From assembly GCF_006345805.1 (NCBI RefSeq), contig NC_042998.1:196602001-196666000 (forward strand): a stretch of 64,000 bases of DNA, read 5' to 3'. Numbering within the stretch: the stretch's first letter is position 1; the number at the start of each line of letters is the position of its first letter. The position numbers were made by a program, and so were the translations under genes. The stretch comes from Octopus sinensis. Taxonomy: Eukaryota. A model generated the notes under the pieces. That model did not search any database. It was given only the letters and a program-made list of their open reading frames with translations, and was not told the DNA's origin. Below, piece by piece: positions 1-64,000 of the stretch.

Positions 1-152
1 TTGGAGATTTGTGGAGGATTAAAGTGGTGACAAAAACAGGACAGTGAGAACAAAACAAGTAAAACAACTGGTAAGGGCTGTTAAGCGAAAACAGGATGGT
101 GAGAAGAAAACAATAAAAACAAAATAATGTCGAATGAATGAGAACAGAGTCC

Positions 153-478
153 TTAATACACGTTGCAGAGATCTTAAAACTGAAATAATTTGTCTCGCAA
201 CAGAAGTTTCACACTCATCTGATCATCAGGTGGAACTAACATGACACAGTATTGGTGGCACATGTCTGAGATTTGGTCAAAAAAGTATTGGGTCTGTTGC
301 CATGGCAACAGAGCTAAGGCACAGATTGACCAGGAGTTCCAGGAATGCTTCCATCAATGGAAACGATGCTGGATAAAGTGTGTGGATTCAGAAGGAGACT
401 TCTTTGAAAGGGATTCAATGCTGTTGTAGTTGCCTTTTATAGCACTGGTCCCAATTCTTTTTGATCAGAACTCGTATT
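153..478 (+). mobile_element. Mariner transposase 3' remnant
   Basis: ORF 241..429 ends FQECFHQWKRCWIKCVDSEGDFFE, resembling the mariner C-terminal W..RW.KC...G.YFE motif. Confidence 0.7.
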
Positions 479-1265
479 ATATTATAATGTATTATATATG
501 TCATCCACATCATCATCGTCGTCCTTTAATGTTTGCTTTCCATGCTGGCATGGGTTGGACAGTTTGACTGAAGGTTTGCAAGCCAGAAGGCTGCACCAGG
601 CTCCAATCTGATGTGGCAAGCTTTCTAAAACTGGATGCCCTTCCTAATGCCAACCACTCAAGAGTGTAGTGGGTGCTTTCTACGTGCCACCTGCACGGGT
701 GCCAGTCAAGTGGCACTGGCATCGACCACGCTAGAATGGTGCTTTTTATGTGCCACCAGCATGAGGGCCAGACAGGTGGCACTGGCGCTGACCATGTTTG
801 AATGGTGCTTTTTACATGTCACCAACACAGGGGCCAGTTAGGCAACAATGTGTATATCATCATCATCATCATCAACGTTTAACGTCCGCTTTCCATGCTA
901 GCATGGGTTGGACGGTTCAACAGGGGTCTGGGAAGCCAGAAGGCTGCACCATGCCAGTCAGATCTGGCAGTGTTTCTACAGCTGGATGCCCTTCCTAACG
1001 CCAACCACTCCAAGAGTGTAGTGGGTGCTTTTTATGTGCCACCGACACAGGTGCCAGACGAGGCTGGCGAAAAGTAGAAAAAGATAAATAAATAAAATGA
1101 AAGGACTTAAGGTAAAAAAAGGTAAAAAGAAAAGATATCTAAGCAGCAAGGATGCTGGGGGGGTTGGAAATGTGTGAGTGTGTGGGTGAGTTTGTGTGTC
1201 GTGGGATGGAGGTGAACCCCCCCCCCCCAAAAAAAATAGAAGCAATTATTGATAGATTCCTTTAC

Positions 1266-1410
1266 CGGGTAGAGGACTTTGCGAATTTTAACCATTTGCT
1301 TTGCTTTTGTTTCCATCAGATCCACAAGGTTGTCAATCTCCGTCTCAAGATCTTTGTGTAATTGGCTCTCACAGGTTTCATTATACAGTTTCGTTAAATT
1401 CTGGTGTTTC
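1266..1410 (-). CDS. CEP57: CEP57-like exon G (145 nt, phase 2-0), microtubule-binding domain part 2
   Basis: Acceptor gattgacag|G, donor CCG|gtaaag. Encodes (W)KHQNLTKLYNETCESQLHKDLETEIDNLVDLMETKAKQMVKIRKVLYP; seen in ORF 1107..1421. Confidence 0.88.
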
Positions 1411-1508
1411 CTGTCAATCAAATATTTTAAAGATTCAAAATTTAGTCAAAAATGACTGAAACAAGTAAAAGAAATAAAGAATATTAATTACTACTATTAT
1501 TATTATTA

Positions 1509-1728
1509 TGTGAAGTCTATTTGCCACTTAAATGTGGTTAACCACTAAGGGTGGAAGATATTGTAGCTTGTAGCCCCAGGAGAACATCTCCAGCTGGCTA
1601 TTGACACACTTTCTGTGCCCTATCGTGTGTCAATAGCCAGCTGGAGAAGATGTTCTCCTGGGGCTACAAGCTACAGTAGCATCTACCCTTAGTGGTTAGC
1701 CACATTTAAGTGGCAAATATACTTCACA
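1509..1728. repeat. Near-perfect palindromic element (about 100-bp arms)
   Basis: tgtgaagt...gctattgacacac / gtgtgtcaatagc...acttcaca. The core is shared with 7915-8195 and 24745-24935. Confidence 0.85.
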
Positions 1729-2530
1729 TTATTGTGCAGCTACTGTTTATAACTCATTCAGAGATTTATTATTACTACTATCATTATTATTATCATTATT
1801 GCTGCTACTGCTACTACTACTACTTCAGTGAATGTGGATTTACATCATCATCATCACCATCTTCATCAAGTTAAAATTCTACATGTGGCATTGGTTTCCG
1901 GAGTGGACAGCCTTGCTCTCACCACTTAAATTACAGGGTGGGCTGAATGCATTTTCCCATGCCACCACCACTAAAGAGATTGTCTCACAGAACTCAACTA
2001 TCCTCTCTACACTCAGATTTTATTTGGAGTTGCCTTCACTATGGTTTACAAAATTTATATCCAGACTGATAATGTGTCAATTCACAAGGCTAATGTTATT
2101 CAAAATTGGTACAAAGGCATGGGCATGGCTGTATGGTTAGGGAGCTTGCTTCCTAGCTACATGGTTTCGGGTTCAGTCCCACTGCGTGGCACTTTGGGTA
2201 GGTGTCTTCTGCTATAGCCCCGAGCCGACCGAAGCTTTGTGATTGAATTCGGTAGGCGGGAGTTACGGCAGTGTGTGTATAGCTGCTCAGTGCCTCTCCG
2301 AAAGAGAAAGAGGGAATACAAGAGCAAAGCAGGCCACATGAACTGATCCTTTCAATCACCAGAACTCAATATAAGCAAACAGTTATGGTAGACTTTGGAG
2401 CAATAAGTGGGGAGCCACTTCTTTCGGCCAGAGTCACTGAAAGAAGTAAAGCAGGTTTCACTTAAAGAACGGTACAAATTCCCGTAAAAAGCATTCATAA
2501 CCTTTATGAATTAATTCCTAAACACATTAA

Positions 2531-2751
2531 CCCTTTCTTTACCAACCCGGCTGAAACCGGCTCCGGCTCTGTAGTACAAATGTCTCATTTTCACAAGATC
2601 TGAATTAAAATCTTCCACCAAACCTTAGTCACAATTTATGTTCCTAACACTAGCTTAATGATAACTAAGTTATTTTACTAAATTCTTTGTTGTATTTAAA
2701 GTAATTGAAAGAAACACAGAGCATCTCAAAATAAATACAGTAACGAAAGGG
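2531..2751. mobile_element. piggyBac-type MITE
   Basis: TTAA flanks and ccctttc...gaaaggg termini. An inverted copy split by a SINE lies at about 62046-62733, and a related TTAA element at about 20011-20227. Confidence 0.8.
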
Positions 2752-2829
2752 TTAAAGCTGTGACTGATGCCAAAGGTAAAATCAATTCTATATTAAATAA
2801 TATAACTTCCATTTAACGAGGTGATTCCA

Positions 2830-5215
2830 TTATTTTGTTCAGCCCCTGGAGCAATCAAACTTCTTGATCAAGTTATGAAGGTCACAGAGAAAGTCAGAGG
2901 CCAACTGATCCTTAATAGTGTAGACATGGATGTGATGCAGTTTGGTTTTGTCCCTGGAAGTGGCACCACAGATTCAATCTTTCTAGGGAGACAATTACAG
3001 AAATTCCTGGCTAAGAATAAACTGCTACACTGGGCTTTTGCTGGTTTGAAGAAAGTCTTTGACATTCAGTAATCTGGTGGAGACTGAAGAAACTAGGAGC
3101 AGATGAATGGTTTGTGCAGGGGGTTCAAGCCACGTACAAGGATGCGACAAATGAGGGTTGGCAATGACTTGAGGGATGAATTCAGTATGAACATAGGGAG
3201 TACTTCAAGGTTCTCTCCTCAGTCCCCTCTTATTCATTGGTCCTGCAATGCCCATCACAGAGGAGTTTAAAACAAACTGTCCATGGGAACAACTATACGA
3301 TGATGATGATCTAGTTCTCATAGCTGAATCACTAAGGGAAATTGAGAAGAAACTACAGGCATGGAAACTAAAACTGGAATCGAGAGGTCTTAAGGTAAAG
3401 ATGAAGGCTTTAGTAAGACCTTGGTAATTTTAGAGGAATGGCCCTGTTTGATAAACGAAAAAGGAGTAGGTATAAACTCTTTACACTTATTTCTTTATTG
3501 CCCACAAGGGGCTAAACATAGACAGACAAAGGGATTAAGTCGATTATATCGACCCCAGTGTGTAACTGGTACTTATTTAATCGACCCCGAAAGGATGAAA
3601 GGCAAAGTCGACCTCGGCGGAATTTGAACTCACAACGTAAAGGTGGATGAAATACCACTAAGCATTTCACCCAGCATGCTAACATTTACTCCATACACTG
3701 TACTTGATGTAAGGTATGGATACACAAGAGATGTAGAACAAGCACTGGCTGATTATCTGAAAATGTCAGCTTCATATGTAGTAGCAGCACTGGAGCAGTT
3801 CATACAGGCATCCAGAAACTGAGTCTCTTAAATACCCAGATGATTCATTAGAAGTAGTTGTTAGCTTTTGTTACTGAGATGTAATTAGCAAGGGAAGTGG
3901 TGTCTCTGGAAGTATTGTAGGCACAGTGAGAACTGATTGGAGAGAGTTCAGGGAGCTACAATCCCTGCTGATAACAAAAACGAAGATCTTTCCTGTAAGA
4001 GTGAAGGACAGACTGGGTGATGCTTGTGTCAGAACTGCAGTGCTGCATGGTGGTGAGACATGGGCCTTAAATGCAGATGGAAGACTGGAAAGAAATGAAG
4101 TGAGCATGCTCTGCAGAATGTGCAATATGAGTGTGCATGAAGGAGTTGGTAGAAAGGGCATTGGAGAAATGAAATGTGTGAAAGAAAGAAGACTGCACTG
4201 GTATGGACACACGATGTGTATGGATGAGGATAGCTGTACAAAGAAGTGGTGATCACTAAATGTGGCTGGAACTTGCAAAAAAAGGGATGGGACAAAGTGG
4301 TTAAGGCTGACCTTAGGACTCTGAGCTTGATGGAGATGACAAAGGACCAGTATCTCTGATGATATGAAGGGTGGCATGCATAGGCGACTGCTGGTCTTCC
4401 ATAAACAACCTTGCCCAGATTTGTGCCTTGGAGGGGAACTTTCTAGGTGCAATCCCATGGCCATTCATGACCAAAGGGGGTCCACAAATCCCTTCAGGTA
4501 GATGGCCCTGCTCAATCTGTAGAAAAGGTGTAAATAGAAACACAATAAGATCCACCCAGTGTAAGCTTTGGACACATAAAAAGTGCAGCAACACCAGAGG
4601 AAGGTTATCGGGGAAACTTTTGTATGTGGAAGGTGCACAGGTACAATAAACACTGAAAATGCACAGAAAATAGACTCCATCAAGTACCAGTGGGGTAAGC
4701 TAGAGGTAGTAGATAGCTTCTGTTATCTTGGTGATCAAGTTAGTAGTGGAGGTGGATGATCCAAGAGTGTAGCTGAGGATAAGATTAGACTGGGCAAAGT
4801 TCAGAGAGCTCCTACCTCTACTGGCAACAAAGGGCTTCTCTCTCTCAAAAGGAAAGGCAGATTGCTTGATGCCTGTGTGCAAACAGCTATGCTACATGAC
4901 AATGAAACATGGGCTGTGACAGCTTTGAACGTGCGTAGGCTTGAGAGAAATGAAGCCAGTATGCTTTGCTGGATGTGCAATGTCAGTGTGCATGTTCGAC
5001 AGAGTGTAAGCGTCTTGAGAGAAAAGTTGGCCATAAGAGGCATCAGATGTGGTGTGCAAGAGAGACGACTACGCTGGTATGGTCATGTGATGTGTATAGA
5101 CGAGGACAGCTGTGTAAAGAAGTGCTGATCTCTGTGGAGGGAACCGGTGGTAGAAGTAGGTCCAGGAAGACATGGGTCTTCAAACTTTGAGCCTCACAGA
5201 GGCAATGACTGGTGA
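2830..5215 (+). mobile_element. Cluster of decayed RTE-clade LINE fragments (RT and post-RT), interrupted by SINEs
   Basis: FGFVPGSGTTDSIF, LY.DDLVL, RTAVLHGGETW and ERRLRWYGHVM motifs across frameshifted pieces. Confidence 0.85.
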
Positions 5216-5804
5216 CCGAGACTGTTGATGTGCTGTGCTTGAGAGGACCTGTCAAGCCAAGTGCACTCGTGCTGGGGGCACATAGAGAACATCTTTTGAA
5301 AGTTTGGGCCTCATGGAGGCAAAGTGGCTGAGTTACATTTGAGTGTTGGGCCTCACGGAGGCAATGACCAAAACCTTTGACTTTATGTTGTGCTTGGGAG
5401 GAGGACCCATCAAGCCGAGCAGAATCGCAGTGATGGTAAATATCAGTGTTATGCAAATCAATATCCGTGCCGGTGACATGTAAACGCACCCCAGTGTCAC
5501 TCAAATGGCACATAAAAGCACCCATTACACTCTTGGAGTGGTTGGTTTTAGGAAGGGCCTCCAGCCATAGAAAACCCTGCCAAATCAGACTGGAGTCTGG
5601 TGCAGCCTTCCAGTGTGCCTCTCCTGGTCAAACCATCCAACCCATGCCAGCATGGACAACGGACATTAAATGATGATGATGATGATGATGGGTACAAGCG
5701 ACAAGCGTGCACAGAACCCAGAACCGTGCAGTTTGTAAGCAAACTTCGTAACACACCATCAAGCACAAACACAACTAAGTTCCACAAACAATGGCATTTC
5801 CTAC

Positions 5805-6019
5805 CATGTCAATTGACAGAATTCTCTTTGGAGTTGAGCAAACAGGTCTTGGAGGTTATTACAGTTCAGCAAAGAAGAACTTGCACAGTCTGTCGAAGCG
5901 GTACCAGTAATTAGTCTTTTGTTTGCCGAAGAGTCGAGATGCTGACATTTGCTGTGTGGTTTCGTTAAAGTGAAAACGTCCTGCATGTTAACATCGGCGC
6001 CATCTTGATGGGTTAACGA
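5805..6019 (-). CDS. CEP57: CEP57-like exon F (215 nt, phase 0-2), linker plus start of microtubule-binding domain
   Basis: Acceptor tctttctctttccag|TCG, donor ACATG|gtagga. Encodes SLTHQDG...CNNLQDLFAQLQREFCQLT; TG plus the G of the next exon makes Trp. Confidence 0.9.
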
Positions 6020-6428
6020 CTGGAAAGAGAAAGACAACGGAGTTATCCTTTATTTTTTATTTGTTGCAGTCATTAGACTGCGGCCAGGCTGGGGCACCAC
6101 CTTGGAGAATGGTTGGTCAAACAGATCTACCACCCCCACAAGACTTATTGTCTATAAAAGCATGCACATACACACATCTCTCTCTCTCAATATATACACA
6201 CACACACACACACACACATATAAATATAGTTCTGTATTTAAGAGATGAGGAATTATTTACATTATTTACATTTGACAGATATTTGTCTTCATCTTTGTTG
6301 TTAACACGTTTCAGCTGATGTACCCTCCAGCCTTCAGTCAGGTGTCTTGGGGAAATTTCGAACCAGGTATTGTTCACTGTTATTATTATTATTATTATCA
6401 CTACTACTATTATTATTATTATTATTAT

Positions 6429-6678
6429 ACGTGGCATGTAAAAAGCACCATCCGATCGTGGCCGTTTGCCAGCCTCATCTGGCACCTATGCCGGTGGCAC
6501 GTGAAAAGCACCCACTACATTCACGGAGTGGTTGGCGTTAGGAAGGGCATCCAGCTGTAGAAACACTGCCAGATCTGACTGGCCTGGTGCAGCCTTCTGG
6601 CTTCCCAGACCCCAGTTGAACCGTCCAACCCATGCTAGCATGGAAAGCAGACGTTAAATGATGATGATGATGATGATG
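6429..6678 (+). mobile_element. Most abundant short retro-element family (RTE-associated SINE-like), representative copy
   Basis: Internal repeats gtgccggtggcacgtaaaaagcac, then gttaggaagggcatccagctgtagaaac and a (GAT)n tail. Roughly 30 copies on both strands, e.g. 512-850, 14105-14615, 15440-15735, 30940-31500, 45360-45650, 52455-52930, 59615-59940, 62105-62600. Confidence 0.85.
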
Positions 6679-7747
6679 TCACTGCCTGGTATCAAACTCG
6701 GAATATTGGAGTTAGTAGCCTGCACTTTTAACCACTACACTGAGGGGTACATCAGCTGAAATGTTGTGTTAACAACAACCAAGATGAGGACAAATATCTG
6801 TCAAATGTAAACAATGTAAAATAATATATATACAATGGGCTTCTTTCAGTTTCCATCCACCAAATCTACTCACAAGGCTTTAGTGGGCCTAAGGCTATTG
6901 TAGGAGACACTTGTCCAAGGTGCCACACAGTAGGACTGAACCCGGAACCATGTGTTTGAGAAGCATGCTCCTTACCACACAGCCCTACATGTGCCTATAA
7001 TTGTGGACAGTATTTGGAAAGATTAAAATTTGAAAATTAAATATAAAAGTAATTAACAAACAAATGAACTCAGCAGAGAAATTTAACCACCATCACCACC
7101 ACTGCTGGCCCCACCACGACCAAAATTGTTTGAATCATCATCATCAGCATTTAATGTCTGTTTTTCATGCTAGCACGGGTTGGGCGGTTTGACCAGAGTC
7201 TGGGAAGCCAGGAGGCTGCACCAGGCTCCAGTCTGATCAGGCAGTGTTTCTACAGCTGGATGCCCTTCTTAACGCCAACCACTCTGTGAGTGTAGTGGGT
7301 GCTTTTTACATGCCAGGGGAGGCTGGCAGCGGCCACGATCGGTTGGTGCTTTTTACGTGCCACCGGCACAGAAGCCAGTCAGGGCAGCGCTGGCATCGGC
7401 TACGTTCGGATGGTGCATTTTATGTGCCACCGGCACAGGTATCACAACTACAATTTTCACTTGACGTTGATGTTGATGAATAAGTTTGTATTTTGTGGGG
7501 GGAATGAAAAAATTGGCATTTTGAGGACTGTCCCTTTAGTCTGAGAGAGAGGGAGAGAGAGAGAGGGAGGGAGTGAGTACAATAATCTCAGATTGAAAAG
7601 TCATCCCTAAAATATCAGACCCCTCTCCTGGTTACATCAAACAAACTTTTCTAAGTTCGTGACCATGTTGAAACGTCCTCATTATCTTCAGCTACCATAA
7701 TGGTCTCTGCATAAACACTAACTTTGAAATAAAGTTTACTCACTTAC

Positions 7748-7822
7748 TTTTAAGGCCGTCTCTAATCTTTCCATTTGTTTTTTCTCTATTGCCAGGGCTT
7801 GTTCCAAAAGCTTAATCCGTTG
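7748..7822 (-). CDS. CEP57: CEP57-like exon E (75 nt, phase 0-0), coiled coil
   Basis: Acceptor tcttttctcttttactag|CAA, donor AAA|gtaagt. Encodes QRIKLLEQALAIEKKQMERLETALK; too short for the ORF track. Confidence 0.85.
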
Positions 7823-8624
7823 CTAGTAAAAGAGAAAAGAATTTAAACTTCATATAACAGAAAATTACCAATTTTTAAATCTCACAACGAAAGATATTCA
7901 CCAACAGTTCTTTGGAGTAAAGACTGTTTGCCAACATAACATGGCAGTCCTGGTTTAATTTAGCCCCAGGAGACATCATGTCCAGCTGGCTATACGACAC
8001 GATCTGTGTCCCTATATTTTCGAACAAGGGTATCTAGCACCCCCACTCAGCTCAAAACAATATCCGTGTATAGTGATTTCTGTTGTATAGCCAATGGAGA
8101 TGATGTCTCCTGGGGCTAAATGACAGCAACATTCATCCTAAACCAGGACTGCCATGTTATGTTGGCAAACAATCTTTACTTCGTAAAACAGCATAAAATT
8201 CAAGGTTGATATTTACTCTCTCATTGTTCATCATCATCATCATTTATCGTCCATTGTCCATGCTGGCATGGGTTGGACAGTTTGACCAAGGCTGGCATGC
8301 TGGAAGGCTGCACAAGACTCCAGTCTGATTTGGCATGGTTCCTATTGCTGGATGCCTTTCCTAACGCCGACCACTCCGAGAGTGTAACAGGTGCTTTTAA
8401 CGTGTCACTGGCACAGGTGCCATTTGCTTGACACCAGTATCTGCCATGACTGCAATTTTACTTGGCTTGATGGGTCTTCTTAAGCATGACACAATGCGAA
8501 AAGTCTCGGCCATTGCCTCTGTGAGGCCCAACATACAGAAAATAAGAAATGGTTGTTTGAATCAAAGAATGTGTATTCTATGTAAATGTGTCTGTAAAAT
8601 GCATTTTTGAAAGTTGAGAATATC

Positions 8625-8890
8625 AGAACGCCCTGAGAGAAAAGTTGGGCATAAGAAGCATCAAATGTGGTTTGCAAGAGAGACGACTGCACAAGTATGG
8701 TCATGTTCTACATATGGATGAGGACAGCTGTGTGAGGAAGTGCCACACCTTAACAGTGGAAGGAACCTGTGGAAGAGGTAGACACTGGAAGACATGGAAT
8801 GAGATGGTGAAGCATAAACTTCAAACATTGGGCCTTGCAGAGGCAATGACAGGAGACCAAGAGCTTCGGAGATATGCTGTGATTGAGAAG
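8625..8890 (+). mobile_element. RTE LINE 3' fragment
   Basis: QERRLHKYGHVLHMDEDSCVRKC...GRGRHWKTW (ORF 8645..8908). Confidence 0.8.
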
Positions 8891-9477
8891 ATCCGGAAAC
8901 TAAAGTGAGGTTGCAGCCAAGTATATCCAGCCCAGTTAAGTGTACCCTGTACAATATCATAGCTGTGGCCACTGGCTCTTCACTGGCTCCCATGCCGGTA
9001 GCACGTAAAAAGCACCATCTGAACATGGTTGATGCCATGCCCACATGACTGGCTCCTGTGCTGGTGGCACATAAAAAGCACCAACCAAATGTGGCCAATG
9101 CCAATACCTGCTAACTGGCCCTGCAGTGCCGGAGGCATGTAAAAAGCACCAATTGAGCGTGGTCATTGCTAATCCCATCTAACTGGCTCCCGTACTGGTG
9201 GCACGTAAAAAGTACCCACTGTAGTCTTGGAGTGGTTGGCATTAGGAAGGGCATCCAGCCGTAGAAACATTGCTAGGTCACGTTGGAGCCTGGTGCAGAA
9301 AGTATACAACCCTAGTGTTGATCTGCTAGAAAAAGCAGTCCAGTCTCTCTTAAACTACACCCTACCACAGTAATCCCTCACCATATTGCAATTAACCTAT
9401 CGCGGTTTATTATTTAAGCTTACGCTGATTCCTTCGTGGTGTTGTTTTGCATTTATAATAAAATAAATATATACACA

Positions 9478-9718
9478 TCTTTATATATAAAAGTAAGGTT
9501 GTGTGTTTGTCTCCTACGATTTAGATTCCTAACTACTCCCACATTTTGTGGGTATTAGCGTGCGTCTACGATGAGTCTACGATTTAAAAAAAAATTTACC
9601 ATCATTTTTATTCCCATTTTTAATGCATTTCTTTGCTATTTTTTGGCTATAACTCTCTAAAAGTGCTTATATAGTTATTTCCCTTACAAACCCAAGCAAC
9701 GCCAGGCGATACTGCTAG
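9478..9718 (+). mobile_element. Non-autonomous Helitron
   Basis: A|TC 5' end, subterminal GC-rich hairpin and CTAG|T 3' end, no TSD. Confidence 0.75.
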
Positions 9719-9772
9719 TTATTAAAATAAAAAAAATTTACAGTACAGTACTGAAATTAATGGAATACTTAC

Positions 9773-10020
9773 TTCAGCCACATTTTGAATAATCGACAGT
9801 TGTAATATTTCTCGTTCAAGTCCTGTAATTTGGTCCAGAGATAATTGATGCGTTGAGGATTGATGAAGTGTTAAAGTTTTACTGCTCTTTTGATTTTCCA
9901 GCTCTTTCTGTAGGTTTACCTTGTTTTGCTCTGCCTTCAAAGCCAATTGCCTCAGCTGTTCTAAGTTTTTCTTCAGCAAAACACACCTTGATTTAATTCT
10001 GGCTATTGATGCAATTACAT
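9773..10020 (-). CDS. CEP57: CEP57-like exon D (248 nt, phase 1-0), centrosome-localisation coiled coil
   Basis: Acceptor tctcttcatccag|AT, donor GAA|gtaagt. Encodes (D)VIASIARIKSRCVLLKKNLEQLRQLALKAEQNK...LEREILQLSIIQNVAE. Confidence 0.9.
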
Positions 10021-10755
10021 CTGGATGAAGAGAATAATTTCGAGTATGTAATAAATACATATTTCATTCAAATTTTTTATGCATGTTTTTCCATGTTAAC
10101 ATAGGTGAGACAAAAATGAGGTTTGTTTTATAGCCAGATGTCCTTCCAGTTGCTAACTGTTCCCTGTTTTTCAAGCAAGGGATCTCATATGTTAGAAGTT
10201 ATTGAGGCAGCAAAGCTGGCTGATGGTTCATTGATAGGCAATGGCAACAAACACAGACATACATGCTGTATAGTGAAAGTGGTAGTAAAAAGCCATTATA
10301 AATAGACCAGTAAAGGTCGAGAGTATGTGTCAACTGTGTTGATAGTCGTGTCTGTGTTGATATAGTAATTATCCTGTGATACTGAGTGGATATTATAACG
10401 AACCAATTTTTTTGAGGATAATAACACTCCATGACTGGGGGGTCGTACAGTGCCAGATAGAACCATTCTATCGACAACTTTGGACTATAACAATATCTGT
10501 CAGAGCGACAACCGTCATCAAAAGACAGATACACAAAGTGGCAAATGACTGCTTTACAACAATACATATATGCACAATCACACATAACCAGCTTCTTTCA
10601 GTTTTCATCTATCAGCCCAGGGCCATAGTAGAAGACACTCGCCCAAGGTGCTACCCAGTGTGACTGAACCTAAAACCACATGGATTGGGAATTGAAAATT
10701 TTAAAAACACAGCTCATGATAAACGGATGCATATATCAAAATGCTACTATTTTAC

Positions 10756-10932
10756 CTTGAGGATGAGTCCATCTTTCAGCTGTTGTTTCATTCCTTGAAC
10801 TCCTTTGTGAATGATTTTTGTGATCATCTGTCTCAGTAGAGGCGCACTGTGTGGTATGAGTTACAGCTTGGCTAGGTCCAGATTCCAAAATATCAACATG
10901 CTGCTTATAACTTTTTAGACCATTCATTAAAG
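10756..10932 (-). CDS. CEP57: Module U1 exon B (177 nt, phase 1-1)
   Basis: Acceptor gatttctttccag|CT, donor CAAG|gtaaaa. Encodes (A)LMNGLKSYKQHVDILESGPSQAVTH...NETTAERWTHPQ. Confidence 0.88.
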
Positions 10933-10956
10933 CTGGAAAGAAATCAACAAAACATA

Positions 10957-11467
10957 CCGTAAATCCTCGAGTATAATCCGCATTTTCCCCAAAAATTTAA
11001 AGGTCAAAATCTCTAGTATGTACTATATACGAGGTTAAAAATGAAAAATATTTTCTAAGCAATGTCCAAGTCTCTATTTGCTGTCCGGCAATGTTTATTC
11101 AGACGCATTTTGTGATGTCGGGCGCGAAAATACCTTAAGCTAAGCCTAAAAGCAATGAAGTCATAAAAGAATCATCCATAACTTGCAGTAAGCAACATTT
11201 ATTAAACGTTATTACTGTTATTTCTTTATTTTCTGCGAACAAAATGCACAAAAAAGCTACACGTTTGTATTACGTTATATATACAATAATAATAAAGGAC
11301 GTTAGCGTATACATTTTTACAAACCAAGGACGTTATATAGACCTCCTTGACTCAAGTTAGAGAAGGGGTGCGTATTATACACAAGGTTTAGCGTTTTCAG
11401 AGGTACAGCTCCCTAAAAATCCACTGCGTATTATACACAAGGGCGAACTATACTCGAGGATTTACGG
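10957..11467. mobile_element. Tc1/mariner-pogo-type MITE
   Basis: Perfect 19-bp TIR ccgtaaatcctcgagtata / tatactcgaggatttacgg, flanked by TA. Confidence 0.85.
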
Positions 11468-12112
11468 TACGTTTGGATATAATATAATCTTTTCTACTTT
11501 AGGCGCAAGGCCCGAAATTTTGGGGGAGGGGGCCATGGTACTTAATTTATTGACCCTGAAAGAATGAAAGGCAAAGTTGACCATGACAGAATTTGAACTC
11601 AGAACGTAAAGACACACGAAATACACTAAGCATTTTGTCTGACATGCTAATGTTTCTGCCAACTTGCCACCTTAATAATAATCTTTTGTACTCCAGGCAC
11701 AACGCCCGAGACTTCGGGGAAGGGAGCCAGTCGATTAGATCGACCTCAGTATGCAACTGGTACTTAATTTATCGATCCCAAAAGGATGAACGGCAAAGTC
11801 AACCTTGGCAGAATTTGAACTTAGAACATAAAGACAGACGTGCCAAAATTTTTTTTGTGAATGAAATTGCCTGAAAATTCCCAGAAACTATTATTTTGTC
11901 CTAAATAACAACTGAAAAAAAATTTCATTGAAATCCGTTTGATAAAGATTGCATACGCATTAAGAACATGTTTCATTCTTTGATACAGATCATACACAAA
12001 TCACAATTTGTATCACAAGTATTTGTTTTACACCCTTACAAATTAAGGGTCAGTTTGAACAGACGATCAGCATGAATGGGTTAAAGTAATACAAAGATAG
12101 AGAATGGTTTAC

Positions 12113-12278
12113 CTTCTATGTTTGTTTCAGAAAAAGTGTAGACTGGTTTATCAGAAGTCTGATGATCATCGTTGATTGAAGGCTTTGTTGTTGGAAGTTT
12201 CTTGTAAGAACCAGTGCTGATATCAAAAATCTGATCTGAGTGTGGTCTGACATCACAACAGCTGGGAGGACTAAATAT
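12113..12278 (-). CDS. CEP57: Module U1 exon A (166 nt, phase 0-1)
   Basis: Acceptor ttttctttggtacag|ATA, donor ATAGAAG|gtaaacc. Encodes IFSPPSCC...DQIFDISTGSYKKLP...SDKPVYTFSETNIE. Confidence 0.88.
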
Positions 12279-12832
12279 CTGTACCAAAGAAAACAGAGAC
12301 TCATGTAACACAACAAAAACTGCACTGGAATAATAAGCCTTCCTTTCCTACATGCTTGGTCACATTTCGCTGAATGAAGGGAAACAACACAGAGCTGTGA
12401 GGACATTCTTCTGTCCTGCAAGGTACAAGGCAACCTCACTCATGTTGGTGCCACAATAAAATGTACCGAGTACAATCTCTAAAGCAGTTGACAGATTACA
12501 TTGTTGAGCAGACTCTTTTAGTCTTCTTAGGGGATGACTAAGTACGTTGGGGCCATAATAAAATGCACCCAGTACACTGTATAAAAAGTCTGGTATAAAG
12601 AAAAGGTTCCAGTGTAGAATTTATGCCAAAATAAAATCTACAGAGCAAGATATATATTTTGCACAATTTGTACTGAGTAATTCCATAATGAAGTTGAAAC
12701 AAACCTGAAAACACTTGGTCGTCTACTACTACTACTACTACCACCACCACCGTTGCCATGACTACTAGCGTTCCTAATCCTCAAATTGTCCCCAATCATG
12801 TCTAGGAGGGCAACTGCTCCTAATAAGTTTTT

Positions 12833-13210
12833 TATATATAAAGGATGGAAGTGGAAATAGTCCAGAAGTCTAAAACATTGCAATTTAAGAAGGAATTTAA
12901 TAAAAATGATTTTGAAAAAGAAGATATTACTGGTTTCAATGAATCTCATCAGTAAAAATTTTATTAAAAAAATGGAGTAAAAACAGTTTATCTTCCGTCT
13001 GGGGATCAAGAACATGTCTGGGGGTGGGGTCAAGAATGTCTTGATCCCCAGACAGATGACAAACTATTTTTACTTCAAATTTTAATAAGTTTTTACTGAT
13101 GAGATTCATCGAAACCAGTAATATCTTCTTTATATAATTTTTAAAATCATTTTTTATTAAATTCCTTCTTAAATTCTTGGACTTATTTCTGTGCTATTTC
13201 CACCTCCATC

Positions 13211-13220
<10 letters not shown>
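12833..13220. repeat. Fold-back element (about 180-bp arms, about 20-nt loop)
   Basis: aaggatgga...ctggggatcaagaacat / atgtcttgatccccag...tccatcctt, flanked by TA runs. Confidence 0.85.
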
Positions 13221-13278
<58 letters not shown>

Positions 13279-14882
13279 TCAGCAACAATTTAGATTCAAA
13301 TGAACATGGTACTTAATTTAGATGCACCAGAATTTTGTATGGTGTTATCCATAAAAATTTGCGAGGTGATTATAATAAAATGATGTAGTGCGAAACAATT
13401 GTACCAAATTACCGGAGTCATTCTTGTTGCTTATTTTTTAGTATATATATATATATACATACATATAGCTAGCTAGATGCAAGCCCATGATTCTGAGTTC
13501 AGTCCCACTGTGCAGCACCTTGGGCAAGAGTCTTCTATGCTCGCCCCAGGTCAATCAATGCCTTGTGAGTGAATTCGGAAGACAGAAATTATGTGGAAGT
13601 CTGTTGCATATATATGTGATTGTGTGTGTGTGTGTGTGTCTGTTACATTTTTGTGTCTGTTACATTTTTGTGTCTGCCCACTCTCCCCCTCACTGCTTCA
13701 CATCTGGTGTTAGTTGCTGATGTTCCCTTAACGTAGAGGTTCAGCAAAAGAGACAAACAAAATAAGGACCGAACTTAAAAAGAAAAAGAAGTATAGGAGT
13801 TGAGTTATTCAACTAAACCCTTTGAAGTGATGCCCCAGCATGGCCACAGTCCAATGACTGAAACATGTAAAAGAAGGTACCTTTTATCTTTTACTTTATC
13901 ACCATCATTTAACACCTGCCTTCCATGCTGGCATGGGTGAAACAGTTTGACAAGAGCTGGCCAGGCAGAAGCCTGCACCAAACTACTGTAACTGTTTCAG
14001 CAGGATGTCCTTAGACTGTGCCCATGCTGGAGGACACAAACACACCAACATTGGTTGTTAAATGGTGGGAGGGGGGGGGGGACAACCACAGACACAAATA
14101 CAATTCACACACTGTGCTTGAGGAGACCTATTGAGTCAAGTACATCAACATCAGAAATCAAATGGAAATTACATTTGTGATACCTGTGCCGGTGGCATGT
14201 AAAAAGCACCATCCGAACGTGGCCGATGTCAGTGCCACCTTGATTGGCTTCCGTGCTGTTGGCACGTAAAAAGCACGAACCGATTGTGACCATTGCCAGC
14301 CTCACATGGGATCTGTGTCGGTGGCATGTAAAAAGCACCATCCGAACGTGGCCGATGCCAGCGCCACCTTGACTGGCTTCTGTGCTGGTGACACGTAAAA
14401 GCACGAACCGATCATGGCCATTGCCAGCCTCGCATGGTACCTGTGTAGGTGGCATGTAAAACGCACCCACTACACTCACAGGGTGATTAGCATTAGGAAG
14501 GGCATCCAGCTGTAGAAACACTGGAGCCTGGCGCAGCCTCCTGGCTTCCCAGACCCCGGTCAAACCGTCCATCCCATGCTAGCATGGAAAACAGACGTTA
14601 AACGATGATGATGATATATATATACATATATATGTGTATAAATGATAGGCTTCTTACGGATTCTGTCTACTGAATCCACTCACAAGGTTTTGGTTAGCCT
14701 GGGACTATAGAAGACGCTTGCTCAAAGTGCTAAGCAGTAGGACTGAACCCAAAACCATGTGGCTGAGAAGCCAACTTCTTACCACACAGCCACTGGTTTC
14801 CAAAATATACATAATTACATGGGTTCTAAAACAGAGACAATTCTTGTAGCACAAATCAATGTTAAATCAACAGAATACTTAC

Positions 14883-14935
14883 TTGATCAGCCTTCTGTTT
14901 AGTGGCAGTCACTGATGTTCTTTTTCCTTCAGGTT
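14883..14935 (-). CDS. Module U2 exon C (53 nt, phase 1-0)
   Basis: Acceptor cttttatattacag|AA, donor CAA|gtaagtattc. Encodes (K)PEGKRTSVTATKQKADQ; homologous to the exon at 19476-19522. Confidence 0.8.
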
Positions 14936-14959
14936 CTGTAATATAAAAGTAGAGATTCA

Positions 14960-15340
14960 GGTGAGGTCAGGTGTGAGAGGCATGAGCTGTTGAGGCACTC
15001 TTGGGTCCTCCCAGGCAGCCTGTTAAACAGGGTCCCAGTCAGTCCCTATGTGCACAAAATATCTCCTCATCTGCCGTGATCATGTGGCATGTGGTCATCG
15101 ACACAAGCTGTCAGGCCAGCTGGAGGCTCAGTGAAGAGAACACAGTAAGCAGGGGCTAACTCAGAAAATTGACCAACATGGCCAAACAGTCTCTGAGCTG
15201 GCGTCCCTCTGTGTAGAGTCGAGGGTTGGATATGGAATCTGAAGAATGGTAACTCATAAGCCTGTAAAACATCTTTGTACCAAAGGAGTTCAAGCAATTC
15301 CTAAGGGTCCCAGACAGTGTCCAAGTCTCACAACTAAAGA
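14960..15340 (-). mobile_element. RTE-like LINE 3' fragment of a second family
   Basis: ORF 15067..15297 contains QRLFGHVGQFSELAPAY, resembling the RTE C-terminal RL.GHV motif. Confidence 0.55.
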
Positions 15341-16509
15341 GCAGGACAGGGATAAAGAAAAAAGAATGCTAAAGGGTTAATTAAGAAACATTCTTTGCAA
15401 ACCCATTTGTTAAGATATTATACAATAAATTCTTTTGAAAGTCATCCGAACGTGGCTGTTGCCAGCGCCGCCCCGACTGGCCTTGTACCGGTGGCACGTA
15501 AAAAGCACCATCCGATTGTGGCCGTTGCCAACCTCGCCTGGCCCCCGTGCCGGTGGCACGTAAAAGCACCCACTACACTCTCGGAGTGGTTGGCGTTAGG
15601 AAGGGCATCCAGCTGTAGAAACATTGCCAGATCAGACTGGAGCCTGGTGCAGTCTCCTGGCTTCCCAGACCCCAGTTGAACCATCCAACTCATGCTAACA
15701 TGGAAAGCGAGTGCTAAACGATGATGATGATGATATTATTGGGAAAACTGTTTCGGTTGAACAGCAGAGATGAGATTGAAGTTATTATTTGTCAATCACG
15801 ATATAAGAGAAATTTTTAAAGATCCCAAAGAAGCAGTTTTTAGGGTTTTTGTCTATGTCTGTAATGTAGCAATCATAAGAAACATTGGTGTCTCAGTTTG
15901 ATGTTATTAAATGTTCTGGCGAGACTACAGCAGCCTTTGAATGGAATAGATGGGACCACTACATATAAACAGAAGCGGTCTGATGTAGTGGGCAGTTTGT
16001 AGTTTGGTCTTTGAAGTCAAGGTACAGTTTACAGTTCAAGCTAGTCTGTTAGAAATATTGATTGTTGGTTCTTTGCGTGTCTGTTACTGCCATTGTTTCT
16101 ATTTTGTATTGTTATAACACTGTTACAGTGTATTCTTTATCTATTGTCAACAATATGAACCATACCACAATATTGGAGGCATAAGGATCATCATCATCGT
16201 TTAATGTCCGTTTTCCATGCTAGCATAAGTTGAACGGTTCAACCGGAGTCTGGGAAGCCAGGAGGCTGCGCCAGGCCCAGTCTGATCTGGCAGTGTTTCA
16301 ACAGCTGGATGCCCTTCCTAACGCCTGGCATCAACCACGTACGGAAGGTGCTTTTTACGTGCCAGGGGAGGCTGGCAACAGCCACGTTCGGTTGGTGGTT
16401 TTTACATGCCACTGACACGATAGCCAGTCAAGGCAGCGCTGGCATCGGCCACATATAACATTAAAACACTGAAAATGAAAAGAGTCAATTATCAACAGAA
16501 GCTACTTAC

Positions 16510-16683
16510 TACTCTGCTGAGGTGCTAAGCTTTCAAATGTCTCCTTCCCAGCCTTGTTTTTTGGGCAGTTTTTGTAAGTGTCTGCCTCAGAGAGGAGTTG
16601 CTTATTGCGACTCATTGCTAGATTAAGCTCAGATTCTAAATTCTTCATCTGCTTCTCAAAACTTCTCAAAGCAGTCATTAAAG
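16510..16683 (-). CDS. Module U2 exon B (174 nt, phase 1-1)
   Basis: Acceptor gatatctttccag|CT, donor AGTA|gtaagt. Encodes (A)LMTALRSFEKQMKNLESELNLAMSRNKQLLSEADTYKNCP...APQQS. Confidence 0.88.
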
Positions 16684-17270
16684 CTGGAAAGATATCAACA
16701 AAATACAAAATACACCTTTAAATCAGTAGTTTTCAACAAGGGTCCATGTAAAATTTTGCTTTAAAATTTATCTGCAATAAATTGCTGATACTTCGACAAG
16801 ACACAAAATATTTCAACATTTATTTTATACAATTTCTAAAGGTATTTAACTATAAAGCGGCGAGCTGGCAGAAACGTTAGCATGCCAGGCGAAATGCGAA
16901 GCCGTATTTTATCTGACATTACGTTCTGAGTTCAAATTCCGCCGAGGTCGACTTTGCCTTTCATCCTTTCGGGGTCGATAAATTAAGTACCAGTTGTGCA
17001 CTGGGGTCGATATAATCGACTTAATCCGTTTGTCTGTTCTTGTTTGTCCCCTCTGTGTTTAGCCCCTTGTGGGCAGTAAAGAAATAGGTATTTAATTATG
17101 AAGATGTGATAGGATTTTTTTTAAACATTCAAGAGCGCTGAAAAGGAGAGTAAAACAGAAATCTAAGGGATCGACAGGTAAAAATTGGTTGAGAAACACT
17201 GGTTTCTGTATAATTATGATGATTAAAAATGACTAACAGGTATTTTAAGTCTCATACTGTAACAGAGATA

Positions 17271-17302
<32 letters not shown>

Positions 17303-17333
17303 TAATGTAATACAATGATGAAGAACAATTTAC

Positions 17334-17490
17334 CTTGTGTTTTAGGTTTAGGAAAACCATAGACTGGTCTTTCAGAAAGTTGTTGAGAATCACTGGTCAG
17401 AGGCAGCTTCCTATAAGAACCGGTACTTATGTCATCAAATATCTGCTCTGAACCAGGTTGAAGATCAGAACTGTCAGAGAGATTAGCCAT
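17334..17490 (-). CDS. Module U2 exon A (157 nt, phase 0-1)
   Basis: Acceptor ttttctttggtacag|ATG (same as U1-A), donor CAAG|gtaaat. Encodes MANLSDSS...EQIFDDISTGSYRKLP...SERPVYGFPKPKTQ. Confidence 0.88.
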
Positions 17491-19475
17491 CTGTACCAAA
17501 GAAAATGGAAATAATACAGTATAGAGTGCTTCACAAAGATTGGTCCAGAAAATTCTAGACTCAAAAAAAAAAAAAAAAACTACTAAACATCTACAAATCT
17601 CAAATGAGACCCAAAATGAAGCCTGGATACTAAATCAGGCATAGAAGCTATAAAAACATCCAGACATCCTAGAACACATCCAAAGAAGGTCATATAAGTT
17701 ACAGGCAAGAAATCACTCACCAAAACGTCCCAACCTCTGAACCACAGAACTACTGTCTCCTCCCCACTTCCTCTAACACTCTTTTGTACCAATACTACAC
17801 TGACTACTACCTGGCTTCTGACCAATCAGGCACTGAAGACTCTCTCATCTCTCCAACTATGGAGCGTCAATACACCAAGATCCTGCACTATTCATTCCAC
17901 GCCATAAGCCCACGGGCATATGACGTAGTGGTTAAGAGTGCAGGCTACTAACCCCAAGATTCTGAGTTTGATTCTGAGTTACGTACCTCTGGCACAGGAG
18001 CCAGTCAGGCGGACATAGCACTGATCACGTACAAATGGTGCTTTTTACGTGCCACCGGCACAAGAGCCAGTCAGGGGGCACTGTATTGGCCATGTTAGGA
18101 TGGTGCTTTTTACGTGCCACCACAGCAAAAGAACCAGCCAAAGGGCACTGCATCAGCCACATTTGGATGGTGCTTTCCATGTGCCATCGGCACGAGCCAG
18201 TCAGGGGTCACTGCATCAGCCACATTTGGATGGTGCTTTTCATGTGTCACCAGCACCGGAGCCAGTCAGGTGGATCTGGCATCGACCGTTGTCTATTTTT
18301 AGTATTTTATTTTCTTTCCCTGCATGTGTTCTTCATTATTGATTTATTGGGAATCCAGCAGGGATTTCATTTAGGGCCCTGTGAGTGAATTCACTAGACG
18401 GAAACTGTGTGGAAGCCTGTTAGAGGGACTATACCTCTAACTCAAAGACCAAGATTGTTTACACACTGATAATGAATCTGTCTGAGGACCATGTTAAGGG
18501 GTCACATGTCTGTGGGATACACAGCCATTTAGGTAATCAGTCAATGTTTAGGTTTCTCAATTGATGGAACAACTGGAATGACCATCAAAACTGATGTGTT
18601 GTGGGGAGGGGGGGGTCTGTCTAATCTTTTTATCAAACTCTACCACAGCAGACAAATGATGTAGGATTTGAACTCACAAACTACTCCACTGCATTGTCTT
18701 CTAACTATTGGAAACTGAAAAGAATCATGAAATGGTGTTATGTGGAGACCCTGAATGTATCAAAATGCCTGAGTAAACCTAAGCAGAGTCTGCAACTTCT
18801 TGTGTATCACCAAGTTAGCAGCATCCAGGCTTCAGCCCCAGCTTATCTCAATTGTCATGATATTGTCCAAGATAACACCCGTGCTGGTGGCACATAAAGA
18901 GCATACTTTGAACATTGGGCCTCACAGAGGCAAAGAAGCTGAGTTCCTCTTGAGCGTTGGGCCACACGGAGGAAAAGTAGCTGACTTGCTTTTGAGTGTT
19001 GGGCCACACGGAGGTGAGGTGGCTGAGTTCCTTTCAAGCGTTGGGCCTCACAGAGGCAATGACCAAAGCATTTGGCATTATGTCCTGCTTGAGAAGACCC
19101 ATGAAGCTGAGCAAAATCACGGTCATGGCAGATACCAGTGTCATGCAAATTGGCACCCGTGCCGACGGCACGTAAACACACACTGGTGTCACCAAATAAT
19201 ACCTGTGCCAGTGGCATGTAAAAGCACCCATTACACTCTTGGAGTGTTTGGTGTTAGGAAGGGCAACCAGCCATAGAAAACTATGCTAAATCAGGCTGGA
19301 GTCTGGTGAGCCTTCCACCGTGGCAGCCCGGTCAAACCGTCCAATGGACATTAAATGACGATGATGATAAATACTAATTGACTGAGTTGATTGAGAGCGG
19401 TTTGTTCCGTTCTCCAAAAGAAAACTCCGGGAAATGATTTAAGTAGAGAAATTACTAAATTAATAAAATACTTAC

Positions 19476-19522
19476 TTCAACCTGTTTAGCAGCAATCACT
19501 GATGACATCTTTTGTTGAGGTT
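19476..19522 (-). CDS. Module U3 exon C (47 nt, phase 1-0)
   Basis: Acceptor ccttttttattgcag|AA, donor GAA|gtaagtatt. Encodes (E)PQQKMSSVIAAKQVE. Confidence 0.8.
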
Positions 19523-20540
19523 CTGCAATAAAAAAGGATTCCATTCTTAAAAAAATACTGGCTCTCAACGATTCATATCCAGACATTCAAGACCCATCAC
19601 ATTCATAGGAATCATGGAAAAAATGGGATTAAAGCAATGTTTCTGGACACAGGTTTGGTTGTGTGGTGGACAAATTTACTTTGCTATCATGGAGTTCAAG
19701 TTCAATCCCATTGTAGGACATCTCCAGGAAATGTCTTTTACAAAATTATTTGGGAGCGTAAGGAGACATAAATACTCATTACTTTCAAGAAAAAACTGCC
19801 TTATTTAGTGAGGTAGGGAGTAAACAATGTTCTTCTAAAAACCAACCCCAATAGAAAGGCATCCATTTTGTAGACAGACGACAAAAGGAGGAGAATGTTG
19901 AAGTAATGAATTTAAATGTTGAATCATTCTTGCTGTCATCGTCCTAATCAACATTGGTTTAGATGATGATGATGATGATAAAATGATTAGAGCAAAAATG
20001 ATTTAACATTTAACCCTTTAGCATTTAAACCGGCCAAAAGTATTCTGCTTGTTTTATGTTCAAACTGGCCAGATCTGGTCTCTCACACCAACCCTACAAT
20101 ATTGTTTAAAAAATTAACAGCTACCTCATCAAAATCTCATAGCTACAAGATAATGCATGATTAGTTCAAAACTATTTGGATAAAGAAGCATTAATTTTGG
20201 CAGAATAATGCGAACACTAAAGGGTTAAATTCATTGCTTCAAAAAGAGGAGAATGTTGAGTGTGGCTGTTGCCAGTACCGCCTGACTGGCCTCGTGCCAG
20301 TGGCACGTAAAAGCACCCACTACACTCTCAGAGTAGTTGGCATTAGGAAGGGCATCCAGCTGTAGAAACTCTGCTAGATCAGATTGGAGCCTGGTGCAGC
20401 CATCTGGTTCGCCAGCCCTCAGTGAAACCGTCCAACCCATGCCAGCATGGAAAGCAGACATTAAACGATGATGATAATGATGATGACACACACATGCATT
20501 TATATAAATGAAAGGCAATTATCAATATATATCTTATTAC

Positions 20541-20590
20541 CTTGAAGATGGGTCAATCTTTTAACTGTTGTTTCATTTTTCCCCTTTCTT
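20541..20590 (-). pseudogene. Orphan 3' half of an extra exon-B copy, abutting a LINE 3' end
   Basis: Encodes ...KGKNETTVKRLTHLQ G|gtaataag. The donor-side intron resembles that of U3-B (gtaataagcatattgattgataactg). The 5' half and native acceptor are absent, and a TAG lies upstream in this frame. Confidence 0.7.
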
Positions 20591-20591
20591 T

Positions 20592-21125
20592 CCTTTTCTA
20601 GTTTCAGCTAAAGAGCTGTGGCCCCGCTGTTTGCTTTGCTATACTTTCATTAAACCTCCTCTGATATATGGCATTTGGTGAATGAGGGAGTTTGATGCTG
20701 CTGCCCTCATCCGTGTTTCTTGCTGCAAGGTAGGTCCATCTGAAACTCTTGACAAAAGGAGATCCAGTTTTGTTGCAAAGATGCCTACATCTACCCCATG
20801 TAGGTCCCTCAGGCTTTGTGGAAGGATACCGAAGAGCTATAGGCCCTTGAAGCCCAAACTGTCGCAGTACCTGGTCCTGTATCCCGATGGCAATGCTAGA
20901 ATCTTTGGTACCATGCAGTGGTGCCTCGTTCTACTGTTTGTGCAACTGACACTGCCAAAGTTTGGTACAAGTTCCAGGATTTTTCTAGATGTATATTACT
21001 GCGTATCTTTCCTGCCTTTGTTTTAGGGAGTAGAGTCGTAACTTTTCAGTCTCTCCCGGTAGCTGACATGTAGCACTGAGACAATCTTCTTCATGTAGCT
21101 TTGCTCGATTGCTTGGAGTTCATGG
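20592..21125 (-). mobile_element. Non-RTE LINE 3' fragment
   Basis: Minus-strand YRERLK...SLKQRQERYAVIYI...LVPNFG...LGFKG-like post-RT sequence ending in the tail ggccacagctctttagctgaaactagaaaag. A related fragment lies at about 32095-32310 (+). Confidence 0.65.
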
Positions 21126-22584
21126 AAATTTTAACACTTATATCCATTTATCAGATCAAAATTACAGAGAATTTTCTGTTATCCAAAGTCTTATTTGGTT
21201 ATACACAAATGTATAAACCAAGGTTTTTTGAATAATGAAAGCCTTATGTTATTTTCTGTGCCCATGGCAACTTGGTGTCTATTGTTTATTGTTATATGAA
21301 ATGAAATCAATATATCGATTTCGTTTATATTGATTTGAATACTAGAAGAAAACTGCTAGTGTGTGTGCATATATATATATATATATATATACCGGAGTAA
21401 ACACATAAATGTGAAACAAGGTGGGAAAAAGAGTACTCAAATACCAGTGGTAGAGTAATATGCTTTACTTAAAGCAGCAGAAAATTCAACAAAACCTGTT
21501 ACTCTGAGTTTCCGAACGGCAACGAGAAACTCAGAGTAACAGGTTTTGTTGAATTTTCTGCTGCTTTAAATAAAGTATATATATATATCAGGGGTGACTC
21601 CAGGTCGTCAGCATCACTCGGGCTCATTACAGATTTTTCAGAGGACACATGCCTGTTCATACAATTTCACATTTTTCTGCTTTATTTCTAGCTCCAAATG
21701 GCTTATTTTTTTTTATACCTAGCACTATGTCTTTCTCCATTTCTAAGTTAAGATTTAAAATAAAGCAACCTTGCAAAACACAATTGATTTTTACACACAG
21801 ACGCACAGAATAACAGCAATCAAATAACAACAACAGAGATCTGACTGTCACCGACAAGAGATGCCAGTTAGTTTTTTACGCCTTCTAGGCTCATTCATAT
21901 TAACCTGAACTGCTGGATAAATTTTCATTCCCTTAAGATTGTTGAAGAACGGAAACTTTACATAGATTGGAATTTAAATATTAATCTCTATAGAAATTTG
22001 TTTCAAGAAAACATTGAATTTGAATTACTTTCAATTTTTACGGTTATTGATAACAACTCAGGCTGTAACTTCTGACCCCGAGTCAGGCGTGTGTAAACAA
22101 TGTTGAGAGAATGTCAGCCACGAATGATATTTTTTGACACAGGGCACCTCTAGGACGACCGCCAGACACTGAACGAAAATAAATGAACTGGAACCTGGAT
22201 CAATAAAAGGAGCTCCAGTTATTGGCTGCTGTTACATACTTGAAGTGTTGGTAGAAATTATATCAGCTTGCAAATACACGTACACTTTACTAAATTTATA
22301 CTCAGGCTAAGGCCGAACAGCCTGGGTGACAGTTGTCACTGATATATATATAAATATATATATATACACACACATACATATATAGGTCCGGCAGTCGCCA
22401 TAATAGATCGGTAGCCACTACACACATTTTTTTTCTCTCCTTGTTTTTTCTGTGTCCCTTTCTGTAGAAGAGCGTAGGCTCAAAACGTAAAAGACTTTTT
22501 CAATTCCTGGGTGTTATACTAATACACTTGTTTGTTTTCTACACCACCTGTCTTCATCTTTTGTTTTTTTTCGTAAACTCCCCC

Positions 22585-22597
22585 TATATATATATAT

Positions 22598-22644
<47 letters not shown>

Positions 22645-22753
22645 ATATATTGTATTTATGTGTATATATATATATATATATGTATTTATGTGTATATATA
22701 TATATATATATATAATATATGTATTTATGTGTATATATATATATATATGTATT

Positions 22754-22800
<47 letters not shown>

Positions 22801-22803
22801 ATT

Positions 22804-22842
<39 letters not shown>

Positions 22843-22936
22843 TTATGTGTATATATATATATATATATATAATATATATATGTATTTATGTGTATATATA
22901 TATATATATGTATGTGTATATATATATATGTATGTG

Positions 22937-22972
<36 letters not shown>

Positions 22973-22974
22973 TG

Positions 22975-23005
<31 letters not shown>

Positions 23006-23130
23006 TATATATATATATGTGATGATGATGATGATGATGATGATGATGTGTATATATATGTATGTGTATATATATATATATATTATATATATATATATGC
23101 ATGTGTGTATATATATATATATATATATAA
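22585..23130. repeat. Compound (TA)n/(TG)n/(GAT)n microsatellite
   Basis: Directly visible low-complexity tract; the source of several spurious long ORFs. Confidence 0.95.
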
Positions 23131-23893
23131 AATCAACATTAACATCATCATTTAACACCCACTTGTCTATGCTCACATTGGTCACACAGAATTTTCAGCC
23201 AAGTACCCACCCTTGTGTGCAAGCAGGGTAAGATTTCCCCACAGGGCAAGAGAGTGTTATATGGAACACTAAAAAGTAACATCGCTTGTATAACAGTAAT
23301 GTTCATCTGCAACTATAACATAATGTCAAGAAAATGGGTACACACAACATCATCGTTTAACAGGTTTTCCATGCTGGCATGGGTTGGATGCTTTGACAGA
23401 AGCTGGCAAGCTGGGAAACTGCGCAAGACCCCAGCCATCTGTTTTGGCATTGATTCTACAGCTAGATGTCCTTCCTAATGCTGACCACTTTACAGAGTGA
23501 CCTAGGTGCTTTATACGTGGCACCAGCACAGATCCATTTTACACACCTTTTGCTTAAAAACACATCTTCTGAGTGTTGGGTCACACAGAGGCAATGACGA
23601 ATGACTGAGACCTTTGGCATTATGTCATGCTTGAGAAGAAGACCCACCAAGCCAAGTAAAATCAAAGTAGCGGCAGATACTGGTGTCACACAAATGGCAC
23701 CCATGAAAGTGGTACATAAAAATACTCATTACATTCTTGGAATTGTAGGGGTTAGAAAGGGCATCCAGCCATAGAAAACCATGCCAAATCAGACTGGAGT
23801 CTGGTGCAGCCTTCCAGTTTGCCAGCATGGACAACGGACATTAAATGATGATGATAGAAATGAAAGACAGTTATCAATCAATATGCTTATTAC

Positions 23894-24067
23894 CTTGAGG
23901 ATGGGTCAATCCTTTGACTGTTGTATCATTTCCTGAATTGTCTTGGGAATAGTTTCCGTAAGCATCTGGCTCAGAGATGCAGTGTTTACTATGACTCATA
24001 GCTTGGCTATGATCAACTTCTTCATTTTCTAAATCTTCCTCAAAGCTTCTCAGAGCAGCTCGAAATT
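23894..24067 (-). CDS. Module U3 exon B (174 nt, phase 1-1)
   Basis: Acceptor (t)n-cag|AA, donor CAAG|gtaata. Encodes (E)FRAALRSFEEDLENEEVDHSQAMSH...NDTTVKGLTHPQ. Confidence 0.85.
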
Positions 24068-25562
24068 CTGAAAAAAAAAAAAAGTATATATATATATATA
24101 TATATTCTTTTACTCTTTTACATGTTTCAGTCATTTGACTGTGGCCATGCCGGAGCACAGCCTTTAGTCGAGCAAATCGATCCCGGGACTTATTCTATCG
24201 GTCTCTTTAGCCGAAACGCTAAGTGACGGGGACGTAAACACACCAGCATCGGTTGTCAAGCAATGCTAGGGGGACAAACACAGACACACACATATATATA
24301 TATATATACATATACATGACAGGCTTCTTTCAGTTTCCGTCTACCAAATCCACTCACAAGGCATTGGTTGGCCCGGGGCTATAGCAGAAGACACTTGCCC
24401 AAGATGCCATGCAGTGGGACTGAACCCGGAATCATGTGGCTGGTTAGCAAGCTACTTACCACACAGCCACTCCTGCGCCTATATATATATATATATAAGC
24501 ATGTAAAAGGCACCATTCGAGCATGATCGTTACCAGCATCGCCTTATTGGCACATAAAAACACCATTTGAGCATGGTCATCTTACTGGCCCTCGTATCGG
24601 CGGCACATAAAAGCATTCAGCTGTAGAAAATCTGACAGATGAAGATTGGAGCCTGGTGCATCCATCTGGTTCGCCAGTTCTCAGTCAAATTGTCCAACCC
24701 ATGCCAGCATGGAAAGCAGACGTTAAATGATGATGATGATGCTGCTGTAATATAGCCCCAGCTGGCTATACAACATGATCTGTGTCCTTATATTTTCAAA
24801 CAAGGGAATCTAGGACTACTATAAGGACACAGATCATGTCGTATAGCCAGCTGGATACAATGTCTCCTGGGGCTAAATTACAGCAACATTCGTCCTAAAC
24901 CAGGACTGACGTGTTATGTTGGCAAACAATCTTTACTCCAAAGTACTGTTGCTGAATATCTCTCGTTGTGAGATTTACAAATAGTAATTTTCTAATGATG
25001 TTGGTATGTTTATATGCATGTAACTTAGCAATTCAGTAAAAGAGACTGACAGAATAAGTACTCATCATCATCATCATCATCATCGTTTAACGTCCGCTTT
25101 CCATGCTAGCATGTATTAGACGATTTGACTGAGGACTGGTGAACCAGATGGCCACACCAGGCTCCAATCTTGATCTGGCCGAGTTTCTACAGCTTGATGC
25201 TCTTCCTAACGCCAACCACTCCGAGAGTGTAGTGGGTGCTTTTTACGTGCCACCAGCATGGGGCCAGTCAAGCAGTACTGGCTATGACCTCGCTCGAATA
25301 TTTTACACATGCCACCGGCACAGGCGCCAGTAAGGCGACGTTGGTAACGATCACGCTCGAATGGTGCCCTTTTACATGCCACTGGCACGGAGCGAGTTGG
25401 CTGCTCTGGCAACGATTACGCTCGGATGGTGCTCTACCGAGCTTAAGAAAAAAACCAGATTCAATCAATTCATTCAACTAAAAGTTCTTCAAAGCGGTTC
25501 CCAAGCATGGTTGCAGTTTAAAGATTGAAACAGCAGATAAAAGTTAATGGAGAATGATTTAC

Positions 25563-25632
25563 CTTGTACTTGATTTTCGAGAGAAGCGTCCAAAGGTATT
25601 TCAATGCTAGAACTACCTGAAAGACTAGACAT
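25563..25632 (-). CDS. Module U3 exon A (70 nt, phase 0-1), begins with ATG
   Basis: Acceptor ttgttttcttcgatacag|ATG, donor CAAG|gtaaatcattct. Encodes MSSLSGSSSIEIPLDASLENQVQ; both ends resemble U2-A, with an internal deletion. Confidence 0.75.
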
Positions 25633-25705
25633 CTGTATCGAAGAAAACAAAAAGCAGGATTATTATTTCAACATCAGAATGGTTGCATCACAAAGACTGG
25701 CTTAC

Positions 25706-25755
25706 CTTTTCAGAGCCAGAAAATTCTTCAGTCTTCACCAAACAATACCAAGAAT
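25706..25755 (-). CDS. Putative module U4 exon C (50 nt, phase 1-0)
   Basis: Acceptor gagatttttag|AT (weak), donor AAG|gtaagc. Encodes (D/N)SWYCLVKTEEFSGSEK. It is the only phase-compatible candidate I found between U4-B and U3-A, and has little similarity to the other C exons. Confidence 0.5.
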
Positions 25756-26651
25756 CTAAAAATCTCAGTTGAAACTCAAAATGAAGAGTTGCTTCCACAT
25801 TTAGGATGGCGTTACGACAACCACACAGACATCATTGTCATTTAACAACTGTTTTCCAAGTTGGCATGGATAGGAGACAGTTCGATAGGATCTGGCAAAC
25901 CAAAGGACTGCACCAAGTTCCAATGTCTGCTTTGGCAGGGTCTCTGTGACCGAATGTCCTTCCTTAACGCCAAATACTCAACAGAGTGCACTGGGTGCTT
26001 TTTATGTGACACCACGTAGCTTGCAAAACAAGATCCCACAACTGAGGCAGGAGTGGGAGGTGTAGAAAGAGGGGATGTGGCTTTATGTTTTTAAAAAATG
26101 TTTCCTATCAACTAGAATTACATTAAAAATTCAATATGGTAGACGGAAACTGAAAGAAGCCCATCGTATATATGTGTGTATATATGTTTGTCCCCCCAAC
26201 ATCGCTTGACAACCGATGCTGGTGTGTTTACGTCCCTGCAAAAGAGACAGATAGAACAAGTACTAGGCTTACAAAGATTAAGGCGGTGCTCCAGCATGGC
26301 CACAGTAAAGAGTATGATCAGACATTTAAATTGCAGAACATCTTACACAATTCGAAACTGATTTTCTTTCTTTCCTTAAATTTTAGAGAAAAGCTTCTCA
26401 GGTGGGTTTTTTTTACATATATGATTCATGTCGCATTTAAACTTTCAGCAACAGTTACCTACAATTATATTTTGTGTGAGAAAAGGACGACTTACATACT
26501 GCACTGACTTCCTTAATACAACACCTCACTCGGTTGTGCAAGTTGCATGGTGACCCCACAAGTGTTTGTGCCAAATAGAAATAATGGAAAAAAAAAAAGA
26601 AATGAAGGAAATTTCAAATGAAGAAAAAATAGCTTTGAAAACAGCTTGAAG

Positions 26652-26772
26652 CAGGGGCAGGCTGAGCCTTCAGTAAAACGGGCACTGCTCGAGGGCCCAT
26701 ACTCTAATCAATGCTAAGGCGCCCGGTAAACAGTTGTGCCCGAGGGTTCTTAATACTCTCGGTCCGCCCCTG
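26652..26772. mobile_element. hAT-type MITE
   Basis: caggggc...gcccctg termini with an 8-bp TSD gcttgaag. Confidence 0.8.
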
Positions 26773-29700
26773 GCTTGAAGGATCAGGTAAAATATACCCT
26801 TATAAACGCAAAAAAAGTGGCCCATCCATAAAGGTATTTTACCTGATTACATAGCTATTCTTCTGCAATCAAGATTTTCTTCATTTCTAAGATGCCAACT
26901 CACTCAGTGCTTCAGGGTTTGTTCATAAAGATGTTCTAACAATCGAAAAAATATAAATACCTATTCATTGAGTTGCATTTATCAACTGTCCTAATACACA
27001 CACACACACACAAGGCATACCTACACATACCTGCGACTTTGTTTCCTCATAACTTTTAGAAAAATAGATATTTTTTAAAATGAAATCTTCTACAGATACC
27101 TCTCAGATGGTGTAGATTACTATAATATCGGAATTTAATGTGAAAAATACGTATGTGTACGTTGGGCACGTCTACATACATACTGAGTTACACAAATTTT
27201 TCGAAACTTCAGTTTCATTTTCTAGATACACGTGATGTGTATCAGTTATGTATTTTTACGCGCCCAACAAACTTTTTTCTATTCATATTGAATTCCGATA
27301 TAACTGTAATCTTCACCAACTAGAATATATTTAAAGAAAATTTCAGGAAAAAAAAAAGAAAACAAATTTCAGGAAGTTGAGAAAACAAAGAAACGTGGGA
27401 ATTTTCTGAAATTCTTCTCTCCACTCTCGAAAAAAATTTTTTTTTTCTCACAACAATTTCTGATATAACTGAAACAGGTATTCTTTCGGTTTGACTCGAC
27501 GATACGTTTTTGTGAAAATTCATTTTAAAATATCCATTTTTCTGAAAGTTATGAAGAAATAAAGTCGGAGACACATTAGTGGAGATATGCCTCTATATAA
27601 TATGTATTTCTTTACTACCCACAAGGGGCTAAACACAGAGGGGACAAACAAGGACAGACAAAGGGATTAAGTCGATTACATCGACCCCAGTGCGTAACTG
27701 GTACTTAATTTATCGACCCCGAAAGGATGAAAGGCAAAGTCGACCTCGGCCTATGCCTCTATATAATATGAGCTGAGAAAGGATTGAAAAATCGCTTTGG
27801 CCCCTGTTTGGCTGTGGATTTGTAATCCTTTTATATTGACATCACGCGAAAATGCTCCCACTACCCTTTATAAAGTGGTTGCAAAAACCAAATGACACGG
27901 AACAAGCACCAGTCTGCGACAGTAGTGGATGCTAATGGGAAATGATTGAAATTATGATGACCCGTCCAACCCATGCCAGCGTGGAAGACGCACATGAAAT
28001 GACGACGATCTCTGTTTACATACACAAGAAGGAACATAGGAACTCAGTGCTTCAAAGTTGTTAGTAAGAAAGTTTTTAAATTGCAACTGATTTTTCAGAG
28101 AGAGAAAAAAAGAAGAAAACGGCGGGAGAATTGAGGAAAAACAGAATATAAAATAATAATACGCCATAAGAAGGAGCAGATAAGGAAGATGGATGTAGTA
28201 AATGTTTCTATTGTGAATGTTGGGAATAATTTCATGATTGGAGACGATGTTTCCAAGGAGATTTCAAACCGAGCAAAGAATATAATAACAATACTTACAA
28301 TTAAGGTAGAATAAGGTAATTACTTATAAACTTTGTGTCTGGAATATAGGAATATGTTCATAGCGTCAAAATGTCGTATATTTGTCATTTCAATGAGAAA
28401 TTTAGTCCACATTTAGTCTAAATATGTTTTGCCAACGGAGGATATTAACAACATAACAACTTCACTGAAACTTATTTATTTACGCCTGTTGCTAAGTCGA
28501 TTACCTCCCCTCTCTTTCTTCGCTTCTCACATTTACCTCCCCTGATTATTAGCATCATTTTTGGCGCCATTTCGTTTCTAGGCCCCCAACTACAGGGAAA
28601 GACGTATTTTTCTTTGTCAAAAATATGTATTTTCCAGGTCCAAAACGGAAATTCTTCTCGTACATGGAAAGTCACAGTTTAATGAAATTTTTAAAACTTC
28701 AAACGATAAACTAATCAAACACCTTTAAATAACTGTTCCAATGGGTTTTCATTCATTTCAACGGTGTCAATAGCACCAATTTGAATTGAATCTCTCTAAT
28801 TATAAAGCTGAAGTTGTCTGTGTGTGGCAGGTTAGGTAGCCTTCAACTAACACTATCTTCTCCGAGACCCTGCAGCACAAGTTGACCAAAATTGAGAGCA
28901 TGATAGAAGGAGGTTTGCTCTTCCTTTCGTAGAAGAAAAAATTCAAATCAGACCATGTTAACACCAAAAATTACTTACATCAAAAAGGTGCTTTTTTTTC
29001 TATGAAAATCCCTATTTTTTACGATGTTTTGACTGCTGTGTCGTCATCTTTCGGTGTATTTCAACCAGAGTTTGATGACTTGAATAAAAATTCCCAAGAT
29101 AAATGTGTCTGTTAGAATAATTCCGTTGTTTACTTTCCACACTGAATGTCCATGAAAAGAATAAAAAATATGGAATTGGATGTGTCTTGGTGACAAAACA
29201 CATCACCTGCAGAACTGACGTCACAGGAACTAATTTAAATGAACGAACACTAATGAAAATGGGTCGTTTCTCGATTATGTCTGTTATATCCTTCCATACT
29301 TAAGGTTGCTGTTTGTATTACACAATAGGTTATGTGTTGCACGACAGTGAACATGGATTTTAAGCGGGAAAGGGAAGGCTTCTTTTGTGCGGTTTAATTA
29401 ATGAAATAAATATACAGTTATTTAAAATACGATAGGCATACAATACCTCAATATCATCATATTTGTTTTTTTCCATTCTAAACTGACTTGAACGATGTTT
29501 TAGGTACAGAGGCCCTCTCTGTTGGCAATTCCTTTAGTCGCCCCTTGCAATACGTAGATATATGGTGTGCCTGTTGAAAAACTCGGACCCGTTTGGCTTG
29601 GTATATAGGCTTTCAGGAAAATAAACGATGTTATACGAATATAAATACAAAAATACAATAATAATAATAACCGGACATAACAACAGGCTTCATTTCCACA

Positions 29701-31653
29701 CACGCCAGCTGAATTCAAATCGTCCCCAGTCGAAAGACGCCTGTTGTTATGCCCTGTTATTATTATTTTTATTGTATTTTTGTATTTATATTCGTGTAAC
29801 ATTGTCTGTTTTTCCATCCTTGTTTTCGTACACATTCGATGCTTTTTTCCAAGGAATCTAATGCTCTTAGTTTAGTTTTTTCCTTGGGGCTGGCCAGATT
29901 GGAGCAATCTCAAGATTAATCAGCCGAAATTGCGAGGATGATCCGGTTCTTGACTGAGGATAAAAGGCTTCGAATGACCTGTCCTTGTTTTTTAGTATCG
30001 TCTATCTGGATGTTTTGTTGTCCCTTTTTGTATCACCTAGCTGTCCAGATGTTTTGCGTTCTTGTCCCATTTTGTATTTTATATATATATCATCATATAT
30101 ATATATATATATATAGTGGTGTACATACACTTTGTTCTCATATATATATGTATATGTTTGTGTGTCTGTGTTTGTCCCCCACAACATCACCTGACAACCG
30201 ATGCTGGTGTGTTTACATCCCCATAACTTAGCGGTTTGGCAAAAGAGACCGATAGAATAAGTACTAGGGTTACAAAGAATAAGTCCTGGGGTCGATTTGC
30301 TCGACTAAAGGCAATGCTCCAGCATGGCCACAATCAAATGACTGAAACAAATAAAAGAATATTAAACATAACTTGCCCAGGAACTCTTTGATACCACCTC
30401 ATACATGGAAGGTACACGCGTCCATGGAATACTCAACCACTTGCACGTTAATTTCATGAGCAGGCTGGTTCCTTGATCAACTGAAACCCTCACCATTGTA
30501 ACCAAGGGAATGCCAGTTTTGTTTTTAATCATCAGGTGTGGCTGTGTGGTTAGGAGTTCATTTCCCTGATGTCGTCCGCTATAGTCTCGGGTTGATCAAA
30601 GTGGATTTGGTAGATGAAAACTGAAAGAAGCCTCTGTGTGGGTGTCTTTGAGTCTATGTTTGTCCCCACCCGACCACTTGACAACCGGTGTTGGTGGGTT
30701 TACAGCCCCATAACTTAGAGGTTCAGCAAAAGGAACTGATAAAAAAAATACTAGGCTTAAAAAGATCATGTACTGCGGTTGATCCACTTCGTCTAACAGT
30801 TCTAGTGACTGAAGCAAGCAACAGATAAAAGGGTAAAAGACCATTTAGGGTGTCAAACAGGATGGCAACAGAAATATAGCTGGAGTTATTGTTCCTCGGC
30901 TGTGATATAAAATATATTTTAAGAACGAATCGAAATCGAACCTCATCCAACGACTGGCACCCATGCCAACCTCCCTTCATTGGACACTAAACTCTGCTTG
31001 TGAAGACCTGTTGGGGCAAGTGAAATTGAAATTGAACCAAATCCTATGACTGGCACCCGGCCGTTGCCAGTGCCACTGGACTGGCTCTTGTGCAGGTGGC
31101 AAGTAAAGAAACACTGTTTCGACCCTGTGCTTGAGATGACCTATTGAGTCAAGTACATCAACATCAAAAATCAATGGAAATTGTAGTTGTGATACCTGTG
31201 CCGGTTGCATGTAAAAAACACCATCCAAACGTGGCCGATGCCAGTGCCACCTTGACTGGCTTCTGTGCTGGTGGCACGTATAAAGCACCAACCGATCATG
31301 GCCATTGCCAGTCTCGCCTGGCACCTATGCTGGTGGCACATAAAAAGCATCCACTACACTCATGAAGTGGTTGGCGTCCAACTATAGAAACTCTGCCAGA
31401 TCAAGATTGGAGCCTGGCGCAGCCATCTGGTTCACCAGTCCTCAGTCAAAATCATCCAACCCATGCTAGAATGGAAAGCGGACGTTAAATGATGATGATG
31501 ATTTTAAGAAGGAATTGAAATGAAGGTGTTTGGTGTTCAATTCCCTGTGTTTCTAACGCTGCAATTATCAAAATAATTGAGATTTCTTTTTCATGTTATA
31601 AAGAATTTACAAATCAAAAGTAAAAATACGTATTTATTAATTGCTGATATTAC

Positions 31654-31815
31654 TTTCCAGAAGCACCAGTCTTTCAGCTGTTCTTTCCTTCCTTGCGTTC
31701 TTTCATAAACGTTCTTTGAAAGCATCGAGTTCTTCATTATCAATCAAAGCTTGCCTATGTTTGGTTTTAGCATGTTTTAAATCTTCGACAAAGTTTTTGA
31801 GAAGATCTTCAAATT
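31654..31815 (-). CDS. Module U4 exon B (162 nt, phase 1-1) with an in-frame TGA at 31703-31705 (pseudo-exon or poison exon)
   Basis: Acceptor gctcatgtctgtccag|AA, donor GAAA|gtaata. Encodes (E)FEDLLKNFVEDLKHAKTKHRQALIDNEELDAFKERL*KNARKERTAERLVLLE; the frame continues past the stop and aligns to the other B exons. Confidence 0.7.
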
Positions 31816-32913
31816 CTGGACAGACATGAGCAAAAAAACATTTGAAGCTAATTATGATGATTAAAAGAAACATCATTAGACATTTACACGTATAATATTT
31901 CGACTGCAATGGACATAAGGTGGATGGATGGATGGATGGACAGATGTTTATATATTTATATGATACAGATCATACACAAATCACAATTTGTATCAAGTAT
32001 TTGTGTTATACCCTTATAAATTAAGGGTCAGTTTAAACGGACGATTGGCATGAATGGGTTAAGCAAGAACCAGAGGTCAATAACAAGTAAGAGAGATGGT
32101 ATGGAAAGCAGTGACTATTGGGGTCGACTAAAAATCTCAATCTCTACTCTTTCCAATGCCGCCAGGAGTGCTACAAAATTTGTGTGATGTGGAAATATTC
32201 CATCAATATTGCTCAAATGATATTGGCATCAGTTTTAAAATCCATCCAAGACTTGGCCCCATGCTATCTGCCCACTTCAAAAAGTTACAAACACCCACTT
32301 GATATATCGATAAATAAAACCACTAGAGTTGTTTTGTAACTCTTTTACCTGTTTCAGTCATTTGACTGTGACCATGCTGGAGCACCACATTTAGTCAAGC
32401 AAATCGACCCCAGGACTCATTCTTTGTAAGCCCAGTACTTATTCTATCGGTCTCTTTTGCTGAACTGCTAAGTTACAGGGACGCAAACACACCAGCATCG
32501 GTTGTCAAACAATGTTGTGGGGACAAACACAGACACACAAACATATATACACACACACATACATACATATATATATACGATGGGCTTCTTTCAGTTTCCG
32601 TCTACCAAATACACTCACAAGGCTTTGGTCAGCCCGAGGCTATAGTAGAAGACACTTGCCCAAGGTGCCACGCAGTGGGACTGAACCCGGAACCATGTGG
32701 TTGGTAAACAAGCTACTTACCACACAACCACTCCTGTGCCTAAAGTCAGAGTAAATTCATGATTATTTTAGAATTTAAGTGAAATATTGGTATTTTAGTT
32801 TGAAATATAGTAAAGATTACATTAAAACATCTTTCAACCAAATGAACTTTCTCTTTTGGTTTTATCATTACTAAGCTAAAACAACAATGGGTTTGTCGCA
32901 TCCTTAGTACTGA

Positions 32914-33397
32914 CATGCATAAGATCTGGTCATCAAATCTAAGTAGAGACTTCAAACTTGAAATCTTCAAAGCCACAGTCGAACCAATTCTACTATATGG
33001 CTCAGAAACCTGGACGTTATCAAAGAAGTTTGAGAGGCGGTTGGATGGAACCTACATTTGCCTCCTTATAAGAGCTCAAAATCTCTCGTGGAAGCGCCAT
33101 CCAACCAAAGTACAAATATATGGGAAACTACCACCTGTATCATCTCTTGTGAAAGGTAGAAGTGTCCAGTTTGCTGGACATTGTTGTAGAGCTGAAAACG
33201 AGGTAATTTCTACTCTTCTCCTCTGGAAGTCATCTACTCGCAATGCCAGAGGGCGCACACTCTCCTACCCTGATGTAATCTCCAGGGATACAGGCATCCA
33301 GCAACAGGACCTCCATAATGCTATGATGGACTGTGAGGTCTGGCGTAGCATGGTAAATTCCATTGTCTCGACCACAGTCGAACAATGATGATAATGA
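32914..33397 (+). mobile_element. 5'-truncated RTE/RTEX-type LINE with 9-bp TSD
   Basis: ORF 32915..33388 (VEPILLYGSETWTL...QFAGHC) is a typical post-RT LINE C-terminus with a (TGA)n tail. TSD tagtactga at 32905-32913 and 33398-33406. Confidence 0.85.
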
Positions 33398-33427
33398 TAG
33401 TACTGAATCAGTTAAAATATATAGGTG

Positions 33428-34036
33428 TGTAACGAACTTAGCGAGTGTGAATATCTTGTCTTGTACTTTCGGGGTACAAGAAAGCAATCACTCACTAGCC
33501 GTTGCTTTAATAATCCAGAAATCTACTAGTCAGAAACAACAAGACGCAGACATAAAATATATATATTCTACTTTATTCTCTTTCTTGGTAACAGTAACAA
33601 TAAGTGTGTTATCTGATGTCCTTGGTTCTGGGCGCACAAGGCTGAAAGTTAATCGATTGTAATATTTACAATATTCAGCCGCCAAAACCAGAACGGGTTC
33701 AAGATGGCGTCGAACAATGGAGACGATGTTGGTCTGCAACAATTTGGTTAAAGGCCTTTGGTAAGGACTGCTAGAAGCAAGTTCAAACGGAGAGAAAATA
33801 TGCGTGACCGTCGCGTTCAATCGCTGCCGTCCCAAGTCGCCGCTGCTGCTGCTAGCGGTCAAACGTTCCACGACCCCCCCTGCCTCGCTAACTATCACGT
33901 AGGCAAAAGGGTCGTGCTTCCAGTGGTTCGCGCATGCGCGAAAGGGCCCTTCCTTTCTCTGCCTTGGTAAAGGCACCAACACGCGCGAAATACAAATGGA
34001 CGGTGCGCGAGCGCGCACCGCTATAGGGTCACTACA
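33428..34036 (-). mobile_element. Solo LTR (Ty3/Gypsy-type by TSD length), 609 bp
   Basis: TG...CA termini (tgtaacgaac ... ggtcactaca) with a 4-bp TSD GGTG (33424-33427, 34037-34040). The empty site is visible in the paralogous intron at about 40943-40950. CpG-rich; AATAAA on the minus strand at 33572-33577 gives the orientation. Confidence 0.85.
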
Positions 34037-34099
34037 GGTGGCTATTAAAGAAAACGTAGACAGTATATTAATGTAACACAATGTAAAAGTATGGCTTAC

Positions 34100-34151
34100 C
34101 AAGCACATTTTCTGAAAGAATGCTTTTATGGGGTGACACAGCAGGAAACTC
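34100..34151 (-). CDS. Module U4 exon A (52 nt, phase 0-1)
   Basis: Strong acceptor ctttttctgtcttctttgcttcag|GAG, donor TTG|gtaagc. Encodes EFPAVSPHKSILSENVL; the downstream intron start is homologous to those of U5-A and U6-A. Confidence 0.72.
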
Positions 34152-36215
34152 CTGAAGCAAAGAAGACAGAAAAAGAAAAAATACATTTGAGAGGAGAAAC
34201 TGCATCTCAAAGATTGGCCTTCGTTACCCTAACAAAGCTTAGACATGACCCAAATTGTAGTACAGTTTCCACATCTGGAATGGTGCTGCAGTTACGAACA
34301 CCAAGACATCTTACACTATATCCAAAAATGACCATATGGCTGAGTGGTGTGAGGTAAATCACCAAGGACTACAGATCTACTGCATCTCTCACTGTCTTTC
34401 GCAATTATAACTACAAATTATCATCATTACCACTGCCTCCACTGACATTTCTTCATAATAATGTTTACTAATCAATTTCTACTGTTAGAATTGGTGACCC
34501 ACGACTTCAACTAAAAACTTTATCATTACAAATATTCTAATAAAAACTCTGCTGTTACAAATGTAATGTGACAGGAATTGAACCCCTGAATCACTCAACT
34601 ATTTTGTTTTGTAACTGTTGAAAACTGGAACCAATTATGAAAAGTCAAGTATCATATTGATCTTGAATGGATTAATGGCTAAGTCAACCTAAGCAGAGTG
34701 TAAAGATTAAGGTGCAAAACCAAATAATATAGAGTTACCCTTTTTGTTACTATATTTGTATGAAAATACACCAACTTTGATTTAATTACTTTAAAAGAAA
34801 ACGAAGAATTTAGAAAATAACTGTCATTGTTATTAAGCTGGTGTAAGGTGGCAAGATGGCCAAATCGTTAGCACACCAGGTAGGAGGAATTACAACTGTG
34901 TTTCATGGTCTGCTACCACAACAGCTCCTTTATAGGGTCCAGTTAGCTCAAGACATCATCAGGAGGAACCACGTCCGGTTTTGGCCCCTACTCTTCTACC
35001 ATTTTGATGTGGTGGGGCCCCTCCTTTCAGAGCTGTCTTCAGTCCTGGTGTTGGGTGCATGTCTTCTTTCTTCTGTTCCCTTAACATCATTTGGTCTGTC
35101 TTTACATTCTGAGTTCAAATTCTACCAGGGTCAACTTTGCCTTTAATCTATTTCAGGGTCAATAATATAAGTACCAGTTAGGCACTGGGGTCTGTGTAAT
35201 TGACTTAGTCCCTCTCCCATAACATTGCTGAACTTGGGCCAATATAGGAAACCATAATTAAAATGTCGTTTGGAACGTAAATTAATGTGAAACCTTGATA
35301 GAAAGTTTTAGTTACGATCTCTTTAAAACAGTGAATATATTTCATAGAACCAGGGGATCTCTCAAACAGGTTGATATCAAAAGGGTTAAGCTTCAAACCA
35401 CAGCCCACATGCCCCTACTGTTTGAGATAAATAAGTGTACTGTTTGAGATAAATAAATATTTATTTCTTTATTGCCCACAAGGGGACAAACAAAGGGATT
35501 AAGTCAATTACATCAACCCCAGTGTGTAACTGGTACTTTATTTATCTACCCCGATAAGGCGACAAGCTGGCAGAAACGTTAGCAAACCGGTCGAAATGCT
35601 TTGTGGTATTTCGTCCGCTGCTGCATTCTGAGTTCAAATTCCACCGAGGTCGACTTTACCTCTCATCCTTTTGGGGTCGATAAATTAAGCACCAGTGACG
35701 CACTGGGGTCGATGTAATCGACTTAATCTGTTTATTTGTACTTGTTTGTCTCCTCTATGTTTAGCCCCTTGTGGGCAATAAAGAAATAGGTACTTAATTT
35801 ATCAACCCCGAAAGGATGAAAAGCTAAGTTGACCTCAGCGGAATTTGAACTCCGAACGTAACGGCAGACGAAATACCTATTTCTTTACTACCCACAAGGA
35901 GTTAAACACAGAGAGAACAAACAAGGACAGACAAACAGATTAAGTTGATTACATCGACCCCAGTGCATAACTGGTACTTATTTAATCGACCCCAAAAGGA
36001 TGAAAGTCAAAGTCGACCTTGGCGGAATTTGAACTCAGAACGTAATGGCAAATGAAATACCGCTAAGCATTTTGCCCGGCGTGCTAACGTTTCTGCCAGA
36101 TCACCGCCTTAATAAATATATATTGATTGATAATTGCATCAGAGTGATTTGGTTTCTCGCTTTCTTCAAAAGAGAGCTCCAGTAAATATTTAAAGTAAAG
36201 AAGGTAGTATATTAC

Positions 36216-36253
36216 CTCTTCAGGGATAGAATAAAATGCTTCTTCTTCAGCTT
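36216..36253 (-). CDS. Module U5 exon C (38 nt, phase 1-0)
   Basis: Acceptor cttttatattacag|AA (identical to U2-C), donor GAG|gtaata. Encodes (E)AEEEAFYSIPEE. Confidence 0.75.
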
Positions 36254-37010
36254 CTGTAATATAAAAGCAAGTGAATTCCATTATAAAAAAATATCAACTT
36301 ATAACAATTCACATTCAAACATTCAAGATAAATCTTAACTTATGGAATAATGGGGAAACAAAATTGAAATAATGTTTCTGGATCCTAAGAAATGAAGCCA
36401 ACTTTGCAATCCATATAGTTGCAACATTTCAAAGAAATATATATATGCATACATTGGGATCACCAATACTTTATTATCTCCCCTTCTTTCTACCTCTCTT
36501 GTCCTACCCTTTTTTTCCCTCAAGATTTTTTATTCTCTCCCTGTTTATTTTCTCTTATTGCTTTCTATTGAAGAGCTTAAGCTCAAAACATAAAACACTT
36601 TCTCACTTTCCCAAGCGTCAAACTAACACACCTGCTTGCTGTTCATACACCTGTCTTCATCACCTTTTGTTTACCTGTAAATTCCAACTCTCTCTCTATA
36701 TATATATAAATTGAGATAGGGGTTGTGAGTGCAACCCACCATGGGATAACATGTATCCAATATGAGCATAATGAGGCACCCATGGCTGAAACAGCTGTAA
36801 GATGTAGTTTATATTTATATTTGTATTTATTTATATTCACTTATACATACTGTACTTATTGTATCGTATTACTCATTGATGTACACTGTTTTGTTCTATA
36901 TTATTATGTTTGACCTTAATGTTCATTTGTAGTGGTTTAATAAATTATGTGATTGGGTATTATCTAGTAGTTGATTATTGATTAAGGTGTATTTCTCCAT
37001 TTCCTTATTT

Positions 37011-37045
<35 letters not shown>

Positions 37046-38208
37046 CAAGGATTTGTGTCCTAGTTGCCAGATACTTGGTTGGGCCATGCTGGAGTACCAC
37101 CTTTAGTCGAATAAATTGAGCCTAGGACTTATTTTTGTAAGCATAGTACTTATTCTATTGGTCTCTTTTGCCGAATCCCTAATGTTACATAGGCGTAAAT
37201 GCACCAACATCAGTTTTCAAGCGACAGTAGGGGAGACAACTACACACACACGTACACACACACATATATATATGTATATACATACATATACGAAGGGCTT
37301 CTTTCAGTTTCTGTCCACCAAATCTACTCACAAGGCTTTGGTCAGCCAAAGACCATAATAGAAGACACTTGTCGAAGGTAACATGGCGTAAGACTGAACC
37401 CAGAAGCATGTGGTTGAGAAGCAAGCTTCTTACCACACAGCCACTCCTGTGAATGTATGTATGTAAATATGCATGTATGTATGTATGTATGTATGTATAG
37501 CAGCTAAGCCTGGTTTCACCTGGTCGGGTTGGATGATGTGGCTGTAAAACCTGCTCTGTGTAAGCATTCGACTTGTTTGGGCATGCTTACATTAAAAAAC
37601 AATTTTAGAATGACTTTTTTCTGTCAAAACAATAAAAATAACTGATCAAAATATAAAAAAACCAAGATTCAACCAAATAAAAAATAAACCCAAATACTAA
37701 GCGAACAAAGATGAACCATCCCACTTCCATTGCAAGTACACACGCACACACACAAACACAGACACACATACACATACACACATACCCCACCCTTTTACAT
37801 ACACACAGTGTTGAAACGCTGTTTGATTTATTTTTTCAGCGTACAATTTTCATCATCCCACTACCAAGTATGACATCACCCCTTCCTTCCTTATTCATCT
37901 ATCACTCCTTCCTTTCTCATTCATAAACACGAGAGTATTATTATAGTAGATTATCTCGGTAACCATGGGAGCTATGAAAAAATACAGCAACACCACCGGA
38001 TCATTCTGCACATCTGTGTAATTTTTTGCGCAATTCCACACAGTGAATCCCAAGACAAGAAAGAATCGCCCATGTCAAATTTATATGTGTATATATATAT
38101 ATATATATCATCATCATCATCATCTTCATCGTTTAGCGTCCGTTTTCCATGCTAGCATGGGTTGGACGGTTCTACTGGGGTCTGTGAAGCCAGAAGGCAT
38201 ATATATAT

Positions 38209-38240
<32 letters not shown>

Positions 38241-38248
38241 CATACATA

Positions 38249-38315
<67 letters not shown>

Positions 38316-39668
38316 TATAAATTTATGCAGATACACACACACATTGTGATACAGAGATGTGTTATCTGTTTCCCTACTCTGATTCCTTATAGTGTTATTA
38401 GTAAATTAATTTTGGTCTGTTTTATACACACACAAGTTCAATTAAAAATGCAGTAATATGCACAATTCTTCTCAACTCCAATTCTGTGATTTATTTCAGG
38501 TGAACATTAACCAATGATTCATTAAAAGATTCATTAGTCTGTTGTAGCTCTGGCTGAGGAGACACAACAATGTTGAAACACCAGGGTTCTCAAAGATCCC
38601 CGATGCTAATGAATCAAATGTGTTATGAAAGAAGAAGCAGTTCTCCAAATAATGAAATACAGCAGTGATTAGCATATTCATGTTCCTGTGATCAATGACA
38701 GGCCTGCCTGACTGGCTCCTGTACCGGTGGCACATAAAAAGCACCCACCACACTCTTGGAGTGGTTGGCGTTAGGAAGGGCATCTAGCTGTAAAAACTCT
38801 GCCAGATCAAGATTGGAGCCTGGTGCAGCTACTGGCTCTCCAGACCTCAGTCAAACCGTCCAACCCATGCTAGCATGGAAAGCAGACGTTAAATGATGAT
38901 GATGATGTGTTTCCCGAAATGTTAAATGTAAATATAATTATTGTCAAGCATAATCATTGACAACGTCACCTTGCTGGCACATGTGCCAGTGACATGTGTA
39001 AAACAACATTCGAGAGTGGTCGTTGCCAGTGCCGCTGGACTGGCTCCCATGCAGGTGGCACGTAAAAAACACCTTTTGACCGTGGTCGTTGCCAGTAGAA
39101 TGTAAAAAGCACCCACTACACTCTCAGAGTGGTTGGCATTAGGAAGGGCATCCAGCTGTAGAAACTTTGCCAGATCAGATTGGGGCCTTGTGCAGCCTCC
39201 TGGCTTCTCAGTCCTCAATCAAACTGTCCAACCCATGCCAGCATGGAAAGCGGATGTTAAATGATGATGATGATGATGAATTTACTGATTCTTGCAGTTC
39301 CCATGCACAGGATGAATTTTTAAGAAGTAACCGAAAAAAAAACCCATCTTTTGTTGCATTTTGTCCCTAATTAAGCAATTTTCAGATTAATTTGTTGTGA
39401 GAGGGGGTTTCCTTTTCATGTTTTATGTTACACTGCCCCTCCCCAAAGAAGCCATTTACAATAAATGCCATTACCGTGTGGTACATATACAACTGTTTGA
39501 TCCATCACATCTGAACGCTCTTCGAAATCAGACAGGCTTTCTTCATAATCTTTATCTCCTAAAAACAACTCTTCTTTCAATTCTGGAAGCACATCAACAA
39601 AAGAAATGTTTAGATATAAAGTTTAAAAGAAATCATTGTTAGATATTTAACACATTTTACAATAATGG

Positions 39669-39744
<76 letters not shown>

Positions 39745-39984
39745 TGGTTCTTTATTTTATTGACCCCGAAAAGATGAAAGGCAAATGTGACCTTGGCAGG
39801 ATTTGAACTCAGAAGGTAAAGACGGATGAAATGCCTCTGAGCATTTTGTCCGGCGTATCAACAATTATGGTAGTTCACCGCCTTGCATCAGCCAAATTAT
39901 GTCAACTCCAATATCCCTACACATTTGTTGGGGGTTTGTTGGAGAAACAGAAAGCTGATGAAGGACAGTGCTTTTAATTTACCT

Positions 39985-40378
39985 ATAGGCATAGGAGTGG
40001 CTGTGTGGTAAGTAGCTTGCTTACCAACCACATGGTTCCAGGTTCAGTCCCACTGCATGGCACCTTGGGCAAGTGTCTTCTGCTATAGCCTCGGGCTGAC
40101 CAAAGCCTTGTGAGTGGATTTGGTAGACGGAAACTGAAAGAAGCCCGTCATATACATATATGTATGTGTGTGTGTAAGTTTGTGTTTGTGTGTTTGTACC
40201 CCCAACATTGCTTGACAACCGATGCTGGTGTGTTTACGTCCCCATCACTTAGCAGTTCGGCAAAAGAGACCGATAGAACAAGTACTAGGCTTACAAAGAA
40301 TAAGTCCTGGGGTCGATTTACTCAACTAAAGGCGATGCTCCAGCATGACCACAGTCAAATGACTGAAACAAGTAAAAG
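39985..40378 (+). mobile_element. tRNA-derived bipartite SINE (CORE-like accttgggcaagt, central TA/TG microsatellite), representative copy
   Basis: A box tggctgtgtggt, B box ggttcagtcc, tail gcatggccacagtcaaatgactgaaacaagtaaaa. Other copies at 24108-24480, 32345-32735, 37075-37450, 52030-52300, 55105-55460 (minus) and 60920-61265 (plus). Confidence 0.85.
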
Positions 40379-40465
40379 GGTATGCCAATAGTTCTATGTA
40401 TAAACTAGCTATAAAAATGTTGCAAGCCAAACAAAAGGGAGGCAGTTATCACTACAAGGTATTAC

Positions 40466-40624
40466 CTGGTATATATCGTGTCCTATCCATTAGGCCCACT
40501 GTGGAAACGTCCCCTTCAGCTGCTAGATAAGACGAGTACCATTTACTTTGATTCACATTCCTCTTAAGTTCAGCTTCTTCTAATTCTAACTCTTCCTCAA
40601 AGCTTTTTATAGCATTTAGAAACT
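40466..40624 (-). CDS. Module U5 exon B (159 nt, phase 1-1)
   Basis: Acceptor gatgtcttttcag|AG, donor ATACCAG|gtaata. Encodes (E)FLNAIKSFEEELELEEAELKRNVNQSKWYSSYLAAEGDVSTVGLMDRTRYIP. Confidence 0.82.
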
Positions 40625-40964
40625 CTGAAAAGACATCAAAGAAACATTAATTTAGATATGAGGCCACATTTGTCTATCTGAGACCTTGTTCCTTGTACAT
40701 GTGTAGAACAGGGCTCTGCAACCGGTATGCCATAGCATGTATTCCACAGCACACTGGTGTGCCATGAGATGATGCTAGGTGTGCTGCAGTGTAACCTGAA
40801 TATAATTTTCTTCCTTGTACTTTTAGTTGTAATTTTAAAACATCTTTCAACCAAATGAACTTTCTCTTTTGTTTTTATCATTACTAAGCTAAAACAACAA
40901 TGGGTTTGTCCCATCCTTAGTACTGAATCAGTTAAAATATATAAGTGGTTATCAAAGTAAACGT

Positions 40965-41544
40965 TACTACTATGGTACTCCGTCGGTTACGACGATGAGG
41001 GTTCCAGATGATCCGATCAATGGAACAACCTGCTTGTGACATGTGTACCCTTAATGGAGTTCTCGGGGAGATTCAGCATGACACAGAGTGTGACAAGACT
41101 GGCCCCTTTGAAATACAGGTACAACAGAAACAAGAAGAAAGAGTGAGAGTAAGCTGTGGTGAAAGAGTACAGCAGGGTTCACCCCACCCCTGTCAGAGCC
41201 TTGTTGTTGTTGTTGTTGTTGTTGTTAAGCAACAAGATAGGTAAGGGTGATTAGGTGATGGTCTAGGGCTTAGGGGTAGGAGACGCCAGACCTTGGGAAA
41301 AAAAATACTTTGGTCATCTTGTAGTCGAGAGCTCTTCGTTGACGCCTGACACCACTGGGAGGTGAACCTCAAAGTCACTGGAAATGGAGATCTTCAGGTC
41401 CAAATTCTTGAACGGCGCCAGAGCCTCATGGAGTTTTAGGTGTTTTTGCTCAATAAACACTCACAATGCTCAGTCTGGGAATTGAAACCGCGATCCTATG
41501 ACTGTGAATTTGCTGCTCTAACCACTGAGCCATTGCACCTCCAC
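40965..41544 (-). mobile_element. tRNA-headed SINE with a nested LINE-tail fragment
   Basis: Minus-strand head gtggaggtgcaatggctcagtggttagagc, short (tac)n tail. TSD aaagtaaa(c/t)gt at 40954-40964 and 41545-41555. Confidence 0.7.
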
Positions 41545-41597
41545 AAAGTAAATGTAGACGGTATATTAATGTAACATAAAGTAAATTTATGGTTTAC

Positions 41598-41775
41598 CTT
41601 GTATTTCAAGTTGAGTAGAAATGCTCAATCGGTTATCAGGAGCTGGCAAGTCTATAGTATGAAGCTGTTGAGAAAGTTCCAAAGAAGGTTCCGAAGGAGG
41701 CGCTCGGGAAGTTCTCACAGGATGTGCTCGAGAAGTTCTCACAGGTGGAGGTCTGAGACAACATAATAAACGATA
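41598..41775 (-). CDS. Module U5 exon A (178 nt, phase 0-1)
   Basis: Acceptor ttttccttcgtttatttcag|TAT, donor ATACAAG|gtaaacc. Encodes YRLLCCLRPPPVRTSRAHPVRTSRAPP...NRLSISTQLEIQ. Confidence 0.72.
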
Positions 41776-43388
41776 CTGAAATAAACGAAGGAAAAGCAAT
41801 GTGGTGATATTCTCACAAAGTATTAGTGTAATTAGGAAAATGGGTTCAAAAGCCTCCGGTTCATAAATTTAAAATACTTCATAGTTGTTTAATCAGAAAC
41901 TTGGCTGCTTGGTCAAAATCTCAGGGTCACTACTTCTAGTTAGTTAAAGAATGTTCAAAGAGATTACAACATTTAGTCATATACAGAAAGGGTCAAAGGT
42001 CACAGAGGGATCCCAGAATTCAATAACTCCTTTTTCTTTGAAATGTGTGCAGTCGGTGACTGGGCAGTACGGCAAATGAGCTAGTGCGTGTGTACGCGTG
42101 AGGACGTATACACGAGTGCAGGTGCGCGTATCAAAATTCACTGTAAAAATGAGCTCAGGTGATCGAACGAGTATATTCTCAATCCATGATATCGAAGATC
42201 TTCTTGTAGGGTTGCAGTGTATGAAATGCCTTGAAGGTTTTTCAGAAGTGAAATGTGTCTGGCGCTGTTGTCGTGGGTAATTGCTGGGGTTAGCAAGAAC
42301 GAAAGTGTAGCATGCTGGGGGGGGGGGGGGATGCGCGAGACAGGTAATTTTTCTCCCTTCAATACGTGACCAAACAGGGGTCTAACAGAGGGAAATTATG
42401 TCTAAGCATGAGCGCAGAGCATGTGAACATCCGACATGCATCGAGTCTGGAAAAGAGCTGAGCTGAGCTTGCACAAACAAGGCAGTAGAGGCATGATAGA
42501 GTTGCGTGTGTGTGTGTGTGCAAAAGGGCTCATGGCTGAGGTAGTATGCTAATGTAGTGATTACAAATACAGTGTTGAATATGCCAATGCTTAAGGCAGT
42601 GCTGGATATTTCAGCCAGTGCATCAGGTATTAAACACCTTGAAATGTGCAGGAGCAAGAATGAGGCATGTGGCGCATTGTAGAGGAAGAACAACTTTCTC
42701 TATGCATACGCGACTGACCTAGGGTCTTACAGAGGGAGGATGGAAAACAAGCAAGAAAGGCAGGGTATGGTGCATGAATGAGATAGTGTTAACATGTATC
42801 ATCATCATCATCATTTAACGTTTGCTTTCCCTGCTAGCATGGGTTGGATGGTTTGACTGTGGGCTGGCAAACCAGATGGCTGCACCAGGCTTCAATCTTG
42901 ATCTGGCAGAGTTTCTACAGCTGGATGCCCTTCCTAACGTCAACCACTCCGAGAGTGTAGTGGATGCTTTTTACGTGCCACTCAGGTGGTACTGGCAACG
43001 ACTTTGCTCTTTTTTTTTTTTTTTTTTTTTTACACATGCCAACGGCACAGGTGCCAGTAAGGCGATGCTGGTAATGATCCTGCTCGAATGGTGCCTCCTA
43101 CATGCCACCGGCGCAGAAGCCAGTTAGCCGCTCTGGCAACGATCATGCTCGGATGGTGCTCTTAGCACCATGTTTCCAAAATGAACGAAAAAAAGTATAT
43201 GCAAAATGCAACGTGCGACAATGTGATTGAAAGAAAGTGGAAGTGCATTCTGTCTGAATGGAGGCATGAACCAATGGCTAAGTCCACCTAAACAGATTGG
43301 CATTTGAGTCAGAGTGGATTGTTATCTTCTTCAAAAGAAAGCCCTAGTAAATGGTTTCAGCAGATAAGTTATTTAAGAGAATACTTAC

Positions 43389-43432
43389 TCCCTTTGGAAT
43401 ACGGGGTAACATTGCCGCAATATCTTCAGGAT
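43389..43432 (-). CDS. Module U6 exon C (44 nt, phase 1-0)
   Basis: Acceptor ccccttttacattgcag|AT, donor GGA|gtaagtattct. Encodes (D)PEDIAAMLPRIPKG; downstream intron (43305-43350) resembles that of U5-C (36140-36190). Confidence 0.75.
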
Positions 43433-43962
43433 CTGCAATGTAAAAGGGGAGAATTCCATTCATCATCATCATCATCATCATCATTTAGCGTCCGTTGTCC
43501 ATGCTGGCATGGGTTGGATGGTTTGACCAGGGCTGGCACGCTGGAAGGCTGCACCAGACTCCAGTCTGATTTGGCATGGCTTCTGTGGCTGGATGCCCTT
43601 CCTAATACCAACCACTCTGAGAGCATAATGGGTACTTTTACGTGCCAGTGGCACAGGTGCCATTTGTGTGACACCGGTATCTGCCATGACTTTGATTTCA
43701 CTTAGCTTGAGGGGGTCTTCTTCTCAAGCATGACGTAATGCCAAAGGTCTCGGTCATTAACCCTGTGAGACCCACTGGCTTTGCTGTATCCCTCAGTGTA
43801 CATGTATCTTCCGGCTTCTATCTTTCTCACTAAACACATACTCAATGACCACTAAGCCAATGAATGTATTTTTCTGGCAAACTACCAGGTGTGTACTGTA
43901 TGGTTTATTAACTACTACATTATTTACATTAGACATATATGTATCCTCAACTTGTTTGTTGT

Positions 43963-44010
43963 GACCACAATGTTTCGGCTGATTTACTCTCCAGCCTTCA
44001 TCAGGTGTCC
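43963..44010 (-). ncRNA. Decayed minimal hammerhead-ribozyme motif of a Penelope-like element
   Basis: Minus strand: GGACAC-CUGAUGA-aGGCUG(n10)CAGCC-GAAAC-AUU-GUG. The core boxes and stem II are intact; the ACGU palindrome reads ACAU. Confidence 0.55.
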
Positions 44011-44133
44011 TGGAAGAATTTTGAACCCAACCTCTATAACTTTCCATGAGCTTATAGTGTAATGGTTAAGAGCATGGGCTACTGACCCCAAGATACCGAC
44101 TTCAATTCCAAGCAGCGCCTTGAATAAATAATA

Positions 44134-44165
<32 letters not shown>

Positions 44166-46044
44166 AAAAATAATAATAATAAATAGAATAGGAAGCCAGA
44201 CATAGTTTTAATTGAGAAAGAAAACAAACTATGCTGGATCTTAGATATTTTAAAATTTACAGGAGGGGGGGTAACTTGAGGTGAGAAATTGATTGGGAGA
44301 CGTTTTGGGGCGCTACAGTGGTTGCTTTGCTGTGAAAATGGGGATTTTATTGATTTGGGGGGACACTTTGGGGTCTAGATTGGACACCTTTTGCCCGATT
44401 TCAATCAAATTTTCAACATGGTAAAGTGGAAACGGATTTGTAATTTAAGCGCGGGAAAATGGGTTCGAAATTTTGAAAATTAAGGCAAGATTTATGAAGT
44501 TGAAAAAAATTTCTCATTTTTATGTATTTTTGCCTTTTATTTTTTATTGTTTAAAGTTTTCATTTTTTCTTAAAGAAATTTACAGCTGCATGTAGCCCGT
44601 GTTTAGAGCTTTCATTTGCATGGTCAATCGTCGAACAATTCCCAAAATAATTACTAAATTTAACAAAGAAATCCACTTTCTTCTTATTTTTAATCGCTCA
44701 AATAGTGGCACGTACAAAAGGCAAATGTGCTTTCCGTTGTCACTGCCTGATAATTATGATTGATCTTTCAAAATATTTTCTTTCTCAACTTACTCAAGAT
44801 CTTTTGTTTTTTATAAATGGGAGAGAGATAGATAGAGAAAGACAGAGAGTAAGAGAAAGCGAGGGAGAGTCTGAGAGAAAGGAAGAGTAAGAGAGTGGGA
44901 AAGTGAGAGAGAAAAGAGAGAAAAACAAAGAGGGAGAATGTGGCGATAAGAAACAGAAAGGAAGCAACAGAAAGTAACAACCACACCCTCACCCGTGCGT
45001 AGAGCGGGTCACCTTAAGCTAGTAAGTTAATAGAAAGATAGAGCTGTCAGGGCTTCCCTCTAATTCTTTAGTGATAAATGTGATATGTTGTAAACCAAAT
45101 GACAGAGAGGCACTTAGCACTACACAATATTACCTAGCGCTGGAGGTGATCTCAAAATTGATTTTCTCTTCACTATATCCATCGAGGGTTTCAGGCGAGG
45201 TTCACGGCGGAGCACTGGTAAAATATAAATAAAATATACTTTTTAGATATAACCAGGTTGTTGTTTGCTGCTACACTGCAGGTAAAAATATTTGTTAAAC
45301 ATGCACATACATCTGCATAAATGATTAAAGTGAAGGTCATTTTTTTAAAGTCTGTATTCAAACGAGGTCTTTGCCAGTGCCGCTGGACTGGCCCCTGAGC
45401 AGGTGGCACGTAAAAAGCACCATTTGGGCGTGGCCATTGCCAGTACCACCAAACTGGCCCTCGTGCCGGTGGCACGTAAAAGCACCCACTACACTCTCGG
45501 AGTGGTTGGCGTTTGGAAGGGCATCGAGCTGTAGAAACTCTGCCAGATCAGATTGGAGCCTGATGCAGCCTCATGGCTTCCCAGACACCAGTCGAACTGT
45601 CCAACCCATGCTAGCATGGAAAACGGACGTTAAACGATGATGATGATGATGTCTTGTCTATATGTTGAAAGTCTCTCAAACACACACACACAAACAATCT
45701 CACTAAAATAACTAAATATATATTATATATTCATATAAAACGAAAAAATAAATATGCCCTTTAAAAGCCTAGCCAGGCTCATGGGCCCGGTTTCCCAGTT
45801 TCAATGGCGTATGTGTTCCCCAGCTGGATGGGACACCAGTCCATCGCAGCGTTACTCATTTTTGCCAGCTGAGTGGACTGGAGCAACATGAAAGGAGGTG
45901 TTTTGCTCAAGAACACAATGCATCATCCGGTCCAGGAATCGAAACCACAATCTTACGATCATGGTGCTGACACCCTAACCACTAAGCCACACGCCTCCAC
46001 ATATATTCATATAGTCACCCGTATTGAAAATCAGGGAATGACTC

Positions 46045-47118
46045 ACGAAGTGGTCATACCCAGTAACTGGTGTAGCAGCACCATAATCAACTGCTACAAA
46101 GGTAAAGGTGACGCCTTAGATAGAAATAATTACAGAGGTATCAAATTGTTGAATCAGGAGATGAAAGTTACAGAGAGGGTCACAGCCCAACTAATTAGGG
46201 ATAGGGTTACTCTAGATGAGCTGCAGTTTGGTTTTGTGTCAGGGAGAAGCACCACTGATGCTATATTTTTGGTAAGGTGTAGGAGAAATATACAGCCTAA
46301 GACAAACCTTTGTACTGGGCTTTTGTTGACTTGGAGAAAGCATTTGACAGGGTCCCTTGATCCCTTATCTGGTGATCAATGCAGAAACTAGGGATAAATG
46401 AATGGTTGGTAAGAGCTGTAGAACCCATGTATAGGGACACTACCAGTAAGGTGAGAGTTGGCAGCAAGTATGGCAAAGAATTCAGGGTACAAGTAGGGGT
46501 TCACCAAGGATCGGTCCTCAGCCTCCTTTTGTTCATCATAGTCCTCCAGGCAAAAACAGAGGAATTCAAGACAGGCTGCCCCTAGGAGTTTCTCTATGCT
46601 GACGATCTTGTTTTTATAGCTGAATCACTACCAGAACTAGAGAAGAAGTTCCAGGTACGGAAACAAGGTCTAGAATTAAATGGCCTAAGAGTTAACCAAA
46701 AACCAAAGTCTTAGTTAGTAGGAAGGCAGACAAATCACAAATCCCTTCAGTTAGATGGCCCTGCTTAATCTATAGAAAAGGCATAGGTAGAAACTCCATA
46801 AGATGCACCTGGTACATCCTATAAGCTATGAACATATAAGAGGTGTAGCAATATCAGGGCAAGGTTAAGAGGGACAATAACTTTTGTATGTGGAAGGTGC
46901 ACAGGTACAATAAACAGTGAAAATGTAGAGAAAACAGATGCCATCATCTGTCAGGTGAGTAAACTAGAGGTAGTAGACAGCTTCTGTTATCTGGGTGACC
47001 AAGTAAGTAGAGGAGGTGGATGCTCCAAGAGCATAGCTGCGAGAATAAGATTAGGCTGGGCAAAGTTCAAAGAGCTCCTACCTCTGCTGGTAACAAAGGA
47101 CCTTTCCTCAGAGGGAAG
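46045..47118 (+). mobile_element. Decayed RTE LINE reverse transcriptase region
   Basis: NYRGIKLL, FGFVSGRSTTDAIF, VGVHQGSVLS, LYADDL and VDSFCYLGD motifs with frameshifts. Confidence 0.88.
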
Positions 47119-47227
47119 GGCATATTGTATGATGCCTTTGTCAGGGGTTTTCTCTAATTCTCTAGTGATAAATGTGATATGTTGTAAACCAAATAAAAGA
47201 GAGGCTCTTAGCAATACATAACATTAC

Positions 47228-47281
47228 CTGGTATACTGCCCAAAGGTCTCGTTAAATCGAATTCTGCATCATCATCATCAT
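47228..47281 (-). CDS. Module U6 exon B, shortened (54 nt, phase 1-1)
   Basis: Acceptor ttatatattccag|AT, donor ATACCAG|gtaat (same end as U5-B). Encodes (D)DDDDAEFDLTRPLGSIP. Confidence 0.65.
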
Positions 47282-47971
47282 CTGGAATATATAAACAATA
47301 CATACCTTATAGATATGATTATAACGACATTTTAAAGCATTTATACTGAAACAGACATGGTGTCCTCCAAAAATGTATGCACACTTTAGAGGAATGCCAA
47401 TGAGAAATGTTCCAGAAGACTATGGATGTTGATGAGCTCCACAAAGGCACAGGAGTAGAGCAGGAGTGGCTGTGTGGTAAGTAGCTTGCTTACCAACCAC
47501 ATGGTTCGAGGTTCAGTCCCACTGCATGGCATCTTGGGCAAGTGTCTTCTACTATAGCCTCGGGCTGACCAAAGCCTTGTGAGTGGATTTGATAGATGGA
47601 AACTGAAAGAAGCCCGTCGAATATATGCATCATCATCATCGTTTAGCGTCTGCTTTCCATGCTAGCATGGGTTGGACGGTTCGACCGGGGTCTGGAAAGC
47701 CAGGAGGCTGCACCAGGCCCAGTCTGATCTGGCAATGTTTCTACGGCTGGATGCCCTTCCTAACGCCAACCACTCCATGAGTGTAGTGAGTGCTTTTTAC
47801 GTGTCACCGGCACAGGTGCCAGACGAGGCTGGCAAATGGCCATGATCGGATGGTGCTTTTTACGTGCCACCAGTATGGAGGCCAGGCGAGGCTGGCAACG
47901 GCCACGATCGGATGCTGCTTTTTACGTGCCACTGGCATGGAGGCAGTCGGGGTGGCGCTAGGAAGTCGGGG

Positions 47972-48011
<40 letters not shown>

Positions 48012-48410
48012 ATGTCTATGTTTGTCCCCCCAACATAGCTTGATAACCGATGCTGGTGTGTTTGCGTCCCCATAACTTAGCGGTAGAATAAGTACTAGGC
48101 TTACAAAGAATAAGTCCTGGGGTCAATTTGTTCGACTAAAGGCGGTGCTCCAGCATGGCCGCAGTCAAATGACTGAAACAAGTAAAAGAGAGGAAGAGAA
48201 GTCAAGAAAGGATACTAAGAATGTATTGAGAAACTAGTCACGAGACAGGAATTTAGAAATCAAGCATTCATCGCATTTTATAAAGTTGTCGTTAGAAAAG
48301 TTGCATTTCAAGAAATGATTATTGCTTTTAATAAAAACGATCTGAGGAATTTTTCACTGGTCTGGATTTGGTTACAGTTGCAGGCAGGCTTGTAAGACAG
48401 GTATGATCAA

Positions 48411-48646
48411 GGCGGCAAGCTGGCAGAAACGTTAGCACGCCGGGCGAAATGCTTAGCGGTATTTCGTCTGCCGTTAGGTTGTGAGTTCAGATTTCGCCGA
48501 GGTCGACTTTACCTTTCATCCTTTCGGGGTCGATTAAATAAGTACCAGTTACGCACTGGGGTCGATGTAATCCGTCGACTTAATACCTATGTCTGTCCTT
48601 GTTTGTCCCCTCTATGTTTAGCCCCTTGTGGGTAATAAAGAAATAG
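48411..48646 (+). mobile_element. tRNA-derived SINE with a Meta-domain-like centre, representative copy
   Basis: Head ggcggcaagctggcagaaacgttagc, centre gtcgactttacctttcatcctttcggggtcgat, tail aaagaaat; TSD ggtatgatc. Other copies at 3490-3690, 16856-17087, 27605-27751, 35470-36110, 53600-54005, 56555-56790, 58240-58560. The Meta assignment is from memory. Confidence 0.85.
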
Positions 48647-50130
48647 GTATGATCCTTGTAAAACAGGTTTGATCCATTATGATCCTTCAGTGGGTGATTC
48701 TCTGCAGGTTTTTGCTTTAACATCAATTACTTTGACACTCAAATCAGAGATCAATTGAGAAGTTTCCAGAAATTCCCAGTGCAAGGCCTGATTTAGTTCA
48801 GATAGTAGGGTAAGACAGAGATCAGCAGCTGAAAGGATCAATTATGTAGTTGAATCATTTCTCAGCATTCCAGAGTCCAGAATTTTAATGCATATGTTTT
48901 TGGCTTGCCATTGTCAGGGAGTTAGAGGTGCATTAAATAAAAACCTGATGTTTATTGCAATCAACCCATTGTATCAAAGCAAAAAAGAAAAAAATGAGTT
49001 ATTGGCTTTCATACAAAAGATGGCTGATGTGATCATCAAGGCATCACTCAGTCTTAGAAAAGAGACCTGTTTTTATGGTATATTTCATCCACACATGAAG
49101 CCGTGACAATTTTGTTCCATCTAACCAGCCCACCTATGTGTACCTTTCCTTCATTGGACACTAAACTCTGCTTGCGAAGACCTGTTGAGGCAAAGAGGAA
49201 TTCCCATGGGAAACCTGTCTTAAATTTCTCTGTTATTGTCTGGAAGACTGTTACCAAAACCCTTATAAACTCTCACCAGCATACTAAATTAATAGCTGTA
49301 CTTATTGTTAACTAGCATCTGTGCTAGTGGAGTGCTAAGAACACCATCCAAGTGTGATCATTGCCAGAGCAGCTGACTGGCTTCCATGCCGGTGGCACGT
49401 AAAAATCACCATTCAAGCATGATTATTACCAGTGTCACCTTACTGGTACTTGTGCTGGTGGCACGAGAAAAAACGTTCGAGCGAGGTTGTTGCCAGTGCC
49501 GCTAACTGGCTCCTGTGCAGGTGGCCGTTGCCAGTACCACCTGACTGGCCCTCGTGTTGGTGGCATGTAAAAGCACCCATTACACTCTCGGAGTCGTTGG
49601 CATTAGGAAGGGCATCCTGCTGTAGAAACTCTGCCAGATCAGGATTGGAGCCTGGTGCAGCCATCTGATTCGCCAGTCCTCAGTCAAATCATCCAACTCA
49701 TGCTAGCATGGAAAGCGGATGTTAAATGATGGTGATGATGATGATAACCATCCATATAATTGAAACAAAGGAGAACCAATGTCTTAGTATAAAATATGTG
49801 TGCATGTGTCCATGTGTGTTTGTATGTGAGTGTGTGTGCATGCATATGTGTGTGAGTGTGTGCATGTGTGTGTGAGTGTGTGCGTGTGTGCATGAGTGTG
49901 TGTGTGTGTGTGTGCGTGTGTGCACATGTGTGTGTGAGTGTGTGCATGTGTTCATGTATATAGATGTATATGTACAAAAGTGTGTAATTGTTTGTGTGAT
50001 CATTATGGAATCAAAAGAACGATGGGTTTATCCTATCGTTAGTCAATGAATGAAATAAAATAGAAAGATGTCTACCAAAGTAAATGTAGACAGTACAATA
50101 ATGAAAATATAATGGAAAAGAATGGTTTAC

Positions 50131-50200
50131 CTTCTATCTTAACTGTGGGAGTAGCACCATGCAAATCGTCGTCTTCGAAATCAGCATAATCATAAGGGGA
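50131..50200 (-). CDS. Module U6 exon A (70 nt, phase 0-1)
   Basis: Acceptor tttttctgcttcctttgctccag|TCC, donor ATAGAAG|gtaaaccattct (as in U1-A). Encodes SPYDYADFEDDDLHGATPTVKIE. Confidence 0.75.
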
Positions 50201-50230
50201 CTGGAGCAAAGGAAGCAGAAAAACATATAC

Positions 50231-50470
50231 ACAGGGTTGGCCAGAATTCACCTGACAGTAAATCAAAATTCCATAAATATTTTCTGTAATTCTGTATTCG
50301 CTCGAATGGAAAAATGTGTCGTCGCTCAAGAAGGACTTCAGTTTGGACAATTTTCATGATGTTTCATGCTTAGATGCTTTTATTAAATTCATTCTGTCAT
50401 TAAACATAAATAAATCTTGGAATTAAATGGTTTTTGATTTACTGTCAGCTGACTTTTGGGCCAACCCTGT
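50231..50470. mobile_element. MITE with acagggttggcc termini (second copy about 51131-51364)
   Basis: Terminal inverted repeats and two similar copies about 900 bp apart. Confidence 0.7.
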
Positions 50471-50476
50471 TTACAC

Positions 50477-50518
<42 letters not shown>

Positions 50519-50581
50519 AAATAGATGTGTGTATTTTTCCCTTGTTAACAATTAACATGGAAAAAATATATAAATAGTTAC

Positions 50582-50629
50582 CATTTTCTGTTAAAATGTA
50601 TTATTGACGAGTTTCATTTCTTCACTTCC
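50582..50629 (-). CDS. Putative start-codon exon (5' UTR plus ATG at 50584-50582)
   Basis: Acceptor tcttctcttcag|GG; the exon ends CAGAAAATG|gtaact. The in-frame TAA just upstream defines the start, and the phase-0 end fits U6-A. Confidence 0.58.
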
Positions 50630-50745
50630 CTGAAGAGAAGATTACATTGTTTTACACCATTTTATTCCTTTGGAATAATACCAGTGATATCTTCGAAACA
50701 TGTGTCGGAAGTAAAAGAATTTGAATAACACCTGTGTTTAGCTCC

Positions 50746-50809
<64 letters not shown>

Positions 50810-51098
50810 GTATGTATGCATGTAGAAGGTTGAAAAGAAACACACAAGTTGATATGTATAAGGAAAAGTCAGGTAGAAAATGCTAAAATAATTTATCATG
50901 AAGAACATTTTCTACCTTGACCTTTTCCTTATATATATATATATATCTAGTAAACAGAGTTAACAGTTATAGTAATTGACTAAAGTTATGTCACCTATTT
51001 TGTTATGTCATGTTTTGTATTAAAATATAAGCTATAAATGTGGTCCAGTCGATGTGTTTGTTAATCTGAGGTTTTCTCCATTATCTGATTATTTACAT

Positions 51099-51130
<32 letters not shown>

Positions 51131-51359
51131 AAGTTGGCCAAAACTCACCCGATAGTAAATCAAAATACCATAAATACTCTCTGCTGTAATTCTGTATTGA
51201 CTCGAATGGGAAAATGTGTCGCTCAAGAAGGACTTCAGTTTGAACAGTTTTTCATGATGTTTCAGAATTAAACACTTTTATTAAATTCATTCAGTTGTTA
51301 ATCATAAATAAATCTTGGAATTAAATGGTTTGGGTTTAATGTCAGGTAGCTTTTGGCCA

Positions 51360-51394
<35 letters not shown>

Positions 51395-51890
51395 GTGCGA
51401 GAGATTTTTTTATATGGCGCTGTGTTTACAATCCTGTAAATAATAATAATTGTATTTTTATATAAGCTTAAAGCTTATGGCAATCACTGTGCAATGACTA
51501 AGGAAAATAGTCTAATAAAGGGGCATATAAGCCCCCGACAGAAAAAAGAAGGCTTTCCTATTTGCTTGGGAGTCGAACCCACATCCCTTTGCTAATGTGA
51601 CTAAGTGTGTTAACTTTACACCAGCGAATCAGCCTCCCCCTTTTCCTGTCAAATTTAAGAACTGAAAGCAAGTAGAAGGATTGTTTACATATAAATAAAT
51701 AACAAACACAAACTATTATAGTTCTTAAATTTGACAAGAAAAAGGAGGTTGATAAAGAGATGTGGGTTCAACCCCCACGCGGTTAAGAAAGCCTTCTTCT
51801 TTCTGTTGAGGGGTTATATGCCCCTGTATTGGACTGTTTTCCTTTGTCATTGCAAGGCGATCACCATAAGCTTTAACATATATAAAAATA

Positions 51891-51952
<62 letters not shown>

Positions 51953-52101
51953 GAATTCACTGGCACCCATCGTTGACCCTATCACATCACCGACTCCTTT
52001 ACTTGCGTTTCTACCAAAAGCAACCCCACCCTTGCTTTCCCCACTCTCCCAGCATCGGTTGTCAAGTGATGTTAGGGGGACAAACACAGACACACAATCA
52101 T

Positions 52102-52134
<33 letters not shown>

Positions 52135-54023
52135 CGATGGGCTTCTTTCAGTTTCTGTCTACCAAATCCACTCACAAGGCTTTGGTCGGCCCAAGGCTAT
52201 AGTAGAAGACACTTGCCCAAGGTGCCACACAGTGGGACTGAACCCGGAACCATGTAGTTGGTAAGCAGGCTACTTATCACACAGCCACTCCTACACCTAT
52301 GAAACCTGGAGAGTACATCAGCTGAAACGTTGTGGTAACAACAAACAAGGTGAGGACACCTATCTGTCCAATGTAAACAATGAAACTTCAAGCATGAATT
52401 ACTCATTGGTTGGAAATCCAGGGGAATGCCACGCCAAGCACAAGTACAAATCATCATCATCTTCATCATTTAATGTCCGCTTTCCATGCTAGCATGGGTT
52501 GGACACTTTGACTGAGGTCTGGTAAAACTAGTGGCTGCACCAGGCTCCAATATGATCTGGCAGAGTTTCTACAGCTGGATGCCCTTCCTAACGCCAACCA
52601 CTCCGAGAGTGTAATGGATGCTTTTATGTGCCACCGGCACGAGGGCCAGTTTGGTGGTACTGGCAACGGCCATGCCCAAATGATGCTTTTTACGTGCCAC
52701 CTGCACAGGAGCCAGTCCAGCAACACTGGCGACGACCTTGCTCGAATGTTTCACGTGCCACCAACACAAGTGCTAGTAAGGCGATGCAGGTAACGATCAC
52801 GCTCGAATGGTGTGTTCAACCTGCCATCAGCACGAAGGCCAACTTGTTGCTCTGGCAACGATCTCACTTGTATGGTACTCTTAGCACTCCACTAGCAACG
52901 GATGCCAGTCACCACATTTGATTTCGACTTCGATTTTTAAATACTATTTATATTTCACATCAAGCACACCTCCACCCCACTTCATCATTCACTACCTTCA
53001 TCTCCATCTGTTACTCTCCCCTCAGTCCTAAACCCCCCACCTAACCCATCCTTTCTTTCCCCAACCCACTGTCCATACCCTCACTTCCTTCTTGAGGCTT
53101 TGCTCTGGTACCCCATCACTATCATCTTACTTTCTTCCTAGATACACCCACCTACCCTTATATAATGCAGGGTAGCCATGTATTTTTTGCTATACCAAGA
53201 CACCTGCACATGTCCTTCTGGCCCAGTTTGACCTCACCACACCTGGCATAAAGCACCTTCCAAAATACTCACCCACCATGTCAAAGGAGCTTTTTCCTTT
53301 TCTCGTCCTTTCACCTATCTTGCAAGTCACCAGTCAACCTCAGTAGTTTCTGGTGGCCAGTCCTCACTGTAAAGTGGTTGGCATTTGGAAGGAAAACCAG
53401 CTGTAGAAACCCTGACAAAGCAGACATCAGAACTTGATGCAGCCCTGCAGTTCACTGGATCCTGGCAAACCACCCTTGCTATCAAGGAAAACAGACATTA
53501 ATTGGTTACGATGATGATAATATATGTTTACACACACACACACCTTATATACTGGTATCAAATTTTGACACTAGTCCAGCAATTTCAGGGGTGATACAAG
53601 TAGATTACATGAACCCCCTGTGCTCATCTGGTACTTATTTTATCGACCCTGAAAGACTGAAAGGCAAAGTCGACCTTGGGGGGAATTTGAACTCAGAATG
53701 TAAAGACGGACGAATTGCCCCTCAGCATTTTGCCCAGCATGCTAACGACTCTGCCAGCTCACTGCCTTATACATACCTTATATATATATTTCTTTATTGA
53801 CCACAGGGGGCTAAACAAGGACAGCCAAAGGGATTAAGTCGATTACATTGACCCCAGTGCATAACTGGTATTTATTTAATCGACCCTGAAAGGATGAAAG
53901 GCAAAGTCGACTTCGGCGGAATTTGAACTCAGAACGTGACGGCAGACGAAATACGGCTACGCATTTCGCCCGGCGTGCTAACATTTCTGCCAGCTCGCTG
54001 CCTTATACATACATACCTTATAT

Positions 54024-54224
54024 CAGTGATTTTCAACCAGGGTTCCGCCAGTACAGTCCAGGGGTTCCGCAAGAAGTTACAAAACTGCTAAAATCGGCAG
54101 TAATTTTTAATTCTCCTGTGCAGATATGTGTGCATAAGACTATTAACTTATTGCACAGGGGTTCCTCGAGCCAGTGGAATGTTTCCTTGGGGTTCCGCTC
54201 CAGCAAAAAGTTTGAAAAGCACTG
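54024..54224. mobile_element. hAT-type MITE
   Basis: cagtgattttcaa / ttgaaaagcactg termini with an 8-bp TSD ccttatat. Confidence 0.82.
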
Positions 54225-54539
54225 CCTTATATATTATGTAGTGATAGTGTTTCAGTTTATGGGTCAAGGGAGATTACTCTCAGTGTTGATTAAAATGTTT
54301 TTTTCTGTTAGGAATATTTGATATGTTACGGAATTAGGTCCCTTTTTATCACCAGCCACCGACTTTCCCTTCTTTCCCACACCTACAGTCCACTCTCACA
54401 CCCCATAGTGCTCAAGTTTTCAAATATTATTAATGTATTTGCAGCCAAATCACGCATAATACCCTAAAGGATACTTTCACATAACTCATCAAAGAGAAGG
54501 CCTCTCTCCAAATGGTTTATAATATTCTCATACAGGCGA

Positions 54540-54872
54540 GTGAAGGCGCATGGCTCAGTGGTTAGAGCGTCGAACTTACGATCGTGAGGTTGGGAGTTCG
54601 AATCCCGGTCCAGGCTGTGTGTTGTTTTCTTGAGCTAGACACTTTATTTCACATTGCTCCAGTTCACTCAGTTGTGGAAATGACTTGCGATGTCACTGGT
54701 GCCAAGCTGTATCGGCCCCTTTGCCTTTCCTTTGGATAACATCAGTGGTGTGTAGAGGGTGGTATACATGGGCGACTGCTGGTCTTCCATAAACAGCCTT
54801 GCCCGGACGTGTGCCTCGGAGGGTAATTTTCTAGGTGCAATCCCATGGGCATTCGTGACCGAAGGGGGTCTC
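54540..54872 (+). mobile_element. tRNA-headed SINE (further family)
   Basis: ggcgcatggctcagtggttagagcg...gggagttcgaatccc head fused to a body whose 3' part recurs at about 4370-4480. Confidence 0.7.
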
Positions 54873-57049
54873 CGATATACAGGCACAAACAGAATATCTT
54901 AAATACAGTATTTTGAGACATGGAGGTTATTAAGTGTATATTTTTATATGAGAGAAATGAGGGAAGGCTGAATGGGGAACTACACTGAGCTGGGTGTGTA
55001 AATCAGTAGTTCTGGAACAGGATCAATATGGGAGTCCATTTAACCCTTGGCCTACATGACACTTGGGGGTACATATAAGATTTTGTTAAAGCTTATAATC
55101 TCTCTTTTACTCTCTTACTTGTTTCAGTCATGTGACTGTGGCCATGCTAGAGCACTGCCTTTAGTCGAGTAAATCGACCCCAGGACTTATTCTTTGTAAG
55201 CCTAGTACTTATTCTATCGGTCTCTTTTGCCTAACCGCTAAGTTACAGGAACGTAAACACACCAGCATCGGTTGTCAAGACACACACACATATATATGAT
55301 GGGCTTCTTTCAGTTTCCGTCTACCAAATCCACTCACAAGGCCTTGGTTGGCCCAAAGCTATAGTAGAAGACACTTGCCAAAGGTGCAACGCACTGGGAC
55401 TTAACCGGAACTATGTGGTTGGTAAGCAAGCTACTTACCACACAGCCACTCCTGTGCCTTATGAGCAATAAATTAGTTAATCTTCTTCAATGCACAAAAC
55501 AGTTCAACAATTTTTTTATACAATTCCTTATAATACCGAATTATGAAAATATATCAGGATTGTTAATCATTGGCCGACATGCTGTGCTTGAGGAGACCTA
55601 TTGAGTCAAGTAAATCAAAATCAAAATGAAATAGAAATTGTAGTTGTGGCCTGACTGGCGCCCATACTGGTGGTATGCAATAAGCACCATGCATGTGTGG
55701 GGGTCATTACCAGTGCTGTGTGACTAGCTCCACGTGCCAGTGGCACATAAAAATCACCATCCGAATGTGGTTGATGCATGCCCCCCGCCCTGACTGGTTC
55801 CTGTGCTGGTGGCACATAAAAAGCATCACCCAAACATGGTCGATGTCAGTGCCACCACCTGACTGGCTCCCATGCTGGTGGCATATAAAAAGCACCCTTT
55901 ACACTCTCGGAGTCTTTGGCATTAGGAAGGGCCTCAAGCTGTAGAAACTTTGCCAGATCAGATTGAGCCTGGTCCAGCCTCGTGGCTTGCCAGTCCCTAG
56001 TCAAGCCATCCAACCCATGCCAGCATGATGATGATGATGGGTCCATCTGAGTAAAAAAGAAACCAAAGGGATCCAAAGGCAAAAAATGGTTGAGAACCAC
56101 TGACATAAGGATACTGGTGGGATTGGAACCTCTACAGTTGTTTTTTTACACTGAGTGGGCCCCATTGTAGAATGCCTATGATCAAAACTTCCAGCTGTGA
56201 TCACCTGTTGTGTAGATATTGGAAAACTGAAAATTTCACAAGGACTTGTAGTTTTATACTATGTTGTTGTAATCCTTGCAACTAGGATTTCTGGCCAATA
56301 TGAAACTCTATGCCCCTGTGAAGTATTGTAATAAGTGCCATCATATGTATGTATGTTCCCTTCTCTTTTTCCTCATCATCATTTAATGCCTGTTTTCCAT
56401 ACTGGTGGGGTAAGATGGTTTGACTTGAACTGGAAAGCCAGAGAGCTGAACCAGGCTCCAGTCTGGGCTTGGTTTCAACAGTTGGATGCCCTTCATAACA
56501 CCAACCACACCAAGAGTGTAGTGGGTTCCTCTTATGTGTCACCGAAACAGGTACCTATTTCTTTACTGCCCACAAGGGGCTAAACACAGAGAGGACAAAC
56601 AAGGACAGGCAAACGGATTAAGTCGATTACATCGACCCCAGTGCATAACTGGTACTTAATTTATCGACCCCGAAAGGATGAAAGGCAAAGTCGACCTCGG
56701 CGGAATTTGAACTTAGAACGTAACGACAGACAAAATACCGCTAAGCATTTCGCCTGGCGTGCTAATGATTCTGCCAGGTCACCGCCTTCGCACAGGTACC
56801 ATTCCTCTGTTACCTTCACAGGTGCCTTTTACATGTCACTACCACCGTCCATGATTACGATTTCACTTGGTCTGACAAGTCTTCTCAAGCACAGCAAATT
56901 GGAAAAGGTTTCAATCATTTGTCATTGCTTCTGTGAAACCCGACAACCTAAGATCATGTTTCACCACCTCATCTCATGTCTTCCTAAGTCTACCTCTTCC
57001 ACAGTTAGGGACCAGCACTTTTTGACACAGCTGTCCTCAACCACATGCA

Positions 57050-57810
57050 TCACATAATCTTACCAGTGTAGTCTTCTCTCTTGCACACATCTGATGCTTT
57101 TATGCCCAATTTTTCTCTCAAGACGCTTACACTGTTGTACATGCGCACATTGCATATCCACTGAAGCATACCAGCTTCATTTCTTTCAAGCTTATGCATG
57201 TTTTCTGCAGTCACAGTCCACGTTTCATTGCCATGCAGCATAGCTGTTCGTACACAGGCATCATACAATCTGCCTTTCACTCTAAGGGAGAGGACCTCTG
57301 TTACCAACAAAGGTAGAAGCTCTCTGAACTTTGCCCAGCTTATTCTTGCAGCTACACTCTTGGAGCATTCCCCTCCACTGCTGACTTGCTCACTTAGGTA
57401 ATCGAAGCTATTAACTACTTCTAAGTATCCTCCCAGACAATTGAGGAACTCTATTTTCCTGTGTTTATTGTACCTCTACATCTTCCATACACGAAGACTA
57501 TTTTATCCGTTAACCTTCCTCTGATATTGCTGCACCCCTTATTCATCTATAGCTTGCACTGGGTACACCTTATCGAGTTTCTACCTACAGCTTTTCTACA
57601 TACTGAGCAGGGTCATCACCCCAAAGGGATTTGGAATTTGTCCGCTTTCCTACTTACTAAGACTTTGGTCTTTGCTAAACTAACTCTAAGACCTTTTGAT
57701 ACCAGACCTTGCTTCTGCACCTGAAATTTCTTCACTGGTTCTGGTAGTGATTTAGCTACGAGAACAAGATCGTCAGCACTGAGGAGCTCCCAGGGGTAGC
57801 CTGACTGAAA
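57050..57810 (-). mobile_element. Decayed RTE LINE fragment
   Basis: WELLSADDLVL and RTAMLHGNETWTV motifs in minus-strand ORFs. Confidence 0.85.
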
Positions 57811-58799
57811 TGACATTTGTACATTACTGCATATGCTTTATACGCACTTTTGACAAGTTGTGGTGCACCTGAGCACTGTATACAATAATTTCATTATTAT
57901 TATTATTTTAAATACATGTGTGAATGAGTGCAGTGTGTGTGTGTGTGTGTGTTTCCTTGTTTTGACATCAAGTGATAGTTGTAAATGATAAATGAGTATA
58001 TGAGTGTCATACAAGTATTGTTTTTCGTTTCCAATGTTCTGCAAAAACATGTCTGGCCATGGGGGAATATTACCTTGCCTAGAAATAGTGAGTGTGGGTG
58101 ACAGCATGGTCATCAAACAGTAGAAAATCTCTCTTAATAAACTTAATGTTATGTCATGTAAGCAGGGAAAAGCAGACATTCTTTTCTACTCTAGGTATAA
58201 GGCCTGAAATTTTGGGGGAGGAGGGGGCAGTCGATTGACCCCTGTACACAACTGGTACTTAATTCATCGACCCTGAAAGGATGAAAGGCAAAGTCGACCT
58301 CGGTGGAATTTGAACTCAGAACGTAGCAGCAGACTAAATACCTATTTCTTTATTACCCACAAGGGGCTAAACATAGATGGGACAAACGGATTAAGTCGAT
58401 TACATCGACCCCAGTGCATAACTGGTACTTAATTTATCGACCCTGAAAGGATGAAAGGCAAAGTCAACCTCAGCGGAATTTGAACTCAGAATGTAATGGC
58501 AGATGAAATACCGCTAAGCATTTCACCCGGCATGCTAACGATTCTGCTAGCTTGCCACCTTTAAAATTAGGGATAAGCACATATTAAAACAATGATGATG
58601 ATATGTAGACACACATGAACAGAAGCCTCGTAAACATCCTCTGATGGTTAAATGCTGTTTGTCTTTCATCACGATTGAAGCTTGTAATGTTCAGTAGGAT
58701 ATGTGAGAGGTAAAATATTAGGATGTCCAATTGCATGAAATAAAGTCAGAGGGGGACGGGATAAACTACCTGTATCAACTTGCTATAAAAACAGGTGGT

Positions 58800-59260
58800 A
58801 ATTTTACTTTGTGCTTATTCTTAGTGCAAGTTTTGAAGAGTGTAATTCGATTTTAACAGTTATTTTTTCAAAGCTATAACGGAAGTGACAAAGGAGCATA
58901 TTTTGCTTTATGAGTTCAATAAAGGCAACAATGCAATGGAAAGTGAGAGGAATATTAATGCAGTATATGGGGATCGAACAATAAGTGTAAGCCAGTGTCA
59001 ACAGTGGTTCCAGAAATTTAGAGCTGGAAACTACAGCCTAGAAGACAAGCCTCATTCTGGAAGATCTGTAGAGCTCAATGAGGAAGTCCTGCAAACCCTG
59101 GTGGAACAAGATCCCATCATAACTGTTGAGGAACTAGCGGAGAAGCTTGGATTTAGTCATTCAACCATTCATTGACACCTGTGTGCCATTGGAAAAGTCA
59201 GCAAATTGGGTCAATAGAATCCTCACAAACTTTCTGAGTCTAATTGCAAGACAAGGCTCC
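58800..59260 (+). mobile_element. Mariner transposase 5' remnant (HTH region)
   Basis: ORF 58885..59175 LLYEFNKG...WFQKFRAGNYSLEDKPHSGR...TVEELAEKLG is a mariner N-terminal DNA-binding region, interrupted by stops. Confidence 0.85.
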
Positions 59261-60589
59261 ACAACTGAGTGGTGAGCAGTATTGAGGGAAGTTGCTTTTT
59301 ACCTGGTAACGAGAAGTTTGATAAATGAACAGGAACAGGTGTCTTGCTGTAGGGGAGACACACCATTAACCCAATTGCAAAAGAGAGACGTGTTACAGGA
59401 AGGTGAATATAAGTGAAGTGAGACAGAGGATTGAACAGGGTGAGTTTTACTTGTTTGATTATGTATGTAACTAACTTGGACCGTTGCAAGACATTTTCAG
59501 CATTTCAACAGCTACATTTGACAGAGATGTTACTTCTCTCAATTTCATACTTTTAATGGCATTTTGATGATGCCACTGTCCATTTCATTAACTATTGGGT
59601 TGGTGCATAATTACTGCGTCACCTTACTAGCACTTGTGCTGGTGGCACGTGAAACATTCAAGCAAGTCCTTGCCAGTGCTGCTGGACTGGCTCCTGTGCA
59701 GGTGGCACGTAAAAAGCACCGTTTGGGCATGGCTGTTGCCAGTACCACCAAACTGGCCCTCATGCCAGTGGCACGTAAAAGCACCCACTACACTCTCGGA
59801 GTGGTTGACGTTAGGAAGGGCATCCAGCCGTAGACACTATGCCAGATCAGATTGGAGTCTGGTTCGCCAGACCTCAGTCAAATCGTCCAACCCATGCTAG
59901 CATGGAAAGCGGACGTTAAATGATTAAATGATGATGCTCATCTGAAAGTCCTATAGCACCACCATGTTATCTTATGTTTCACTGCTCCAGCATGACAATG
60001 GTCTCTAGCTTTCAACAGATTGTATTGTGAAAACTCCCTGTTGTCCTCTGTGGCCCTGGGTTATCTATCTCCATCTTCTCCTGATGCACATATAAAAAAA
60101 AATTGAGAATAATCAAAAACATGTCTTCTAGAGAAGGAGAGTGTGGTAGGGCATCCAGCTGTAGAAACATTGCCAGATTGGATCGGAGTCTGGTGCAGCC
60201 TTCTGGTTTGCCAGTCCTCAGTCAAACCATCCAACTCATGCCAGCATGGAAAGCGGATGAGGATGATGTATTTATTAGAAGAATGTTAGGATGTCTCACT
60301 TACCACACTCTCCTTCTGTAGAATATCTTTTGCATTTCAATGTTTATTTGCCCTCGTTGCCAGTACCGCCTGACTGGCCCCTGTGCCGGTGGCACGTAAA
60401 AAGCACCCACTACACTCTCAGAGTGGTTGGCGTTAGGAAGGGCATCAAGCTGTAGAAACTCTGCCAAATCAAGATTGGAGCCTGGTGCAGCCATCTGGTT
60501 CGCCAGCCCTCAGTCAAAATCGTCCAACCCATGCTAGCATGGAAAGCGGACGTTAAACAATGATGATGATGATGAATTCTATTTCTAAA

Positions 60590-60840
60590 GCCATTCCCCA
60601 ATAACTAATGTTGAGGGGTATATTCTGCACTGGGGAAGGAGGTAGCATTTACAGCCTTCCAGTCATGCCATTTCCTGCTGAGAATGAAATCTTTGTGGCT
60701 CTGTTTGAAAGGTGAATTAAATGGCCGACTGCTTTCTTTAGGTTTGTGTTGCAGTTGTAGGCTGTTAGTTCATTTACATCACAGAACTCTATGAGACTTG
60801 ATTCCAACTCATTCCCACAATCGTAACCATAGCCACCATG
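60590..60840 (-). mobile_element. RTE LINE endonuclease-region remnant
   Basis: Minus-strand translation GYGYDCGNELESSLIEFCDVNELTAYNCNTNLKK resembles the APE domain G..N..G..LLEFC..N.L...NT.F motif. Confidence 0.55.
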
Positions 60841-62446
60841 TATTCTGCAGCAGCCACTGTAGTGCTGCTACGTAACATGCATATTGAGAATTCAAGAAAA
60901 TAATGTAACCATAGGCACAGTGGCTGTGTGGTAAGAAGCTTGCTTCACAACCACATGGTTCCTGGTTCAGTCCCACTGCATGGCATCTTGGGCAAGTGCC
61001 TTCTATTATAGCCTCAGACTAACCAAAGTCTTGTGAGTGGATATATGTATATGTGTGTATTTGTGTGTCTCTGTTTGTCACCGCACCATCGCTTGACAGC
61101 CAATGTTGGTGTGTTTATGTCCCCGTCATTTAGCAGTTTGGCAAAAGAGACCGATAGAATAAGTACCAGGCTTGCAAAGAATAAGTTCTGGTGTCGATTA
61201 GTTCAATTAAAGGCAGAGCTCCAGCATGGCTGCAGTCAAATGACTGAAATGAATAAAAGAATAACATTTATAATTAGCCTTCCAGTAGAGGGCAAATTGC
61301 ATCTGTGGCTGAAAACTAAGGAGAGCTAAATAGCATGACTGTAATACATCTATAATGACTGTATGCCCTGGTGATGTTTGGTGAGAGGTTAAGGATGGAT
61401 GAGAATTAATTCTGTAATGCAATCATTCTATTGTTCCAGTCCCAAGTTGAATTCCAACTGTTGGTCAATTTGTTCCAAATTTCTTATCTTGATGTAAAAT
61501 TAACAAAGTGAATATCATTTATCTCCCTCTTGATTTCTGACATCATCTGACAAACACCAACCAAGATGGCACGAATCAGCCACACTTTACCTGCAAGAAA
61601 CAGCAACCCAAATTCTTTTAAATCAGATCTCAATGCTGGATGTTCAAGAACCAAATGAAGGGCAGATTTTCAATCCTGGGATCATCCTGATTCCAAAAAG
61701 GTATAATATGTCAATACAGAACAAATGTTGACTGAGATAGAGTGGTCCCAGACAGACATAATTTCACTTTTATGGTTATAGATTGAAGGCATGTGGCTAA
61801 GTGGCTATGGTGTTGCACCCATGATCTTGCAATCATGGTTTCTATTCTCAGACCAGGCAGTGCGTTGTGTTCTTGAGTTACACATTTCATGTTCACTCCA
61901 GGTGTAAATGAATAAGCCTGGCATCCTGTCCAGGGGTTAACGTTGTGGCTTCAGTCACTTGTATGCCCAGGAAACTAAGTAACCGGCCCAAAGGATTCTA
62001 GGGTTAAAGACATCAACATCCAAGAGTTGGTGATGATTTATCATTAACCCTTTCATTACTGTTATCTATTTTGAGATGCTCTGTATTTCTTCCAATTATT
62101 TTAAATCATCATCATCGTTTAGCATCCACTTTCCATGCTAGCATGGGTTGGACGGTTGAACTGGGGTCTGGGAAGCCAGAAGGCTGCACCAGGCCCAGTC
62201 TGATCTGACAGTGTTTCTACGGCTGGATGCCCTTCCTAACGCCAACCACTCTGTGAGTGTAGTGGGTGCTTTTACATGCCAGACGAGGCTGGCAAACGGC
62301 CACGATCGGATGGTGCTTTTTACATGCCACCGGCACAGGGGCCAGGCGAGGCTGGCAATGGCCACGAACGGATGGTGCTTTTTACGTGCCACCGGCACGA
62401 GGCCAGTTGGGGTGGCGCTGGCAACGGCCACGTTCGGATGGTTCTC

Positions 62447-64000
62447 TTACGTGCCACCGGCACTGGTATCACAGCTGGAATTTCCATTGATGTTCATTGA
62501 TTTCGATTCCGATTCTTACTTGCCTCAACAGGTCTTCACAAGTAGAGTTTTGTGTCCTAAGAAGGAAAGGTATGCATAAGTGGACTGGCTACATCCCATG
62601 TAGAGGCCAGTGTTAGGAACATAAATTGTGACTAAGATTTAGTGGAAGATTTGAATTCAAAACTTATGAAAACAAGACATTTATACTAAAGAGCCAGAGC
62701 TGGTTTCAGCCAGGTTGGTAACAAAAGGGTTAAGATGGCTCATCAACGGGCCTTATTCTGGCTAAGAAGCTCTCAGAATAACCTCATCTACTACTGATTA
62801 GGCTTACCATTATTTTCAGCTTTAAAACTGACCAATATGATGCAGGGCTTGAAGAGCTATAACATGAAGATTATGTAATGAGGGAGAGCAAGCCTCCTGT
62901 ATGCAGTAGTCAGGGGTCTGGAGGATATTTCATTGCAAATATATTAATACTAGCAGTATTGCCCGGTGTTGCTCGGGTTTGTTTCAACCCTTTAGAATTG
63001 GAACTTTTGAAAAGTAAAAATTTTGCATTATGTAGCTTGTTATTCTCTTTAAGTGAACATTTTTTCTGGTTGAAATTCACCGAAAAATGGCAACACAGCA
63101 GTAAAAAAAGGGACTTTCATAGAAAAAAAGCACCTTTTTGATGTAAATAATTTTTGGTGTTAAATTGGTTCGATTTGAATTTTTTCTTCTACGGAAGGAA
63201 GAGCAAGCCTTCTTCTATCATATTCTCAATTTTGGTCAACTTGCGCCGCAGGGTCTCGGAGGAGATAGTATTAGTTGAAGGCTACCTAACCTGCCATACA
63301 CAGACAACTTCGTCTTTATATAGAGAGAGATAACTGCTGGTGTCATGCAAAAAAATACCTGTGCTGGTGCCACATATAAAGCACATGTGCCGGTGCCACA
63401 TGAAAAGCACCCAGTACACTCTGTAAAGTGGTTGGTGTTAGGAAGGGCATCCAGCCACAGAAACCATGCCAAAAGAGACAAATGGAGCCTGGTGCAGCTC
63501 TAGTCAACCCAGATGTTAAATGACGACGATGATGATAGCTGCATCATCATCGTTTAACGTCCGCTTTCCATGCTAGCATGGGTTGGACGATTTGACTGAG
63601 GTGTGGTGAACCAGACTCCAACCTGATCTGGCAAAGTTTCTACAGCTGGATGCCCTTCCTAATGCCAACCACTCGGAGAGTGTAGTGGGTGCGTTTACGT
63701 GCCACCGCACTGGTATCACAGCTGGAATTTCCATTGATGTTCATTGATTTCGATTCCAATTCTTACTTGCCTCAACAGGTCTTCACAAGTAGAGTTTTGT
63801 GTCCTAAGAAGGAAAGGTATGCATAAGTGGACTGGCTACATCCCATGTAGAGGCCAGTGTTAGGAACATAAATTGTGACTAAGATTTAGTGGAAGATTTG
63901 AATTCAAAACTTATGAAAACAAGACATTTATACTAAAGAGCCAGAGCTGGTTTCAGCCAGGTTGGTAACAAAAGGGTTAAGATGGCTCATCAAAGGGCCT
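62447..64000 (+). repeat. Recent direct duplication: 62447-62753 repeated at 63695-64000 (offset 1247)
   Basis: Two mismatches over 293 nt, continuing to the window edge; includes non-SINE sequence. Confidence 0.9.
62950..63330 (-). mobile_element. Non-autonomous Helitron
   Basis: Minus-strand A|TC...gcaacaccgggcaatactgCTAG|T. A 5'-part copy lies at about 28791-29010 (+), and another Helitron-like 3' end at about 44990-45022. Confidence 0.72.

Follow-up and report, generated by a model that had tools for sequence, protein, structure and literature searches.

Tandem copies of the CEP57 5′ exon block in Octopus sinensis: a probable three-module CEP57 and an adjacent, putative module-only gene

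The window analyzed here, a stretch of 64,000 nucleotides of Octopus sinensis DNA, holds the locus LOC115227230 and an array of small exons on its minus strand. Its assignment to the CEP57 family, as proposed by the first-pass annotation for the core, was confirmed by a domain-profile check in which XP_036356561.1 matched the Pfam profiles Cep57_CLD (53 bits) and Cep57_MT_bd (39.7 bits), both above cut-off, and the CEP57 chains of PDB entries 4L0R and 8IBH at ~3e-8. The first exons of CEP57 are present in approximately six tandem copies (U1 to U6), three within the CEP57 coding sequence and three upstream of it. The repeated exon array reported earlier is real: the five B motifs quoted at that time and the A peptide of U2 were all located in the window on the minus strand, and the end points given for the array, 10756 and 50200, correspond exactly to the 3′ end of U1B and the 5′ end of U6A. 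In our reading, which we consider probable, the window comprises two adjacent minus-strand reading frames, each derived from tandem copies of the CEP57 5′ exon block. The parts are listed from the upstream end, with ^ marking splice sites and all positions except the first given in window coordinates.

69634-69660 (extended coordinate, 5.6 kb past the window end): ATG exon of the putative upstream gene
50131..50200, minus: U6A, A-type, phase 0 to 1, second coding exon of the putative upstream gene; acceptor ttgctccag^, donor GAAG^gtaaac
47228..47281, minus: U6x, extra B-type exon, phase 1 to 1, encoding DDDDDAEFDLTRPLGSIP; donor flank homologous to the other B exons
45134..45214, minus: U6B, diverged B-type exon, phase 1 to 1; B DNA profile on its 3′ end, E 1.5e-3
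43389..43432, minus: U6C, short C exon, phase 1 to 0; acceptor ttttacattgcag, donor GGA^gtaagtatt
41598..41775, minus: U5A, A-type, with a PVRTSRA repeat inside it; the homologous frame is the sole open one (stops 0/4/3)
40466..40624, minus: U5B, B exon (EFLNAIKSFEEEL...), helix predicted in the AF2 model of the O. vulgaris orthologue (residues 148-191, pLDDT ~90)
39475..39582, minus: U5x, second B-type exon of U5; B-type acceptor ttttgttgatgtgcttccag; contains an ATG (39484-39486) used by RefSeq isoform X1 in another frame
36216..36253, minus: U5C, short C exon; also an exon of CEP57 isoform X1, there in a non-homologous frame
34100..34151, minus: U4A, A-type; also an exon of isoform X1
31703..31815, minus: U4B, B exon closing the upstream frame (...DAFKERL, TGA at 31705-31703)
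31633..31638, minus: AATAAA, candidate polyadenylation signal of the putative upstream gene, 65 nt past the U4B stop
28505..28558, minus: CEP57 5′ exon, coding part (MMLIIRGGKCEKRRKRGE), as in the O. vulgaris model
25563..25632, minus: U3A, first codon is the ATG of RefSeq isoform X2
23894..24067, minus: U3B (EFRAALRSFEEDL...), AF2 helix at residues 16-50
20504..20577, minus: B-tail relic (NETTVKRLTHLQ^gtaata), B profile E 1.3e-13
19476..19522, minus: U3C
17334..17490, minus: U2A, opens with the ATG that starts O. bimaculoides isoform XP_014778171
16510..16683, minus: U2B, sole B exon still matching the PINC consensus; AF2 helix at residues 147-187
14883..14935, minus: U2C
12113..12278, minus: U1A, opens with ATA and has no in-frame ATG
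10756..10932, minus: U1B (ALMNGLKSYKQHV...), degenerate PINC-type exon
9773..10020, minus: long C exon of U1, Cep57_CLD profile positions 60-143; C profile matches its 3′ end
7748..7822, minus: core exon, end of the CLD coiled coil
5805..6019, minus: core exon, linker and start of Cep57_MT_bd
1266..1410, minus: core exon, Cep57_MT_bd

The final coding exon of CEP57 falls outside the window, 1.1-1.4 kb ahead of its start.

Three exon types recur in the array. An A exon would encode the disordered N-terminus of CEP57, a B exon the PINC-type helix at the start of the centrosome-localisation domain, and a C exon the tail of the exon after B. Homology and phases of the exons were demonstrated directly. 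The six A exons have a common ...ctttggtacag-type acceptor in phase 0, and in five of them the donor reads AAG^gtaaa(c/t) in phase 1, as had been stated before (that of U4 is CTTG^gtaagc). The five B exons quoted earlier run from phase 1 to 1 and matched each other in pairwise BLASTP with E values of 3e-4 to 2e-11, U4B matching only U3B at that level. The acceptor type previously described for the C exons, ttttatattacag, was found in the four short ones (U2, U3, U5 and U6; 38-53 nt, phase 1 to 0), which are followed by the donor ^gtaagtatt or ^gtaata. Since every block represents a phase (0,0) cassette, copies can be stacked in frame.

A C-context profile generated from these four units, with U1 left out, matched the 3′ end of the Cep57_CLD exon of U1 (E 1.4e-4) as well as that of the corresponding O. 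bimaculoides exon (E 7.9e-15). The intron flanks of U4-U6 align with z values of 8-13. The similarity of the units is beyond chance. Among U1-U3, the exons resemble each other far more than their intron flanks do (for the B exons, z 14-23 versus -1.5 to 8). Using a B profile, two copies that had not been included in building it were detected (E 1.3e-13 and 1.5e-3), the first of which, the B-tail relic, is absent from annotated proteins and conserved in O. bimaculoides. U5 and U6 each possess two B-type exons, and no C exon of U4 was found by any profile; a candidate at the acceptor at 30900 was rejected, as it has an in-frame stop at the fifth codon and lacks a donor. The array thus amounts to 19 exons and one relic rather than the 17 exons first counted, and due to the doubled B exons and the missing C exon of U4, the order is A,B,(B),C instead of strictly A,B,C.

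CEP57 proper (LOC115227230) would start between U4 and U3, where its 5′ exon marks a start region that is 86% identical to O. bimaculoides DNA, and would read U3, U2 and U1 in series, followed by one coiled-coil localisation domain and one microtubule-binding domain. U3-U2-U1-core is joined in one frame in annotated isoforms of O. sinensis, O. bimaculoides and O. vulgaris, and a splice model from the U3A ATG to the core was 100% identical to RefSeq isoform X2 over the full length. All exon joins given here are those of annotation models; with a junction-spanning query of 260 residues, no transcript-derived fragments were found. Ahead of an ordinary CEP57 body, the product would carry three helices with disordered linkers of ~90 residues between them. 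Selective constraint on this frame was demonstrated by comparison with O. bimaculoides, yielding dN/dS values of 0.25 for U2, 0.23 for the core and 0.59 for U3, and for single exons of 0.08 (U2B), 0.07 (U1A) and 1.58 (U1B). U1B, beside the coiled coil, is degenerate and fast-evolving, and U3, an acidic addition, is less strongly constrained.

When the B exons were compared with a PINC profile built from 20 non-octopod CEP57s, only U2B scored (20.0 bits); U1B (3.3 bits), U3B, U4B and U5B fell within the range of shuffled sequences. The six docking helices suggested by the first-pass annotation were consequently too strong a claim. AF2 models of both proteins place helices at the B exons, with low overall confidence (mean pLDDT 47-53). 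The PINC motif has a role in docking pericentrin (PMC6389942, PMC11321043), and scaffolds with no other relationship can harbour a short helix capable of dimerising and of docking PACT-calmodulin (PMC11321043). By analogy to human CEP57, U2B with its conserved motif would dimerise and dock the pericentrin PACT-calmodulin complex at the centriole; the extra helices may have some function as well.

U6, U5 and U4 lie outside the CEP57 coding sequence and form a frame of 307 codons with its own ATG exon, which would run from this exon through U6 (A,B,B,C) and U5 (A,B,B,C) to U4 (A,B). In O. sinensis the frame is intact, with the TGA located within U4B and followed by AATAAA. Its product would be acidic and mostly disordered, with two or three B-exon helices, and would lack both the localisation coiled coil and the microtubule-binding domain. 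The spliced U6-U5 peptide matched O. vulgaris CAI9716918.1 and CAI9716917.1 (E 2e-97); U6A is 87% identical to residues 10-32 of CAI9716918.1, U6B is 93% identical to the O. vulgaris protein, and U6x is present there as well. In the O. vulgaris annotation, CAI9716917.1 is called as a gene of its own, whose end lies 3.1 kb upstream of the one called as CEP57, and the 311-aa product terminates in U4B. The upstream frame is paralogous to the CEP57 units (BLASTP E 6e-5, collinear over 180 residues), and we infer that it constitutes a separate transcription unit.

All eight upstream exons tested were open only in the homologous frame, a pattern that did not recur among 20,000 shuffles or random genomic windows (P < 5e-5), and the other frames contained 1-7 stops in most of the eight. 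In both O. sinensis and O. vulgaris, two species ~7% diverged, the ATG exon, the splice sites, the stop and the AATAAA have remained intact, and the sole indel between them in this frame is a multiple of three. The frame is under purifying selection: between these species, a dS of 0.074 and a dN of 0.026 correspond to an omega of 0.35, significantly below 1 (binomial P 0.0035). The dN/dS values are based on 31-34 substitutions. Together, these data make it unlikely that U4-U6 represent decaying remains of ancient duplications that yield no protein of their own and serve, at most, as untranslated 5′ exons of CEP57, even though several observations would fit such a view: the exon bodies have diverged past DNA alignment with the splice flanks kept, the upstream protein has no Pfam match, and U5C and U4A are outside the homologous frame in isoform X1. 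Moreover, the frame was not found as a protein in the O. sinensis (RefSeq) or O. bimaculoides annotation, nor in the O. bimaculoides assembly over the 13 kb that lie upstream of U3A, a region containing N gaps.

The first-pass annotation had postulated a single multivalent protein with up to six modules. One gene could read five or six modules serially if U4 were skipped (U5C to U3A) or U4A were joined to U3B, perhaps in a tissue unsampled for annotation. Owing to the phase (0,0) cassettes both joins would be in frame, and the upstream exons remain coding-competent. In addition, isoform X1 links U5x, U5C and U4A with U3A; some transcripts may therefore extend from the upstream exons into CEP57, and the two frames might not represent wholly separate transcription units. 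Nevertheless, neither join was found in annotated proteins of up to 992 residues. Just one junction leading from the upstream exons to CEP57 is annotated, that of U4A with U3A, and two codons past it the homologous frame is lost. A C exon is missing from U4, a conserved TGA closes U4B ahead of the AATAAA, a separate gene is called there in O. vulgaris, and a 5′ exon belonging to CEP57 is located between U4 and U3. We consider a protein of five or six modules quite improbable; what stands of the proposal is a protein of three modules in one annotated frame, U6-U5-U4 forming a frame of their own.

Tandem exon duplicates are often mutually exclusive. U2A and U3A each open with an ATG right after the acceptor, and O. 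bimaculoides XP_014778171 starts at U2A and one O. vulgaris model inside U3B, so that N-terminal isoforms exist; however, it is very improbable that the units are alternative 5′ cassettes providing one module per mature protein by mutually exclusive splicing or alternative promoters, as the annotated isoforms all keep their units in series, none splices U3C or U2C straight to the core, U1A is strongly constrained (omega 0.07) yet, lacking an ATG, translatable only from an upstream unit, and Argonauta, too, reads two units serially.

We thus regard a lineage-specific three-module CEP57 accompanied by a spun-off module-only gene as the probable arrangement. Taxonomic restriction of the array was observed directly: the U2 A+B module gave three matches in Octopus proteins, two in Argonauta and one in every other representative matched significantly, a set including oyster, chiton, slug, whelk, zebra mussel, Lingula and a vertebrate-type sequence. 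As every other CEP57 examined has one match, compared to three in Octopus and two in Argonauta, the array is not an ordinary mollusc feature, which agrees with the lineage-specific expansion suspected earlier and indicates that amplification of the N-terminal module is lineage-specific. The single-module CEP57s of Crassostrea gigas (XP_011413926), Liolophura (XP_064617980), Babylonia (XP_076444588), Dreissena (XP_052240323), Arion (A0A0B7AP13) and Lingula (XP_013403341) are homologous over A+B and core. A related arrangement is that of Argonauta hians GAB1598605.1 (544 aa), in which U2-like and U1-like modules stand serially ahead of the core and U2B reaches 23.8 bits on the PINC profile; it differs by the absence of U3 and of recognisable U4-U6 exons in the 10 kb upstream, and by an inverted A-exon copy within an intron.

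Compared to human CEP57 and CEP57L1, both Pfam domains and their order are kept in octopus, although the CLD scores only 53 bits versus 137 bits in the nearest non-octopod homologue. The A-B exon junction, likened to that of human CEP57 in the first reading, indeed lies at the corresponding place in a vertebrate-type homologue. Octopus U2B fits the PINC consensus, and the C-terminal domain matches 4L0R and 8IBH, whereas octopus has three N-terminal modules instead of one, and its PINC helix is separated by ~130 residues (U2C, U1A and the degenerate U1B) from the remaining localisation domain. Other PINC-bearing pericentrin anchors are S. pombe Ppc89, Drosophila SAS-6 and S. cerevisiae Spc42 (PMC11321043). 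Although its helices no longer score on the PINC profile, the octopus upstream protein would resemble these anchors in presenting short helices without the rest of CEP57.

The locus consists of an altered CEP57 and a predicted, derived neighbouring gene, and its building element is a phase-symmetric block of 5′ exons that has been duplicated in tandem repeatedly. The copies of this block are designated U1 to U6, U6 being farthest upstream, with exon types A, B and C; the exons encoding the CEP57 body 3′ of U1 are referred to as the core. A exons start in phase 0 behind a ...ctttggtacag-type acceptor and end in phase 1, B exons are in phase 1 at both ends, and the short C exons lead from phase 1 to phase 0 with a gtaagtatt or gtaata donor. 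A, B and C together therefore represent a (0,0) cassette that can be stacked without loss of frame. U2A and U3A carry an ATG immediately 3′ of the acceptor; U1A starts with ATA and contains no in-frame ATG. The following exons complete or modify the basic scheme.

47228-47281, minus strand: U6x, a B-type exon of U6, located with the O. vulgaris protein as guide
45134-45214, minus strand: U6B, the second B-type exon of U6
39475-39582, minus strand: U5x, a B-type exon additional to U5B, located with the same guide
20504-20577, minus strand: B-tail relic NETTVKRLTHLQ, then a gtaata donor, between U3B and U3C and absent from annotated proteins
9773-10020, minus strand: the long "C" exon of U1, encoding positions 60-143 of the CEP57 localisation domain (Cep57_CLD), with phases and donor as in the short C exons

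When the short C exons and their flanks were combined into a profile, it matched the 3′ end of the long U1 exon (E 1.4e-4 in O. sinensis, 7.9e-15 in O. bimaculoides); since phases and donor agree as well, the short C exons are cut-down copies of it. The B-tail relic is kept in O. bimaculoides (L007 17875-17949) and is probably the leftover of a further unit. The splice contexts described in the first-pass annotation were recovered, with AAG-gtaaa(c/t) as donor in five of the six A exons and ttttatattacag-type acceptors in front of the C exons, and its five B motifs and the U2 A peptide were all present, on the minus strand only and nowhere else. Its A, B, C triplets stood as repeated exons with common phases but not as a strict order, as U5 and U6 have two B-type exons each and U4 has no C. 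The U4 C exon placed at the 30900 acceptor was rejected, showing an in-frame stop at the fifth codon, no donor and no profile match. Profiling the five B exons at the protein level revealed no sixth B exon with the shared motif; the B-type exons of U6 were detectable only by a DNA profile and the O. vulgaris protein.

Judged by its domains, the downstream gene LOC115227230 is a predicted member of the CEP57 family, with localisation domain, microtubule-binding domain (Cep57_MT_bd) and the pericentrin-docking helix motif PINC all recognizable. Its product XP_036356561.1 matched Cep57_CLD (PF14073; Pfam gathering cut-off 28 bits) with 53 bits at residues 283-461, covering profile positions 1-175; the match begins at U1B and is accompanied by a second, weaker stretch. 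Cep57_MT_bd (PF06657; cut-off 31.3 bits) follows C-terminally at residues 498-566 with 39.7 bits, and this domain resembles PDB 4L0R and 8IBH (E about 3e-8). Exon 9773-10020 by itself reached 38.8 bits with Cep57_CLD. A six-frame Pfam scan of the whole 2.72-Gb genome placed Cep57_CLD at 9764-10024 with 38.8 bits and Cep57_MT_bd, as a weak match, at 1275-1409; no second locus reached either cut-off. Public databases label these octopod proteins "uncharacterized" or "hypothetical", and a full-text search found no papers on CEP57 in octopus.

Three copies of the block are kept within CEP57. A splice model that begins at the ATG of U3A and takes in U3, U2, U1 and the three in-window core exons was 100% identical to XP_036356561.1 (RefSeq isoform X2, 644 aa) over the entire length of the model; the last coding exon is outside the window, 1.1-1.4 kb before its start. 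The same three units in series were found in O. bimaculoides XP_014778168/169 and in O. vulgaris CAI9716914-6, and Argonauta hians GAB1598605.1 has two, U2-like and U1-like; one further O. bimaculoides isoform starts at the U2A ATG. The units might instead be mutually exclusive splice cassettes, which is unlikely with all of them joined in series in the Octopus proteins; the joins are those of annotation models only, and a collection of 5.8 billion proteins contained no transcript-derived fragments spanning U3C-U2A or U2C-U1A. U1-U3 have the marks of coding sequence. Among them, exon likeness far exceeds intron-flank likeness (U1B versus U3B, z 22.7 for the exon versus −0.3 and 2.7 for the flanks). 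Comparison with O. bimaculoides, based on small substitution counts, yielded dN/dS values of 0.25 for U2, 0.23 for the CLD exon and core, 0.08 for U2B, 0.07 for U1A, 0.59 for U3 and 1.58 for U1B, and U3-U1 together gave 0.40 against O. vulgaris (P 0.006), likewise on small counts. At the U2C-U1A junction (12279-12284, minus strand) X2 has two residues (VQ) more than RefSeq isoform X1, which would require an acceptor 6 nt upstream ending in TG, not AG.

Among 1.84 billion representatives, a full HMMER search identified 79 relatives. The A and B exons of U2 gave three matches in all full-length Octopus proteins, two in Argonauta and a single one in every other representative with a significant match, those named including oyster, chiton, Arion, Babylonia, Dreissena, Lingula and an ascidian. 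Outside the octopods, the closest sequence is P0015, a transcript-sized contig of 36% identity with a single module and a strong CLD of 137 bits. The 10 kb upstream in Argonauta showed no significant match to U3-U6, and the corresponding 10 kb of O. bimaculoides, which has N gaps, aligned to the window only in transposon pieces, giving no U4-U6 orthologues. An inverted copy of an A-type exon was observed in Argonauta (L008 16300-16401, minus strand) in the intron after the CLD exon of CEP57 (tblastn E 4e-10; DNA profile E 3.6e-5).

The PINC region of human CEP57 (residues 68-103) is required for centriole localisation and for binding to the pericentrin PACT domain (PMC6389942), and in a published model it forms a parallel dimer that docks PACT-calmodulin (PMC11321043). 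On a PINC profile built from 20 non-octopod CEP57s, U2B reached 20.0 bits (positions 1-39) and Argonauta U2B 23.8 bits, compared with 6.0 bits for the highest of 500 shuffles. U1B (3.3 bits), U3B (1.4), U5B (1.0) and U4B (−0.8) all stayed below this shuffle maximum. By profile, a single predicted PINC is thus retained, in U2B. In the AF2 models, which are of low confidence for both proteins, CEP57 forms helices at residues 16-50 (U3B), 147-187 (U2B) and 278-300 (U1B), followed by the coiled coil of the CLD (340-454) and the helices of the microtubule-binding domain (496-567), with disorder elsewhere; the upstream product forms helices at 148-191 (U5B, pLDDT about 90), 221-236 (U5x) and 265-310 (end of U4A and U4B). 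The six docking helices of the first-pass annotation accordingly found no support, as only U2B exceeds the shuffles. Its multi-module CEP57 holds for three modules in the coding sequence but not for six, U4-U6 forming a separate frame that ends in U4B. Other proposals fared better: both domain profiles above their cut-offs bear out the CEP57-like core, the aligned A-B junctions of the homologues agree with the parallel drawn to vertebrate CEP57, and the single module of oyster, chiton, Arion, Babylonia and Dreissena confirms that the array is no ordinary mollusc feature.

The upstream units U6, U5 and U4 provide a frame of 307 codons, all intact in O. sinensis and delimited as follows.

69634-69660 in coordinates extended beyond the window end (L006), minus strand: ATG exon, letter-for-letter the same as in O. 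vulgaris
31705-31703, minus strand: TGA stop codon
31638-31633, minus strand: AATAAA 3′ of the frame

All eight upstream exons tested are open in the homologous frame only, a pattern absent from all 20,000 shuffles or random genomic windows (P < 5e-5), which argues against their being simple wreckage. A search with the spliced U6-U5 peptide returned two O. vulgaris proteins, CAI9716918.1 (284 aa) and CAI9716917.1 (311 aa), with E 2e-97; both are labelled "hypothetical predicted protein", the coding evidence there being an annotation model. The 311-aa product reads MACCGATSA, U6A, U6x, U6B, U6C, U5A, U5B, U5x, U5C, U4A, U4B, ends with ...DAFKERL and is annotated as its own gene; 3.1 kb separate its end from the CEP57 gene call that follows. 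The two species, about 93% identical across the region, share the start, the stop and the AATAAA, and the sole indel in the frame is a multiple of three. With dS 0.074 and dN 0.026 (omega 0.35, binomial P 0.0035, small substitution counts), the upstream frame appears to be coding and maintained by selection. The frame test, the dN/dS values and the O. vulgaris protein led us to drop the view of U4-U6 as dead relics.

Three or more diverged block copies make up this second constrained frame. Its splice phases equal those of the CEP57 units and its intron flanks are homologous (z 8-13). The product aligned with XP_036356561.1 collinearly across 180 residues (BLASTP E 6e-5), single B exons were recognizable as paralogs (U5B versus U3B, E 1e-6; U4B versus U3B, E 3e-4), and U3B, U4B and U5B formed one group (86/90 support) in a B-exon tree that was mostly without resolution except for two groupings. 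Neither Cep57_CLD nor Cep57_MT_bd was detected in the upstream product, the best Pfam match of any family having E 0.16 (CAI9716917.1). On these alignments the frame is best described as a derivative of CEP57 N-terminal exons, not to be filed as CEP57. Within U4-U6, intron flanks are much more alike than exon bodies (z 8-13 versus about 0; for example the 80 nt downstream of 34100, 41598, 50131, 36216 and 43389, minus strand), the opposite of U1-U3. This pattern suggests fast-changing, indel-rich coding parts with conserved splicing signals.

RefSeq isoform X1 bridges the two frames. Its N-terminus reads MYHT, KLKKKHFILSLKR, SFLLCHPIKAFFQKMCL and MSSLSG, the opening pieces being U5x, U5C and U4A in a non-homologous frame joined to U3A; exons 39475-39582, 36216-36253 and 34100-34151 (minus strand) supply the first 34 residues. 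Read in the homologous frame, the join meets a stop after two codons. The X1 N-terminus has the look of the longest ORF picked from a bridging transcript, not of a genuine N-terminus. The 5′ exon of the O. vulgaris CEP57 model maps to 28505-28558, between U4 and U3. With X1 bridging them, the two frames may not always be separate transcripts.

Other features were recorded around the genes.

58846-59172, plus strand: mariner-like transposase fragment upstream of the array
57053-57475, minus strand: reverse-transcriptase-like open frame upstream of the array
22585-23129: (TA)n tract, about 545 bp long, within the U3B-U3C intron
672-837, 7314-7438, 8982-9221, 14260-14466, 17979-18270, 47791-47944 and 62278-62463: examples of tandem-unit sites
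L010 1-9523, minus strand: O. vulgaris upstream neighbour of the gene pair, a 530-aa product on the opposite strand
L009 48729-48899, plus strand: O. vulgaris downstream neighbour, a LigB-domain (PF02900) gene

The tandem unit of 62-69 bp (...TTTTTACGTGCCACCGGCAC...) lies within a dispersed repeat of ~300 bp, occurs in both orientations at many sites and dominates the self-comparison of the window. A similar mariner fragment is located upstream of the O. bimaculoides CEP57 gene (L007 about 8280-8800). An Rfam scan of the window found no families.

In the octopod CEP57, U2B would be the working pericentrin anchor, with U2C, U1A and the decayed U1B keeping it about 130 residues from the coiled coil, and U3 and U1B may act as spacers or weak helices. 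The upstream protein, without localisation and microtubule-binding domains, might have a new or regulatory role. It is a rather improbable proposal that the upstream frame is a young selected gene of duplicated CEP57 N-terminal exons only, acting on CEP57-pericentrin docking (as a regulator or soluble competitor, for instance), or else is spliced in frame to CEP57 in some tissue to give a five- or six-helix scaffold. Either reading, if true, would represent a natural experiment in altered valency of the centriole-PCM linker.

The arrangement of an altered CEP57 beside a derived gene is a clean example of exon-block duplication yielding a new gene as well as a longer protein. A series of one, two and three modules, together with modules lacking the body, would allow the effects of PINC number and spacing on pericentrin docking and centriole engagement to be asked. 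CEP57 connects the centriole wall to pericentrin via a single short PINC helix. The PINC-type helix module, present once in the other animal homologues examined, is stacked two to three times inside octopod CEP57, where the conserved predicted PINC is set apart from the remaining localisation domain and a module-only frame adjoins.

Follow-up and report, generated by a model that had tools for sequence, protein, structure and literature searches.

On the minus strand of a 64,000-nt stretch of the Octopus sinensis genome (contig NC_042998.1, hereafter the window), exons of three kinds, A, B and C, recur in a fixed order in units numbered U1 to U6, and the length differences among the copies preserve the reading frame. 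This raises the question of how the frame has been kept, and whether the exons constitute, as a sequence-only reading of the locus had proposed, one continuous frame-locked array of cassettes that can be skipped in combination. The answer that we favour, with a probability of roughly 0.8, is an ordinary event, the tandem duplication of three exons as a block at the beginning of a Cep57-like gene, with the resulting array split into two open reading frames (ORFs), one for a short gene upstream and one for the main gene.

The locus corresponds to O. sinensis LOC115227230, a Cep57/Cep57L1-like centrosomal gene, most of which lies inside the window, the 3' end of the Cep57-like gene falling past position 1; its product is 100% identical to XP_036356561.1. 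The protein of isoform X1 (P0003) carries the Pfam domain Cep57_CLD (PF14073) at residues 315-493 (52.9 bits, gathering cut-off 28), and Cep57_MT_bd (PF06657) is found in the downstream protein (39.6 bits, cut-off 31.3), the C-terminal domain of which matches the human Cep57 PDB chains 4L0R and 8IBH (phmmer, E ~3e-8). With both Pfam domains above cut-off, the downstream gene (U4 onward) is a member of the Cep57 family. Transcript-side support is provided by gene models, those of NCBI for O. sinensis and those of an EVM/PASA pipeline for O. vulgaris, the latter annotation having drawn on Iso-Seq and RNA-seq data (PMC10700109).

Seventeen exons had been reported between positions 50200 and 10756, and the same limits were obtained here. 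Their lengths were all reproduced from the evident AG/GT sites of the minus strand, with the six A exons at 1 mod 3, the six B exons at 0 mod 3 and the five C exons, one of them of 50 nt, at 2 mod 3. Of the 17, 16 agree base for base with protein models annotated in three Octopus species: U1-A to U3-B match CAI9716917.1 of O. vulgaris, and U4-A to U6-B match XP_036356560/61 of O. sinensis as well as Cep57-like isoforms of O. bimaculoides and O. vulgaris. The U5-A acceptor and the U2-B donor, which had been chosen among candidate sites by phase, are both verified by these models. The phase classes hold in every verified copy, including two B-type exons newly found here, X45 and X39 (both 0 mod 3; Table 1), and with at least 13 independent matches to a 1-in-3 length class the pattern cannot be due to chance.

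The seventeenth exon, the 50-nt C placed at 25755-25706, is spurious, as it is absent from all models, does not align to the C family and has an A-type donor. The interval in which it was placed holds 15 stop-free 50-nt AG..GT candidates, and its selection was thus an artefact of phase-based choice. The segment 25706..25755 (minus strand), rejected as a C exon, is a partial A duplicate lying 73 nt upstream of U4-A.

Table 1. Exons and related features of the locus, in window coordinates.
Feature	Length (nt)	Phase	Position	Strand	Remarks
U1-A	70	0 to 1	50131..50200	-	Matches O. vulgaris upstream protein (P0015) aa 10-32; first in-window exon of the upstream ORF
U1-B	54	1-1	47228..47281	-	O. vulgaris model, B-family alignment
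X45	81	1-1	45134..45214	-	B-type, missed earlier; U1-B duplicate with common acceptor, donor and downstream intron
U1-C	44	1 to 0	43389..43432	-	O. vulgaris model, C-family alignment
U2-A	178		41598..41775	-	O. vulgaris copy 12 nt longer, in frame
U2-B	159		40466..40624	-	PINC-like motif EFLNAIKSFEEELE; donor verified by O. vulgaris model
X39	108	1-1	39475..39582	-	B-type, missed earlier; O. vulgaris model, B-family alignment
U2-C	38		36216..36253	-	Also used by isoform X1, in another frame
U3-A	52		34100..34151	-	Also in isoform X1, in another frame, joined straight to U4-A
U3-B	162		31654..31815	-	Length between homologous splice sites; in-frame TGA 31705-31703
Alternative 5' exon of Cep57-like gene			28505..28558	-	Coding part of O. 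vulgaris isoform MMLIIRGGKCEKRRKRGE; phase-0 donor to U4-A; orthologous in O. bimaculoides and O. vulgaris
U4-A	70		25563..25632	-	First codon ATG 25632-25630, the annotated Cep57-like start
U4-B	174		23894..24067	-	PINC-like copy; Cep57-like protein models
B-type 3' fragment			20541..20597 (approx.)	-	Intact donor; outside all annotated CDS; 92% conserved in O. bimaculoides
U4-C	47		19476..19522	-	Cep57-like models, C-family alignment
U5-A	157		17334..17490	-	Opens with ATG, the start codon of O. bimaculoides isoform X3
U5-B	174		16510..16683	-	Best-preserved PINC-like copy; weak match to Cep57_CLD profile positions 1-55 (E = 0.013)
U5-C	53		14883..14935	-	Cep57-like models, C-family alignment
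U6-A	166		12113..12278	-	Conserved Cep57 N-terminal motif (SY..KP.IN.D...DKPV..F.E.N)
U6-B	177		10756..10932	-	Pfam Cep57_CLD match begins at its first residue
X7	248	1 to 0	9773..10020	-	2 mod 3; full-length exon continuing the CLD
Further Cep57-like coding exons			~7822-7748, 6058-5804, 1409-1257	-	tblastn HSP limits; include the Cep57 microtubule-binding domain

U3-B contains an in-frame TGA that had been missed earlier and is kept in O. vulgaris, and the concatenated U1-U6 array is therefore not a single ORF, contrary to what had been proposed. The upstream ORF stops at this conserved codon, and the Cep57-like coding sequence starts at the opening ATG of U4-A in all three Octopus species. 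Ten exons of the upstream ORF lie in the window (U1-A, U1-B, X45, U1-C, U2-A, U2-B, X39, U2-C, U3-A and U3-B), its ATG exon being located beyond position 64000. The ORF is annotated in O. vulgaris as the hypothetical proteins CAI9716917.1 (311 aa), the gene call of which stops exactly at the U3-B TGA, and CAI9716918.1 (284 aa); in O. sinensis and O. bimaculoides no protein annotation is present for the upstream gene. The upstream flank in O. bimaculoides contains assembly gaps and unrelated sequence. Exon and intron homology identifies the upstream ORF as a paralogue of the N-terminal module only.

The coding status of U1-U3 deserves careful consideration. The O. vulgaris upstream protein yields no Pfam match and no match to Cep57 even at E-values up to 10, and no homologue of the upstream product beyond O. 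vulgaris is found among 5.8 billion clusters. Moreover, U2-C and U3-A occur in isoform X1 in another frame, where they form a leader ahead of the main ATG, and the mismatch rate of the upstream exons, at 3.3%, is only slightly below the 4.2% of the introns beside them. Such features would suit decaying relics whose sole remaining role is as non-coding or 5'-UTR exons in read-through transcripts, with phase kept for lack of time and the O. vulgaris protein an artefact of the ORF caller. However, the units seem to be old, with peptides barely alignable to those of U4-U6, and yet their 298 codons in the window are open while the other two frames hold 23 and 32 stops; none of 20,000 shuffles gave a stop-free outcome (P(no stop) ~2e-9). 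Between O. sinensis and O. vulgaris the upstream dN/dS is 0.35 (binomial p ~0.01; n = 31 substitutions), against 0.39 for the downstream ORF. The only exon indel separating the two species, 12 nt long and situated in U2-A, is in frame, whereas 14 of the 18 indels in the flanking introns are not multiples of three, and no frameshifting exon indel is seen against ~4.5 expected. Further, two isoforms of the upstream gene are annotated, and the alternative forms of that pipeline derive from PASA transcript assemblies (PMC10700109). Decaying relics are thus an unlikely explanation. The earlier proposals that purifying selection acts on the reading frame and that the upstream units code for protein and are not debris are borne out by the dN/dS values, the open codons, the O. 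vulgaris annotation and the in-frame indel, the last of these coming from the comparison with a second octopus species that the sequence-only reading had suggested; the upstream protein is presumably made.

The suggestion that any B exon, C+A pair or whole triplet can be dropped in frame is arithmetically true, but this follows from the inherited intron phases and does not in itself point to regulation. Loss of an internal B exon, C+A pair or triplet is seen in none of the 15 annotated proteins of O. sinensis, O. vulgaris and O. bimaculoides, which differ only in their 5' starts, their 3' ends, one 6-nt acceptor shift and one intron retention. Just one non-linear junction is documented: O. sinensis isoform X1 runs from X39 through U2-C and U3-A to U4-A, a join of one A exon to another at which the upstream frame meets a stop after two codons. 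The N-terminus of this isoform, a predicted model and not a sequenced cDNA, was rebuilt exactly from X39, U2-C, U3-A and U4-A; its coding sequence starts with the last 12 nt of X39 (ATG at 39486) in another frame, and its reading of U2-C and U3-A likewise differs from the frame assigned earlier. The array was also searched for docking and selector pairing of the Dscam type: the window contains no reverse complement of an element that is conserved downstream of the A donors, and the duplex energies of A introns with B introns fall within the shuffled range. A single translated, frame-locked U1-U6 array, with repeat number set by regulated inclusion or skipping of B exons, C+A pairs or triplets, would accord with phases that are compatible throughout with such drops and with isoform X1, a read-through model linking upstream exons to U4-A. 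A hypothetical join of U3-A to U4-B or U4-C would stay in frame and avoid the stop, and O. bimaculoides isoform X3, beginning at the U5-A ATG, implies that some transcripts are without a usable U4-A. Nevertheless, this array would have to pass a conserved TGA that serves as the stop of an annotated gene, and to link U3 with U4 through the spurious 50-nt exon; its one documented cross-unit junction breaks the upstream frame, and neither loss of internal units in the annotated proteins nor complementary intron elements are found. Combinatorial skipping is accordingly not sustained, and the single regulated array is considered highly improbable.

Tandem duplication of a three-exon block followed by a split into two ORFs is, on the other hand, in keeping with the organisation of the locus. 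The A, B and C exons repeat in the same order with flanking intron sequence common to the copies, as observed in self-BLAST pairs and in family alignments with acceptor and donor contexts; the repeated order, the conserved phases and a unit length that is a multiple of three mark the array as a tandem multi-exon block duplication. X7 appears to be the full-length exon from which the C exons derive in shortened form, the donor and the downstream intron being the same. An ancestral block would have been tandemly duplicated several times in octopods, in which A (phase 0 to 1) codes for the N-terminal motif conserved in Cep57, B (phase 1-1) for the PINC-like segment with which the centrosome-localisation domain opens, and C (phase 1 to 0) is an apparent short copy of the next CLD exon. 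Each copy would have taken over the intron phases of its parent and remained in an ORF under purifying selection, so that only in-frame length changes survived; the "frame lock" would then be a matter of inherited phase and selection alone, and a special mechanism would be unnecessary. The upstream unit consists of the out-of-window ATG exon followed by U1-A to U3-B and ends at the TGA, giving a predicted product of ~300 aa with diverged N-terminal modules only and without the microtubule-binding domain. The downstream unit includes the alternative 5' exon near 28.5 kb, the exons from U4-A, with its start ATG, to U6-B, then X7 and the remainder of Cep57, giving a protein with three N-terminal modules. 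Read-through transcripts that join upstream exons to U4-A, as modelled in O. sinensis isoform X1, do not continue the upstream frame.

Cep57, like proteins of analogous function in flies and yeasts, anchors pericentrin by means of PINC, a short motif. Each unit of the array has its own version of the Cep57 N-terminal motif and of a PINC-like motif. All the units can be aligned with the N-termini of the vertebrate, oyster and brachiopod Cep57 proteins and of a second mollusc-like one, over a stretch that takes in the human PINC motif; here the B exons share with vertebrate and oyster Cep57 a near-invariant L and a conserved K/R in 'AL[KR]'. The alignment with other Cep57 proteins begins at U6-A. 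In humans, the PINC motif occupies residues 68-103, at the start of the first coiled coil, and binds the PACT domain of pericentrin (PMC6389942, PMC11321043). The extra PINC-like copies would be expected to bind pericentrin as well. A speculative and rather unlikely extension is that octopods raised this anchoring module to three copies in one protein and spun off a module-only upstream gene, the product of which, having no microtubule-binding domain, could compete for or regulate pericentrin docking at centrioles, while read-through or in-frame joins (e.g. U3-A to U4-B) might tune module number.

The structural finding carries little weight in itself, as phase retention is expected in coding exons that arise by tandem block duplication, and both genes are already present in public annotation. 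The useful outcome lies in the corrections, namely two ORFs, one spurious exon, two missed exons and a missed stop codon. Beyond these, three tandem PINC-like copies and a stand-alone gene of diverged N-terminal modules constitute a natural experiment on the valency of the pericentrin anchor, and the locus provides a clear example of gene birth through truncating duplication.

The downstream gene resembles Cep57/Cep57L1 in possessing both Pfam domains, in a C-terminus that matches human Cep57 structures and in A and B exons alignable to the N-terminal motif and PINC region of vertebrate, oyster and brachiopod Cep57. Unlike the family, with proteins of ~470-530 aa and one N-terminal module, Octopus has three modules and Argonauta hians two units, and a separate upstream ORF in Octopus, which lacks the remainder of the protein, holds copies that have diverged further. 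Exons that are symmetric in phase and code for disordered or coiled segments are known to favour duplication and alternative splicing (PMC3632108); the Octopus B exons are likewise 1-1 symmetric, of low complexity or coiled-coil and tolerant of large in-frame length change, whereas the A and C exons are asymmetric and frame-neutral only as a C+A pair, and alternative inclusion is undocumented among the 15 annotated proteins. As in conjoined (read-through) gene pairs, isoform X1 joins X39, U2-C and U3-A to the exon in which the downstream coding sequence opens; the ORFs are, however, not fused, and since the upstream frame stops shortly inside U4-A the upstream exons act as a leader. Tandem duplications of multi-exon blocks include the two-exon kringle IV-2 unit of LPA, the triplicated exon block of nebulin and the Olduvai exon doublets and triplets of NBPF. 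The Octopus array agrees with these in exon order, intron phases, a unit length that is a multiple of three and shared exon-adjacent intron sequence, and differs in that its copies are old and very diverged in length (A exons 52-178 nt) and in that a stop codon and an internal start codon divide it into two ORFs. It is a duplication of a known type, found in a new gene.

Two same-strand coding sequences, rather than a single cassette array, were identified in this region. The window DNA is octopus and rich in SINEs, which drowned the signal in an all-against-all comparison of six-frame ORFs; this comparison was replaced by a self-BLAST copy-number filter, with which multi-copy sequence was removed before the repeat search. 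The low-copy direct repeats that were left lie at 10.7-50.2 kb, and their translations make sense on the minus strand only, where the exon ends were placed at obvious AG/GT sites. All the exon lengths listed in the sequence-only reading, which had described six successive units (U1 to U6) of an A-B-C exon triplet as one frame-locked array of skippable cassettes, were reproduced with these sites. The next exon downstream of the array, X7, has its donor and downstream intron in common with the C exons. The array does not hold as one frame, since the exons joined in the proposed frame are interrupted by a single stop codon, the TGA of U3-B (the B exon of the third unit), which that reading had not mentioned.

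Coordinates and lengths of the features discussed
Feature	Coordinates	Strand	Length (nt)	Remarks
A exons		minus	70, 178, 52, 70, 157, 166	
B exons		minus	54, 159, 162, 174, 174, 177	
C exons, as first listed		minus	44, 38, 50, 47, 53	
Exon array, start to end	50200 to 10756	minus		
X7	10020-9773	minus	248	2 mod 3; C-type donor
Extra exon	45214-45134		81	phase 1-1; B family by acceptor and donor contexts
Extra exon	39582-39475		108	phase 1-1; B family by acceptor and donor contexts
In-frame TGA in U3-B	31705-31703			
Alternative 5' exon, Cep57-like gene	28558-28505			
Rejected 'C' exon	25755-25706		50	
B-type 3' fragment	20541-20597	minus		between U4-B and U4-C
U5-B	16510-16683			
U6-B	10756-10932			
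Extra residues VQ, isoform X2	12279-12284	minus	6	directly 5' of U6-A acceptor
Conserved intron element after A donors	50086-50130, 41553-41597, 34055-34099, 17289-17333, 12068-12112	minus	~45	
Imperfect palindromes in introns	12833-13221, 1505-1732, 21458-21580, 29618-29812		up to ~400	80-88% self-complementary
Direct repeat	62447-62753 / 63695-64000			99% identical; 1.25 kb apart
Example peptide unique to U1-A to U3-B				EFLNAIKSFEEELELEEAELK

When the joined translation was searched against proteins, it matched LOC115227230 of Octopus sinensis (100% identity) and also the O. bimaculoides 'centrosomal protein cep57l1-like'; additional Cep57-like isoforms were found in O. vulgaris. U4-A to U6-B, X7 and three further exons agree base for base with the proteins mapped onto the window. 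The O. sinensis protein carries the Pfam domains Cep57_CLD (52.9 bits, cut-off 28) and Cep57_MT_bd (39.6 bits, cut-off 31.3), and its C-terminal domain matches the solved structures of human Cep57, 4L0R and 8IBH. In the three species, the coding sequence opens at the ATG with which U4-A begins or further downstream, or else it gains a short extension encoded by another 5' exon. The two additional residues of O. sinensis isoform X2 would need a TG, and not an AG, 3' splice site, unless they are an annotation quirk.

Directly upstream, a separate same-strand gene is called in the O. vulgaris locus and ends exactly at the U3-B TGA. Its proteins, recovered in a second protein search (CAI9716918.1, 284 aa; CAI9716917.1, 311 aa), are both annotated as 'hypothetical predicted protein', in an annotation that combines Iso-Seq, RNA-seq, PASA, ab initio predictions and EVM (PMC10700109). 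The 311-aa protein is encoded by a short ATG exon, U1-A, U1-B, the 81-nt exon, U1-C, U2-A, U2-B, the 108-nt exon, U2-C, U3-A and U3-B to the stop, every one read in the originally proposed frame. The ATG exon (MACCGATSA) was not found within the window; in O. vulgaris, it precedes U1-A by ~17 kb and is therefore expected near 68 kb, past the window end. Pfam searches with the U1-U3 peptide returned sub-threshold noise only. In O. vulgaris, 478 nt separate the ATG exon from the end of an opposite-strand 530-aa gene (L004, 1-9523), and the two genes may thus share a bidirectional promoter. The direct repeat lies in intron 1 of the upstream gene and reflects either a duplication in the very recent past or an error of the assembly.

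The ten upstream exons in the window give 298 open codons followed by the TGA, while the two other frames are broken by 23 and 32 stops; not one stop-free sequence arose in 20,000 shuffles, and the composition-based probability is ~2e-9. Relative to O. vulgaris, dN/dS is 0.35 for the upstream ORF (13.5 synonymous and 17.5 non-synonymous changes; binomial p ~0.01) and 0.39 for U4-A to X7. The exons of the two species differ by a single indel, of 12 nt in U2-A, whereas 18 indels occur in the 150-nt intron flanks, 14 with a length not divisible by three; ~4.5 frameshifting exon indels were expected and none was observed. This is the comparison with a sister species that had been proposed, and it backs the view that the upstream units are translated and not debris; the coding constraint had been rightly inferred. 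The U4-U6 exons show no indels in O. bimaculoides.

Skipping of cassettes within a single array is unsupported, as an internal B exon, C+A pair or triplet is missing from none of the 15 annotated proteins. The 50-nt 'C' exon placed between U3-B and U4-A is in no model, cannot be aligned with the remaining C exons, and has an A-type donor; it lies 73 nt upstream of U4-A, in an interval that offers fifteen stop-free 50-nt AG..GT candidates. A search by the C acceptor consensus found no true C-type exon in the 6-kb U3-B to U4-A interval, in agreement with the end of the upstream ORF in U3-B. Joining the final 12 nt of the 39.5-kb exon to U2-C, U3-A and U4-A gave an exact reconstruction of the isoform X1 N-terminus of O. 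sinensis, so that in this isoform U2-C and U3-A are read in a frame other than that proposed; in this join, the upstream frame meets a stop two codons into U4-A. As regards Dscam-like docking/selector pairing, the conserved intron elements have no complementary copies, and duplex energies are in the range of shuffled controls. The ~45 intron nucleotides that follow the A donors (GTAAACCATTCT..TTGTATTACATTAATATAC) agree better among old paralogues than the A exon bodies do; no complementary partner of this element was found. The intronic palindromes look like MITE or foldback elements.

An exhaustive HMMER search recovered 79 relatives, mostly of 470-530 aa, whose N-terminal matches start at U6-A; named examples include the Cep57 proteins of oyster, Lingula, shark and marsupials. 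The Argonauta hians orthologue (544 aa) has two units. An alignment of the A+B peptides of every unit with the N-termini of the relatives reveals a common motif in A, 'SY..KPF.N.D...KPV..FPE.N', and in B an 'A[IL]..AL[KR]..' helix, the putative counterpart of the human PINC motif. PINC (residues 68-103) is needed for centriolar localisation and binding of the pericentrin PACT domain (PMC6389942, PMC11321043). The Pfam CLD match opens with the first residue of U6-B, and positions 1-55 of the CLD profile are matched by U5-B on its own. U6-B, contiguous with the rest of the CLD, is fast-evolving (the O. sinensis and O. bimaculoides copies are 66% identical in amino acids, vs 95% for U5-B), and the best PINC-like sequence is that of U5-B, which suggests that the functional motif may have moved to the second-last unit.

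For dating U1-U3, the 9.75 kb upstream of the first exon in O. bimaculoides were considered. Collinearity with the window ends at 28786, and only ~12% of this flank matches the O. vulgaris locus. It contains three large, unrelated same-strand ORFs of 454, 855 and 302 aa (L001, 154-4862), which have no counterpart at the locus of either O. sinensis or O. vulgaris; after them come a fragment of a mariner-like transposase (8036-8545) and two N gaps.

Cep57 most probably began with an ancestral A-B-X7 block that underwent several tandem duplications in octopods. The copies inherited its intron phases, selection on two ORFs since then permitting in-frame changes only, and the array now falls into two genes, a short upstream one built of diverged N-terminal modules and a Cep57-like one with three modules. 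The B-type 3' fragment retains an intact GTAATAAG donor and is 92% conserved in O. bimaculoides; its acceptor is weak and it is in no CDS. Together with the two B-type exons that precede C in U1 and U2, it suggests that the block which was duplicated may originally have had the order A-B-B'-C. Events of this kind are already known; in this gene, none seems to have been described so far.

Follow-up and report, generated by a model that had tools for sequence, protein, structure and literature searches.

In the host genes of intron-encoded snoRNAs and miRNAs, introns can be more conserved than exons. Snake three-finger toxins are known for an 'accelerated segment switch in exons' while their introns are conserved (PMC2474615, PMC2711939), and the peptide genes of Conus also have accelerated exons and conserved introns (PMC3862624). 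Short-tract interlocus gene conversion between tandem paralogues or internal repeats gives mosaic similarity (PMC3924837, review), in which islands of divergence and of similarity can be recognised (PMC3728101).

The locus studied here lies in Octopus sinensis (GCF_006345805.1, NC_042998.1, positions 196,602,001–196,666,000; this whole stretch of 64 kb is called the window). It consists of exon triplets C-A-B that recur in an old array on the minus strand, and the introns between exons A and B of units U4 and U5 share a nearly identical island. As in interlocus gene conversion, there is a discrete patch of about 100 nt, nearly identical within much older divergence, the patch and its flank are incongruent in their site patterns, and the copies lie in tandem with the same orientation, at a distance of 7.5 kb. 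It differs in that the U4-U5 tract is wholly intronic and very short, that its edge is an LTR insertion site, and that only a single event, older than the split from O. vulgaris, is visible. The toxin families resemble the locus in having unalignable exon segments beside a recognisably conserved intron, and in frame-preserving changes of exon length. In contrast to them, the octopus genes have an orthologue dN/dS of about 0.35–0.5, a single intron island is conserved rather than the introns on both sides, and the proteins are repeat-rich and of low complexity, with nothing tested suggesting secreted toxins. The ncRNA host genes are similar in that about 110 nt of intron are better conserved than the exons on either side. 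However, the octopus stretch has no Rfam family and no folding signal on either strand, and the octopus exons keep an open, weakly constrained frame.

Organisation of the repeat array

The 16 exons of the first mapping are all bounded by AG/GT splice sites, and their lengths follow their class (1, 0 and 2 modulo 3 for A, B and C, respectively). The intron phases are cyclic, for example 0 before and 1 after exon A4, and the spliced frames are open, one of them giving 274 aa over seven mapped exons. The array is divided between two adjacent Octopus genes, which were confirmed by orthologous proteins. The upstream orphan gene holds U6, U5 and U4, and U3, U2 and U1 form the N-terminus of a downstream Cep57L1-like gene. 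The orthologues were found with a profile of five B exons, and a word-indexed protein search with the spliced A+B peptide of U2 gave no match. The units had been described earlier as tandemly duplicated paralogues. The tandem duplication holds in outline, but instead of separate paralogous genes the units are internal exon-triplet repeats, with U4 and U5 in one gene. Because the repeats are ancient, the exons and most of the introns have diverged to saturation.

The in-window part of the upstream gene covers 31654–50200 (minus strand; orthologue O. vulgaris CAI9716917), and its first coding exon is outside the window. The exons follow in the order A6 (50131–50200, 70 nt), D6 (47281–47228), E6 (45214–45134), C5 (43432–43389), A5 (41598–41775, 178 nt), B5 (40466–40624, 159 nt), B' (39582–39475), C4 (36253–36216), A4 (34100–34151, 52 nt) and B4 (31654–31815). 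The TGA at 31705–31703 in B4 is the stop codon of the gene and is kept in O. vulgaris; beyond it, B4 is a frame-preserving relic with a relic donor. The gene is annotated in O. vulgaris only, as a hypothetical protein, and in no other species. No recognisable upstream-gene exon or block was found in the 10 kb upstream of the Cep57L1 gene of O. bimaculoides, a stretch that contains assembly gaps. Pfam detected no Cep57 domain in the upstream-gene orthologue P0002, and no Pfam match was found in the orphan gene. It has the N-terminal repeat modules alone in common with its Cep57L1-like neighbour, whose orthologues carry both Pfam domains of the Cep57/Cep57L1 family. The N-terminal repeat module of a centrosomal Cep57L1-like gene was copied upstream and became a separate, weakly constrained open reading frame.

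A near-identical island in the A-to-B introns

When the window was compared with itself by BLASTN, 32822–32913 matched 40835–40926 with 97.8% identity over 92 nt (E 1e-38), 33398–33427 matched 40918–40947 with 96.7% identity, and 34047–34100 matched 41545–41598 with 85% identity over 54 nt. The similarity is interrupted by insertions, whose bounds agreed with the three target-site-duplicated elements reported before, the SINE-like one beginning at 40962. The U4 block is split by a 5'-truncated non-LTR insertion at 32914–33397 (plus strand), which from its structure is probably a LINE. It has a 9-bp target-site duplication (TAGTACTGA, 32905–32913 and 33398–33406), a 157-aa open frame in which Pfam found a weak DUF6451 match alone, and a tail of TGA repeats. 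A solo LTR with TG...CA ends (33428–34036, no strand assigned) is flanked by a 4-bp duplication, GGTG, at 33424–33427 and 34037–34040, and sits exactly where the divergence between U4 and U5 changes. In the U5 intron, a SINE-like insertion (40962–41544, minus strand) has the 8-bp duplication AAAGTAAA at 40954–40961 and 41545–41552, and ARAGORN found no intact tRNA in the region containing it. All three insertions are also present in O. vulgaris. The window as a whole is rich in SINEs and other repeats. The introns of U1 and U4 share a second patch, 104 nt long and 91% identical, at non-equivalent positions, and both of its copies begin directly after a TTAA.

After the insertions were stripped, the U4 and U5 introns gave a gap-free alignment of about 172 nt that starts at the donor, in agreement with the roughly 170 nt of continuous alignment claimed before. 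On the minus strand, the U4 block consists of a distal part of 92 nt with two mismatches to U5 (32822–32913) and a proximal part of 17 nt (33407–33423), and the U5 block is an uninterrupted 109 nt (40835–40943), as shown by BLASTN and alignment. Between the donor and the block lies a donor-proximal segment, aligned at 34041–34099 in U4 (about 83% identical to U5 and 77% to U6) and at 41553–41597 in U5. Mismatches number 2 of 109 in the block (98% identity; 33423–33407 plus 32913–32822 against 40943–40835) and 11 of 63 in the donor-proximal segment, close to the three and ten or so counted by hand in the earlier note. The two rates differ (Fisher p=3e-4), and the maximum chi-square test placed a breakpoint at column 63 (permutation p=0.016).

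The homology stops abruptly at 32822/40835, at a TTAA, and the remaining 200–1000 nt of each intron are unalignable, so that one island rather than the whole introns is conserved. Outside the block, U4 and U5 are 17% to more than 40% diverged, and beyond the donor-proximal segment they are at most 64% identical or unalignable. The near-identity is therefore confined to an isolated island. The claim that introns are more conserved than exons is thus true of this island and fails for the introns as a whole.

The third unit carries the same sequence in an older state. The U6 intron (49975–50130, minus strand, by alignment) contains the donor-proximal segment and the first 90 nt or so of the block with 69–78% identity to U4 and U5; a CA-rich microsatellite comes next. 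Its block lies at the same distance from the donor and is about 70% identical, with 28–29 differences in 91 sites to U4 and to U5, and its donor-proximal segment has 14–15 differences in 63. Since the U6 block is collinear with the donor, it is ancestral intron sequence and not an independently inserted repeat; the block was ancestrally present in U6. No further copy was found in the window beyond U4, U5 and U6; the copies in L001 are at orthologous sites, and L002 has none. The possibility of a multicopy repeat inserted independently, which had been named as fatal to the original reading, is not borne out by these data.

Informative sites in the donor-proximal segment are star-like (9 joining U4 with U5, 6 U4 with U6 and 5 U5 with U6), and those in the block join U4 with U5 at 28 sites, U4 with U6 at none and U5 with U6 at one. 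This change of site pattern at the block boundary is significant (Fisher p=5e-5) and coincides with the sharp change in divergence.

An intron-hosted structured RNA such as a snoRNA or miRNA was considered and rejected. Rfam gave no match in the whole window at gathering thresholds and none in 40600–41000 at E up to 10, and the minimum free energy of folding around the block was not in excess on the two strands (z 0.15 and -0.01).

Exon divergence and selection

Exactly 16 of the first 44 nt differ between B4 and B5, as had been counted, and the differences mostly change amino acids (9 of 15 residues). The A exons were likewise correctly described as unalignable: the alignment of A4 with A5 (52 versus 178 nt) did not surpass that of shuffled sequence (z=-0.6). 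In the flanks of these two exons, identity is 60% (z=0.8) over the 60 nt upstream and 83% (z=9.6) over the 60 nt downstream. Across U4, U5 and U6, the intron that precedes exon A shows no conservation; the pattern is therefore an isolated intron island and not one of similar units in which the exons have diverged. U4 and U5 also show no conservation on the acceptor side of the A-to-B intron. B5 resembles B3 (63%, z=7.8) more than B4 (58%, z=2.0), so U4 and U5 are not recent duplicates of a whole unit.

Between paralogues, B4 and B5 gave dN 0.97 and dS 0.61 (ratio 1.6) over 47 codons, both values being saturated, and the other exon pairs gave ratios of 0.3 to 1.6. Because the A, B and C comparisons are saturated or have few codons, these ratios are uninformative. 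Between orthologues, dN/dS was about 0.36 (0.33–0.41) for the U4-U6 gene, in which non-synonymous changes were below the neutral expectation (p=0.009), and 0.39–0.54 for the Cep57L1-like repeats. A signal of positive selection is absent at the locus, and the earlier suggestion of accelerated selection on exons, of the type seen in reproductive or conflict genes, is unsupported.

Comparison with O. vulgaris

The local divergence from O. vulgaris is 2.6%, with about 5% in local introns. Exons are 0–5.7% diverged, which is no higher than the introns. The U4 block part has 4 differences in 92 nt to its orthologue, at or above the local 2.6%, all four being private to O. vulgaris. The U4 copy, which is split by the LINE, appears to be under no present constraint. 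The U5 block has no difference in 127 nt, and together with the donor-proximal segment none in 180 nt. Identical runs of such length are common here: 15 runs of at least 154 nt were observed between the species versus 0.15 expected, some of them inside transposable elements. Since identical runs are so strongly over-dispersed, the 0/127 in the U5 block is no evidence of constraint.

Both differences between the U4 and U5 blocks are also present in O. vulgaris, and the event is older than the split from that species. A conversion from U5 to U4 after the split, in the lineage of the window, would account for the four O. vulgaris changes in U4 but was rejected, because a U4-specific base common to both species lies between them. 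Paralogues within a species were not closer than orthologues between species in this comparison, but the event is older than the only species split compared, so this signature of concerted evolution could not appear. No second independent conversion was seen.

Origin of the island

The island is probably a short ectopic gene-conversion tract between old internal repeats, formed before the split from O. vulgaris. As expected of such a tract, the block is less diverged than the adjoining homologous sequence (2/109 versus 11/63) and is incongruent with the third copy U6 (28/0/1 versus 9/6/5 sites). Together with the isolation of the island, these features favour intronic gene conversion, which the earlier note had listed as an alternative. 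The first 170 nt or so of the A-to-B intron would be ancestral sequence common to U4, U5 and U6. Shortly before the O. vulgaris split, a non-allelic conversion or an equivalent templated repair patch of about 110 nt between U4 and U5 would have reset this part to near identity. The LINE fragment would have entered the U4 copy afterwards, the presumed order of events being LTR insertion, conversion and LINE insertion. An older round of homogenisation, or slower decay, may account for the 77–83% identity of the donor-proximal segments among the three units. Several points speak against this reading, besides the lack of a second conversion: the tract is short, and partners that were probably about 20% diverged are a poor substrate for conversion; the 0/180 of U5 against O. 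vulgaris could hint at constraint; and the change-point is the LTR insertion site to the base, a coincidence that would make sense if the heterology of the LTR delimited the tract.

It is unlikely that the island is instead a functional intronic element (a regulator of splicing or polyadenylation, an enhancer, or the coding tail of an intron-retaining isoform) held by purifying selection while the exons drifted. The unchanged 180 nt of U5, in introns that are about 5% diverged, would fit such an element, as would the recognisable similarity of the first 40 nt or so after the A donor across U1, U2, U4, U5 and U6. Reading through the donor also gives short tails that are alike (GKPYFYIVLH*, GKLFFIIVLH*, GKPFSIFVLL*), and a tail of this kind terminates one of the isoforms annotated in O. 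vulgaris. However, the U4 copy is split by the LINE, separated from its donor by the LTR and changed at 4 of 92 sites in O. vulgaris, and the U6 copy is down to about 70% identity and half replaced by the microsatellite. Moreover, Rfam is empty at any threshold, folding z is near 0, long identical runs occur here even in transposable elements, and constraint alone does not predict the star-like sites adjoining the block. A more specific version, in which the 170-nt island is a functional module (for splicing or polyadenylation, or a hydrophobic tail of an intron-retaining isoform) selected in the orphan gene during whole-segment exon replacement, is quite unlikely; if true, it would be a non-toxin case of a conserved intron with switched exons, in a young gene that arose in cephalopods from Cep57L1 repeats. 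Equally doubtful is a reading along the lines of the earlier note, in which the duplication is truly of the modest age that the intron shows, and the exons evolved faster than neutral, by positive selection or by venom-type segment replacement. In its favour, exon A cannot be aligned among U4, U5 and U6 beside intron that is 77–98% identical, the lengths of the A exons in the array (52, 70, 70, 157, 166 and 178 nt) change in frame-preserving steps, the saturated B4-B5 ratio is 1.6, and comparable patterns exist in the snake (PMC2474615, PMC2711939) and Conus (PMC3862624) toxin genes. Against this stand the orthologue ratios of 0.36, with its deficit of non-synonymous changes (p=0.009), and 0.4–0.5, exon divergence between species that does not exceed that of introns, the unconserved intron upstream of A and acceptor side of the A-to-B intron, and the affinity of B5 to B3. 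The jump from 17% to 2% within one intron is unexplainable by selection on exons.

Two further readings concern the block itself. It is very improbable that fragments of an interspersed low-copy repeat landed independently in the intron of U4 and in that of U5. The window is packed with SINEs and other repeats, the U1/U4 patch follows TTAA at non-equivalent positions like a small transposon, and a TTAA marks the abrupt loss of homology at the distal edge of the block; but the block is collinear with the donor-proximal homology at the same donor distance in all three units, has no target-site duplications of its own, and its three copies in the window are all at that position, and neither L001 nor L002 has one at any other place. 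That the block simply gained fewer substitutions, by chance or because mutation rates vary locally, has hardly any likelihood. With 13 mismatches in 172 sites the sample is small, and inter-species identical runs are strongly over-dispersed, yet the permutation (p=0.016) and site-pattern (p=5e-5) tests argue against it, and the roughly 30% divergence of this block from its U6 copy shows that it does not evolve slowly by nature.

Under gene conversion, a single short patch in an old repeat array can mimic intron-over-exon conservation between paralogues. Such a pattern should not be read as positive selection without orthologue dN/dS and a third copy as outgroup.

The downstream Cep57L1-like gene

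A literature search on octopus Cep57L1 found no papers. The N-terminal repeat region of the downstream gene covers 9773–25632 on the minus strand, and its exons A3 to B1 are collinear with P0006. The order is A3 (25632–25563), B3 (24067–23894), C3 (19522–19476), A2 (17490–17334), B2 (16683–16510), C2 (14935–14883), A1 (12278–12113) and B1 (10932–10756), and the next mapped exon is at 9822–9773. The O. bimaculoides protein has one extra exon (DIIASVARIKS...) between B1 and the exon at 9822–9773; the 274-aa frame skips it because it was not mapped in the window.

The Cep57 domains were scored in orthologues. Cep57_CLD (PF14073) and Cep57_MT_bd (PF06657) were above the curated cut-offs in P0001 and P0003, and both domains are found in O. 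bimaculoides XP_014778168-71 and in a protein of Argonauta hians. The A-B-C repeat region is mostly outside the matched domains, the sole overlap being that of the last repeat, B1, with the start of Cep57_CLD; the U4-U6 gene consists of the repeats alone, without a Cep57 domain. From A3 to B1, 339 codons of the window were aligned with the coding sequence of O. bimaculoides, and 85 nt differ.

An island of similarity in the A-B introns of U4 and U5

The A-B introns of U4 and U5, two of the repeat units U1-U6 that consist of exon triplets (C, A and B) on the minus strand, were compared by self-BLAST. In this minus-strand feature, 32822-32913 matches 40835-40926 (97.8% over 92 nt), 33398-33427 matches 40918-40947 (96.7%) and 34047-34100 matches 41545-41598 (85% over 54 nt). 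Each of the three insertions named in the earlier note has clean target-site duplications (TSDs): a LINE-like fragment (32914-33397, TSD TAGTACTGA) that has a TGA-repeat tail and an open frame of 157 aa, a solo LTR (33428-34036, TSD GGTG) with TG...CA ends, and a SINE-like element (40962-41544, TSD AAAGTAAA). All three occupy identical sites in O. vulgaris. Once they are removed, the continuous alignment reported earlier is confirmed: the two introns align without gaps over about 172 nt from the donor, with 11 mismatches in positions 1-63 (the donor-proximal segment) and 2 in the following 109 (the block). The exon contrast was also reproduced. Of the first 44 nt, 16 are different between B4 and B5, which changes 9 of 15 residues, and A4 against A5 scores no better than shuffled sequence.

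The claim that introns are better conserved than exons holds for this one island but not elsewhere: homology ends abruptly at 32822/40835, and the remainder of each intron is unalignable. Whichever two units are paired, their exons and 60-nt flanks typically share 55-68% identity. Only one segment clearly departs from this range, the stretch that directly follows exon A in U4, U5 and U6, at 77-83% (z about 9). On the upstream side of these A exons, the 60-nt flank is unconserved (A4-A5: 60%, z = 0.8), and B5 is nearer to B3 than to B4. Because the similarity is limited to the island and B5 is nearer to B3, U4 and U5 did not arise by a recent duplication of whole units followed by fast exon change, but are old repeats with one common island of similarity.

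In sensitive and profile searches, U6 proved to have both parts in collinear order from its donor: the donor-proximal segment and, of the block, the first ~90 nt. It has 14-15/63 donor-proximal and 28-29/91 block differences from U4/U5. These searches found no further block copy in the window beyond U4, U5 and U6. In the O. vulgaris locus the block occurs at the three orthologous sites only, and it is absent from the O. bimaculoides Cep57L1 locus searched. Since the block lies at three collinear sites only in the window and the O. vulgaris locus, independent insertion of a multicopy repeat into U4 and U5, which the earlier note had named as an outcome against its reading, is unlikely.

Relationships of the copies change at the block boundary

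With U6 as the third copy, each informative site was scored by which pair of copies it groups. In the donor-proximal segment, 9 sites group U4 with U5, 6 group U4 with U6 and 5 group U5 with U6, versus 28, 0 and 1 in the block, a significant difference (Fisher p = 5e-5). By maximum chi-square, the breakpoint is at column 63 (permutation p = 0.016). A short ectopic conversion tract is expected to leave just such an abrupt switch of relationship over about 170 nt of non-coding DNA, and the U4-U5 pattern fits interlocus gene conversion of short tracts between tandem repeats, for which background is given in PMC3924837 and PMC3728101. The solo LTR in U4 is inserted exactly, to the base, at this breakpoint (33424-33427 / 34037-34040), where U4-U5 divergence falls from 17% to 2%. 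The match may be fortuitous (roughly 2%), or the LTR may have limited the converted tract. If the LTR predates the conversion, its heterology would have closed the tract at one end and the loss of homology at the other.

A weaker reading is that purifying constraint keeps the block similar. This is possible for the U5 copy, but the U4 copy tolerates the LINE and the adjacent LTR and is 4.3% different from its orthologue in O. vulgaris, and the U6 copy has decayed. The U5 island has 0 differences in 180 nt between species, with a local intron divergence of about 5%. However, this identity is not evidence of constraint, because identical runs against O. vulgaris are over-dispersed at the locus: 15 runs of at least 154 nt, several of them inside transposable elements, were observed versus 0.15 expected under a uniform rate, and runs reach 546 nt. 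Rfam gave no match, and folding energies were ordinary on both strands. In toxin genes, exon segments that are accelerated or switched are described beside conserved introns (PMC2474615, PMC2711939, PMC3862624), but the likeness of the octopus locus is superficial only: tests for the defining features of that pattern, a dN/dS above 1 and conservation of the introns on both sides, found neither. The U4-U5 island is a genuine but ordinary feature.

Timing from O. vulgaris

DNA of the window and the O. vulgaris locus is 91-97% identical, so the window derives from a very close relative. Both U4-U5 block differences are common to the two species, the U5 copy does not differ between them, and four changes, all within ~27 nt, are private to U4 of O. 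vulgaris. Since a U4-specific base common to both species falls between these four sites, conversion after the split can be excluded for the window lineage. Taken with the shared U4-U5 differences, this places the homogenising event before the O. vulgaris split. The LINE insertion would be later than this event, since a tract across the LINE site would have erased or copied the LINE. Over 21.5-63.4 kb, divergence from O. vulgaris is very uneven, with HSPs from 84% to 97% identity.

Exon architecture and two adjacent genes

On the minus strand, 16 exons of three recurring types were mapped, all with canonical AG/GT splice sites. Lengths are 70, 178, 52, 70, 157 and 166 nt for type A (length mod 3 = 1), 159, 162, 174, 174 and 177 nt for type B (mod 3 = 0), and 44, 38, 47, 53 and 50 nt for type C (mod 3 = 2). 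Because of these strict classes, the intron phases cycle (B to C, 1; C to A, 0; A to B, 1). When the mapped exons are joined, the reading frames stay open, one of them for 274 aa over seven exons. When a profile from five B-exon peptides was run against 1.8 billion cluster representatives, three clusters were matched: O. bimaculoides cep57l1-like (isoforms of 545-651 aa), an O. vulgaris hypothetical protein (284 and 311 aa) and an Argonauta hians protein (544 aa). Pfam Cep57_CLD and Cep57_MT_bd are present in the O. bimaculoides and Argonauta proteins, and neither was found in the O. vulgaris protein.

Collinear comparison with the proteins resolved two adjacent genes on the minus strand. The upstream gene has exons A6, D6, E6, C5, A5, B5, B', C4, A4 and B4 in order, and its stop is a TGA within B4 (31705-31703) that is kept in O. 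vulgaris. The downstream Cep57L1-like gene has A3-B3-C3-A2-B2-C2-A1-B1 as its N-terminal exons. U4 and U5 are therefore repeats within a single gene and not separate paralogous genes. A side result of modest interest is that a Cep57L1-like gene has triplet-exon repeats and that the orphan gene upstream of it is built from extra copies of them. Upstream of Cep57L1 in O. bimaculoides (L002 1-10300, ~15% of which matches the window), no upstream-gene exon was detectable; assembly gaps lie at 5360-5479, 9228-9463 and 10305-11060. This species may lack the orphan gene, have it elsewhere, or have it in sequence missing from the assembly.

Inside the B3-C3 intron lies a B-type exon fragment (20507-20578 vs 23859-23931; 3' end, donor and ~35 nt of intron). 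It is 87.7% identical to B3, is found in O. bimaculoides too, and is probably a pseudo-exon from partial duplication. Exon A5 (41598-41775) shows a 12-nt in-frame indel (SRAP) between the window and O. vulgaris, in a stretch that is rich in proline and arginine and repeated internally (PVRTSRAHPVRTSRAPP). Minus-strand read-through of A-exon donors gives similar short hydrophobic tails, each followed by a stop: GKPYFYIVLH in U4 (34099-34067), GKLFFIIVLH in U2 (17333-17301) and GKPFSIFVLL in U1 (12112-12080). The annotated O. vulgaris isoform CAI9716918 has exactly such an ending, and the tails may represent intron-retaining or alternative 3'-end isoforms.

Selection on the exons

Between paralogues, both dN and dS have reached saturation, and dN/dS spreads from 0.3 to 1.6. 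Between the window and O. vulgaris, the upstream gene has 13.5 synonymous and 17.5 non-synonymous differences in 298 codons (dN/dS 0.33-0.41), and non-synonymous change is significantly short (p = 0.009). The Cep57L1-like repeats, compared with O. bimaculoides over 339 codons, have a dN/dS of 0.39-0.54 and unchanged exon lengths. The proposed accelerated (positive) selection on the exons is unsupported by these orthologue ratios. From the codon comparisons, both proteins evolve fast and are under weak purifying selection.

Other repeats in the window

The window, which is eukaryotic, is very repeat-rich, with >2000 local matches in self-comparison, mostly SINE-like families of at least 20 copies. 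A SINE-like family of ~400 bp occurs near several B exons (32339-32745, within the U4 A-B intron; 39983-40381, just downstream of B5; 24112-24481, just upstream of B3; and others). Its copies are 80-89% identical in mixed orientations, and are independent insertions, not a component of the repeat unit. A second high-identity intron patch (104 nt, 91%) joins 11981-12084 in U1 and 31961-32062 in U4 on the minus strand, in A-B introns at non-equivalent distances to the splice sites. Either copy starts directly after TTAA with CCCATTCATGC, and in this the patch is like one end of a small piggyBac-type element. Between the window's U4 copy and the U1 copy of O. bimaculoides (L002 23438-23539), identity is 96%. 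At the window end, a 307-nt direct repeat (62447-62753 vs 63695-64000; 99% identity, ~1.25 kb spacing) looks like a recent local duplication.

What the first reader, a model, noticed from the sequence alone, without database searches (positions are those of the whole stretch)
33428..34036. Sense-oriented solo LTR that could split the array into two transcription units
Seen: the LTR lies 64 nt downstream of the U4-A donor, in gene orientation. It carries AATAAA (33572-33577), a consensus donor CTA|GTGAGT (33495-33490), and the most conspicuous CpG-rich stretch in the window, with YY1-like AAGATGGCG (33701), NRF1-like GCGCATGCGC (33930) and a 9-bp hairpin (34001-34020). The next exon (U4-B) has a stop, and the next A exon (U3-A) begins with ATG. 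Known: solo LTRs can act as alternative promoters and as premature polyadenylation sites. Inference: an upstream transcript (U6-U5-U4A, repeats only) may end in the LTR. An LTR-driven transcript could then splice to U4-B/C as 5' UTR and start translation at U3-A, giving 567 or more codons, which would explain why U4-B decayed.
Basis: partly seen in the sequence, partly recalled or inferred. Interest (0 to 1): 0.75.

Follow-up and report, generated by a model that had tools for sequence, protein, structure and literature searches.

The report
Intronic solo LTR beside octopus Cep57L1
The 609-base element is a real solo retrotransposon LTR in the last intron of an octopus gene just upstream of Cep57L1, but the two genes are separated further downstream, so the LTR is most likely an ordinary intronic passenger.

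Summary
Window 33428-34036 is a solo LTR with TG...CA ends and a 4-bp target-site duplication. Its insertion point is defined exactly by an empty site in the paralogous intron of the neighbouring repeat unit. All listed motifs are at the stated coordinates, and it is the most CpG-dense stretch of the window.

The window is Octopus DNA. The same LTR sits at the same site in O. vulgaris (600/609 identical).

The "array" is two genes. The upstream gene is a diverged duplicate of Cep57L1's N-terminal units. Its 311-aa O. vulgaris isoform splices U4-A to U4-B across the LTR and ends at the same U4-B stop, which is followed by its own AATAAA. Cep57L1 has its own 5' exon at 28.5 kb. That exon is conserved in O. 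bimaculoides, where no LTR lies within 10 kb upstream.

Most LTR differences between the two species are CpG decay, at the same relative excess as the flanks. The CpG richness therefore reflects transposon origin and youth, not a protected promoter island.

A 284-aa O. vulgaris isoform reads through the U4-A donor, and the only canonical poly(A) hexamers before U4-B lie in the LTR.

Ordinary; low interest.

The parts
33428..34036 (-). Solo LTR, 609 bp, with TGTA...TACA ends. Orientation is inferred as the gene's sense strand.
   Evidence: paralogous empty site; orthologous copy in O. vulgaris, 600/609 identical; order of signals.
34037..34040 (.). Target-site duplication, copy 1 (GGTG on plus, CACC on the gene strand).
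33424..33427 (.). Target-site duplication, copy 2.
33644..34036 (-). Putative U3, the CpG-dense part. It contains the 16-bp palindrome TTCGCGCATGCGCGAA (33927-33942), the inverted repeat with 9-bp arms (34001-34020), and AAGATGGCG on the opposite strand (33701-33709).
   Evidence: The U3 boundary is inferred from motifs only.
33641..33668 (-). TATA-like TAAATA (33668->33663), with an Inr-like TCAGC 25 nt downstream (A at 33643). This is a putative LTR transcription start.
   Evidence: Motif only, inferred.
33531..33577 (-). AATAAA (33577->33572) followed by a GU-rich stretch TGTCTGCGTCTTGTTGTTTCTG (33552->33531). This is the putative R/U5 poly(A) site.
   Evidence: Unchanged in O. vulgaris except one CpG->TpG at 33552.
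33506..33511 (-). Second poly(A) hexamer, ATTAAA, in the putative U5.
33490..33495 (-). Donor-like GTGAGT (CTA|GTGAGT) in the putative U5.
   Evidence: No annotated model uses it.
34100..34151 (-). Exon U4-A of the upstream gene (EFPAVSPHKSILSENVL), with donor G|GTAAGC.
34047..34099 (-). Start of the intron. It is conserved among the paralogous units (85% with 41545-41598, 78% with 50069-50131). In the 284-aa O. vulgaris isoform it is read as GKPYFYIVLH, with the stop codon at 34070-34068.
32912..33397 (+). 5'-truncated RTE-like LINE 3' fragment, antisense to the gene, 30 nt from the LTR. It has its own target-site duplication (TC)AGTACTA and is absent from the U5 paralogue.
   Evidence: (weak DUF6451 match, E 0.0035).
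31703..31815 (-). Exon U4-B: 37 codons (the first codon is completed by the last base of U4-A), then TGA at 31705-31703. This is the stop of the O. vulgaris 311-aa isoform.
31633..31638 (-). AATAAA 65 nt after the U4-B stop, followed by a T-rich stretch and conserved in O. vulgaris. It is the likely normal 3' end of the upstream gene.
28505..28558 (-). First annotated exon of Cep57L1 (MMLIIRGGKCEKRRKRGE|gtaatc, as in the O. vulgaris model). The surrounding ~570 nt (28217-28786) is 86% identical to O. bimaculoides.
25564..25632 (-). Exon U3-A (MSSLSGSSSIEIPLDASLENQVQ), the start codon of Cep57L1 isoform X2 in O. bimaculoides.
40929..40953 (-). Paralogous empty site in the U5 intron (GATAACCACT|TATATATTTTAACTG).

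Best explanation
The element is a solo LTR left by an LTR retrotransposon. The family was not identified. A 4-bp duplication fits Ty3-like elements, the commonest LTR class reported in O. vulgaris, but other superfamilies also make 4-bp duplications.

The retrotransposon inserted into the last intron of an octopus gene immediately upstream of Cep57L1, and LTR-LTR recombination later removed its interior. It entered after the U5/U4 units duplicated and before O. vulgaris and the window's species split.

The host gene's 3' half is a diverged tandem copy of Cep57L1's N-terminal A-B units. Its main isoform removes the LTR with the intron (U4-A 34100 spliced to U4-B 31815), stops at the TGA in U4-B, and probably ends at the AATAAA at 31638. 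Cep57L1 then starts from its own conserved 5' exon near 28.5 kb.

The LTR therefore does not create the two transcription units. Its CpG density is what an octopus transposon brings with it. The CpGs are now decaying as expected inside a methylated gene body. At most, its sense-strand poly(A) signal ends a minor intron-retaining isoform.

Shown: the insertion, its boundaries, its presence in O. vulgaris, the exon map, and the CpG-biased substitutions.
Inferred: the orientation, the lack of promoter activity, and the methylation state.
For: Insertion: TG...CA ends, the CACC duplication and the paralogous empty site.

Orthologue: O. vulgaris L001 43387-43995 is 98.5% identical, at the same 64-nt distance from the U4-A donor.

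Gene map:
- The O. vulgaris proteins CAI9716917 (311 aa) and CAI9716918 (284 aa) and O. bimaculoides Cep57L1 X1-X3 map exon by exon onto the window.
- In L001 the 311-aa gene ends at the U4-B stop, and a separate Cep57_CLD gene starts 3 kb further on.
- The 311-aa protein aligns with the Cep57L1 N-terminus over two units (26% identity, E 2e-6).
- AATAAA lies after the U4-B stop.
- Cep57L1 exon 1 is conserved to O. bimaculoides.

CpG decay: 5 to 7 of the 9 LTR differences are CpG<->TpG/CpA. CpG positions change 7.4 times as often as other positions in the LTR (5.7% vs 0.77%, Fisher p 0.004), against about 7-fold in the non-repeat flank and about 10-fold in the LINE fragment.

Literature: octopus methylation is concentrated in gene bodies, and TEs are CpG-dense (PMC9476566). 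The O. vulgaris isoforms were added from Iso-Seq/RNA-seq by PASA (PMC10700109).
Against: No expression data could be examined, so a weak LTR promoter or terminator cannot be excluded.

On the gene's strand the LTR has a coherent TATA-like - Inr-like - AATAAA - GU-rich layout.

The 284-aa isoform shows that some transcripts do not splice at the U4-A donor.

No second copy of the LTR family was found, so neither the family assignment nor the orientation rests on homology.

The O. vulgaris models are labelled 'hypothetical predicted protein'.
Confidence: 0.75

Rival explanations
1. The LTR acts as an alternative, premature poly(A) site. A fraction of upstream-gene transcripts fail to splice at the U4-A donor, run 64 nt into the LTR, and are cleaved after AATAAA (33577-33572). 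This would give the 284-aa isoform that ends GKPYFYIVLH. This reading adds to the best explanation rather than excluding it.
For: The O. vulgaris isoform CAI9716918 reads through the U4-A donor to a stop at 34070. Alternative isoforms in that annotation were added from transcript assemblies. On the gene strand, between the U4-A donor and the U4-B acceptor, the only AATAAA/ATTAAA hexamers are the two inside the LTR. The AATAAA is followed by a GU-rich stretch.
Against: The 3' end of that isoform is not known here. Intron-retention models often come from unspliced pre-mRNA. Hexamers of this kind occur about once per 1.3 kb by chance. The main isoform splices across the LTR.
Confidence: 0.35
2. 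The LTR is an alternative promoter whose transcript splices from 33496 to U4-B (31815) as 5' UTR and goes on to translate Cep57L1 from the U3-A ATG. The LTR insertion freed U4-B to decay.
For: The sense-strand TATA-like/Inr-like pair and a GTGAGT donor lie downstream of it. The U3 is CpG-dense, with NRF1-like and YY1-like motifs. U4-B sequence after the stop still resembles the other B exons in frame and keeps a donor, so it was once an internal exon.
Against: Cep57L1 has its own conserved first exon 3 kb downstream of U4-B, in three species. O. bimaculoides shows no LTR within 10 kb upstream.

U4-B is the annotated terminal coding exon of the upstream gene and has its own AATAAA.

A transcript starting at about 33643 would meet the LTR's own AATAAA 66 nt later.

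The CpGs decay at the gene-body rate, so this is not a protected island.

The YY1-like motif is on the other strand.
Confidence: 0.05
3. It is not an LTR but another kind of sequence, such as a host CpG-island promoter, a coding fragment or a different transposon class.
For: No other copy was found in 163 kb of octopus DNA or in the collection scans. A 168-codon open frame runs through it on the gene strand, and only about 0.1% of dinucleotide shuffles reach that length.
Against: There is an exact 4-bp duplication, TG...CA ends and a clean empty site. The open frame has no relative in 5.8 billion or 1.84 billion proteins and no Pfam match. It shows 6 amino-acid changes for 9 base changes against O. 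vulgaris, so there is no purifying selection.
Confidence: 0.03

Closest known systems
Solo LTRs of Ty3-like (gypsy) retrotransposons in introns
   Same: Length of a few hundred bp, TG...CA ends with a short terminal inverted repeat, a 4-bp target-site duplication, no internal region, and removal with the intron by splicing. Ty3-like elements are the main LTR class reported in O. vulgaris (PMC13282606).
   Different: The family could not be identified. No full-length relative, primer-binding site or polypurine tract was available, so the superfamily assignment is a guess from the duplication length and the literature.
LTR-derived alternative promoters (my own knowledge: the mouse MT-C LTR driving the oocyte Dicer isoform; the THE1B LTR driving CSF1R)
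   Same: A sense-oriented intronic or upstream LTR with a TATA-like element and a downstream donor that could in principle splice into host exons.
   Different: No transcript evidence exists here, and the downstream gene has its own conserved first exon. The LTR's own poly(A) signal lies between the putative start and the donor. The CpGs show gene-body-type decay.
Transposon-borne premature polyadenylation sites in introns (my own knowledge: IAP and other ERV LTR insertions in mouse genes; HERV-H LTR poly(A) sites in human genes)
   Same: A sense-strand AATAAA plus a GU-rich element inside an intronic LTR. An annotated isoform fails to splice the host intron.
   Different: The 3' end of that isoform was not seen. 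The dominant annotated isoform splices normally.
Vertebrate-type CpG-island promoter
   Same: About 400 bp with CpG o/e of 1.15-1.27 and GC of 49-54%, with NRF1-like and YY1-like motifs.
   Different: The CpGs are not protected; they mutate about 7 times faster than other sites, as in the flanking intron. Octopus TEs are CpG-dense in general (PMC9476566).

Membership tests
Solo LTR of an LTR retrotransposon | TG...CA termini with a short terminal inverted repeat | tested here: met
   5' TGTAGTGA... and ...TCGTTACA 3' on the gene strand, matching at 6 of 8 positions as an inverted repeat.
Solo LTR of an LTR retrotransposon | Target-site duplication of 4-6 bp directly flanking the element | tested here: met
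   CACC on both sides (34040-34037 and 33427-33424). The same is seen in O. vulgaris.
Solo LTR of an LTR retrotransposon | Empty site in a related sequence | tested here: met
   The paralogous U5 intron (40929-40953) reads straight through ...AACCACT|TATATATTTTAACTG. An orthologous empty site could not be examined, because the O. bimaculoides region is not alignable or not covered.
Solo LTR of an LTR retrotransposon | Internal order U3-R-U5 (promoter, start, poly(A) signal) | tested here: inconclusive
   On the minus strand, counting from the LTR's 5' end: TAAATA at 369, TCAGC at 392, AATAAA at 460, GU-rich at 485-506. The plus strand has no AATAAA or ATTAAA. This is motif evidence only.
Solo LTR of an LTR retrotransposon | Homologous copies elsewhere, in pairs flanking gag-pol with a primer-binding site and polypurine tract | not testable with these tools
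   No octopus genome collection was available. No copy was found in the window, L001 or L002, and the metagenome and viral scans were empty.
LTR-derived alternative promoter | Transcripts that start in the LTR and splice into host exons | not testable with these tools
   No expression data were available. None of the O. vulgaris or O. bimaculoides models retrieved uses 33496->31815.
LTR-derived alternative promoter | The downstream gene depends on the LTR for a 5' exon | tested here: not met
   Cep57L1 exon 1 at 28558-28505 is conserved in O. vulgaris and O. bimaculoides.
Transposon-borne intronic poly(A) site | Sense-strand hexamer with a downstream GU-rich element | tested here: met
   AATAAA at 33577-33572 and a GU-rich stretch at 33552-33531. 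These and the ATTAAA are the only such hexamers in this intron.
Transposon-borne intronic poly(A) site | An mRNA isoform that ends there | tested here: inconclusive
   The 284-aa O. vulgaris isoform reads through the U4-A donor, but its 3' end is unknown.
CpG-island promoter | CpGs protected from methylation-driven decay | tested here: not met
   In the LTR, CpG positions differ at 5.7% against 0.77% for other positions. The flank shows the same excess (17% vs 2.5%).

The most novel reading that the evidence does not exclude
The LTR is bifunctional and conserved in at least two Octopus species. Its poly(A) signal would end a short isoform of the upstream Cep57L1-derived gene. Its promoter would launch an alternative Cep57L1 transcript that uses U4-B as a non-coding exon. 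A single retrotransposon remnant would then mark the functional boundary inside a tandemly duplicated gene.
Probability: 0.04. Interest if true: 0.45.

Novelty: new member of a known kind. Interest (0 to 1): 0.17.

Why it matters
As found, it matters little. It is one more intronic solo LTR in a genome that is about two-thirds repeats.

It is useful mainly as a worked example. In octopus, a CpG-rich patch with promoter-like motifs inside a gene can simply be a recent transposon, because octopus transposons start CpG-dense and only decay once they sit in a methylated gene body.

The more interesting biology around it is the gene itself: a partial tandem duplication of Cep57L1's N-terminal repeat units that has become a separate upstream gene with its own stop and poly(A) signal.

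If the LTR's poly(A) site is used, it would be a modest case of a transposon shaping an isoform of a young gene.

Tried and rejected
1. Other copies of the LTR. None was found in the window, in O. vulgaris L001 apart from the orthologue, or in O. bimaculoides L002. Exact-match scans of metagenome and viral contigs with the two LTR ends found nothing. The family and its orientation could therefore not be fixed by homology.

2. The 168-codon open frame in the LTR as a gene. It is longer than 99.9% of shuffles. It has no relatives and no Pfam match, and it shows 6 amino-acid changes per 9 substitutions against O. vulgaris. Rejected as coding.

3. Low divergence of the LTR (1.5% against a 4.2% locus mean) as a sign of constraint. 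Rejected, because 16% of 609-nt windows in the locus are as similar or more similar, and divergence is very patchy.

4. Dating the LTR against the U4-B stop using O. bimaculoides. The 10 kb upstream of its Cep57L1 contains N gaps. It has neither U4-A/U4-B nor alignable unique sequence beyond the exon-1 region. This was inconclusive.

5. Looking up the 284-aa protein's contig. It is not on record. The 311-aa isoform gave the locus instead.

6. Rfam scan of 31.0-36.5 kb: nothing in the LTR. A fold of the putative R region gave z = 0.1. ARAGORN found no tRNA in 30-42 kb.

7. Two early self-comparison scripts gave nothing usable. One was swamped by SINE and microsatellite noise, and the other timed out.

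Full report
**What is there.** Window 33428-34036 is a 609-bp block that reads TGTA...TACA on either strand. It is flanked by GGTG on both sides, at 33424-33427 and 34037-34040 (CACC on the minus, gene strand). It has no second copy in the window.

The neighbouring repeat unit gives an independent test of the boundaries. The intron after exon U5-A is 85-97% identical to the intron after U4-A over the unique stretches. I removed the 609 bp with one CACC, and the adjacent LINE fragment with one copy of its own duplication. The U4 intron then aligns colinearly with U5. U4 reads ...ACGTTTTCTTTAATAGCCACC|TATATATTTTAACTGATTCAGTACTA|AGGATG..., and U5 reads ...ACGTTTACTTTGATAACCACT|TATATATTTTAACTGATTCAGTACTA|AGGATG.... 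The block is therefore an insertion with a 4-bp target-site duplication and no internal region, which is a solo LTR.

- AAGATGGCG (33701-33709) is on the plus strand, antisense to the gene.
- GCGCATGCGC is the core of a perfect 16-bp palindrome (33927-33942).

The LTR holds the three most CpG-dense 300-nt windows of the 64 kb. Its CpG o/e is 1.18, against 0.47 for the whole window. The short motifs themselves are at chance frequency. For example, minus-strand AATAAA occurs 49 times in 64 kb.

**What the surroundings are.** A protein search with the translated exons hit only Octopus proteins. One was O. bimaculoides "centrosomal protein cep57l1" (Pfam Cep57_CLD and Cep57_MT_bd). The other was an O. 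vulgaris "hypothetical predicted protein". Cluster members supplied the isoforms. Mapping them back with tblastn gives the exon map on the minus strand.

The upstream gene (O. vulgaris CAI9716917, 311 aa) uses these exons:
- 50200-50132
- 47270-47229
- 45221-45135
- 43433-43389
- about 41766-41599 (U5-A)
- 40625-40467 (U5-B)
- 39589-39476
- 36281-36216
- 34151-34100 (U4-A)
- 31815-31706 (U4-B), ending at the TGA at 31705-31703

Its first exon lies outside the window.

Cep57L1 follows:
- exon 1 at 28558-28505
- U3-A at 25632-25564, starting with ATG as in O. bimaculoides isoform X2
- U3-B at 24068-23895
- U3-C at about 19523-19476
- U2-A at 17490-17335
- U2-B at 16684-16511, and onward

Residues 146-308 of the 311-aa protein align with residues 23-196 of Cep57L1 (26% identity, E 2e-6). 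The upstream gene's 3' half is therefore a diverged tandem copy of two N-terminal A-B units.

**The LTR in a second species.** The genomic locus of the 311-aa protein in O. vulgaris was retrieved as L001 (OX597815.1). It contains the same LTR at the same place: L001 43387-43995, 600/609 identical, with the same flanks and the same duplication. The window is therefore from a close relative of O. vulgaris. Locus-wide substitution divergence is 4.2% but very patchy. The insertion pre-dates the split of the two species.

In L001 the 311-aa gene ends at the U4-B stop, and a separate Cep57_CLD gene begins 3 kb further on. According to the genome paper, alternative isoforms in that annotation were added by PASA from Iso-Seq and RNA-seq assemblies (PMC10700109).

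**Why the LTR does not make the split.**
- The 311-aa isoform joins U4-A to U4-B, so the LTR is spliced out with its intron. U4-B supplies 37 codons and the stop. It is in use, not decayed leader sequence.
- Sixty-five nt after the stop there is an AATAAA (31638-31633) followed by a T-rich stretch, conserved in O. vulgaris. This is a natural 3' end for the upstream gene.
- Cep57L1's first exon and about 570 nt around it are 95.6% identical to O. vulgaris and 86% identical to O. bimaculoides. The O. bimaculoides locus (L002) shows no trace of the LTR in the 10 kb upstream. The coding reading of that exon differs between species (MGEARNTGE against MMLIIRGGKCEKRRKRGE), which suggests it is really 5' UTR and that translation starts at U3-A. 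Either way it is an old, LTR-independent 5' exon.

The U4-B sequence after the stop still aligns in frame with the other B exons (KNARKERTAERL against RSSRNETTAERW) and keeps a B-type donor. The stop is thus a secondary change in what was once an internal exon. It is shared with O. vulgaris, like the LTR, so the order of the two events is unresolved.

**CpG richness.** Between the window and O. vulgaris the LTR differs at 9 positions, all transitions. Five are plain CpG<->TpG/CpA differences, and two more are a TG/CA pair best read as independent decay of one CpG. CpG positions differ at 5.7% and other positions at 0.77% (Fisher p 0.004). In the flanking intron the figures are 17% and 2.5%.

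The relative excess is thus about 7-fold in the LTR, about 7-fold in the non-repeat flank and about 10-fold in the LINE fragment. This is the signature of germline methylation, not of a protected island.

Published methylomes of O. bimaculoides show methylation concentrated in introns and exons of broadly expressed genes. They also show that TEs are CpG-dense and largely unmethylated elsewhere (PMC9476566). An LTR that arrives CpG-rich and then decays inside a methylated gene body explains the observation without invoking a promoter.

The LTR's lower overall divergence (1.5%) is not an outlier for this patchy locus. Sixteen percent of windows of the same size are at least as similar.

**Orientation and possible activity.** On the gene strand the LTR shows, in order:
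- TAAATA (33668)
- TCAGC 25 nt later (A at 33643)
- AATAAA (33577)
- a GU-rich run (33552-33531)
- ATTAAA (33511)
- GTGAGT (33495)

The plus strand has no AATAAA or ATTAAA at all. This fits U3 (about 390 nt) - R (about 90 nt) - U5 (about 125 nt) in the gene's sense. It is motif evidence only, and I put the sense orientation at roughly 75-80%.

The 284-aa O. vulgaris isoform reads through the U4-A donor (GKPYFYIVLH, with the stop codon at 34070-34068). The only canonical poly(A) hexamers on the gene strand between that donor and U4-B are the two in the LTR. The LTR may therefore end a minor intron-retaining isoform. I give this about one chance in three.

The promoter part of the model has no support. 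A transcript starting at about 33643 would meet the LTR's own poly(A) signal 66 nt later, no model uses the 33496->31815 junction, and the downstream gene has its own promoter region.

**Comparison and verdict.** The element meets the structural tests for a solo LTR: the termini, the duplication and an empty site. The homology tests (other copies, primer-binding site and polypurine tract, gag-pol) could not be run with the collections on hand. It fails the one testable requirement of a CpG-island promoter and the dependence test for an LTR-derived promoter.

It is a new member of a known kind, an ordinary intronic solo LTR. The surrounding partial duplication of Cep57L1 into a separate upstream gene is the more interesting feature of the locus.

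Only a solo LTR was handled, never an element interior.

Noticed in passing
window 34047-34099, 41545-41598, 50069-50131, 17298-17317 (minus strand): The first ~55-63 nt of the intron after each A exon (GTAAGCCATACTTTTACATTGTGTTACATTAATATAC...) is 78-87% identical among units U4, U5 and U6. A 20-nt core also survives in U2. The A exons themselves are barely alignable. This could be a conserved intronic splicing element, or part of the short isoform's tail.
   Followed up: partly
window 32912-33397 (+ strand): A 5'-truncated LINE 3' end is inserted 30 nt from the LTR, antisense to the gene. It has an open frame ...LYGSETWTLSKKFERRLDGTY...FAGHCCRAENE...RGRTLSYPDVISRDTG... ending in an (ATGATA)n-like tail, and a target-site duplication (TC)AGTACTA. 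It gives a weak DUF6451 match (E 0.0035), is absent from the U5 paralogue, and is present in O. vulgaris.
   Followed up: partly
window 33530-34210 (minus strand): A stop-free frame of 226 codons, 168 of them inside the LTR, is reached by only about 0.1% of dinucleotide shuffles and stays open in O. vulgaris. It has no homologue in two very large protein searches, no Pfam match, and 6 amino-acid changes per 9 substitutions. It is probably not coding, but its length is unexplained.
   Followed up: yes
window 40966-41540 (minus strand): The U5 intron carries its own insertion at the point where U4 is uninterrupted. By eye it has a tRNA-like head (GGAGGTGCAATGGCTCAGTGGTTAGAGC...), followed by a (CAA)n run, and is flanked by a ~9-12-bp duplication (TTTACTTTG). 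ARAGORN calls no tRNA there.
   Followed up: partly
window 57250-58960 and 30050-30760 versus the rest: Divergence from O. vulgaris is strongly mosaic. Stretches of 0.7-1.7 kb are 0-0.3% different, while the locus mean is 4.2% and some blocks reach about 10%. This suggests shared haplotype blocks, introgression or gene conversion between very close Octopus lineages. The species of the window was not identified, and no protein of its own appeared in the database.
   Followed up: partly
window 28505-28563; L002 10001-10027: The upstream ATG of Cep57L1 exon 1 gives unrelated peptides in O. vulgaris and the window (MMLIIRGGKCEKRRKRGE) and in O. bimaculoides (MGEARNTGE), although the DNA is 86% identical. 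The exon is probably 5' UTR, with the true start at the U3-A ATG (25632). A GAAATGGCGCC motif lies just upstream.
   Followed up: partly
window 20539-20595 (minus); L002 17861-17911: An extra remnant of a B-type exon (KERKGKNETTVKRLTHLQG) lies between U3-B and U3-C in both the window and O. bimaculoides. No retrieved protein model uses it.
   Followed up: no
whole window, e.g. 508-1070, 6431-6680, 47628-47950, 62105-62460: About 47% of the window matches another part of the window. One SINE-like family of ~200-330 bp has more than 30 copies and carries 62-69-bp internal tandem sub-repeats (...TTTTTACGTGCCACCGGCACG...).
   Followed up: no
window 35554-36122: Two copies of another repeat lie in inverted orientation (35554-35793 and 35873-36113). 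They give a sub-threshold Rfam match to the plant family MIR2646 (95 bits against a gathering score of 245). This is almost certainly a repeat-derived hairpin, not a curated miRNA.
   Followed up: no
window 22585-23129: A 545-bp (TA)n microsatellite lies in the Cep57L1 intron after U3-B and produces the lowest GC of the window (26%).
   Followed up: no
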